Below, piece after piece: positions 1 to 50,247 of a DNA stretch of 50,247 bases (position 1 is its first letter; every line of letters starts with the position of its first letter). Made by a program: the position numbers and the translations under genes. The stretch spans positions 1 through 50,247 of the forward strand of contig MU008239.1 in assembly GCA_010909165.1 (NCBI GenBank), given 5' to 3'. The DNA is from Anthoceros angustus. Its lineage: Eukaryota; Plantae; Anthocerotophyta. Under the pieces are notes generated by a model that saw only the letters and a program-made list of their open reading frames with translations, did no database searches and had not been told where the DNA came from.

Positions 1-485
1 CGCTTAGGCTCGAGCGTCTTTGGTACAGGCGTGAAGTCGGGCGTACGTATTCGAGGCGGTGTGAGCGTTTAACCTAACCTAGCTTACCTTTAGAGGAGTG
101 TTAAATATGAAAAGGTGCGGCTAGTTAGGGTTGATCATATGAACGTTATAGAGTTGCATATATAGTGAGACCATATGTATTTGTAAAACACACATTTTGT
201 TTAATCTCTTTTACAAAGTCATTTTGCTCTCATGCAAAATAAACATTACAACATCCCCGCCTTCCTAAAATTGCAATCTCCGATAAGTCGTGCTTTGTTT
301 GGTAATTTTAATCTCAGACCTATATATGTGGGTATTGTGTTAGTGTAAAATCAAACCTTTGTGCCCAACCACGGAAACAAAAAAAAAAAAATGTTTCAAA
401 AATCTCAACAAAATTAAGCAACAACTTCGGAGAGACGAAGACACCGCTCACCGGCAACAAGGTCAAGATGGGCTTGTAATAGGAG

Positions 486-1260
486 TTAGCATGAGAAGGA
501 CCGTGATGACACCATGTGAGCCGCCACAAAAGGCTGGTGATGACTCATCATGAGCCGCAGCAAGTACAAAGGCCGTGACACCAAGGAGCTACCACAAATG
601 CCAAGCGGTGATGATGTAACGGGATATGACGCAGGCGCGAAGGTCGGTGACGACGCGAGAAGAGTCGCCACAAATGTGGAAGCCGGTGATGACGCAGCGG
701 GCCGCCGACGCGAGAGGAGTCCCCACAAATGCGGAAGCCGGTGATGACGCATGTGCAAAGGTCGGTGACGACGCCACAAATGCGGAAGTTTGATGACGCC
801 AAACGAGCTCCCAAAATGGTGTGAGGGCCGGTGATGCCATAACAAAAGCGAAGGCCGCTGGATTTATGCCTACACGTGTGATAATGCCCGATGAGCTCCC
901 AAAGTTGGTGAAGGTTGTTGATAACTCAACGGTTCTCAACAGCGCAGGCCGATGGCGAGGCCAAGGGAGCCCAAAGGTGCAAAGACCGGTGGCGAGGCCA
1001 AGGGAGCTGCCAAAGGTGTAAAGACCGGTGGCGAGGCCAAGGAGCCGCCAAAGGTGCAAAGGCCGATGATGAGAGGACGCGTGTTTCAATCACAAGTATA
1101 AATGCAAGTGTGAGAAAACACAAGGATGAACGTAGCGAGGCCATTCTGAAAGAGTCAAGTAACTAGCTCGAGGAACCCACACACAAAACGTAGAAGAGAT
1201 TGTGGATTGAAGTTAAGAACTGCACGTGAAATCAATCTATATGATGAATAGAAATTACTA
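486..1260. repeat. Degenerate ~39-bp minisatellite array plus ~200-bp tail (copy A of a dispersed repeat)
   Basis: Recurrent unit like accggtggcgaggccaagggagctgccaaaggtgtaaag (clearest at 950-1065) and ggtgatgacgcc variants. Tail 1063-1260 aligns with 3551-3730. Confidence 0.8.
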
Positions 1261-1289
1261 AACGAGATCTATAACACTATCATTTATAT

Positions 1290-1880
1290 GGGTGGTTCTG
1301 TGCTGCCTCCTTAAAAGTAGTAATTTGTTGTCCGAGACAGAAAATTGGTTTGATAGTGGAGGAAAGATTATTAGTTTAGAAAGAGCTAAGTTTAGCTACG
1401 ATTATAATTTATATGGGTGGTTACGTTTCTCCAAACTGCAAACCAATCGATGCTAAATTAGAAAGTCACAACGTGTAAGAACGAGTTTTGGTTTACCACT
1501 ATTGTTTAAATTGGGTGGTCTAGACTTCGTTATCTAAGTAGTAGCTTGTTGCCCAAGAAATTTTTTGCCATCTTAGATTTGTCCTCCTTGAAAGTAATAG
1601 CTTGTTGTCCAAGACAAAAAATTGGTTTGATGGTGGAGGAAAGAGTATTGGTTTGAAAAGAGCTAAGTTTGGTTACAATTATAATTTATGTGGGTGGTTA
1701 CATGTTTCTCCCGCAGTAATCTTGGTTTGCAAACCAATCGATACTAAATTAGAAAGTGAGTACGAACGAAATTTGGTTTGGCTACGACTAATTTTTAAAT
1801 TGGGTGGTCTAGACTTCGATATCCAAGTAGTAGCTTGTTGCCCAAGAAATTTACGCCATTTCACTTTTGTCCTTCTTTTT
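1290..1880. repeat. Tandem duplication of a ~280-bp AT-rich unit
   Basis: cctccttaaaagtagtaatttgttgtccgagacagaaaattggtttgat...gtagcttgttgcccaagaaattt recurs from ~1584. A partial inverted copy lies at ~3835-3945. Confidence 0.85.
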
Positions 1881-2979
1881 TGTACAATACTTTAGCCGCA
1901 TTGTGGCCTCGATTGAATATAGAATTCTTTTTCTAGACGGATTATGATTGATCCCAACAATATTACAAAAATTGAGTGCAACTTTACGTGATGCCATGCT
2001 CTAAAGAACCAATGTGGAGTCTACAACTCATCGGATGTTTTGCTAATTTGCTCTTTCTGCTGAGGACGACGATGAGGTATGGCGTCACTAACTCCCTCCG
2101 GATGACATCACCACGACATAAATGCAAATACAAGTATGAACTACGTGTGACCAAAGGAGAGAGACAAAGAATAGTTATAAGAGAGGAGTTACCCCTAGGT
2201 TAGAGAGATGAGTAGATGTTGAGTGTGTGCTTAGGTGGTTTTGTTGGGATATTGCATAGGTGGTCCATACTAGGCATAAGTATGATGCCTTGGGAATGAA
2301 TTCTACAACCGCAAGTACATGGGAATAAATGTGCCCCAATCGAAGCGATGTAAAGGAAGCCAATTAATGACTCCACAACCCGCATAACAAGTCAAGTCGG
2401 TAGAAAACCGATGATCAATTGATAGGATAGTGAGTGACTAGGTCGCAAATTAGGCTTTAGAGTATGCGATAGAATATATGTTGATGAAATTAGGCTTGAC
2501 TAACCACAAGTTCCCTCTTACAAAGAGGCAAAATGAAAAAGTCTTATGTGAAAGAAGAGGTGTGGAAGTTAGTCCGGTTCTATAAAAATAACTCGCTTGG
2601 AGGTATTTTGACACATTCCTCTTTCCCTCATTCTTTTCCTCGTGTCGAAAAGTATAGCAAGTTAATGCTCAAAGCTATGGAGGATGTTGCTTGGAGGCAA
2701 ATATAACTCCTTAGGCTATCACATGAACAAGCTATTATATGGAACCTTTTCTTGTTCTAAATCTTTCTCTCTAATACTCTCACTCCCTTCCTCACCTCTC
2801 CGCATAACCAGAGTCCATAGTACGCCCATTTCCCTATGCTCATGGAGAGTGAATCAATTAGAGAAAATAGAGTAAATATGTCTTAGCATTGCTTATGTCA
2901 TCTAGTAAAAAATAAAAGGTTTGGTCTCAAAAACCTCAACAAAGATTACAATGCATCACTCGATTAAAAAGTGACGAGA

Positions 2980-3730
2980 CTACAAGGGTGATGTGAAGGC
3001 TAGTGTTGGATCCGAAGTGAGCGGTATAAATAAGCACGATGACACCACGGAGTTGCCACAAAAGGCCGGTGACAACGCTTAGAGCCGCCACAAGTGCATA
3101 AGTCGGTGATACGCTAAACGCTGGCTTCCAAAATGGCGATCGGCATGAGATGCATAACGTGAGAAGATGTAGGTATTTATGCCATAGGTGCCAGGGTGAT
3201 GACGCCAAACGAGCTCCTAAAAATGGTGCAAGGATTGGTGATGCCACAACGGAGCTAGATCCTTAGATGCGAAGGCCGTGATTGGGAGTTGCCAAGTGTA
3301 GAAGCTGGTGATGACGCCAAACGAGCTCCAGATTGGGGTCGGAGATAACACAATGGGTTCCACAATAGGTGCAAAGCCGGTGATGAGTCCAGGGAGCGCC
3401 AAAGAAGTGAAGGTCGGCGATGACGCCAAGGAGTTGCCATAGGTGCGAGATGATGATACCAAAGTTGGTGCAAAGGTGGGTGATAACGCAATGGGTTCTC
3501 GCAACAAAAGGCCGGTGATGAGGCCAATGGAATTGCCAAAGGTGCAAACGGCGATGACAATGGACGTGTTTTCAATCAAGTACATACAAATGTGACAAAA
3601 CACAAGGATGAACGTAGTAAGACCATTATGACGAGTCCTCGAGGAACTCGCACACACAATGTAGAAGAGATTATGGAATGAAAGCGATAACTATAGGTGA
3701 AATCTATTTATATGATGAATGGAAATTACT
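2980..3730. repeat. Copy B of the minisatellite-plus-tail dispersed repeat
   Basis: Same ggtgatgacgccaa/gagctgccaaaggtgcaaa units and the same tail (cacaaggatgaacgtag...gtagaagagatt...atgatgaat.gaaattact) as 486-1260. Confidence 0.8.
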
Positions 3731-3965
3731 TCTTCCAAAGAATAATCTATTATTTTTAAGAGGTACTCAAAACTACCAAGAGATTAACCAGCTTTTTATG
3801 TCAGCCAATACTTTTCAAGTGGAACATGCGATCACCCATCATAGCAAAATTTAACCCTTTCCAAACCAATAATCTTTCCTCCACCATCAATTTTCAGAGC
3901 ATGTTTTGGGCAACAAGCTACTACTTTTAAGGAGGTAGTGCAAAACTCCGAAAGTGGTCTACAGG

Positions 3966-4125
3966 GCATCTCGGCTTGTACAATGTGGAATGACATCTCG
4001 GCTTGTACACTGTGGGAATGACTTGTAAAACAGCGCCTCCAGGTGTTCCGCATAAACTGACCTCCGGGTGTTCCTCTTAAACTGACTTACCTCCGGGTGT
4101 TCCTCATAAACAGACTTATCTCCGC
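3966..4125. repeat. Short tandem repeats
   Basis: catctcggcttgtaca x2, then aaactgac(tta)cctccgggtgttcctc-like units x3-4. Confidence 0.7.
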
Positions 4126-4699
4126 TGGAACCACCACAAAGACATCCTACAGATCGTCACCCTCACCGCTAGGGGACGATTTTGCAGCAGTTGCCCGGAT
4201 GATATGCCCTTGAAGAGAGCTCACGATATCGCCGGGGCCTCCACTGTAAACTTAAGTCCTGGCCCCTAGAACAAGAGTTTGTGCACTTTAGACACAAATG
4301 AGGTTACGCACAAGCCTGGGAGTGATATTGAGAAATAGACGGAATCTGTTGGGCACTACAAACGACGCGGCTCTGAAACCGCTATATCCTATGTACTTCA
4401 GAAGTGCACACGTATCTTTAACCTATATACAAACAACGGGGACTAGTTCTTGCGTCTTCATCGCTACTACCAAGAACACGCCTCGTGTAGCACATGACTG
4501 CAGTGCGTGTTCTCACCACTAAAATCATCAATCCTGTTCCGCATCCATCTCGCATGTAGCTCGCTCTAAGTGCATTATGGACATAGGCATGCACATTGAG
4601 CTCCCTCAGTTGTATGGGTTGATGAAATAACTTGGCATCTGCCTGAGGTATCTCAGTTATCTCGATAGACTCTACCCCGGTTACTGTCTCAGCACTTCT

Positions 4700-5345
4700 T
4701 TCCGTCTCAGAACATGCTCGAAGATCCAGGCCCGGGAAGACCTTACACCAAGAACATTGCAAACAACATCCAATCCAGGTCCTCCTGCAACAGGAAGACA
4801 ACCAGTTTCACCTTGACGTGCAAGTGCCGCATTGGGTCGATCATCCGCACCATCTCCCACAAATTGCAGTTCCATCCCAGAAACCTGCTCATCTGCATTT
4901 CCAACATCTTCGCCAGCGCTTTCAATTCCGACTGCTTCTTTGCATCCATCTTCCCTCTCCCAAGCAACGTCTCCGCAGCCTGCATAGCTGACATGGGGCT
5001 CTGCAAATTCGCCCTGCCCTCCAAGGTCCCTAACTCTTCCTTCAAAACCTGGGTCTGCAGTTTCAGGCTGGACACTTCCATCAGCAGCCCCTCTTGACTG
5101 CCTCCCAGGCCCTCCTCTCCTCCAACCACGACTCATGCAACTGCATCCACCGCTCCGCCTTCTCCTCAAACTCCTTCTCCTGCAAACCCCAAGCCTCCTC
5201 GCCACAACCTGCTGCCTTCCTGGAGGCGGCAAGAACAGGCATCCGCATGCATGAGCCCTGAAGATGCACATGGCCACCAAAACCCAACCCTGAGGGAAAC
5301 GGGACTGGAACACATGACACCAAAACTCCTTGCACTTCCAAGGGT
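4700..5345 (-). CDS. Putative coiled-coil protein resembling the N-terminus of plastid pTAC5; partial or degenerate, boundaries uncertain
   Basis: Joining ORFs 5081-5341 and 4743-5129 across one frameshift gives ..ERWMQLHESWLEERRAWEAVK-GLLMEVSSLKLQTQVLKEEL. This has heptad-spaced Trp followed by LLxExSxLxL, as I recall for pTAC5. No peptidoglycan-binding or DnaJ-type Zn-finger domain is visible downstream. Confidence 0.3.
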
Positions 5346-5624
5346 CAAAGGATCCTAAAATACCACACCCATACAACTCCTCCTACCCCTACAACTGCAA
5401 CATGCAAAATAATCCATCTCCACCTCCTCCTACCCCTACAAACTGCATCATAATAGAACCCATCTCCTTCTCCTCCACTGCTACAACTTCAACATTGCCG
5501 AAACCCACCTCCATCTCCAACTCCTACGACCTCAACACGAAAGAACCCATAATCCACCTCCATCTCCTACTCCTGCAACTGCTGCAATAACATGCAACAA
5601 CCCATGGAAACACCCGAGCGGCAG

Positions 5625-6174
5625 CTACTCCACCGGAAGCCCACTCTGCAGCCAGGCAGAGTAGCCACCGCTGACATCCGTGACGCCGGTGAACTCGGCG
5701 GCCTGCAGCTCGGCAGCAGCCATCAAGGAGCGCTTCCCGCTCTGGCAACCCACAACGATCTCGTCGTCCTTGCCGAAATGCTGCAGCACCTGCTCCAGGA
5801 AAGCGGCGTTCTTGGTCATGCCGCCTCGCTTCTGAGGAGCACGGGCACGTTCACGGCTCCTTTGGGGTGTCCGGCCCCGAACTCCTCAGGAGTGCGCACG
5901 TCCAGGTAGCGGTGGCCCGCCTGGATGAGCTCGTGGGCGACCTGCACCGGCACGCTCCGCACAGCGGCGGGCTCCGCCTCCCCTGCGCGCTCATCCGGGC
6001 CTCGGCTCCGCAGCGCAATCTGCGCCCAGCGGACACTAGGGACCCAGAAACCGGACCCACAGACGGCGGCGACAGCAGCAGCGCGGAAGGCGGCCCCGGC
6101 AGGGAGGTCCACAGCCCGGGAGGGACGCGAGCTCGGAATATCGCGGCGCCCACAGACGATACGGCGGCGGCTAT
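5625..6174 (-). CDS. Single-domain rhodanese / thiosulfate sulfurtransferase (SEN1/STR15-STR16-like) with probable plastid transit peptide; intronless
   Basis: Three overlapping frames join to AAAVSSVGAAIFRARV.. (transit-like) ..SVPVQVAHELIQAGHRYLDVRTPEEFGAGHPKGAVNVP..MTKNAAFLEQV..DDEIVVGCQSGKRSLMAA..GGYSAWLQSGLPVE*. The catalytic loop is CQSGKR. There are two frameshifts, and the likely start codon reads ATA (6174-6172); both are probably sequence errors. Confidence 0.9.
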
Positions 6175-6515
6175 GAAACCGGCATCCACGGGCTTTCAAA
6201 CTTTGAAGCTCGGGAGCCGAGGGCGAAGCGAAGTCATCAAAGCGGGTGAAAGCTTCTAGACGCGGGAGAAGGTAGGGCAGGCGAGCTGGAGGGTAGGGAA
6301 TCTTCCAGGAAGGATCGCCGGGCAGAGAGCCGGGCTCGGCAGCAGGGTGGTGGGCAGGGCGCTGGGACGGGAGGATCGCGGGTAGCAGGGGCGTGGCGAT
6401 CGGGCAATGCGGCGGGCGGGGAGCCTGGACACGGGCTGGATGGAGCCTCGGGAGGTGGCGAGGGCGGGATTTGGTAGGGGAAGGTAGGGAGGTTGGAGCT
6501 GAGGAGGCGAGCGCC
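6175..6515. promoter_or_regulatory. Putative bidirectional promoter / shared 5' region between rhodanese and EXO70A
   Basis: Only ~340 bp of GC-rich DNA separates the two divergently oriented start codons. Confidence 0.55.
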
Positions 6516-9500
6516 ATGGGGGCCGACGATCTGGAGGCTCTCACGGCCCGCGCGCAGCTGATGCGCGAGAGCCTGAGCAAGAGCAATGTCATCACGGAGC
6601 AGATGATCACCATTCTGGGTTCCTTCGACCACCGGCTGTCGACTCTGGAGGCTGCGATGCGACCCACTCAGGCAAGCCGCTGGTTTGGTTGTTTGGTGGG
6701 GATTCTGGGGTGGGAGATCTGGGAGTGTTGGGTTCCCGGGGTGCTGTTGTTGGATTCTTGAGCGGAATTGGGTTATCGTTGTGTTGCTGGGTTAGCTCCA
6801 GGATGGTCTGACTTGGTTGTGTGCCACTTTGTGGCTGTGAAGGTTCGCACTCATGCTTTCCGGAAAGCCCATGAGAACATTGATAACACGCTGAAGGCAA
6901 CCGAGTCGGTGCTGACACAGTTTGATATTTCTCGGCAGGTTAGGCCCGGGTGACCTTGCCTGAGGTTGGTTGTAATTTCGCTGAAGTATGCTGTTGTTGA
7001 GAGTGGTTGTATTTGGTTTTTGTGTGCTGCAGGTGGAGAACAAGATAATGGAAGGACCCAGGGAGGATTTAAGTGGCTTCCTTCTAGCTGTTGATCAGCT
7101 TCAGAAGAATGTGGAGTTCTTTACGTTCAATCGCAGCTTCAAGAGTAGTGATGGTGCCCTCACTCATGCACGTGGGCTGCTTGTGAAAGCTATGACCAGG
7201 ATCGAGGAGGAGTTTAGACATATATTGACTGTACACAGGTCGCTGTTTGTTCCCTAGCTCATGATTTTCAGCTCCAGGAGATCTGTTATGTAATGCAGGT
7301 TTGCTGGTCATTAGCAGAGGCAATTAATGTTTGTTCCAGTTGTGCAGCAAATCGGCTGATGATCCTGCCCAGCTGACTTTGTCCTTGCCAAGCTCTGCAA
7401 AGTCTCCACACATCCCTTCTTCGTCCAGTTCTGCCTCTGCAGCAGATGGCAGGAAGGTCCCACCCGTGGATACAGGGAAGCTTTCTAAGGGTGGCGACGG
7501 ACCCGCAACCTCACTACCTTTAGGCATTCCTCCGAGGTTCATCCCCAGTTGCATGATATGGCCCAACGGATGATCTCAGCTGGTCACCATCAACAGTGTG
7601 TGAAGGCATACAGGTCTGCATATTGTAGTTAGGTCCCTGTGGTGTGTAGTGCATCCGTTTGGCTGTTGTTTGCCTGCTGTGTATTTAGATTTGTTGGCCT
7701 GATTGTCTTGTTTCATCACAGAGATGTGAGAGCAGCAACTTTGGAGCAGAGTCTTAGGAAACTTGGAGTGAGAAGTTGAGCAGGAGGATGTCCAAAAGAT
7801 GCAGTGGGAGGCACTAGAAGGGAAGATTGGGAATTGGATACAGTATATGCGTATTATGTGAGTTAAGAGCTACGTCCCTTTTAAAGAAACCTGTAGAGTT
7901 TGCTAAAAGTTTACTGCATGCATCTTTTAAGAGTATGAGCTATTGAATTGGCCTGGCATATTCCATGGCATGCTGGCGCTGAATCTTTGTAATTGTGTTC
8001 TTTTGGTGAGAACAGGTGAAACAGTTGTTTGCTGCAGAGCGCAAGCTGTGTGACAAAATATTCTATCATTTGGATCCCCACAGGGAAAAATGCTTTGCAG
8101 AGGTAACGGAATCTAGTTGGATGCTTCTCAGCTTTGGAGACGCCATAGCGAAGAGCAAAAAGTCACCAGAAAAGCTTTTGTGCTGCTGGACATGTATGAG
8201 ACAATGCGTGATCTCACACCTGAGGTGCGATTAAATTTTTCTGGGGTTCTGTGCCTTGTAGCTTCCAACGACTTGAATCGAACCTAGCTCTCTGAAATAG
8301 CTAGTGTTTCTGCAGATTGAAACTGTATTTGCAGGCGAGGCATCTGCAGGCATACGTGAGGCTGGCGTTGGCTTTTACAGCGCCTCGCCAGCGCAGGAGA
8401 CCTTCGGCGACTTTGAGGACGCTGTCGAGAAAGATGCTACAAAGAGCTTGGTACACGATGGGAATGTCCATCCTCTTACCAGCTATGTCATCAATTATGT
8501 CAAGTTCATCCTTGAGTAAGGCCATTTCTCGACTTCAAGCATAGTATCAGCCCTCAGCCTTCCAGTAGCATTATGTGGTAAAGTGGAAAATAAGGCTGAT
8601 ATCGCCTAGCTTCCTTCCTCCTTCCTCCTCTCGAGTGTTAATGAAGTCGTATCAGCCCGAGAAGGTTGAGTCTTAACTTTCTTGTGGTACTGGCTCTTGC
8701 AAGCAGCTATCAGAATACGCTGAAGCAACTGTTTGGGGAGCATGAGAAAGATGGGAAGTCGGAGTCTCATCTAGCTGCAGCAACAATGCGTATCATGCAA
8801 GTTCTTCAGAATAACCTTGAAGGAAAAGCAAAGATGTACAAGGATCCTGCTCTGTAGCTGTTCCTGATGAACAATGTACACTATATGGTCAAGTCTGTCC
8901 GAAGGTAGGAAATGTACCTTATGGGTATACGGGTTTTATGCATTGGACAGTGCTTTTGCTAACAGATGAATTTGAAGCATGTCTCAGGTCAGAAGCAAAG
9001 GATCTGCTTGGTGATGATTGGGTGCAAAGACAACGGCGGATTGTACAGCAGCATGCTAATGCCTATCAACGAGCTGCTTGGGAAAGGTGCTCACCTTTGT
9101 AGTACTACTTAGAGAGTGAGGATCGTGGAAGGATTCAGTGCTAATGACAGGACTTGGCTGCTCTCATGGCTTTCAGGTTCTTCAGTACTTAAGTGGACAA
9201 GGATTATCCTCATCAGGGAGTGGAGTGGGTTCTGGTGGTGGCGGTGACTCAGGCAGCAGTGGGATATCTCGGGTTGTTCTCAAAGAACGGTGCGCTACCC
9301 AGATGAAGTGTAGAGTGAAACCTCGCTATTTATCTTCAGATGATGATTGCATTTGGTTGCACTGTGCAGGTTCAAAAACTTCAACATTCAGTTTGAAGAA
9401 TTGCACCAGAAGCAGACGCAATGGACTATATCTGATGCAGATTTGCGGGATAATCTGCGGCTAGCTGTTGCAGAAGTCATGTTACCAGCTTACAGGTCCT

Positions 9501-9751
9501 TCTTGAAGCGATACAGGTATGCCATTAAGAGTTTAACTCGAGCTTGTCAACCGAGATTACAGGTATTTAGAGGGTTTTTCTTGATCGGATTTCTGAATTG
9601 ATTCGTCTATCGTCGTATGTTGCTTTGGTCCAGCGCTATTTTGGAGAACGGGAAGAATCCACACAAGTACATCAAATATAACCCGGAAGACCTGGAGCGA
9701 ATGCTGCAGGAATTTTTCGAAGGCAAGACGAAGGCTGATCCAAGACGTTAG
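6516..9751 (+). CDS. EXO70A1: Exocyst subunit EXO70, A clade; 12 exons (approx. 6516-6671, 6843-6938, 7033-7238, 7348-7613, 7722-7857, 8016-8224, 8316-8515, 8707-8904, 8988-9086, 9177-9289, 9370-9516, 9634-9751)
   Basis: Motifs MITILGSFDHRLSTLEAAMRPTQ/VRTHAFRKAHENID, GPREDL, KSKKSPEKL, DGNVHPLTSYVINYVKF, LFLMNNVHYMVKSVR, KDLLGDDWVQRQRRIVQQHA, FKNFNIQFEELHQKQTQWT, KNPHKYIKYNPEDLERMLQEFFEGK. Canonical splice sites except a GC donor in intron 1. Small deletions cause apparent frameshifts. Confidence 0.95.
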
Positions 9752-10372
9752 GCGTAGCCTTTATCACTCAGTGCGTTAAAACCAGCTCGTAGGATTCAAC
9801 GAATGCTTGGTTGCTTGAAAACATTTGTATTATAATTCCATTTCTACAAAAGCGGAACAAGCTATGTCACGCTTGCTTTTGTTGACACTCACCGCGTGCA
9901 CCCTGGAAGCTCATGCGTCATCTTCCTCGTCCAGCAAGCAGCTTTTAATTGGCGAACAACTCTGCAACGCAGTGAAAAGGGAAGCACTGGCACACCTATT
10001 GCAGCATCTGCAGAGATACGCCGTCTTTACTCGGCCTCATCAGAGATACCCCTGGGTGTACAGTACATGATATCTATCAAAGCAATGGGCAGGGAGGCTG
10101 AGAATCACATCAGGCAAGCTGGACCTGCATGATCCTTGCCTCACACCCAACACTTTGAAAGAGCAAGAACAAAACGAGTGAAACTAGCCCACGACATGCA
10201 GTGGTAACATGGGCCGAATAAATACTGGGTTTTATTGTACGTAGCTTGAAAGCATCCTGCTTTTTTGTTGTTAAACGAATGGCTTGAGCACACATCAGAT
10301 AAGGACCCAAGGATGGAGGGACGGAAGGCAGGAACTGGAAGAGCAAAGAAAAAGCATCCAAACAAAAGCTCA

Positions 10373-11900
10373 TCAGGCCCTGGGAACCAGATAAACGATG
10401 CTCTTGATGATGTTCTTCCCTACCCGGAAGCCTGGCATCACCATTACTCCCACCTCCATGTCACGATGATGGCCAGTCTCAGACATGTGGTCAATGTCCC
10501 TTCTGAGTTGTCGGATTCATTCTCTGTGTGATCCACAACGCCTTCATGTAGGTGTCGTTGAAGGCAGCCCCGTCTCCACGCGGAAGATGGTGGCCACGGG
10601 GTTGAAAGAGAACATGAGAAGCCGCAAGAGCCAGACGGACAGAGCCAGAGGAGAAAAGTTCTTCTCGTAGAAAGGCGTGGTAGGGTGGTGGCCCTGATGA
10701 ACTCATCTCCATGCTCCGCCGTGTTGGTGAAGAGCTTACGCTCCAGCTCCTCCGGGAATATCTCCGGAACTTAGCGTAGCAGAACTTGAAGAAGTCATCA
10801 TGCTCATTCCGCAGCTCCTCCGCCTTGGTGCTCTTGAGCGACTTCAGCGTCTTGTACTCTTCATACGATTTGTTCTGAAATTTCTCCGGGTCCATCACAT
10901 CCAGGGACCCCAAGTTCTTATCAATAGTGTACGCCCTCGTTCTCCAGCCCGGAGAACAGGATCTGCGAGAGATGTAAGACTCCAGCACATACTTCCTATG
11001 ATGAGGGCCTCTCGAATTTCATCCGATTATACACACTGGCCGGCCTGGGCTCAGGATGTTGAGGATGCTGATGCTGTCATTCACCCCTGCTTCGATTCCC
11101 GAATCAGCGCAGCCAGCGCCTTGGTAAAGCTGGCCACCGCCAGCCTCGCCCTGGGGTAAGCCACAGACTCCAGCTCCGGAGGCGTGGCCGCCGTAACCAA
11201 GTACGATCCCGTCCCCTGCATGCTTCGCAGCCTCAGCCAGAAGCTTCTTCTGCGGCTTCCAACGCCGCCATCTTCTCCTTCAACCTCCGGTTATCCTCCT
11301 CCAGATTGGCCACCTTTTGATTCTCAAAGATGTTCGTCTGACTCGACCCCGACCGCGACCGCTTGTGCATCGACGCGTTGGCATTGAAGCTCGCCGGGGA
11401 GAGACTCCGGTACCGAAAGCCTTCTGGTAGAACTGATGGATCTTGTAGAAGTCCGCGATGAGGCCATCAATGTACTTGAGCTGGTTAGTGACAGTCTCCT
11501 GTCCTCCTGGGAGATGTTCCCCGATTCCTTCCCCAAGTCCTCCCACCGCTTCCTCAAGTGCATTCCTGCGTTCTTCAGCGCATTGATTTTGGTGAAGATG
11601 AGCGGCAACAAGGGTTCTTCTTGGCAGCCTGCGGCTCCAGAAACTGATTCCCGCCAAAGTTTCATCGTTGGCCCAGGACGGCTCATCCGTCCCTGTCCTG
11701 CTAAACTCCTGCGGCTCCTTCAAACCTCCCATCCCGGCCTCCTCCTCCTCCTCCTCTCCGCTCCCTTCCTTCCCTCCTTCTGCTCCAACCTCCACCCTAC
11801 TCCATCCCACGCTGCATCCAATCCTCCTTCTCCCAGACCCTCCTCAGATCAAGCCAGCGTGATAATCCAACCTCCCTCGCCGCTAGCGCTTCTCTTGCTT
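10373..11900 (-). CDS. GIL1 / IRK-interacting-like protein (DUF641-like N-terminus plus GIL1/IRKI C-terminal domain); apparently intronless, start uncertain (11.8-12.1 kb)
   Basis: Frameshift-joined motifs LIFTKINALKNA, LESYISRR, FFKFCYAKF, LALSVWLLRLLMFSFNP, GAAFNDTYM, VGVMVMPGFRVGKNIIKSIVYL..*. Stop TGA at 10375-10373. Confidence 0.75.
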
Positions 11901-12671
11901 CCAGCACTGCGGGCTTCCTGAGAGACAAAGCCGCTGGCGATGGCGATGGTAGTGCGCCGTGCTGGCCCGCTGTCCTCAACGGTCGAGTGGCGATGGCGAT
12001 GAGAGCGCATAGCAGCTCAGAGGCCAGTAAAGGGAATCGGTCCTTCTCTGACCAGTCTGCGAAGCGCACAGCTTGCAGCCGGGCCCGGCCAGGCGCCTGA
12101 TGGCCCCAGTCTCTCTCTCTCTGCATGTACCACATCCCGGCTCTCTCTCCCCTCTCTCTACGCCGTCGTCGTCCTCTTCTCCTCCCTCTCTCTAGCAGGA
12201 AGATTTGACGATCTTCAATGCAACTCGCCAGCCGGAATATTTTATGGGGCGATCATGAAGGAGGCCAAACATCCACCGCCAATTTCACACGCAAATCCGC
12301 GGCTCAAGAAGAGCCTGCTTCGACACGGATTCTGGGGCTTCGGGCTATGCCGATATGATGCGGCTCTTCTGGCCTCTGACAAGCCCAGTGAAAACAAACG
12401 ATGGCCTACAGTACGTCGGATTAAAATAGATGACGCAGCAGGCGGAGGTGTTGGAGTCTTGGAGACCGTGCTCGGACAGGGATGGCAGGATTCGGCGACT
12501 CTGGCCACTCAAGATTCAAGGTGGCAGAAACTTCGATGATCACTTTGCATCGTTCATGGGAAAGCTGCTTTTGTGTACTCCTTTTCTCGATGACGCAGGA
12601 AGAAAGGAAACCGTGCTTCAGCAGTCTGTCAAATTTCTAGATGTGAGGATCGGTGTATCGAGCCATGGGAA

Positions 12672-12955
12672 AGACATTGAATTGACTGATCTGAAGAGAA
12701 GGCCGGCCGCTGGAATGGCCAGCTTGAAGGCCTGGGACGTGTGATTCTTGGGTTATGCCTGATGGTTTGTAGGATGAAATGTGGGCACAGCAGGAGCGGC
12801 CTCGATGGATGAGAAAACAGTGGATTGTCTGATCTGAAGAGAGGACCTTGCTGGAATAGCCAGCTTGAATGCCGGGGATGTGTGATTCTTGGGTTACGCT
12901 TTGATGGTTCGAAGGGATGAAATGTTGGCACAGTCTGGAGGAATGGCCTCGGAGA
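12672..12955. repeat. ~145-bp tandem duplication
   Basis: gattg..ctgatctgaagaga..gctggaat.gccagcttgaa..gtgtgattcttgggtta..gatgaaatgt.ggcacag occurs twice in tandem. Confidence 0.8.
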
Positions 12956-14052
12956 ACCTAACCTGCTTTGTGAGTGTGTTGGGTGGCGTCTCTTGGTACG
13001 GCGTGGCTGTTCTCCAGCATACAACTCTCGCTGCAGAGGAGAAGGGCCACAGTCAGATCGACATTCAGCAGATGCAACACAAAGATGGCTTCAATTGAGA
13101 GCACACAAGACAAAGTTTTTCTGTTTAGAGTACCGTCGTGCAGGAACCTTCTGACTTCTGCAGGAGCTCCTCCAGGGGTCTGATCAGAGGTGCTCAAAAG
13201 TAAGGTGATTGAGATGCACCGTCCTGAACCTGTTCTCTGCTTTTGCAGCCAGTGCTGGTCTTTGACAGACGTTTTCTCGCCAATCAGGGTTCTGCCTCCC
13301 TGCACACTTTCAATGTCGACCTGATAGCCTTCATGTTGAAGATGAGGTATGGGGCTGTCAGATCCTCCACCCTGCAGTTATCAACCAAGGTCCCCACCTG
13401 TATGTCCCAAGACACATGGAACGTTGTTCAGCTTCAGCTTTATCCAGGATTTCAGACTAGTGCATCCTGTCAGAAGAAGCTTCTAATTCCTGAACAATGC
13501 AACAACGCTTGCTCTACCAGACTCCTGTCCGATCCCCACTCTTGAGCTTGTCGTGGCAGGTGGCGACGAGGAGCTTGCCATTTAGCAAATGATCAATGTG
13601 TTCCAAAGTGCACAATCACAAGTTGGTGAGACTTCAAGCTCGAGCTCTGCTACTTAAACGAGCAGTCCTGAGGGAAGATCATTGCCAAACACGCAGCATT
13701 TTGCAGCAGACCAGTCTGCCAACTCTTTCTTAGCTGCTCCTGGAGGAAGGTTCTTCTTAACCAACAGCATTGGCAAGAAGCAGATTCTGATTCAGCTGTA
13801 GGACCTGGGCTCCAGCCAGAAAGGCGACCAGACCTTCAGTGGTCGGAATTGTTCGGTAGACTGGGTCAGGAACAAGAGACTGGGAAGCAACTGAGGGAGA
13901 GGGAAAGCTAGATCGAAAAAGAGCTTTAAAGGGAGAGCCAGGGAAGCTGAAACTTGAAGGATTTTAAAAGAGTAGAAGATGCGGACGGGCAAATCGAGAC
14001 ACGAACGAGGCGGTTCAGCAGGAAGAGAAAATAGGCAAGATTGAAGGCAATC

Positions 14053-14354
14053 TGTCACAGCCGTGACAACCCCACGACACAAGTGTGAACACAGTCATTT
14101 CCCAGCTAGTTTAAGTAGCTAGATTAATTCCGGTTTAAGTATTATCCGGGAATAAATACCGAGATAATACAGTATAAATACGGGCATAGTTAGTTGAACC
14201 CGTCCGCGGGTATAGTTAGTTGAGCCCGTCCAGAACGGGACGTGGCTGGCTGTTCTTGGCCCGCTGCATGCACAAGAGAGATCCGAAACCCCGAACAAGG
14301 AGCCAATTTCCTCCGATCGAGTTCGCTCAAGCCTCACAGAGCTGTTCTGTGACA
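14053..14354 (+). repeat. 5' LTR of the chromovirus
   Basis: tgtcacagccgtgacaaccccacgac...ctgtgaca; matches 19653-19942. Confidence 0.93.
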
Positions 14355-15339
14355 TTTGCACGTGAGCCTCTCACGATCCACAGCTTGGAGCAGTGCATTG
14401 CCAGCTGGACGCGGGATTTCAAGGGGCCCAGAAAAACGATGGCGAGCGATTGCGCTCCAATCTAAGTCAATCGCGAGTGTCCGGCGGGATGAAGAACGGT
14501 GGAAGGGATTGGCGACCGAGTCCGAGGAGAGCCGCACGCGACTACCCCGATGGAGGGCCTTTCCCAATATGCGATCCCGGGACAGAACTCAGAGAGACGC
14601 CCCGAAGAGGCGCAGGAGAAATTGTTGGCCAAACAAAGCAAGAGCGAGCTAGGATTTGCCTGTCTGCTGGTGCGAGGAGGCCCACGACGGCCCAAGTCGT
14701 GGACTACGAACCCACGCCGGCTGGGCCGGCCCCTAAACGAGGAAGCATCCAGATCCTACATCGAGAGAGATGGACAGCCGAACGTGAGAAGACGCCTCCG
14801 AACGGAAGGGGCAGCACAACCCAACTTGTTGCAGACAACCGCAGAACGCACGGCCGCGGTGGAGCGATCCCGTGAAGAAATCTCGGAAGTCTAGAAACAC
14901 AAGGCAAACAATTGAGAGAGGTGGAAACGGCAATCACCGAGTAGAAGCCAACTCGAGGAAAACCAGCCGCCTGAGCGCCGGGCTGAGGGTGTCCTGTGCG
15001 CTGGGCAAACGGAACTCACCCCAACCCAACTCGCTCCCATCCACCGCCACCCAATGTCACCCATGCCCGACGGTGAACAACACTCCACACCCGCCACCGC
15101 ATACCAAAGTCCAATGAGAACGAAGAAAACGGCCAAGACCAGACACCGCGCCACTCATGACCGGCCCTGGGCAAGGCGTGATGAAGCATCAAGAAGCTTT
15201 TGGTCGAGTTGTTACCGAGAGAAGGATAATCAAGAGATCAAGTTGGCAAGAAGGTTACAACTCATGCGTACGAAAACCGGGAGTCACAACGAGGTAAAGA
15301 AGAAGACTATCACGAGGAGAGGAAGGTGAACTCCGCTTC

Positions 15340-18300
15340 AAGTCCGCGTGCCCGGGATCGGGACCTACAGAGGAAGATTAAAACATCCACCTTTGACGGA
15401 CTATGAAGGACGACAAGCCGCCTATGATTGGATCGATAAGATGGAAAGATACCCGGCTGAGAAGGACGACCATCAAAATCCAGCTTTTGCACCATGTCTC
15501 GAGGTATGCATACCGATGGTGGCAGAGGGAACGGCAGGTGGAGCTCGGGATGGAGGAACCCATCCACTCTTGGACCCCGCTCGCATAACAGAACAATTTC
15601 TACCCATCAACCATCGGAAAGACCTATATCAAGAGTTTCGGACTATCTCCCAACAAGGTACCATTCAAGATTATTGACGATTGCAACCCTCGATATGCCA
15701 CGCCTTGACGAAGAGCGTAAAATCGAGAAATTCGTCGATGGCCTCCGGCAGGAGATGCGAGCGACGTCTACTAAACGAACCCCCACACCGGTGGAGGCAA
15801 TGAAATAAGGAATTACGAGTCAACAAATACAAGTATTTGAACACAACCAAGTGGAACAAAGCGCACATGCTTCCGACAAGAAGGTGATGTTCAAAGTATT
15901 GACAGAGGACGAACGTAAGGGACACTTGTGTTTCACCCACCACCTGCCTCAAACCGTGACTGACCGCCGCGGAGACCGGCAAGTCCGTGAAACCCACACC
16001 GAGCCTCGCAAAACGGGTTCACTCGATAGAAGAAGAACCGTCGACCACTAGCCGCAGAAGCCATGGAGGTACTTGACTCTCTCACTAGCAACAACCATGT
16101 TCCCATCAAGCTCCTCATGGGAGTAGAAGGGCTACTTGCCACGGATTGTTGGACCTGTGGAGCGAGTCATCACTACATCTCAAGGTCAGGGGGACAAGCC
16201 GGAGGTGTAACCATCGAGTGGTCACCGCACTCAATGAGAGAGAAACCAGCCGAGAGCAATGGGTAGAAGCCATGTTTACCTTCCCGTGGATACCAGAAAT
16301 CATGAAACTCACTCATGCCGAACCTATGCCATGACATCATTATCGGTAAGCTGTTGGCACCGCATTCCAACAACTTAGATATTGACGGAATACAAATGTA
16401 GTTACCTTGTCCGTAGGAGCTCGTTGTAATGCATGGGAGAAATACATTCCGCATAAGCACCTCTACTGCTTTTGAATAAAGCACACGGGCAATTCATGTA
16501 TATAGCCAGACTCAAACGAGTGATGCCACTAGGAGGCACGGCCGAGTCTAGGGCGGCTAAAGCCGAAGAAGTAGAAGACATGCTCCCTGAGTACATGCAG
16601 CAGATGTTGAAGGAGTTCAGACATCTTCAAAACACCCCTACCACCACTAGGGAGAAGCGCCGACCACCGTGATCGACCTACCCATACACACAATATGCCT
16701 CCATACGAGCCGACAGAGAGCGAGGAAATCAAACGACAAGTGGATGAATTCACGGCCATGGGTTTGTGAGACCTCCGTCTCACCCTTTGGTGCACCCGCT
16801 TTATCGGGTCGCAAAACCGATGGAGCATGGCGACCGCATCGACTATCGAGGTAATGCAGCGACAACAAATGTTTACCAAATGCCGCGGATTGACGACATC
16901 CTAGATCAACTCCACGGCTCCACTGCTCACAAAGATCGACTTAAGGTCGCTTCCATCGACACGTATCCACGAAGGTGGTACAAAGCATTCGCACCCGTCA
17001 TGGTCATTTTGAATTTGTTGTCATGCCGCTTGGTCTCACCAACCCCGCCACCTTCCAAAGGTCCGATGCAAGAAGTCCTCCGTCTCGTTGGGAAGAGGAG
17101 GACGTATTTTTAGATGATATTCTCATCTACTGAGGATGAAACACACTAAACTTGTTAGAGAAGTCTTCACCTTACTCCGGAAACACCAACTCCCAGCCAA
17201 CCGTAGCAAGTGCGTCTTCATGCAACCCGAGTGTGAGTATCTAGGTCATATCATCGCCTGTGGCATCCACGTAGACCCTAGAAAATCAAGGTCATTGACG
17301 AGTGGCCTTTACCTCAAGACCGTTGCAACCGAGAGGTTTCCTTGGCCTCGCAGTTTCTATCGCCGTTTATCAAAGATTTCGAAGAAGATGGCCCCTCACC
17401 GATGCCCTCCGTCACCTAGTCAACCCTCCAACTCTCCCTCAGCACCAAGCTGCCCAAACCCTAAAGCCTCGGTGGCGCCCCAGCTGCATCCCCAAGCTCC
17501 CACGGTACACCGATCGGCCGACTTTGCTAGGGCGCTAACACAACATGGGTGGTGATTGCATATGAATCAAAAACTACAAGGTGCTCAAATTAACTATCCT
17601 GCTCACGACAAAGAAATGCTGGCCATAGTTCACGCCTCGTGGTGGAGACACTACTTATTAGGGCAGCCGCTCACCGCAACACCGATCACCATTCACTTCA
17701 ATATTTTTCACTCAACCAAACCCGAACGCCGACAAAGGAGGTGAGTACCGCGGACTTCAACTTTGATATTAAGTATGTCAGGAGCTTCCAATACGTGGGA
17801 TGCCCTCACCGACGAGCTTGTGCACTTATGTCGTCCCAACTCGACACAATCAGTTAGTACGATGACCATTCCCATGACCGCCTCCTCCGCATAACGACCG
17901 CTCAGATGCCAAGCTAGGTCAACCCACAGCCCTCACCCAACTCTACTCAGTCAAAGACGCCTGCATATACCGGAAAGGTAGGCTTGTCATCCCGGACCAA
18001 CTCCAACATGTCAAAAAAGCTATTCTCCATGACCTTCATGACACCCCCATAGCAGGCCACCTAGGCATCGATAAAACTTACGCTAGAGTCAAGGAACACT
18101 TCCATTGGGCAGGACTCCGCTCCGACTGTATTGAGTGGGTCCGCTCCCGATCCCCGCCAACAAGCGAACACCAAACAACTCGGCCTTCTACAACCGCTTC
18201 CACCCGTGGCGGTTCGCCCATTTCCATGGATTTCATCACTCACTTACCTCGCTCCAAGTCGTCGTGATAGTATCCGGGTCGTGATGGACCGCCTCACAAA

Positions 18301-19666
18301 ACCCGCCGTCCCCCGCCCGCCTACCATCACCGACAAAAATTAGCTCACTGTCACAAAGAAATTTTCCGCCTTCACGGAACCCGAAAACATTGTCTCCGGC
18401 AGAGATGTGAAGTTTACCGGGTGGAGAACCTTCACGGAAACTATGGAACAACATATGTCATCGACTGTCACCCGTAGATGACGGCCAAACCGAGAAACAA
18501 AACCAAGTACTCAAGACATGCCACTTTACCCATGAGAAACAAGGAAATGGGAAGACCTCTTACCATTACTCGAGTTTGCCTACAACACATCCAAACATGC
18601 GCAACAGTCGTCCCCTTACAAGCTCCACGGGAAAATCCCCACCCCGGTCTCGGCCTTCCCGACAGGATAAGTGGAAGACCGCAGAGACAATGGAGGACAT
18701 ATTTTAGTTAAGCTTGCCAAGCGTAAACTCCTTGCAGCCCAAGACCGCATCAAACTCGCAAATCGGCACAGGAGATCGTCACAACGTGGGACGTGGTCCG
18801 CTCGACTCAAACCAAATGTACCCTCATCCGCATAAAGACAAGTTGTCTTATCGCTTTGGACCCTTCGAATTTCTAGACAGATCAACCCCGTCGCATACCG
18901 CTTGATCTCCTGTGGTTACGCCTATGTCGACTTTCCATGTCTCTATGTTGAAACCCGTCATCTCGCCCCTCACTACCCTCATGCACACCAACCCTACCCC
19001 TGACCCGTCCGCCCCCATCCACACGCCGATCCTCGCCTCCTCCGCTGCCCATCGCTTGTTTGCTCCGCCCATCGCCACGCCCCTGGCCCTAGTCTCCAGC
19101 CCATCGCAGAGCTAAGACACCTGCAGTGCCCATCGCCTGCCCGGCACACAAGACCTCCCGCGGGTTCGACCCGCCTCGCCACCCGCCTGCTCGTAACCCA
19201 GACTGCCCATCGCCGCAGACGACCCCAGCCCCGTCCATCGCAAGCCCCAAACCCATCCTCCATCACGATTGCCCTTCGGCCCCAACCCTCTTACCCTCCT
19301 CCAACACCAACCCCGGCGTCCAGCTCCTGAGCCCCAGAGATAACCCTCGACCCCGCCGCCTTGTCCGACCTCCCAAGCCTTCTCGGGCCCGCACCACACA
19401 CTCACACCTCAATCCCCCCACCCGTTCACTCCTTCCCTCCCAACTCCTCGCGCAATCTTCCCGACCGCATTCTCCAGCACCATACCCGCCATCTCCGCAA
19501 TAGATCTATTACCCACTACCTCGTTGGCTGGTCCGGTGAGCCCGATGCTACCGCGACATGGGAGACCGAGGACTTTTGCCGCCACATCCCGCAGCTTCAA
19601 CAGCTCATCCGCGGCCAGATGGAACTGGCCTCTTCTTCGAAGGGGGGGAGAATGTCACAGTCGTGA
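15340..19666 (+). CDS. gag-pol polyprotein of the chromovirus (frameshift-riddled)
   Basis: Gag (YEGRQAAYDWIDKMERY), protease (D-CGASHHYIS, ~16150), RT (YQMPRIDDILDQLHG; YxDDILIY, ~17105), RNase H (NYPAHDKEMLAIVHA..WRHYLLG), integrase (LHDTPIAGHLGIDKTY; GLLQPLP; FGPF; FHVSMLKP), chromodomain (PDRILQH..YLVGWSGEPDATATWETE). Confidence 0.9.
19641..19652 (+). other. Polypurine tract
   Basis: agggggggagaa immediately before the TG of the 3' LTR. Confidence 0.9.
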
Positions 19667-19942
19667 CAACCCCACGACAAGTGTGAATACGTCATTTCAG
19701 CTAGTTTAAGTAGCTAGATTAATTCGGTTTAAGTATTATCCTCGGAATAAATACCGGGATAATACAAAGATAACACGGCATAGTTAGTTGAACCGTCCGC
19801 TGGGTTAGTTGAGCCCGTCCACGAACGTCGGACGTGGTCGTTTGGCCCGAATGCATCGGGTACAAGAGAGATCCGGAAACTTGAACAAGGAGCCAATTTC
19901 CTCCGATCGAAGTTGCTCAAGCCTCACGAGCCGCTCGTGACA
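19653..19942 (+). repeat. 3' LTR of the chromovirus
   Basis: tgtcacagtcgtgacaaccccacgac...ctcgtgaca followed by the TSD caatc. Confidence 0.93.
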
Positions 19943-20608
19943 CAATCCATTTTCCATGTTGATCCGAACAAATTGTCGCTTGCTTCTCAAGACGGTTGTT
20001 GCCGGATCGATCCAAAGCCACCAACATGTCTGCTCACATAGCCACCGTATGAAAAAGATATGTATATGATATGAGATTTTGTTCTTGATGGCCAAGGAGA
20101 GCGCTTTCTTCCTTTCAAGGAACAAGGAGCATATACTATGCGCAATGATGCTCTATTAGAACTACATTTTCTTGTCGCGATGAGATCTCATGAAGTGGTT
20201 GTTATATACCCAACCGTAGATTATATTAGTGACCATTCATCATCAACCCTTTGATTGGGCACTGAATGGAGCGCAACTAAGAAAATTTACAAGTTCGACA
20301 TCTTGGGGCAATTAGGGTTATAGGATAGATTAGTGCCTCGGCTTGATACCATCGTTGTCCCTTTCTCGCCTGTGTATATGAGATTTCCCATCTCGTTTTT
20401 ATTAAGTCTCCACTTTTCCATGTGAACGTGTCCCGGATTGTGCATGTGAACCCTACAACATAAAATCCTAACATCAAGAAAACATTGGATTTTGCATGTA
20501 AGCCTATAACATAAAGACTTATTCTACATGTGAACCTGTAACATAAAACCCTAGTATTAAGAAAATAAAGTCATGATAAAATGCGATTATATGGAATACC
20601 AATATCGC

Positions 20609-20781
20609 CATGTCAAAGATGACCACATCGATCATGTCAAAGATGACCACATCGATCATGTCAAAGATGACCACATCGATCATGTCACACATGTCCACAT
20701 CGATCATGTCGCGACGATGACATCGATCATGTCACGATGATCACATCTATCATGTCATGATGACCACATCGATCATGTCAC
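20609..20781. repeat. 24-bp minisatellite (catgtcaaagatgaccacatcgat)n, ~7 units
   Basis: Three near-perfect units followed by degenerating ones. The minus-strand ORF repeats MIDVVIFD. Confidence 0.9.
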
Positions 20782-21175
20782 ATGATGTCACATATCACAT
20801 ATGATCGTTATCACGGCCGGTGTCTGGCTGTAATGTCGCCAAGTGATGCACACAAACTTTTTCTCTTGCCCACTTGTGGTTAGGTTGCGCCACCACTCAG
20901 GATCATTTGGTGAGAACCATTCGATGGACGTGTGCGTTGCTCCGCACCCTTGCATTATTAATTTTCTTCGCTTGAAATTGGGGTATCACTTCAAATGCTC
21001 GATGGTTGGACAAGGCATAAAGATTGTCCAGGTGGCTCGGATACCTTCTCCACGCCATGCTATGTGATGAAGGTGAGTGANCTCTATGAAATTCTTGGTT
21101 TTAATATCAAATTGTGCCAAAGTCCACAACAAAAGCTCTTAATAATATGTCCAACCTACGGACTACACTATAGGT

Positions 21176-21531
21176 TGTAATACATTATACATATATAAAA
21201 TACCAGCGTGATCAATGTTGTGTCACCGAATTTTGTAGGGATGGCGTTATAGAATGTTAATTATAACCCGTGAGCACTAGACGAACCATGATCGCTCACA
21301 ACACTCATCTATCCGATCGAACATACGATGAAATCTTGCAAGGCACGATCTCACAGTGCTGTAATACATTACATCCATATATATATATATAAACTACCAA
21401 CGTGGTGGTGGTTCGAATTTTGTAGAGATGGCGTTATAGAATGTTAACCCGAGCCTTTGGGCGAACCATGACCGCTAACAACACTGGGACTATCCAATCG
21501 AACATACGATGATTGCAAGGCATACGATCTC
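21176..21531. repeat. ~180-bp tandem duplication
   Basis: tgtaatacatta..gaattttgtag.gatggcgttatagaatgttaa..cgaaccatga.cgct.acaacact..atcgaacatacgatga..ttgcaaggca..cgatctc occurs twice. Confidence 0.85.
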
Positions 21532-22229
21532 TGGGCCAAGAACATGATATCGTTTGATGCCAAGCAAACTTCAATTCTTGCTAGGTCAGCGATGACTGGC
21601 GGGCATATGTTTGATTACCTTCGATTTGCGGCCGCCGATCTGATCAACCGGAGCTGGATGCAGCTCGTGCACCCCATCCACTGGTGGAGCTCCACCTCGG
21701 TGAAGGACCAAAAGAAAAAGTGAACAATTTGTCGTGGCGAGATCGCGATCGGTCCCAAGCCATCCTTGTCGAGCTCGAGTTGAGAGCTGCTGAATCTTTA
21801 ATGCTGCCCTTCAAACCGTGTGCATTTGTCGTTGTCTTTGGAATCGGCGCCTATTAACTTTGTTGCTTAGCGTGGATATCCCCTTTATTCTAAGTTTCCT
21901 TTTGGCGAGATTTGTCGACCTACACGGTGATACGCGGCCTACATGATAGTCTGCTCCTTACTCGGACTACCGTAATGTGCAGCCTACGGTGGTAGTACGC
22001 GGCCTACCAACCTTTCGACTTACGCGCGCTGGGGTCGCTTGACCCGTTTTTCTTCGGGATATCCTCTTTGTTTTCTTAACAATATTCCACACTCTAGTTT
22101 CAAGATCTTGAAGTTTTCCTCGCATGTTCCTCTTCAATCGGTCTTAGCCAAAAAATCAAACTTGTTCATCCTTTGGCGATTTGAATTTGGTTGCCCAAAC
22201 TTTTACGTTCCACATACTCCCCACCTCAC

Positions 22230-23390
22230 CTGTTTGCGTCCTCGCAAACAACAGGTACCTCTGGCTGAAGGTACTTCTTAATCTTCCACCCATTTACTCT
22301 GGTTGGCAGTAATTCTCCATCCAATACTCGTAGTTGCACAGACCCATTCTCGTACACTGCCGCCACCTCATAAGGTCCCATCCATCTTAGCCTGAGCTTC
22401 CCTGGAAAGTCTAGGTACCGACTATCATATAGAAGAACCAAATCCCCGTCCACGATAGCCTCCTGCTTCCTCAACCTCCCATCATGCCTGTCCTTCACGA
22501 GTTCACGAATCCATGTTTCTTCTAAAGCATCCTCCTACGTTCTTCTGCTCTATGAAGCGATTCTAGTCTAACTACTGCTATCCTCTACGGTCATGCGTTG
22601 TCCTCCATGATTACAGGTGGGTACTTCAAACTCCAGCATCACAGGTGACATGCCATACGTTAGATAATAAGGGTCTTTTGGTGGTTACCTTTTCCATGTC
22701 CTGTAAGCCACGTCGAATGCAACTTGGCATCCCAATCATACATGTGTTCTGATCACCTTGGTGAGGATTGTGCATAACCCATTCGTCTTCTCCGTCAATC
22801 CATTCGCTTTGGGGTTGTAGAATTCGTCTTTGATGCCGAATGTTGAAGTAGGTGGTCGAGATTCAACGACCGAGTTGAAATTGTCCCCGATTGACCAACT
22901 CTAAAGGACACCCATACCGGTTATGATGTTCTCGAATAGAAACAGCGCTGGTAGCGTCGTCCTTGTTGTGACATTTTCCCAATAATCCAACTAAAATGTC
23001 TGTCAGTCCATTGCGTTGGTGGTTTGATTGGCCCTACGAAATCGATTCCCCATTTCTCGAGCAGGCGCTAATGGCAAGATGTGGTAGGGGCCATTGTGTC
23101 GACAACGGCCGCCCAACCCTCGACACGCATCACACCTTCGGAATTCCACACATCCTTTTGCATCGTCACCGGAACCTACGCATTCAAAATCTTCTTAACG
23201 GTCACCTATAGAATAGTGTCCACACCTCCCTCTGCATATGCGCTTAGTACGAGTGTAGCCTCCTCGACGAGGATCTTCTCGTGCCCAAGTTTTAGACGCC
23301 TTCCGTAGGCGTGAGGTGCGGCTTTATGGAGAAAGAGCCTTCCCTTGACAACCCATCCGGCATGATTCCATGCTCCAAGAATTTCGTACT
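22230..23390 (-). CDS. Integrase of the Athila-like host element (frameshifted)
   Basis: PFEKWGIDFVGP (~23030-23060), RYGCPLELV, YNPKANGLTE, and C-terminal GDLVLLYDSRYLDFPGKLRLRWMGPYEVAAVYENGSVQL..RVNGWKIKKY. Confidence 0.9.
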
Positions 23391-23835
23391 TCACGCTCAG
23401 CAGATACATGAACGCCCCTCACGTTCTAATCTTCTCCTTCCAGTGTCGTCTCCTCCTCCTAGGGCGTCATAGTGGCTCCGGATGGCGTGTATCCATCTGC
23501 GGCCCATCCTTCCTGCAGCCCATCTTTGCCGTTCCGACTGCGGTCCGTCGCATGTTCTTCCTCCGTTACGGCTGATTTTCCGTTCACATCGGCCTAAGGC
23601 GTCTGGGTCCATCTCGTACTCCCATGGTGACCTTCTTGACTTGTTGCACCTCCATGATTGAGTTTTGAGTGGTTACCCTGATCAATTCTCCCTGCGGTTT
23701 ACGCACGGATCTCTTAGTAAAGTCGCGGCCTGGGCGGCCCAGTTAGTTTTTTCGGGAAAGGGTAAAACGAAGAGAGAGAATTTTCAATTGGTAAAATTTT
23801 TTACTGAATAAGGTGGAAATTGTAACAATAGAAAG

Positions 23836-24005
23836 CATAGACTGATGGATGGAAACATTTTACCATCCAAGTCAAAACTAGAACAGAGGGTAAAGAATGG
23901 ATCAACCAAGTGAATATAGAGTAAAAGAGTAGGCGATGAATGGAAACATTTTACCATCCAAATCAAAACTAGAACAAAGGGTAAAGAATGATCACCAAGT
24001 GAATA
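23836..24005. repeat. ~90-bp tandem repeat near the terminus of copy 1
   Basis: gatg.atggaaacattttaccatccaa.tcaaaactagaaca.agggtaaagaatg..caccaagtgaata x2. Confidence 0.8.
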
Positions 24006-24960
24006 GCAAGTGCAACGAAATACCATGGTAGATTGTAATCTGAGTGGAGGCCTAATTCCAACACAATCGCTAATCGCGAAAACATCTTCGTACCATTCAT
24101 ACGGATCCGGGATATACAAAAACCAACAAAGAAATATCATCTTTGCAAAGTTTCTGTATCCGTAATAATTCAAAATAACAGAAAATAGAAAATACCGAAT
24201 AGTTGATCCTCCTTAAATTACAAATCTACATATACAAAGTAAATTAGGCTTGTAATTAGAGTTAGGAATACGCAAAGAAAAGTTCATTAGAAAAGATTCC
24301 CACCTTATTTTGGAAAATTTGTACAATTGTAGAGATTGAAGACATAGTTTCCAAGACCACTTGGTTTAACCGGCAACTTGTCCAACATTATCATAGTTTG
24401 CGGTTGATGAACGGGGCTTTGGAGAAATTCTTCATCTTCACGAAAGTTGAGAACCTAATCAAACATTACCGTCTTAGTCTACTAAAGTAAAATTAGCGAT
24501 CAAAATCAAGGGAACAATTAAATCAACTTACTTTATATGGTTTTCCATGGATGGAAGTGGGCGCTGAGTGACTAACATTGTCAATAGTTTGTCCTTTCCC
24601 CGCAATCGCATTTCTGTTGCTCCCTGCTTGAGTTTTTCCTGCTGTTTGAAATACTCTTGCCTCCTTTCGACATTTTTCTCCTTTGGATCTCCAAAGCTTT
24701 CTCTCTTGCTTGGAAACTCGGTTGTACACCTTGCGCCTCTGTCAATCAATCATGATTCTAAATCATTTGCCGTTGAAATTCCCTTTTCGATTCTCGTCAT
24801 TCTCCCTTTCTCGGGTAATCTCGGCAAAGACGCTCAAACCTGCTTGAACCACCCTTCTCAACCCCATCTTTGCTCTACCATATCCAAAGCTATAGGCGGT
24901 GTCTCCACAATCCTTCCTGTTGCACTTCGATTCGATGTCTCACCACAATGACTTGGCACA
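23990..24960 (-). CDS. Crypton-like copy 1 'ORF C': spliced coiled-coil region ending in CWFLYIPDP (separate gene or C-terminal exons of the recombinase)
   Basis: ERRQEYFKQQEKLKQ.. and CWFLYIPDPYEWYEDVFAISDCVGI, matching ERRQEHIKHQE and CWFLYIPDPHEYYLTENVLSISDFGGI in copy 2. Confidence 0.55.
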
Positions 24961-25992
24961 GGCCTCCAGGAGGCATCACCTCCACCACACTCGGGGCACC
25001 ATCAATGTTGAAATGAGGAACCAAATGCTCGTCAAACTAGTGGTGGGGCTAATACTCTGCCCGCAAACATAGAATCGAAACACAATAAGAGAATGAAGGA
25101 TGAAACTTAAACCACCTTTACACTTAACCTTTTCAACATGTCGATGTTGAATACACCCGATAATTAGTGCTGTCAATCAAGATCTTTAACACTACTTTCG
25201 GCACTTGACAGCTTCCAAAGCTTCACAATCTGGAGCGCAAACAACAACAAACATTGTATGAAATATTGGGTGCAAACCAGCAAGGAGAACCAAAATACAA
25301 CAAGAAGATACTAAGGTCCAGTCTTGACAAAGGGCCCCTTTCATGGTGGATAGCAAGGGTGCGATTGGCAACACACAGCAACAAAAAGCAACAAAAAGAG
25401 TCAAATACCAATCGCAAAGAAGAAAAGAAACAAACCTTCGACACCAAAACGACTCATAAAATGCTTACACGGGCCTCCAATAGGAGGCATCACCTCCACC
25501 ACCAGCACCATCAATGTTGAACCGAGGACCGAAATGCTCGTCAAACTAGTGGGTGACACGATCTTTAGTGGTGGGGCTAATACTCGCCAAAACATAGAAT
25601 CGACAAACACAATAAGAGAATGAAGGATAAAACTTAAACCACCTTTACACTTAACCTTTTCAACATGTCGATGTTGAATACACCCGAGTTGGTCCTGTCA
25701 ATCGAAGATCTTTAACACTACTTCGGCACTTGGACAGCTTCCAAAGCTTCACAATCTGGGCGCAAACAACAACAAACATTGCATGAAATATTGGGTGCAA
25801 ACCAGCAAGGAGGACGAAAATACAACAGAAGATACTAACCGTCCAGTCTTGACAAAGGGCCGCTTTCATGGTGGATAGCGAGGTGGTAACGATTGGCAAC
25901 ACTGCAACAAAAAGCAACAAAAAGAATCAAATACCAATCAAAAAGATTAAAAGAAACAAACCTTAAACCAAAACGACTCATGGAATGCTTAC
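24961..25992. repeat. ~510-bp internal tandem duplication specific to copy 1
   Basis: ggcctcca..ggaggcatcacctccacc..aaaacgactcat..aatgcttac at 24961-25470 and 25472-25992. Copy 2 has a single counterpart at ~46150-46540. Confidence 0.9.
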
Positions 25993-26109
25993 GTTGAACT
26001 TGTAGGCAACATTGAGCACAAGCCTATGCACAACAAATTCTTAACATCAGCATCCTTTAGTAGAATCATAATCTTCTCCAGTAAAATCACTCCCTTCATG
26101 GTAGAAAAT

Positions 26110-28276
26110 ACTTACATCTTCTTGATGGAAAAACTATATCCGAGTCCCATTGACAACAAGCGGAAGCACACCCAAGTCATCCCGCATCCGATCGAAGTTC
26201 TTCATTGAGCAACTCATTGTATGATCTTCTTTCACGGAACTAGAACCACAGGGCATGCTTTTGCTTGCCCGACGGTCATACAAAGTCCATGCAGAGAACA
26301 CATCATGTCAATAGAAGGCATAAACAAGTTGACGGCATCAACAAATAGATCCTACCTTGAAAATCCAGCTTTGTGGCGGTGGCCTTGATCCGAGGGCACG
26401 AGCCATGGTCACGCGTAATCATCGTTACACGGCGGCTCTTGTTCGTGTAATACCCATCAAGACCAGCTCGCCATTGTCTTCATATATTTTGAGAGCATTC
26501 CTTTGGATACCGGAGTTTTGCATACCAAGCCTACTCACGAGAAAATTAAAGTTAGCATCCAATGGAACACAAACCTAGAACCCTTATCAAAAGATACTTA
26601 CATTCGATCTTGGATTATCGATGGGAGAATTGAAAAGAAACCCTTGGATAGATATATTCTTGTCATTTGCATCCACTTTGGACAATGGTCAATGACGGCT
26701 TTAAATGTTTGAATAACATCCACCTCATAGTTTTTCACTTTTGGCGGAAGTGCTCACTCGTAGTTGCGCATATCAACTTTGTAATTCTTGAATATGGTCC
26801 TCGTATCTGCGAGGCAACACAAGGAGGGTATTACAACACAAACAAGGTATCATACACAGAGTATTACCACACAACAAAGCATCAATCAAAACATGGACAA
26901 ACGTCAGTACAAAAACGCCTCAATCCAAGAGAATGAGAAGTCCACACATTAACGTTGTGCAATTCCTCCCGCCACGTGCTCAAACGATTCATGCAAAATA
27001 TGCACACCTATTCCATCGAATCGTTAGAAGCAAACAACAGAAGTATTGCAAAATGCACACAAGAAGCTAGGAATCGAACACAAACCTTTTCTCGGGCGCC
27101 GCCCAAAAGAACATTGATGGTCACGTGGGCAAGAATTGTCTCTCATCATCATCGATATCGGTTTCACCACCTTTCGGCGATACTATACCAAGGTCTTTCG
27201 ATTTTCATGGAAGCAACAAGTGCGGCGACAACCATTGAACACGTGAAACATATTGATCACAGCACATCGGACCCAAGACGGCTTTGCTCCGGAACACACT
27301 TCCTTATCAAAATGCGATTGAACCCTCGAAGAAGGACATCAACCCGCACCAATATACGAAATCAACATAAAATGAAAAAACAACGGAACAGAAGGGATGA
27401 AGACTTACGTTTGAGAGAATCTTGAGTTGTCTTTTAAGTTCGAACTTGGTGGAAAACGGTATCAATATAAGGTTCAAGTCCTTGTGAGGAATGTCCTCTA
27501 TTGCACTATCCCAACCCCTCACACCACTCACTTTCATGAAAGACTTAAGACGACTCCGGCACCAATTATTTTGGCGTTTGGACTTGTCCTCACCACCACT
27601 CATTGCATCATTCACGGCTCCCTCAGGAATCGAGGGGTCAAACCCTTGGTCCCTAAAATGGGCCTCATCTTCAATTTCTTCCATGCCCATAGCAAAATCA
27701 TCCTCAGGATCAGCACACCTCAATCTCTCAAACATATCAATACACTCCTGGTCAGGGATAACTTCAGGTTCAGGGAGCGACAGTGGAATGGAAAACTCAC
27801 CAGGCTGAAAGGAATTCAGAGACTTATCTTGCTGCACGGGAGCAGCCACACAGCCATTTTGAGACTGTAGGCATGCTTTCGCAGCGCAAAGGACCATGGA
27901 ATCAGTAGTAATCAGATGGACATTCTCACCAACAAACTTAACCCCTCTCTCAGAAACAGGACAATAGTTAGTAATCTCGACAAGGGACCCTCCACCAAGG
28001 GCACAGTCGGTGTCAACCCTTCTTCTCTTCCGAGCAAATTCAGAGCACGGGCATCCTCCTTGGATGAAAAGTGCCTTGGCGGTTTGGGAATGGACTTTTC
28101 GGCACCAAATATGTCCCTCACTATGCACAAGGACCGTCAACTTTACCATCATCCTGCAGAGGGTGGGTTGCGGTGTGAGCGATGGCTTTTAACACGTTGT
28201 CGAGTGTACGGCTTGGACATGACAAAGGTGCACACTTCTTGCCCGGTCCAGAGGCCCGAGGTTTTCTTTTAGCCAT
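26110..28276 (-). CDS. DUF3504/Crypton-type tyrosine recombinase, copy 1 (at least 6 exons, frameshifted in this consensus)
   Basis: MAKRKPRASGPGKK.., NNWCRSRLKSFMKV, DIPHKDLNLILIPF, FFEGFNRIL, RGG-EELHN (~26980), YYTNKSRRVTMITR (~26430), HKxGFSR/YDR, with GT-AG introns. Confidence 0.8.
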
Positions 28277-29599
28277 CGCAACAGAAGTCATCGAACAACG
28301 TTGAGATGTACAAACAACATAACAGATAACAAACGAAAAGAAAGAACTCACATGCGCCTTGAACCGGATGAGAACCTGTTGGAAGGTCTAAAAGTTGATT
28401 ATCAGACAGTCTAGACAAGAGAGGATATGGGGCGGTGCCCCAAAACACAACTTGGGGCTAGACATTGTTAGAGTTGTTATTCCTTCCACTTTCATTAAGG
28501 ATGACACATAGAACTCTAAAAATACACCACATATGGGAAAAATAAAGTGAAAACCCTTTTTCAAGTACAACAAGAGTTAGACGTACAAACAACCATAGAT
28601 GTACAACATATACATCAGACCACACAAGTAAAACAATCAAGCGCTCATTGGACAACAGACTCATCCATGCCACACAACAACACATATTTCTAGATTAGAA
28701 TCGAAAACATCCAAAGATGTTGGGAGGCAAACCCTCGAGCGTTGCACACTTCAATACACCGCACATAAACACCGGTCTATGAGATTAAGCTCCAAGACAT
28801 GCACAATACACCATGCCCAATCCAGATTCACTTTTCAATGACACAATGCGAGATGGTGATTACCAAATCTACAAGCGGGTCTTCAACGACAAAGCAGCGC
28901 AAAAGCGATTATCGACACCGCAAAAGTCAACTAACGACGCACAAAAGCACGCGAGCAGAACGAGAAAAAAAATCATTGCGATAAGAACAAACAACGCTAC
29001 ACAATCAACACTACGAGACAAACAAAGTCATTACGAGCGAAGTCAAGTAGGATCACATGACACGAAGACAAGAAAGCGTAGACGGATGATACCATACAAA
29101 AACCAAGGACAACAACCATACATGGGGACACTTCCAACAAGCAAATAAGGATTGTATGACATAAAGATCACTACTATGAACAAACCGAAAAACACTCAAG
29201 CTCTAAGTCTAAGAAAGTTCGGTCGATTTCAAAAGGAACGAGGGGGGTCGTTTTCATAAAAGCAAGCACCACCATTGACGCTGGCTTCAACAACAAACAC
29301 GATGTGCAACGAACAACAACAATACAAGAGGAACGGAGAGCGTGTCGGCAAAGACAAATCGGATAGCAATTGAGCATCAGAGACATCTTCTAGCAAAATA
29401 GACAAGCACGTACAGACAAAGAACAAGATCATCGACCGGGGGACACACATGATAAGGCCAAGACCGAGCGGCGCGAATACCGCGAACATGACCAAAACCG
29501 CACAAAACAACAAGAGCAAAACAATATACAAGGAGGCGACACAACGTAAGCGCAAATGACAACGATTTTCAAAAGGAGCGATAGACCTTAACACGAAAC

Positions 29600-30360
29600 C
29601 TTGGCCGGTCAAACACGGACCTTGTGTCAAAACACCTTGGCTTGGACTTAGCAACAACGGCCTTAGAAGCAAAGACCTTGACCTTGATGGGAAAGCCTTG
29701 AAAACAACCTTCAAAGCAGAAAGACGACTTTGCCTTGAGCAAACTTTCTCGAGACCTTGGCCTTGACGAAGGGGTAAAACCTTAGCCTTTGGAGAAGGCT
29801 GAAAGAACACAGGCTCAAAACTTGAACAAAGGCCTTAGCCTAGAACACCTTGGCCTTGACAACAAAAGGGCTTAGCCTTGAGCACAGAAACAACCTTGGC
29901 TGAAACTAGAACTGACTCCTAAGCCTTGAGCAAAACGGATGCACCTTGGCCTACGAAGGCGGCAAGGCCTTGGCCTTCAAACACAGACGGAATACCTTGG
30001 CTGCGAAACTAATCACCGGACGCCTAAGCAGGAGAAGAGGTGGACCACCTAGGCCTCAAAGGAAGAAAAAGACCTTGGCCTTTGGAGAAGCCTTATATAG
30101 GCCAAAACCTAACCTCCTCTGCCGCGCCGTTCTCTCTACCAAACCTGATTTGAATTCAACCTAACATTCCGAGAAATCCAAACCTCAGGTTCGCCATTAG
30201 CGCCGCCACTTCAACCAAACCTAGGTTGGATTCCAAACCTAGCCTAGCTCAAACCTAATCTCCGAGCCGTAGCCGCTTCCAACCACGCCACGCCACATAC
30301 CGTCAACCATCTAGAACCCTAAGTTTTCTGTTAAACATACACTTAGGGTTTTCTTCACCA
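29600..30360. promoter_or_regulatory. Central divergent promoter region of copy 1
   Basis: Reiterated ccttggcc motifs, a minus-strand TATA (ggcctatataagg, ~30091-30103), and aacctag/aaccctaa (telobox-like) motifs. Copy 2 has the same arrangement. Confidence 0.45.
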
Positions 30361-31844
30361 CACGCCCGCCAGTGCTCTTCCTGGTCGATCTTGACGACCT
30401 TTGGCGGTCGCGGCATCTCGTTACGATCGCGCCTTTGCAGTGTGTGTTGGTGGGCCTCCGCTCGCGCCATCGGCTCCACTTCCCTTCATCTTACGCCCAC
30501 CACGTCGATGGGCTCTCGATCGCCTAGTCTTTGGTTCCATCCCTTGCATGTTCACTCAATTCCACTCTCTCGATATTGGTTTGGAACTACGATCAAGTTC
30601 ATTTTGACGTGGCATCCACTCCTTAGCTCTCCGCGCCAATTGGACAACTTGCTTCTTCCTCAGCGGCGTGCCCGATCGTTCTCCTTACTCTTTCGTTCTA
30701 GCCCTTTCGGCATGTCCCCGTGGGTATTGGGTCCACCGTTTACATGCTAGGATCTCCCTCCCGCCCGCTTTTGGTTCCGATCCATTGCGAGTTTCGTGTG
30801 CCTTTGCACCGCCAAGGGTTAGCTGGAAAAGTTCTCTTGTGGGTTATGGTGCTCTTCCTTTGTTCCCACCGTCGATCGCATTTTTGTTTGTCTTTGCACG
30901 ATCCGCTTTCGGTGACTGGGTTACTTGCTAAGTTGCTCTCTCTTGGTCTTGTTTTTCTCATTGTTTTACTACATGCCTTGTCCTTCTTACCCACATGGCT
31001 TGTCCCTGCCAGTTCCTCTCTCCTGTCGACCTGCATCCGCATCACGAGTTTTCAATTTGGGTTGCTTGGTATTTCGAGGTGTAAGCCGAGAGGCTCTTTG
31101 TGCTGCGTTGTCACACGTAAGCTTACATCCTCTTTTGGTGTTGGCGCATGTCGATTACTTAAGTTTCTCTCACTTAAAAGGACCAAGTTTGTAAATCTCG
31201 GTTGGTCACCATCACATCCCACTAGTTGGGCATCATTGGTAAACGGCATGGAGTTTTGATGGGCTAGTGTTTTCAATCACTTTGTCATGCACTTAATAAA
31301 CTCGACCTCTCATCTCCGGTGTTCCAGCCAAAGGTCACGCAAGAAGGCGCCATCCTAGTGTAAATCGTCCGTCACAATAATTCTATGGTCATCTTTTGAC
31401 GGCGTGTCGGAGGGTTGTGCCTGGGAAACTAATGAATGATTGGGTTGACGGAAGCAGGGGGTAAGGGTTAGCAAAGAGTCTCGTTCTTGAAGTCTTTTGA
31501 ACATAACTATCCTGCGTAAAACATGAATCTTGTGTGCGAGTTTGAGAACATATTCGCGCTTGTTGCTTCCAACAAATTCGATTGGTGATGACAGCTTTTA
31601 ACAAAATTCGATGCGGGATCTTGCGACAATTGGTTTCGTGAAGCGTCGGAAGCGACGTATCGTGACGTGGTAATACCTTGCTCAACCCGTTCTTTGTTTT
31701 GCGCGCAATGCGTCTTGTGCTTGATTTGTGATGGTCCACTAGTGTGTTCGATGGCTTTTCATTTGAATCGATGGAATCGACAACGAAAGCAATAACGATT
31801 TTCAAATCCAAGAAGGTACTTGATTGCTACATGTATTATCGTTC

Positions 31845-32020
31845 TTACTTTGCTTTTACTTTTACTGCTACTTTTGCTTTACTTTACTTTTACTTTTACT
31901 TTTACTTTTACTACTTTGCTACTGCTCTTACTTTTACTTTACTTTGCTACTTTGCTAACCTACTTTACTTTTACTTACTTTTACTCTTACGACTTTACTA
32001 CTTTTACACTTTTACTTTTA
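31845..32020. repeat. (TTTTAC/TTTAC)n low-complexity tract inside the gene B region of copy 1
   Basis: tacttttacttttacttttac.. run; absent at the homologous place in copy 2. Confidence 0.9.
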
Positions 32021-32039
32021 TCTATTGTCAACCCCTCAG

Positions 32040-33600
32040 ACAGAACTCACATGGCGCCACCACAAGCGCCATTACAAATTACTTCCCACCCATGGGGATC
32101 CAGATATGACGCTAACGCAGTTTGAACCACCACCGGAGATCGGAAAGATCGTAGAAAAGGTATTCGTGAAAAATGATTGTTGTTAGTCCTGTATATTCTT
32201 CTCGTTGGTCGAGTCTAACAAAACCCGTGGGTTTCATCCTCTGCGAGCACACAATGTTCTGTGATGGACAAACAAGACCTTAAGCATCTTTGCGAGATGC
32301 CCCTTGATTGAATAAGATAAAGAAGGTAAGCACTTTTCCTATTTCATAAACTTGATCTAAGTATGCTCGAATCCAAAATCCTAACCCTAAATTTATCTCT
32401 GCAGGATATAAAAAGAACCTTGAACAACGACTCAATTGGGCTGAAAGCGTACACACTTGTGGAAAGGTTTAATGGACAGATTTCAATGCAAACAATGTTG
32501 GAGGGATATCAAAGTTCCATCCAGATCGGAGGTAATCAAATTAACATTCATACCTTCTTTCACACCTTCTTCTTTTAACTTGGCATTCTGAGAATCTTTG
32601 GAAAAACAAACGCCAAAAATATAAAGGACAAAGTCGATGAGATTGACAACAACATTGACAATGCGGCCATCTCAATCGGTACACAAAATGTATTTTGTAT
32701 TTAATTTGTTTTAATATGATTTTGGTTTAAGAAAGTAATGATTTTGGTTTTGATCGGGCAAAAGAGAAAATAGATGACTTCATGGAGAATGGACCAACTT
32801 ACGGGCCGTCACAAGAGTTCACCGAGTTTGGAAAGTGGATGAGCAATTTTCAATATCCACCACTTTTGAAGACTTTAAATCCAAGTATCACCAATTTGGG
32901 AGCATAGTCTAAAAGAGAGCGCAGCCCATCTTGAATGAAGATGGGTCCAACCCACATTCGAGCAGCAGAGATCCAAGCAAGTAAGCGAAAACTCCCTTTC
33001 TCTTTCTTATTTTTTACATATAACTCTATGTAATGTAATTGTATGCATTGAATGCGAGATAGGGGCAGCAATTGAAAATAAGGAGTTGAAAGCACAGACT
33101 TGTTGTCTCTCATGGAAGAACCGGAGACAACGAAAAATATTCAAAAGGTACATCGTTTGAAAGATATTATCTTGCATTCCAAGATGAATTCTAATGAATA
33201 TGTTTCTTGAACATACGATCACATTTCCAGTTGGAAATCTTCACAACGTGTTTAACGCTTGTCGAAAAGGTATATGCAAAGAAAGATCTTCTCCGAATTG
33301 AAATGGAGGTAAATGACTAATTACTTTTACTTTTTGTTTGTAGTTATCGAAGAATCAAAGCGAGTTGTTTTCACTCTTTGAGGTGAGTACTAAAGTTGGA
33401 AAAACAATATGTTTTATATATGAATTCGACAAAGGTTTAAATTGCGAAATATTCTCGCTTGGATGAAATATTCAAATGATTATACATTTATCTGGACCAT
33501 ACAATCAGCAGCTCAAAAGTACTATTAGAAGAAGGCCTGGAACCATTTTACACTCCATCTACTCCAATAGAAGATGAGTAGAATTTACCAAAATCATTTG
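32040..33600 (+). CDS. Crypton-like copy 1 'gene B': multi-exon protein of unknown function, divergent from the recombinase (5' part probably extends to ~31.4 kb or further)
   Basis: PTHGDP..EIGKIVEK|gt, DIKRTLNN, GPTYGPSQEFTEFGKWMSNF, WEHSLK, NEDGS, PITFPVGNLH, DLLRIEME|gt. Small AT-rich GT-AG introns are shared with copy 2. Confidence 0.65.
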
Positions 33601-34324
33601 AATTACCTTACGGCGGTGGGAAAGGTAATGCTTTTCTGTAAAAGGATTCAAAAACGAAAACGAGCAATGAAAAATAGTAAGAGAGAAATGACATATAAGC
33701 CGGGTGGTTTAGGCACCAAGTCTATCTGAGTTCCACGGACCTCGGCTCCGCCTCGATGCGGTCGAGTTAGCGTCTCGGCCCCGGACTCGGCGCTCCCTTC
33801 GCCGAGAGGCAGATGGCGTCGGCGCCGCGGCCTAAACGGTCTCGGCCTCGCCACCGGCCGTTCTCGGCCATCGACGCCCGCGTCCCTCACATGAAGCGCA
33901 TCTCCTTCGCCTCTAGTGTGTCCACCTCCACGGGCCTTCTTCCCCTCGCGGCCCGTGGCGCCTCGTTTCCGACCTCGCCAAGTACGGTCCTTCTCGTCAT
34001 TCAAAAGCAGTGCTGTAGTTTTGCCTCTTCCTTTGCCAACGTGTGGCCTCCACAGCCCTCCCATTGCTCACCCTTGAGGAGCATTCCAGCCTCCTCCTCG
34101 CGCCCAGGCTGGCGCCTATCTCCTCTCGGTTCCAGATTGTCCTGCTGCGCTTTTCGCGCTCCCTTCTTGCTTCAGCCTCTCTGGCAACAAAACTTGCTGG
34201 TCAATTCTTGGCCGTCTACAACATGCTCACGTCCTCCCCTTGACCCGTGCCGTGGCAACCAACTCCTCATCGAAATCGGTCATCAGTGGCTTCAAGTCGC
34301 TCTCCGGCCAATCGAGAGATGAAA

Positions 34325-35640
34325 TCAGATTACGATGTTGCTTCCCAGCCTAGTTTCTACGTCATAATCAAACTCTTGCAGCAACAATATCCACCTGGCA
34401 ATCCTTCCTGACAGATCCGGCTTGTTTACAAGGTACTTCAACGCAAAATGGTCAACATGAAACGTCACCTTGCAAGCAAGCAGATAGTGTCTAAACTTCT
34501 TACAGGAGTAAATGATACCAAGACCCTCCCGCTCCGTGGTTGAGTAGTTCTTTTCAGCATCCGTGAGCTGTCTACCCGCATAGAAAATCGGATGATCCCG
34601 TTTCTTCTCATCTTTCTGACTTAAGACGGTCCCAATAGCATAGGCGGACACATCCACGTATACGTGAAACGGCTTCTCCCAATCCGGCGGTTGTAACGTT
34701 GGTGCGCTCACTAAGCTGTCCTTCAACTGCTGGGAAAAGCCTCCTGCCTTGCGTTCGTCCATTCGAAGGGTGTATCCTTTTTGGTTAATTGTGTCAACAA
34801 GGCTGCCTTCTTGGCGAAATCCTTGATGAACCTCCATACCCACTAGCCCTACAAAAGCTCGACCTGCCTTACCGTTTGAGGTCGTCCATCTACTATCACC
34901 TACTTTCTCCTTATCTACCTGTAATCCTCGAGACTCGATGTGCTAACAAAATGCCCTCCGTCATGCCAAAATAACACTTCCGGATGAAGTTTCATGTTCG
35001 ACTCCCTGCACTTCTGAAAACATTGCCTCAAATGGTCTAAATGCAGGTTTCTTCTCCCGAATACGCAGAAATCATCCAAGAATACCTCCATGAACTTCCT
35101 CAGAAAATCTCGGAATATCGCGTTCACCACCCGCTGGAAAGTGGCCGGGGCATTGCACAATCCGAAAGGGAGCTTCGAATAGGCGTAAGTCCCCCAATCC
35201 GTTGTAAACGTTGTCTTGTCCTGATCCTCCCTCCGCAGCGAAATTTGATTGTACCCAGAATATCCATCCAAGCTGACATCTCATGTCGACTCATGTCCAG
35301 CCTACTGTCCATGAAAGGTAAAGGGTGATGATCCTTCTTCGTTGCTTCGTTGAGTTTCCTGAAATCTTGACACACTCGAACCTTTCCCTGCTGCTTCTTT
35401 GGTACAATCACGATGGGTGCGACCCACTCACGGTGAGCACGGGTAAATCACTGACCTCCAAATATTGGTCGAGTGATCCTTAACAACCATGGAATACTTG
35501 GGATTCAGCTGTTGCTTGATCCTCACCAGTCTTGCCCTCCTTGGTCTATTCGATGTATTCCAATTCTTCCGGTATCCTGTCATGTCTCGTAATCTTGAAG
35601 GCAAACACATCGACATATTCTCTAAGCACTCCACGAAACT
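34325..35640 (-). CDS. Reverse transcriptase and RNase H of the Athila-like host
   Basis: [113 protein letters not shown]. Confidence 0.95.
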
Positions 35641-36079
35641 CTTCTTTTTCTATCTGGCCTAGGTACTTAGAAATCTTGACTACCTTGCTAGGTTCTAACT
35701 CTAGGTCTTCTCACGGGATCTACATATGTTCCCTACGGTGCTACCTATCGGTTTGGACCCCTCTTCCGGAAAATCTCGATCATAGGCCCTACCCTTCCAA
35801 AAGGCTACTCCTTCCCTATGTGCCTCATCCTCAGACTCTTCTACGGTTTCCTCTATATGTAGCGCACCAAATCACTCTTTATTTGACCTCGTGAAGACCC
35901 CGATATGCTTCAGCCCGAGGAGCTTACCCCGTGCTACACAGGGTGTACCCGTCGGTGGTTTGCGGACTCCCCTCATAGGAGCCTTACTCCATGACACAAA
36001 AGCAATCGCCAGCGGGCCCGTTTCCTGGACTTGAAGGTGATGCCACTCGACCAAAATCAAAAACACACGCGGTACCATA

Positions 36080-36360
36080 CAACCAAGGCCTACCTATTAA
36101 AACCTTATAGCCTAGATCCAAACCGCCGCATCACAATGTAGGTAAGATGGAAGGTGAGACCCCCAATTCTGATGGGCATCCTTGACACCCAGTGGCTTTC
36201 TCCTTATGCAGGGCCATCCGTAAAATACTCGGGCGGGTGAAACTCGGTGAACCCAAGTTGATGAGTTGTCTCCTCGTCATCAAGTTGACTCCGATCCGAA
36301 TCTAATGGCACGTTAGGCACCAAACACCCCATAATCTCAACCTCAATCTCGGGTGCCCCA
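36080..36360 (-). CDS. Aspartic protease of the host element (frameshifted)
   Basis: EIEVEIMGCLVPNVPLDS-GSGVNLM. Confidence 0.7.
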
Positions 36361-37099
36361 AATCAGCGAGTTCGACCACATTTACCTCCAGCCGCTTTCT
36401 CACTCCCACTGCTTCAGGGATTCCCCTGATCGCCTCCTTCACAATTTTGCGGGATCTCGGACTCACCGCACAAGCATCTCAAGCCCGACCACAAATTCGC
36501 GGTCAAGTAATGCGTCGTGGAGATCTTATCGACAAGGTTTCCTCCCGCTTGCTTGCGGCCACGGCTGGTCGACTCGACCTTATTGGTAAAGTTTCGATTC
36601 CATGATCCCTCCTATCGGGTGGGTTCCCATACCCGTGGATCCACACAGCTCATGACCCGCTTTCCCGTGTCGGGTGAGCTGTTAATTCATCTTCCGGCAT
36701 TGCGCTACTTCTCGGCTAATGTCGGGAGGAAAGCCGATTCGTTCCTCCCCTCCTTTAGCCCTTAGCGTCTCGCCTCGGTGTGAGTCTGTCCACGTGGTGC
36801 CGGACTACGGGGTAGTCCTGTCCGCTTGGGTGAGCTGTTCTGCTCTTCTTCACGCGCTTTGAACACAGCGTCTCTCGAGGCCAAGCGGTCATCCTCACCT
36901 TCCTCCGTTTCCTTTCCTCGTGCGCCGTTTTCCATGATCGTCCTTTCTCGGCGGCCCTCAGTGGTCACCAGCCACCATCAACCTTTCATCTGCGCTCATT
37001 TCTCCCTCATATCCTTCCTCCACGATTCACTGTCACCTTGAATCCTTGAGGAATCATACTCGCTTCCACCTTCAACACCGTGTCGTGGTTGCAATTGCG

Positions 37100-37995
37100 G
37101 TTTTAGCGTTGGGCGTGCCTCTTCTGCGGCTCGGTGAACTGACTCTGGTCGTTTGTCACTCGCGTCACCCGTGCATCCGGGATCCCCATTTTATGTCCCA
37201 ATTCCTTACATACGGCAAAGGGTACATAACCTACTTGCTTCCAGTTACGGGCATTCGTTTGAGTAGTGACACAGGGCTCCGCAATTTGTAACACACCACA
37301 AATTGCCGTTGTAGCGGATGGTCTCCATTGTCCGCGATGTTGGACGTGAGCCATACCTTGAGCTGGTGTCGGTTGGTAAGTCGCTCTCATTGATTGAGGT
37401 GGTCGACTTCCGATGACCGCTTTTGTACTTAATGCGCCTCGTCCACGTACCAATAATCTCCACAGCATGCGGTTTCCATGATTTACGGCATGTCGTGGTG
37501 CGCGAATACATTCTCGGTTGGTGTGTCCCGTTTGATGACAGATCGAGCAATACACCAACTGCCTCGCGGGCGAAGGAGATCTTCGTGGAGTTTGATTTTT
37601 CACTGCCTTGACCTCCAACTCGGTCAACCGCTTGGTCAAAGCCTCCACTTGTCCAGCAATCCCTCCTCCTGCTGCAGACGTTTCTCCCCTCTCCATCCGA
37701 CGGACCGTCTTCCCTTTCCTCTCCTTCTCCAATGCGCGTTCCGCCTCCTCTTGTCGTTTTTTGACCTTCTCCAGGTCTTTCCTCATTCGTCGTTCGTAGG
37801 CCTTCTCTGATTCTTCATCCGATGTAGAGCTTTCCTCAGTTCCAGTCCTCACTTTCGGGAGGGGCGGGCTGGTGGAGGCGGAGGAAGGCGAGAGCTAGAT
37901 CTCCTCGATCCTTTCCTCTTCTTATGACTTCGCCTCTTCTTCCTCCTTCTCCCCAACTCGTGGACTCCCATTCCTCGGCTAAGCGGAGGGCCCAC
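37100..37995 (-). CDS. Gag C-terminal part of the host element with zinc knuckles
   Basis: YCSICHQTGHTNREC (CX2CX4HX4C), plus further Cys/His clusters (CVTNCGALCHYSNECP; AVCKELGH). Confidence 0.8.
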
Positions 37996-38242
37996 CGCTA
38001 ACGTGTTAACAGACGCTGGGAGGGCGTCACGGCGAGAAAGGTCGAGGCCGTTAGGCGGGCCGTTCTGGGCGTCTTGCCCGACGGGCGTTCGTTCCAGGCG
38101 TGGGAGGCGGTAGTCACGGGGCCGAGGCCGCGACTCGACGGGAGGGCGGGGTCCTGTCTTTCTTAGAAGTTGCCTTGTGCAACCACTTTAAAAGTCTTTT
38201 CTCTCTCTTTCAGTTTTCACTTCGAGTTTTCACTTTCACGCT

Positions 38243-39900
38243 TTACGTTTGCCTTTTCACGGTTGGATTTATCCTTTCTAACTTTCTTCGCTGGCGTTGA
38301 AGGGGTGTACCGCGATTTGGATCTCTGTCTTGAATAATACTTCTTTCTTTGTTCATTATACGGTCCAGAAGAAAGTTAATCATTTCGAAAATTTCGTCAA
38401 GCGGGAATATTTTGCGAGCAATGGTAAATGTTAGATATCGTACATATTCAATTTCACCACTATGATATACTAACCTCAAATAGTGCAAACAACTCCTTTT
38501 GATTCTTGATAACTACAAACAAAAATGGTTAATATTTTACCTCCATCTCAAGTCGAAGAAGATCTTGCTCGGTAAATACCTTTCTCACTAATGTGAGGCA
38601 ATGGCTGTGAAGATTTCCCACACTACGGAAATGTGATTGGGCGTTGCAAAGAGGTATCAACGTTAGAATTTATATTTGGAAAATACGAATATCAATTTTC
38701 CTTGTTTACATAAATTGTTACGGAACTAACCTTTTGAATGTTTTTGTAGTTTGGATCTTCCATCGAGTCAACAAGTCATGGTTTTAGCTCCTTATTTTGA
38801 TATTTCTACATTACCAAAACACAAATTTCATTAGTACTACATAAACTGATTCAAATAAACTATACTAAGAATAATATAAACCGATAACACTTACTTTTGG
38901 ATCTCCATGTCTTGCTCTAGGGTTGTCGACCCATCTTCATTCGGCGGTGCTGGATCTTTGAGGCTATGTTCCCAAATGGGAACATATCTATTTAAAATCT
39001 TGGAAGACTTGTGGATCGAAAGTTATCCATCCATTTTCCAAAATCGGCAAATTCTTTCGATGGTCCATACGTTGGTGCATTATCTTGACTCGTCTTTTTC
39101 CTCTTTTGTCCTTTGAAAAACAGTGTAATCATTATATACTACTTACAAATATACTAATTATTAATTACAAATATACGCAATTACGATGAAAGATGGTTTG
39201 TGTTGATTTTGTCATCCATTGCTTCAATTTTCTCCTTAATTTCCTTAAATGCAACTTGTTCGTGACACTCGTAAACAAATAATTAGTATTTATTACTGTA
39301 AATAAATACATATAATCGAGTGTTGTTGTTTACCTCCAAAATCGATCAGAATTGAGATCATTGTCCATTAAACCTCGGACCCAGTCATTGTTTCCAACTC
39401 TAATTGATTGTTGAGATTCTTCTTAATATCCTGTAACCATATACAACTAAAGTGAGTTGCGAGTTATCGTTTATGGATCCTCTAGAAGTTGCAACCAAGT
39501 CTTTACCTTTTTAATTTTTTCCGGTTGGGGCACGCAAAGGAGCAAGTCCTTTTGTCCATTGATGTGAACATAGTGTGCTCCGTTAGTCTTGTATCAAAGA
39601 TATCGAGTTAGAAATGTTCACGGGAGATTCAATTGATAATTGAAATGTATTACCTTTCTCAACTATCTTTCGATCTCAATGAGAGGGATTTGAACTTGAC
39701 TGTCATCATATCCTGGATCCCCATGGGTGGGAACATTGTTGTTTGATCGTTGTTAAGGTTTGTTGGGTCTTTACTATTGTGTCGCTCGGAAAAAATCATT
39801 TAGCCATGGATTATCAAAAATGGATTTGGCGGTAGGCGAAATGATCATTACCTTCTTGGATGTCGACCATTTCATCGTTGCTCTCATTCTCGGATGCCAT
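38243..39900 (-). CDS. Crypton-like copy 2 'gene B' (multi-exon, unknown function; 5' exon may extend to ~41.1 kb)
   Basis: PTHGDPGYDD..KIVEK|gt, DIKKNLNNQLELENNDWVRGLMD, APTYGPSKEFADFGKWMDNF, IWEHSLKDPAPPNEDGS, EQDLLRLEME|gt, KIFPLDEIFEMINFLLD. Confidence 0.65.
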
Positions 39901-41439
39901 TCGTAATAAAAGCAACTCGGGCCAATGAATAACTTGAACTTTTGAAAAAATGCACGTGCTTGCGACTCTTCGGCAGCTTGCACAGTGCGGCATGTTGTGC
40001 ATGCCGCGTACTTTCAGCTGATAAAATATACTACGGCAACAAAGATGGATATGACTTACGCTCAAAGGTTTTGCGTCTCGTTAAGATATTCGACATGCAA
40101 TTTTGACGAATAGTTAGGAAAAACACGGTTAGAAATAAAATATGATTACGGACTTTTGAACCGTCGAGTGATCCAATATCAAGAGCTGCGTACGCGATGC
40201 ATGCCCGCTTACGGCATGTTGCGGCGCCTATAAATACCTCGGCATAAAGTTGACTCGACAAGTTGTCACGGACGCGATGTTGACTCAAACATTGCTGAAT
40301 GACCAATGCGACTCTAGCTACATTTTGAACCAGGTTTAAGACAATGTATGCCTAAGGAAAGGATTTGGCATGCGAGTCAGACCTCTATAGGTTGAGGCGC
40401 GTTAGTGCGGCTCTTGTGCACCGCATGGCGTCTTGAGTCAGAGCGGGTTACGTCCGGATGATTAACCGAGATTAAGCGAGAATAAAGAGGCAGTTAAGCG
40501 AGAAAGCGTCAAGCGGTCGAGAACTATCGAAGACTTGCTAGCGTTTCTTGGTCGTGTAGCGACTTTGAAGCGAAAGCTAGAAAGATAAGTTCGCTACAGC
40601 TTACCGTTCCCATGTCTTCTTGCGGTTGGACTGAAGGGTGTGTAGAGTCTCGAGGTTTTCTGCAACACATTCAAGGTAAGAAAAGGCTTTTGCAAAAACT
40701 TACAACGATAAGCTATTCACAAGCAAAGGAGGCAAGTCGCGAGCGGGGGTGTTAGCGAGGCGGCAACAAAAGAATAAAAAGGCGACCACGGCGTAAGAGT
40801 GTTTGTCGTCGTACCACGGAGACAAGGCGAGACCTCTTTTGTCTCCTTGCGCGGGAGCGGCGGCCCGGTGAGTGGAAACCGTCGCGGGAAAATCTACGAC
40901 TCGGTTCACGGAGCAACTCTTCCGTGTTCGAACCTTCGCGTTGTGGTATCCTGCGGTGAGCGGTCAAGCATGAGCATAGGCACAAAGACGACAAACAATT
41001 TCAAAGGCAAACAAACTCGCGGAAGTTTTTCACCTTTGTTGCCAATCGCGGCGTCTTCGTAAGCGTGCTCTTCACCTCGAGGGCCACGATCGATGATGAG
41101 GTATTGCACGAGGCCGTCGCGAACCAAGGAGGAAGCCAAGCAGTCGGAGGGTGTTTGATCCGAGGGACGTTCGGGCTCTGGGCGGGAAGGCAGACTCGCT
41201 ATTCACTCTGAGAGAAAGAAGCGGCTGTTGGCGTGGTGGGCGTAGGCGTTCATAGGTGAAGGCAGCCTTGCTGAGGTGAGCAAGGGCGTGAGAGAAAGGC
41301 GGCAGCCGGCGTGGTGGGCGTAGGGGCGTGGGTAGGGCGGAACCCGGCTGGCGGAGATGGAACTAGCGTAAGAGAACCGCAGGAGCTGTAGGCGAGAGTG
41401 ACACACCACGGCGTGCTAGGCGCGTAGAAGGGGCCCTAG

Positions 41440-42320
41440 CGGCGTGGTGGGCGGTGAAAGTGTAGGCGTGAGTGCTCCTTAAATAGACTTGAATTAGGGT
41501 TCCGATGCTTGAAGAGCCGTGCGTGGCGGTGTTCATTGGCCAGCGAGGTTCGTTTCGCCACATCAGAGGTTCGGAAATTAGGTTAGGTGTTGCATGGCTA
41601 GGTTTGGAACAAGGTGACTAGGTTGGTTGAGGAGGGCGCGGAGAATGGCGACCCTAGGTTGGTTGGTCTCTCGGTAGAGTAGGTTTGGTATTTTCAAATT
41701 TGGTTGGTAGAGAGTGGCGGCGACAGTGAGAAGGGTTAGGGTTTTGGGGCCTATATAAAGCGGGTTCACGGACCTCTTTGGTCTTTTGCTGGTGCTTTTG
41801 GGCTTGACCTTCCATGCGTCATTCTTCCTTGTCCTCTGCGTCTCCCTTTACTCCCCTCTTTCTCTATGTCCCTCGCACATGTTTGTCCGATTTCCAAGGT
41901 TGTTTCTGATTTCAAGTTTCATTGATCGGCTTTTGTCCGAGGCCAAGGCGGTTGGTTTCTCACTTGTTGCGGTCCAGGCCAAGGTGCTCGCTTGTCAAGG
42001 CGCTTTATCCGCTCCTAGCGATCCCTTTTTAGTTGCCTTAGCGTTTCTGCGCCCGTCTTGTGGTGTTTGCATCATGTCGGGTGATTTTTTCTTGTTAGCT
42101 TGCCGACGGTCTGCTTTGTAGTTGGTTGGTCCGTTTCGTATTTGATGTGCTTTTTAGGGGTTGGTTTTCGTTGTTCGCGTGGTTTTTTTTATGTTTTACG
42201 CAATGCACGGTCCGAAGGCCAAGGTCTTCTTCTTTGTTATTCGAGGTTTCTTTCATTGTTGTTTTGTTCGAGGCCAAGGGTTTTGCTTGTGTTGTTCTTG
42301 TCCAGGCCAAGGTGTCTTTC
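41440..42320. promoter_or_regulatory. Central divergent promoter region of copy 2
   Basis: Minus-strand TATA-like tatttaa (~41480), plus-strand ggcctatataaag (~41750), ttagggtt/ctaggtt motifs, and reiterated aggccaagg. Confidence 0.45.
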
Positions 42321-43935
42321 CTCTCGCTTTCGACTATAGTTGTTTTACTTTTCGTTGTTCTACTTGCCTCCCTTGTTTGTCTGTATGTGTCGTTCTTTGT
42401 GTGCTTTTTTTCTTTCTTTCTTGTGTTCTCATTTTTTCTCTTGTTGGTTTTATGTTTTGTACCTCATCACTTCACGTTGTCTTGTGAGTCTGTTTTTTGC
42501 TTTGTGAATATGTTGCTCGCGATCTTGACTGCTTGTTTTTGTGGTATTGGCCTTTTAATGTGTTTGCTTATTCGTTGTCGTCGTTATCTTCACGTTCAAA
42601 GGCGTGATGCCTATGCTGTAATGTCTTGTTCGCATCTTGTGTTTTTCATCTCTCTGTTTTCATTTTCTATATATACTATGTCTTTTAAATGATCATTTTT
42701 GTTTTGGTGTTTATCTCGTTTAGCTCACGTTCATTGTGTTTATCAAACTAGTGTCTTTGTTTGTATCTTATCTCTGCATTTGTTCTTCTTTTGAAGTATA
42801 AACTTGTTCTTTATCTCTCGCTTGTGTCTGAAGGCCAGGCGTTGTTCGACTTGATTTGTATCTCTGCTTTTGTACTGTGTTCATCTCTCAAAGTGTTGCG
42901 TTTAACTTTCGGTTGTGTTACATTACGTTCTGTACTTGTCACATGCGGAGAGCTTGTTCCATGCATGCCTTTGGGCAAAACATTTTAAAGGTATTTGTCT
43001 CTCGATTAAGTTGTTCACTGTTGCGGACAATTATTTGTGTATATGGTTTGTCGAGTTGATCGTTATTGTCGTTTGCATCTTGATGTGTGCTTCTTTGTTT
43101 TCGCCTGCGTATGGAAGGTAGATCACTTTATTCTTGTCTTTATCGCGATTGTCTTACATCTTTTGCTTTATCGTCCATCTGACGTTTTTAGTCACTTGTC
43201 GTTGTCTAATTTGATGTGTTTAGTTTCTGTTTATGTCGACTTTTTATTCTTGTTGATTGCATTATATCGGGTTTTACGTGGTTTGTCTTTTTTGGTCATG
43301 GTTGGTGTTGCAGGGTCCAATCTGGTTCTTTTCTTGCTATGTTAGTTTCATCGATCTTTGGTTTGTTAACTCTTTTGGCCTTTTGTTGCGGACCATGCAC
43401 GGAAAATTCTTAGGGTGGTCGGGATTTTAGTAAGAGATGTGTACACCCTTGCCTTTTGTCTTTCGTTTGTTCTTGGACATTATGTGCACCTCACTAAACT
43501 CGTTTCTTTGTAGGCGAAATTTGTCATCGTGTGAAGGGCTCTTCCAACATTCTAATTCAGTCTGCATGTATCGGGATAACTATTTGCACGAGTGTGAAAT
43601 TCGGTTTCTTGGTGTCGATCAAGGCTCGTTGTGTCTTTGGGGCTAATCTATCAATATTATTGGCGAGAAAAAAGTGTTTGGGAAGTATGTGGGTTTGTTA
43701 AAATGGAAGTTTTTCTCACTAACTTAAAATGGAGGATCAAAATCTAACAATGTATAGATCAAAATGATGTGTATCTCCCATCCCTCCCTTCGATTGTGGT
43801 ATAATCAACTTTTAGACCCTTCAGAGTTCTCATTTGAAAGCATTCACCTCCATGTAAGTCTTTTCATATTGGTTTGCAAGTTCATTAACTTTTCAAATGT
43901 TTTTTGTGTTTTGATCACCGGTGCTTTTCTTTCAG

Positions 43936-46055
43936 ATGGCACCCAAACCTGGGCCTGGACCGGGAAAGAAGCAAGGGTCCTGGAAGTCATGGCTAAGCCG
44001 TACACTAGACAGCGTGTCAAGTCAGCCGTCCTCACTGCAACTCATCCACTGCAGGATGATGGTAAAGTTGATGGTGTCTTGGTGCAGTGAAGGAACATAT
44101 TTAGTTCCAAAAAGGCATTCCTAAACCGCCAAGGCACTTCTCATCCAAGAAGGATGCTCGACGTGCAGCTGAGTTTGTGCAGGAGAGAAGAAGGGTTGAC
44201 ACTCGACCTATGGCATTGGTTGAAGGTCCTCTTGCGGAGATTACTAACTATGTCCCATGTCGAGAGTCCGGTTGTGGGGAGAATGATTTCTTGATAACGG
44301 AGGATCCCATGGTTGTGAGTCGCCAAAGCCTGTCTAGAGTCTAGAGATTTGTGTCTGGTTGAGCAGATGCTTCGTGATTTTCCATGCTGTTGTGGTTCGA
44401 CCACAGAGTCATCCCCGATCAAGAAGTGCTCGATATGTTTGAGAGGCTAAAGTGTCTTTGGTCCGAAGATGACTTTGCCATGGGTATGGAGGAAATTGAT
44501 GATGAAGAAATTTTTGAGCGGATTTGACCGTCGGAGTGTGAATGATGCTTTGAGTGGTGGGGAGGATAGGTCAAAGGAATAAGCGGTGTCAAGTCGTCTC
44601 GGGGCCTTTATGAAAGTGAGTGGGGTCGGGGATGGGATCTGCTGAGGATATTCCTTACAAGGATCTAAATCTTATTCGATACCCTTTTTCCATCAAGTTC
44701 GAATCAAGGACAAGAGATTTTCTCGAAGCGTAAGTAGTGATGTTTTCTTACTTGTTGATTTTGATAGTTCGACTTTCCTTCACATGACGATTCTTGATCT
44801 TCACTTGTGCGGTGATGTCTTTCTTTCGTGGGTTTAACCGGATTTTAACAAGGAAGTGCATCCCAACCAAAGCCGGCTTGGTTCGATGTTCGGTGATCAA
44901 CTTGTTTCATGGAATTTTCCATGGGTCCCGAGCGGTTGGTTGCGTCCATGAAAATCGCAAGGACCTTGGGATTGTGTCATGTCGAAAAGAGGTGAAGTTG
45001 ATTTAATGATGATGAGCGTGATTCTTTCACACGAGATCATCAATGCTCATTTGGGGGGGCTCAAAAGGTAATATTGTTGGTTTTGGGGTGCACTTTGATT
45101 GTTCATTTATGGTCTTAAACACAGCCCTTATGCTTATTTTTGCGGTGTGCATATTTTTGCATGACCAGGTTTGGGGTTCGAGGTGGTGAAGAGTTACATA
45201 ACCTGCTCATTAGGGACTTCTCATTTGCATCAGATTCAGGCGGACCTTTTGTTCAGTAGGTGTAGTCTTTTTGTTTTACTGTTTGTTTGATGTTTTGATG
45301 TACTGTATTGAGCTCGTCTTCATTTGCAGGTATGAAGAACGGCATTCAAAAAATTACAAAGTGGATATGAAGAACTACCAGAGTGAGCATTTCCGTCAAA
45401 AGGTCAAGATCTACGAAAGGGCGTCATCGAAACCTTTAAAAGTATTGATCACTCTCCCAAGTGGTCGCACATGACAAGAATTTGTCAATTCGGGGTTTCT
45501 CTTCAATTCAACCATTGATAACCCAAGATCCAATGTAAGTTTTTGGTTTATTGGGCTTGAGTTTTGTGGTTTTATTTACTAACTGTTTGTTTTTGTTCGC
45601 TTGGTATGCAAAACTTCGTGTTTCAAAAGGAATGCTTGTCAAGATTTATGAAGACCATGGTGAGCGGTGGGCTTGTTGGCTACTACACCAATAAGAGAGT
45701 GTGATGATTACGTTTGTGATGGCTCGGTGCCCTCGATCTTTGGGAGAAGTGTGGTGGCCATAAAGCGGATCTTTGGATTTTCAAGGTAATATGTTGTGAA
45801 AGCTTGTGACATTTGAGTCTTTGTATGCTCGTTCCTAACGTTCTCATATGTTTTCGAGATATGGCCGTCAAGCAAAAGCAGTACCGCAAGAGTTCTTGTT
45901 CGTGAGCAGCGATCTTATCGGGAGCTTTTAAATGAAGAACTCAATCGGATGCGGGATGATTTAAGGGTGTTCTTTCCAACTGTTGAATGTAACTCCGAAA
46001 TAGTATTTTCAGTCGACTGAAGATCGGTCCCTTGCAAGTGCAACACGTTAGTAAT
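43936..46055 (+). CDS. DUF3504/Crypton-type tyrosine recombinase, copy 2 (exons approx. 43936-44729, 44800-45067, 45125-45255, 45330-45534, 45598-45785, 45858-46055)
   Basis: ATG directly after an AG acceptor (MAPKPGPGPGKK). Then DIPYKDLNLI..FFHQVR, MSFFRGFNRILT, MTRFGVRGGEELHNL, YEERHSKNYK, PIDNPRS, WYAK, YYTNK, GGHK..FSR/YGR. Confidence 0.82.
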
Positions 46056-46559
46056 GTAAGTGTTTGAGATTTGTATCAAGTATGTAGGGACTTGTGTCAA
46101 AATCCTGTCGACTTGATTGATTTGTCGTCTTTCCTCCCGCCACTGTTATTCATCATGAAAGCGGACCCACACAATGTTGGGAACTAAGTTTTTGCACCAT
46201 GTGGTCACTTTGTCTTGAAGTTCGAGTTGGTATTGTGAAGTTGCTTTGTTGTAGTCGCCATGTTAGTTTTTTTAATCATCGGTTCTTGTTTTTTTGCACC
46301 TTAAAAAATTGCCAAGGCATCCAGATGGATACTAGGACCAACGGGTGTTCTACTGAAATTCCATATGTTGACAAGGTTGATTCTTTGTACATTTGTTGTT
46401 TTCATTCATTTTGGAGTTTCGATTGTGTTCTTCTTGGCGGTTGTAATCCTTCGACTAGTGTGGCGACTTCATCCCTCATTTCAACATTGATACACCACAG
46501 TGGATGCGGTGGCCCCTCTGTTGGAGGGCATTGTGCGTGAGTGTGATCATCATCGAAGT

Positions 46560-47464
46560 TAACCAGACAAAGTGTGGGTGGTAGCACCTCGATATATTGC
46601 ACTGTGACGCAAATGGAAATGTAAGTGGCTTTGAGCGGCTTGCCGGATCTCCCGAGCAGGGGTGGAGAATGACAAATTGAAGCAGAAATGGAGTTCAGTG
46701 ACAAAAGGATTTGGAGGCACTTATAGAGAGGCAGGCGGCAGTTGAATTACGAGTCTCTAAGCAGAGAAAGCCCTTGAGATTCGGAGGAGAAATGCGAGAG
46801 GAGACAAGAGCATATTAAGCATCAAGAGCGCAGCGGAAAGAGCGCAAGAGGTTCGGAGATTATGGGAAAGACAACGAGAAGGATGTGCCTCGAGATATTT
46901 CAAGCTGCTATGCGAAAATCCGTCGGGATCGGTAAGCTTTATGCTTTTATTAATCAGTTACTAGATTGAAAATTAATGGTTGTGTTGTTTTAGGTTGTGA
47001 CCTTGCGGAAGATGGTCAATTTCGTCAAGTCCTCGCTTCATCAATTGGTTGCCAATTATGATAATCTTGTACAAGTACCAATCAAGCCAAGTGGTCGTGA
47101 AATTACATTTTCAATCAGTATAATTGTACGATAAATTTCCCAAAATAAGGTGAGTATCAATGTTTTTATTTTAGTGTTTACTAGTAGTAATTACGGTTTG
47201 GGTGCTAATTTTGGTTTTGTTTGTAGGTTTCTTGTTGAAGCGAGTTCACTCTATTGGGTATTTACTCTTCATTAGTTGAATCAGTATTTCATGCACGGAT
47301 ATACAGGAAACTCGAAAAGGGTTCTTTGTTGGTTTTTGTATATCCCGGATCCGCATGAATATTATTTAACAGAAAATGTTTTGTCGATTAGCGATTTTGG
47401 TGGGATTACTAGATTAGCGATTTTACTACGGGTATTCACTTGGTCGTCATGTTTTCTACTCTAG
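46560..47464 (+). CDS. Crypton-like copy 2 'ORF C' (coiled coil plus CWFLYIPDP region, spliced)
   Basis: KDLEALIERQAAVELRVSK..ERRQEHIKHQE, GT-AG introns at ~46932 and ~47150, and a final exon RVLCWFLYIPDPHEYY. Confidence 0.55.
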
Positions 47465-47663
47465 TGCTGCTTTTCCACCTTGATGGTAGATCATATTCAC
47501 CCCACTTGGCATGTTTTCTACTATATTGTAATGAATTTTACTATACGGTAAAATAATGGCCAAAAGTTCGATTCTCTCTTAAAATTCACCCCACTACCCC
47601 GAAAACTAACCGGGCGTGCCGAGGCCCCACGAGGTCACACTTTACGCTTCGCTCCGCTACCGC

Positions 47664-48725
47664 AGTTGTACCTCCATTTTCATGATAAGCCACTCACAAA
47701 CCAATCCAACGCTTGTTCTGTGAGTACCCAGAGGTGGTGGATCTCCCCCCTGCACATTTCGAACCCGATCCAGATATCCAGAAACCTCCACATAATCGAA
47801 CAACGATTCTCGCTTCTTCCTTCGGAGGGTTCTCAACTTCGCCAAGGTGTGGTGTGCGAATCGAGCCCTGAACCGATTCAAGAAGAAGGCGCTTAAGAGC
47901 TTCCCAACCGCACGCCACAATTATATGTGCGACCATACCACCGCTGGGCATGCCCTCTCGGCCCCGGAAGATGCGTAGCCGCGACTCCATCCTCTAAATT
48001 GCGTGGAGACGTGCTCGAAAGTTCTTACAAACGCCTCCGCATCATCTTCTTCTCGCCGAATTTGACGATTGTCGGCGACATGAAGTTGCGGTCCTCCTCC
48101 TCCACAACTCCACTCATGTTGCTGCTCGAGTGTCCACGCTGACCAACACTCCTTCCCGGATAACAGGAAACAAATCGGGATCCTTGAGCACGGAAGTCTT
48201 CTACCAACAAGGGAGTAGCGACCTCCCCTCTGGTCCGTCCCAAGATCAACTGATGAGATTCGATCGAGTCGTTCCGCCAAATCCTCCGACCAAGCTGAAA
48301 TTTCGCCATCGACGACCTGCCACCGCCGCTCACCGGAAGTTGGGGTATCACCGCTTGAGAAGTAAAACGTCATGCCCGCGACGGCTGGAAGGCAAATCGT
48401 GCTCGGAGAAGTGCGCCCCTTCCTCGTCGCTGGACACCAATTTCTCTTCCACGACCTCCTTCCTCTCGCTGTCGGTGATCTCCGCCTCTTCCTCCTCCAA
48501 TTTCTCCGTCCGTCGTTCCGCACCTCTGTCGTCTTCTGGAGCCAAGGCGACTTCCTCCACGTCCGCTCGTGACTCCGCTTCCTCCTGCTGCCCTCGAGTA
48601 GCGACAGCGGCAGTCTCTTCCCTTAGCTGATTCCTTCGCAAGGCTCGTAAATCCCTTGCAGTGACAGGCGGTGGTGACCTCCTGCGTGTATCTCCCCGAG
48701 ATCGACCCCTACCCGACATCTGCAA
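47664..48725 (-). CDS. Gag N-terminal and core part of the host element (frameshifted)
   Basis: Charged N-terminus MSGRGRSRG..; DDAEAFVRTFEHVS, WEALKR.FLNRFR, LRTLRRKKRESLFDY (retrotransposon gag core). Confidence 0.75.
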
Positions 48726-48927
48726 CCATCCTCATGTCCTCCAACCCACAGGTGTTAAGAAGAAGGCAAATCACACCCCGTTTAGTGTCTCAACCAGTCA
48801 CCCCTATGACAACTTAGGCAGCGTGAAATTCCTTCTTTTCACCCTATGGTCGACTCTCAGTCCCTTTGAAAAACACTACGCAGCCTATCGATGGAAACCA
48901 CAAAACTTCAAGCTTTCAACAACAAAT

Positions 48928-48944
48928 CCCCGGCAACGGCGCCA
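48928..48944 (-). other. Primer-binding site complementary to the 3' end of tRNA-Asp
   Basis: Minus strand reads TGGCGCCGTTGCCGGGG, the PBS characteristic of Athila-type elements, 4 nt from an LTR end (plus-strand tg at 48949). Confidence 0.9.
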
Positions 48945-48948
48945 AAAA

Positions 48949-49996
48949 TGTGGTTTGGGAAAACCGGGCACTCCAGGTCCTCCCCTATAGCGGCCACACT
49001 TATCCCAACCAACCCGTCAGTTGGGTTTCGTCCATGAGACTTGTGTGAAAGTTCGAGGTCTTGTGATGCCCGATCGCCACCGCATGACACACTTCTCGAC
49101 CTTCTAAACAAGCAAGGCGCCCTACTCTCTCCCTCTTACAAAGAATGCCCGGTACTTGCACGCTGCTTCAAAAATCGCCAATCCTCAACCCTACAACGAC
49201 ACAAAACAATTGCAGTCCCTGCCTCGGCGGAGCCTATCACGGGCGCCAGGACCCCCACGATCCACACCGCGATTTCGTCCTACTTAAGGCCACTCTTCTC
49301 CACCTGTGGAGCGCTCTTTACTTGCAGTTGGGATTCGGCCCTTAGGCTCACTGTGGCCTTCCACTAACACCACACCTCTAATCCTCTACTCATCCTCTCA
49401 TCTCCTCATCCTCTTCCTCCCTAGTCTAACCTCGGCCTGGCTTCTGTTTCGACCGCCTTACGGCACAAGCCTGGGTCCGCCTCACCAAACCAAGTTCTTC
49501 CTTGGGCCGGCTATGGGTTTGACACTGAGACGAGAACCTCCTGTGAGTCTTTCCCCGAGTCTACCCTCAAGCCGAGGAGTTCTCGCATTTGCCACACCCA
49601 AAGCAAAGCAATTTCACAAAGAACCATTCACAAGTGGGAGCAACTCGTTTGCACTTACGTGAGCAAGTCCTCCACCAAGCACTCGACCACCGCGACTTCC
49701 TCTCTACTCTGTGTTGGCTCACAGTACCAGTAAATTCCTCAGAATGGCAAAGGACTCGATGGCGTGCAAGACATGATACTTTATTTGTGAAATCCTCCTC
49801 CTCTTATAGGAGGCCTTCCACATACAACCTCCCTTGGGTGACCCTACCGCAGGTCACCTTTTCCAATTTTCTATTATTTCCTAACCGCCAAAGATTTAAT
49901 GTCCTCCGGCACCTAAGTCTATTGTCTGTCCTCGCAATTCTATTCTAGCAACTTCACCTAAGTCATCCCTTTGAAGGATGTCAAAGTTACATCACA
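48949..49996 (-). repeat. 5' LTR of the host element (outer end uncertain, ~49.4-50.0 kb)
   Basis: Begins tgtgg next to the PBS. A candidate end tcaca at 49996 coincides with a shift to AT-rich DNA. There is no second copy in the window to confirm it. Confidence 0.5.
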
Positions 49997-50247
49997 TTGC
50001 CTCTTCTATTCTTCTTCCTAGCATTTATGGTCTTATCTAATCTAAATAAATCATATATGGAAGTACTCACTCGAAGTCATCATTCTAAATATATTTGCTG
50101 CACAGCAATGCATACATATATAGATCCAAAGTGACTCTTTTATCGATATCTACCTCATATTTTGTATTTATCTCGATATTATGTGAAAAAATTATATGAA
50201 GAAGGCGTTAGTCGATTATATTGACATTTGATTTTTTCCACGATATG

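Follow-up and report, generated by a model that had tools for sequence, protein, structure and literature searches.

Two mirror-image copies of a 10-kb unit

The window, which is the whole stretch of DNA analysed here (50,247 nucleotides), holds two copies of one element, termed A and B. The two units, the seven blocks of similarity found between them by sensitive blastn, and a duplication within copy A are located as follows.

23694..33895, minus strand: copy A of the ~10-kb element, length 10,202 bp, ends placed to about ±45 bp, collinear blocks with copy B
37999..47663, plus strand: copy B of the element, length 9,665 bp, ends placed to about ±45 bp, collinear with copy A
Block 1: A 33505-32736, B 38355-39134
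Block 2: A 32109-32083, B 39706-39733
Block 3: A 30268-30090, B 41568-41761
Block 4: A 28264-26391, B 43945-45735
Block 5: A 26206-26126, B 45931-46011
Block 6: A 24838-24637, B 46630-46827
Block 7: A 24458-24053, B 46990-47408
24957..25992, minus strand, copy A only: two ~511-bp units in tandem, 86% identity, located 3' of the stop of the recombinase-like gene

The seven blocks are collinear, 68-80% identical and about 3.9 kb in total, and their offsets from the proposed left end are nearly equal in the two copies. Copies A and B are old, inactivated, mirror-image copies of one family, which bears out the claim of an earlier note on this DNA that two inverted, diverged inserts are present. 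The same note had called the homology end-to-end. The blocks are indeed collinear and the similarity stops near the proposed ends, but about 60% of each unit has no DNA-level alignment between the copies. Nested insertions as the filler of this unalignable middle were rejected, because the blocks keep matching offsets. The length difference of 537 bp between A and B is mostly due to the 511-bp tandem duplication in copy A.

Similarity between A and B is lost within ~45 bp of the proposed ends, and the flanks are unrelated beyond ~45 bp. The ends given earlier agree with this loss of similarity, but the right flanks of A and B show a further 28-column match ~12-43 bp outside them, and the exact termini are therefore uncertain. 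The read depth dips at 23543-23723, around the right end of copy A. The comparison of the window with itself, and of the first with the last 600 bp of each copy, gave no TIRs and no LTRs beyond chance. Similarly, a Pfam search inside the units (stop-free pieces of at least 100 aa, and ten pieces of 73-98 aa on the gene B strand) gave no RT, RNase H or DDE match, nor a match to any other family. The lack of TIRs, LTRs and RT that had been claimed for the inserts was thus verified.

Terminal and subterminal non-coding DNA

33505..33895, minus strand: left terminal region of copy A, with a GACGC-GG-GCGTC palindrome at 33873-33884 and three GGCCGAGA repeats at 33773-33869
37999..38355, plus strand: left terminal region of copy B; GACGC-(7 nt)-GCGTC occupies 38012-38028, and the GGYCGAGG repeats are placed at 38040 and 38120
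23694..24458, minus strand: right subterminal non-coding region of copy A, with a 32-nt block at 24102-24133 and GATTAGCGATT at 24065-24075
46990..47663, plus strand: right subterminal non-coding region of copy B; the 32-mer is at 47322-47353, and GATTAGCGATTTT occurs twice (47386 and 47412)

The 32-nt block is an exact match between A and B, and none is expected by chance. The inner part of the right subterminal region shows 80% column identity (aligned over 23960-24480). A coding module in the right-terminal block was considered and rejected, as codon periodicity was absent (p=0.68).

With the ends placed as above, the left flank ends TGCGC in A and ACCGC in B, the element itself ends ACCGC in both copies, and both right flanks begin AG. 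The short direct repeat at the termini, read with these ends from two old copies only, is CGC in A and ACCGC in B. In Cryptons, a direct repeat of 4-6 bp is present at the two termini and is the same in all copies.

Gene B and the intergenic block

32064..33517, plus strand: conserved 3' part of gene B in copy A, with several short exons and GT-AG introns, in opposite orientation to the recombinase gene
38343..39752, minus strand: conserved 3' part of gene B in copy B, placed by tblastn, codon periodicity and splice sites common with A
30090..30268, minus strand, in copy A, and 41568-41761 in copy B: conserved block between the divergent genes, 72% identity, matching offsets

The conserved peptides of gene B match between A and B in tblastn at 3e-10 and 2e-9, and a coding signal was detected as codon periodicity (p=0.002). 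No Peptidase_C48 or other Pfam family was found in gene B, and its conserved peptides have no protease motifs. The earlier note had counted two conserved coding regions besides the recombinase; gene B stands as one of them, but the right-terminal block is non-coding. The three-module, cargo-bearing architecture is not supported. Each unit has only two genes and non-coding subterminal DNA, and gene B bears no mark of cargo as opposed to a gene of the element. The block between the divergent genes may act as a promoter common to both, or be an upstream exon without coding sequence. At this block in copy B, an acceptor-like tttcag lies directly 5' of an ATG.

The recombinase-like gene

26134..28276, minus strand: recombinase-like pseudogene of copy A, from the A/B alignment and common GT-AG sites, with frameshifts and stops
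Approximate exons of copy A, minus strand: 27409-28276, 27086-27324, ~26905-27007, 26602-26806, 26356-26530, 26134-26230
Motifs of copy A, minus strand: TNKSRR at ~26446, RSY at ~26227
43936..46003, plus strand: recombinase-like pseudogene of copy B, from the A/B alignment and common GT-AG sites
Approximate exons of copy B, plus strand: 43936-44729, 44831-45067, 45145-~45245, 45330-45534, 45599-45785, 45907-46003
Motifs of copy B, plus strand: RGGEE at 45179, SKN at ~45346, TNK at ~45687, GGHK at 45753, RSY at 45910

Both recombinase-like genes have six exons with conserved GT-AG introns, and the GTAAGT donors and CAG acceptors are common to A and B. The A/B identity alternates between exon and intron (~80% vs ~50%). 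Codon periodicity is clear overall (p=0.001), and 90 of the 182 A/B substitutions fall at codon position 3 when the frames are anchored on the YR-like motifs. Judging from this substitution pattern, the motif-bearing frames are those under past purifying selection. Both genes carry many frameshifts and stops.

The order of the motifs, RGGEE, SKN, NKSRR, GHK and RSY, is that of the active site of a tyrosine recombinase (YR). The exonic spacings between them are ~29, 93, 17-21 and 12 codons, near the spacings of 28, 88, 23 and 9 in Cre (R173-K201-H289/R292-W315-Y324). Cre H289 and Y324 are named in PMC13465315. The intron-containing recombinase with a motif series, as first proposed, holds for the introns and the motif order, but the series is a composite of two broken copies, RGGEE and SKN being in frame in B alone and TNKSRR in A alone, and the last motif reads RSY rather than RY. 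Box II is K-x-x-R, versus the canonical H-x-x-R. With this Lys, the set of active-site residues would become R-K-K-R-H-Y, which is that of type IB topoisomerases. RGGEE, SKN and TN(K/H)SxR resemble what we take to be the DUF3504 motifs, and this resemblance is used as a lead only.

Homology, structure and expression searches

Ten exon pieces with 30-60 in-frame residues gave no Pfam match at E up to 10. Similarly, the long ORF, which encodes 281 aa (27307-28152, minus strand), gave no YR or DUF3435 match in Pfam, and no PF12012 match even at E up to 10. The word-index search, the exact-protein look-up and the metagenome contigs were all empty for this ORF, and an exhaustive HMMER search against 1.84 billion protein representatives gave no match. 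Part of this query is meaningless, because the first ~75 codons are outside the selected frame. The helical tail of the ORF was searched alone by word index at E up to 10 with nothing found, and the last-exon piece (45817-46017, plus strand) gave zero candidates in the same kind of search. PDB sequence searches with five pieces gave nothing useful, and the AlphaFold model of the 281-aa ORF was unusable (mean pLDDT 40). In the language-model atlas, the exon-1 tail gave weak leads to the Phage_int_SAM_1 (0.92) and QRICH1 (0.90) clusters, and the look-up of the box II piece was empty. A conserved 24-mer had no exact match in the metagenome contigs, and Rfam gave nothing over the whole window. Neither an intact copy nor an empty site came to light, nor did a circle junction or a transcript, and the one candidate RNA run gave nothing.

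No search returned a recombinase match because no in-frame piece is long enough. The failure of all homology searches, a box II without the canonical histidine and the displaced first ~75 codons of the sole long ORF would also suit an unclassified two-gene repeat, in which the "recombinase" is an unrelated lineage-specific protein, its motifs are coincidental, and the unit is moved or copied by other means; however, the pieces searched are too short for profile scoring, the five motifs stand in the right order at near-Cre spacing and all in selected frames, and the units have no other transposase domain, and this explanation is considered unlikely.

The flanking Ty3/gypsy element and copy number

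34328..35447, minus strand: RT and RNase H flanking copy A, outside the element, Ty3/gypsy (RT_RNaseH 4e-35, RVT_1 3e-17)
37106-37894: Ty3/gypsy gag, zinc-knuckle
22229-23067: probable integrase remnants of Ty3/gypsy, SH3_Tf2-1 only at E=0.2, core motifs read by eye

Copy A appears to interrupt a Ty3/gypsy element between its RNase H and the probable integrase remnants. Pfam gave no confirmation of an integrase zinc finger or core on either side of copy A, and no LTRs of the host gypsy element were found when they were sought for fixing the insertion site.

The RT and RNase H come within 430 bp of copy A at its left end. DIRS-type elements have a YR gene and about the same size as the element here, as do Ngaro elements, and a DIRS- or Ngaro-type retrotransposon remnant, stripped of RT, RNase H and terminal repeats, was therefore weighed. 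DIRS and Ngaro elements carry RT/RNase H inside (with a methyltransferase in DIRS), and their repeats are either terminal and inverted, paired with an internal complementary region, or direct and split. In contrast, RT, RNase H, methyltransferase, terminal repeats and an internal complementary region are all absent here, and the gene has introns. Fragments of RT are missing from both units, as are inverted terminal repeats and split direct repeats, and copy B has no RT at the equivalent left-end position. The adjoining RT/RNase H belongs to Ty3/gypsy and not to the element, because integrase-like remnants lie beyond copy A and a zinc-knuckle gag precedes the RT/RNase H. The five introns kept in both copies argue for copying at the DNA level and against such a remnant, which is regarded as quite improbable.

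In one small DNA run, 618 contigs map to 23000-28400; their identity is 80-100%, and variant indels are numerous among them. Further copies in this run carry 1-3-nt indels relative to the recombinase region of copy A. These contigs, the unrelated flanks of A and B, and the apparent position of copy A within a retrotransposon indicate an element that is multi-copy and, as far as its sequence tells, mobile. An immobile inverted segmental duplication of a host locus, with a domesticated recombinase-derived gene and its neighbour, would account for two copies only in the window, inverted and 4 kb apart, and for past purifying selection on both genes, but it is hardly credible given that both genes are pseudogenes, hundreds of diverged contigs in one run match, the flanks are unrelated beyond ~45 bp and copy A appears lodged in the pol gene of a retrotransposon.

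Identity and proposed mechanism

The anatomy is that expected of a tyrosine-recombinase DNA transposon with introns and with neither RT nor TIRs. We favour the reading, with a probability of roughly 0.6, that copies A and B belong to an ancient, inactivated, YR-mobilised (Crypton-like) DNA transposon family with two divergent intron-containing genes per ~10-kb unit. The family appears to be a plant relative of the Crypton transposons that has not been described before. The Crypton-like identity put forward earlier is partly supported, by the anatomy, the motif order and the multi-copy state, but neither the exon pieces nor the long ORF gave a YR/DUF3504 match, and membership in Crypton/DUF3504 is therefore something that we infer.

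It is tentatively suggested, at a little under even odds, that the family is a land-plant YR transposon lineage apart from the described Cryptons. Such a lineage would be marked by a fixed two-gene ~10-kb layout with a divergent, selected companion gene, by asymmetric ends with differing subterminal repeats and an ultra-conserved 32-nt site, and by Lys in place of the box II His.

In each unit, gene B lies near the left end, and the recombinase-like gene runs divergently from it toward the right end, between asymmetric non-coding ends that bear the short repeated motifs. In the proposed mechanism, the putative recombinase would bind the subterminal repeats and excise the unit as a circle. Insertion would proceed by a crossover between ACCGC at the right end of the unit and a similar CGC-containing target. 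The outcome would be a short direct repeat without a target-site duplication. Gene B may have a role of its own in this process.

Cryptons are, to our knowledge, the class of eukaryotic DNA transposons about which least is understood, and their activity is known to have been observed in Chlamydomonas only. No paper characterising Cryptons in land plants was found in the literature. Reviews of plant transposons treat Cryptons only in passing (PMC11630846). If the favoured reading is true, a multi-copy plant family with a conserved partner gene and recognisable end motifs would extend the class to land plants. It would also offer candidate binding sites and an accessory protein for testing, and would aid the annotation of a repeat class that is left unclassified by current plant pipelines. 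Copies A and B are dead, and therefore their value lies in serving as landmarks for locating intact copies elsewhere in the genome.

Comparison with known systems

Crypton DNA transposons were reportedly the subject of Goodwin 2003. In the CryptonA/DUF3504 Cryptons (Kojima and Jurka 2011, PMC3212892; Glomhoppers, PMC13465315), a YR-like gene is likewise the sole recognisable mobility gene, RT, TIRs and LTRs are likewise absent, and only a short direct repeat is found at the ends, as it would be here with the ends as placed. However, Cryptons are compact and single-gene, whereas the element here is ~10 kb and also carries, on the opposite strand, another conserved gene with several exons. Their box II is H-x-x-R, in contrast to K-x-x-R and no PF12012 match here. 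The described Crypton hosts are animals, fungi and stramenopiles, whereas the host here is said to be a land plant. Intronised gene copies have been reported in fungal Glomhoppers (PMC13465315). In oomycetes, there are CryptonS and CryptonF elements with a second gene, a C48/Ulp1 peptidase (PMC3212892), which is a precedent for an extra gene; however, gene B has no Peptidase_C48 match.

The Starships of Pezizomycotina span tens to hundreds of kb and have a DUF3435 captain at their 5' end along with variable cargo (PMC10104507). They are YR-mobilised DNA elements with more than a recombinase gene, as the element here would be. In contrast, the units here are fixed at 9.7 and 10.2 kb with identical gene content and no DUF3435 match. 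The same two genes are present in both fixed 10-kb copies, and there is therefore no evidence of cargo.

The Chlamydomonas elements belong to the CryptonF group (PMC9977147), and the likeness to them is in end motif and target. CryptonF-1_cRei is active, with insertion and excision observed (PMC9977147), whereas the copies here are dead and their ends come from two old copies only. In Chlamydomonas reinhardtii, CryptonF-1_cRei ends CACCG and targets CAYCG (PMC9977147). This is paralleled by the ACCGC at the end of both copies here and by the left flanks TGCGC (A) and ACCGC (B).

Homology and extent of the two copies

The two units studied here, copies A and B, are genuine dead copies of a transposon with nothing unusual in their appearance, and on anatomy and motifs they probably represent a tyrosine-recombinase (YR) element (probability about 0.6). 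The features that the argument uses are as follows.

23694-33895, minus strand: copy A
37999-47663, plus strand: copy B
32064-33517, plus strand: gene B of copy A, near the left end, on the strand opposite the recombinase-like gene
39752-38343, minus strand: gene B of copy B, placed likewise
22229-37894, minus strand: degraded Ty3/gypsy element (gag, RT, RNase H, probable integrase), seemingly split by copy A

Seven collinear blocks of 68-80% identity were shared by A and B in a sensitive self-comparison of the window and in a unit-versus-unit comparison in element orientation. Their offsets from the proposed left end are near-equal in A and B (391/357, 1787/1708, 3628/3570 and 5632/5947, then 7690/7933, 9058/8632 and 9438/8992). 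The units are thus homologous over their whole length, as the earlier note had claimed for two diverged inserts, even with about 60% of each unit beyond alignable divergence. As A and B preserve these offsets, large nested insertions were ruled out in both. Most of the 537-bp difference in length is due to a tandem duplication of 511 bp in A (24957-25992).

The flanks past these coordinates could not be aligned between A and B, apart from one 28-column match in the right flanks (A +12 to +38, B +16 to +43) whose score was reached in 3 of 300 shuffles. The precision of the ends first proposed is therefore limited to about 45 bp. The matching string, TCA.G.TAA.CCACTCA.AAAC.CAATC (window 23655-23693 and 47664-47706), lies at a near-equal offset outside both ends, and the right flanks also have ATGGAGGT(G/A)CAAC in common on the window minus strand. 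These strings point to either a longer element end or a preferred target.

With the ends as listed, both copies end in ACCGC. The left flank of A ends in TGCGC and that of B in ACCGC, while AG is the first dinucleotide of each right flank. This would fit Crypton integration as modelled, by recombination between a terminal motif and a target almost identical to it; CryptonF-1_cRei, for instance, ends in CACCG and has the target CAYCG (PMC9977147). When the flanks were joined at these ends, a minus-strand frame stayed open in both copies by hand translation, for which chance is about 1 in 9. Based as it is on two old copies, the terminal repeat of 3-5 bp is a candidate.

The recombinase-like gene

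In the A/B alignment of this gene, stretches of about 80% identity alternate with stretches of about 50%, and the boundaries bear GTAAGT-type donors and CAG or TAG acceptors common to both copies. The claim that the gene contains introns is thus borne out. From these boundaries and splice sites, six exons were placed, separated by five introns of about 65-125 nt, with a predicted coding length of about 540-560 codons. Numerous frameshifts and stops disrupt the gene in both copies, and several of them fall where other genomic copies have 1-3-nt indels relative to A. The motifs were read in the local frames of each broken copy.

Exon 3: RGGEE, in frame in copy B only
Exon 4: ERHSKNYK
Exon 5: AWYAKLR...GYYTNKSRR, complete in copy A only
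End of exon 5: GGHK
Start of exon 6: (Q/R)RSY

The motif order is RGGEE, SKN, NKSRR, GHK, RSY, with the restrictions listed for exons 3 and 5. On exonic bases the motif spacings are about 29, 93, 17-21 and 12 codons. The active-site residues of Cre are R173, K201, H289/R292, W315 and Y324, with spacings of 28, 88, 23 and 9. H289 and Y324 of Cre are named in PMC13465315.

Substitutions between A and B in the motif-anchored frames fall most often on codon position 3 (90 of 182; position 1 has 49 and position 2 has 43), and three-base periodicity was found over all gap-free blocks of the gene (p=0.001). These data indicate that the motif-bearing frames are those that were under purifying selection during the divergence of A and B. 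As read here, box II is K-x-x-R and not the canonical H-x-x-R, a departure from the defining tetrad. Type IB topoisomerases have the K-x-x-R arrangement, so a lysine in box II need not signify inactivity.

A 281-aa ORF at 27307-28152 on the minus strand is apparently intact. From 28200 to 27931, substitutions concentrate on the second codon position of this ORF, and from 27930 downwards on the third. This indicates that the ORF is partly spurious and that the main search query was partly out of frame. In the upstream part the selected frame is a different one (MAKRK...THPLQDDGKVDG...), with stops in A. The minus-strand section 27931-28276 is the most conserved of the gene (81% identity), and it is open in a frame other than the selected one.

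Homology searches

The recombinase-like gene model was searched as separate exons. No match was obtained for the ORF and ten exon pieces in Pfam at E up to 10, for the recombinase pieces in three word-index searches and an exhaustive HMMER search, or in two metagenome scans and five PDB sequence searches. The AlphaFold model had a pLDDT of 40. The sole hints were language-model neighbours of the exon-1 tail that carry Phage_int_SAM_1 (score 0.92) and QRICH1 (score 0.90), which are leads and not evidence. The longest in-frame piece holds about 60 real residues. The earlier note had named a YR or DUF3504 (PF12012) match as its test, and none was obtained from pieces of this length or less; given that length, the blank searches do not weigh against the YR reading.

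Gene B and the non-coding blocks

Two further conserved coding regions had been claimed, and one of them was retained. Gene B has peptides conserved between A and B (3e-10 and 2e-9), at least four short exons with GT-AG sites common to both copies, and codon periodicity (p=0.002). It is counted on these features as a real gene, of no Pfam family. A conserved 21-mer in gene B (32083-32103 and 39713-39733) includes GGATCC. Upstream of its conserved exons, copy A carries a TTACTT-type microsatellite (31845-32020) that is absent in B.

The other region, the right-terminal block, has no codon periodicity (p=0.68), for which reason it was rejected as a third gene. The proposed three-module cargo architecture is not supported. 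Its aligned inner part is 80% identical, exceeding the coding exons. It contains a 32-nt stretch identical in A (24102-24133) and B (47322-47353), in copies otherwise about 68% alike, followed by GATTAGCGATT motifs. The block is read as putative cis-acting DNA. The 32-nt stretch includes the palindrome CGGATCCG. The left end of both copies opens with a GACGC...GCGTC palindrome and bears GGCCGAG repeats. A conserved 180-bp block between gene B and the recombinase-like gene may be a shared promoter.

Surroundings and copy number

Pfam identified RVT_1 (3e-17) and RT_RNaseH (4e-35) on the minus strand immediately outside the left end of A, with a zinc-knuckle gag-like ORF farther upstream (37106-37894). 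Past the right end, integrase-like remnants were recognised by eye; Pfam confirmed neither the integrase zinc finger nor the core there, and its sole support was SH3_Tf2-1 (E=0.2). With RT/RNase H on one side and these remnants on the other, A probably splits a Ty3/gypsy pol gene. The adjoining RT is part of this Ty3/gypsy host element and not of the unit. No LTRs were found on either side of 22229-37894, including past copy B.

In the one public DNA run containing the stretch, 618 contig pieces with 80-100% identity and many variant indels lie on 23000-28400. The family is thus multi-copy in the genome of that run. Read depth dips at 23543-23723, the site of the junction of A. The sequencing-run search found no RNA run containing the stretch.

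Comparison with known elements

Tests of membership in DIRS/Ngaro and in Starships were both negative. The unit would work most like a Crypton, but it differs from described Cryptons in size, partner gene, asymmetric repeat-bearing ends and the K-x-x-R of box II; in contrast to the two-gene oomycete Cryptons, gene B has no visible similarity to their C48 peptidase. In the literature searched, the known hosts of Cryptons are fungi, animals, stramenopiles and Chlamydomonas (PMC3212892, PMC13465315, PMC9977147). No characterised family in land plants was found in that literature (plant, Marchantia, Physcomitrella, Selaginella, bryophyte, fern), and the family of A and B is probably an undescribed plant variant of Cryptons.

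Other features of the window

Direct repeats of about 300 bp (14053-14354 and 19653-19942, 83% identical) enclose plus-strand sequence that includes an RVT_1 fragment (17118-17552), and 14053-19942 is probably another old LTR retrotransposon. Several short direct and inverted repeats, 75-85% identical, link 791-1877 and 3197-3946 and are an unrelated small repeat family. A single N lies at 21080. A 283-aa stop-free piece at 5819-6667 on the minus strand has a Rhodanese match exactly at the Pfam cut-off (22.2 bits, 31 residues) and may be a host-gene exon.
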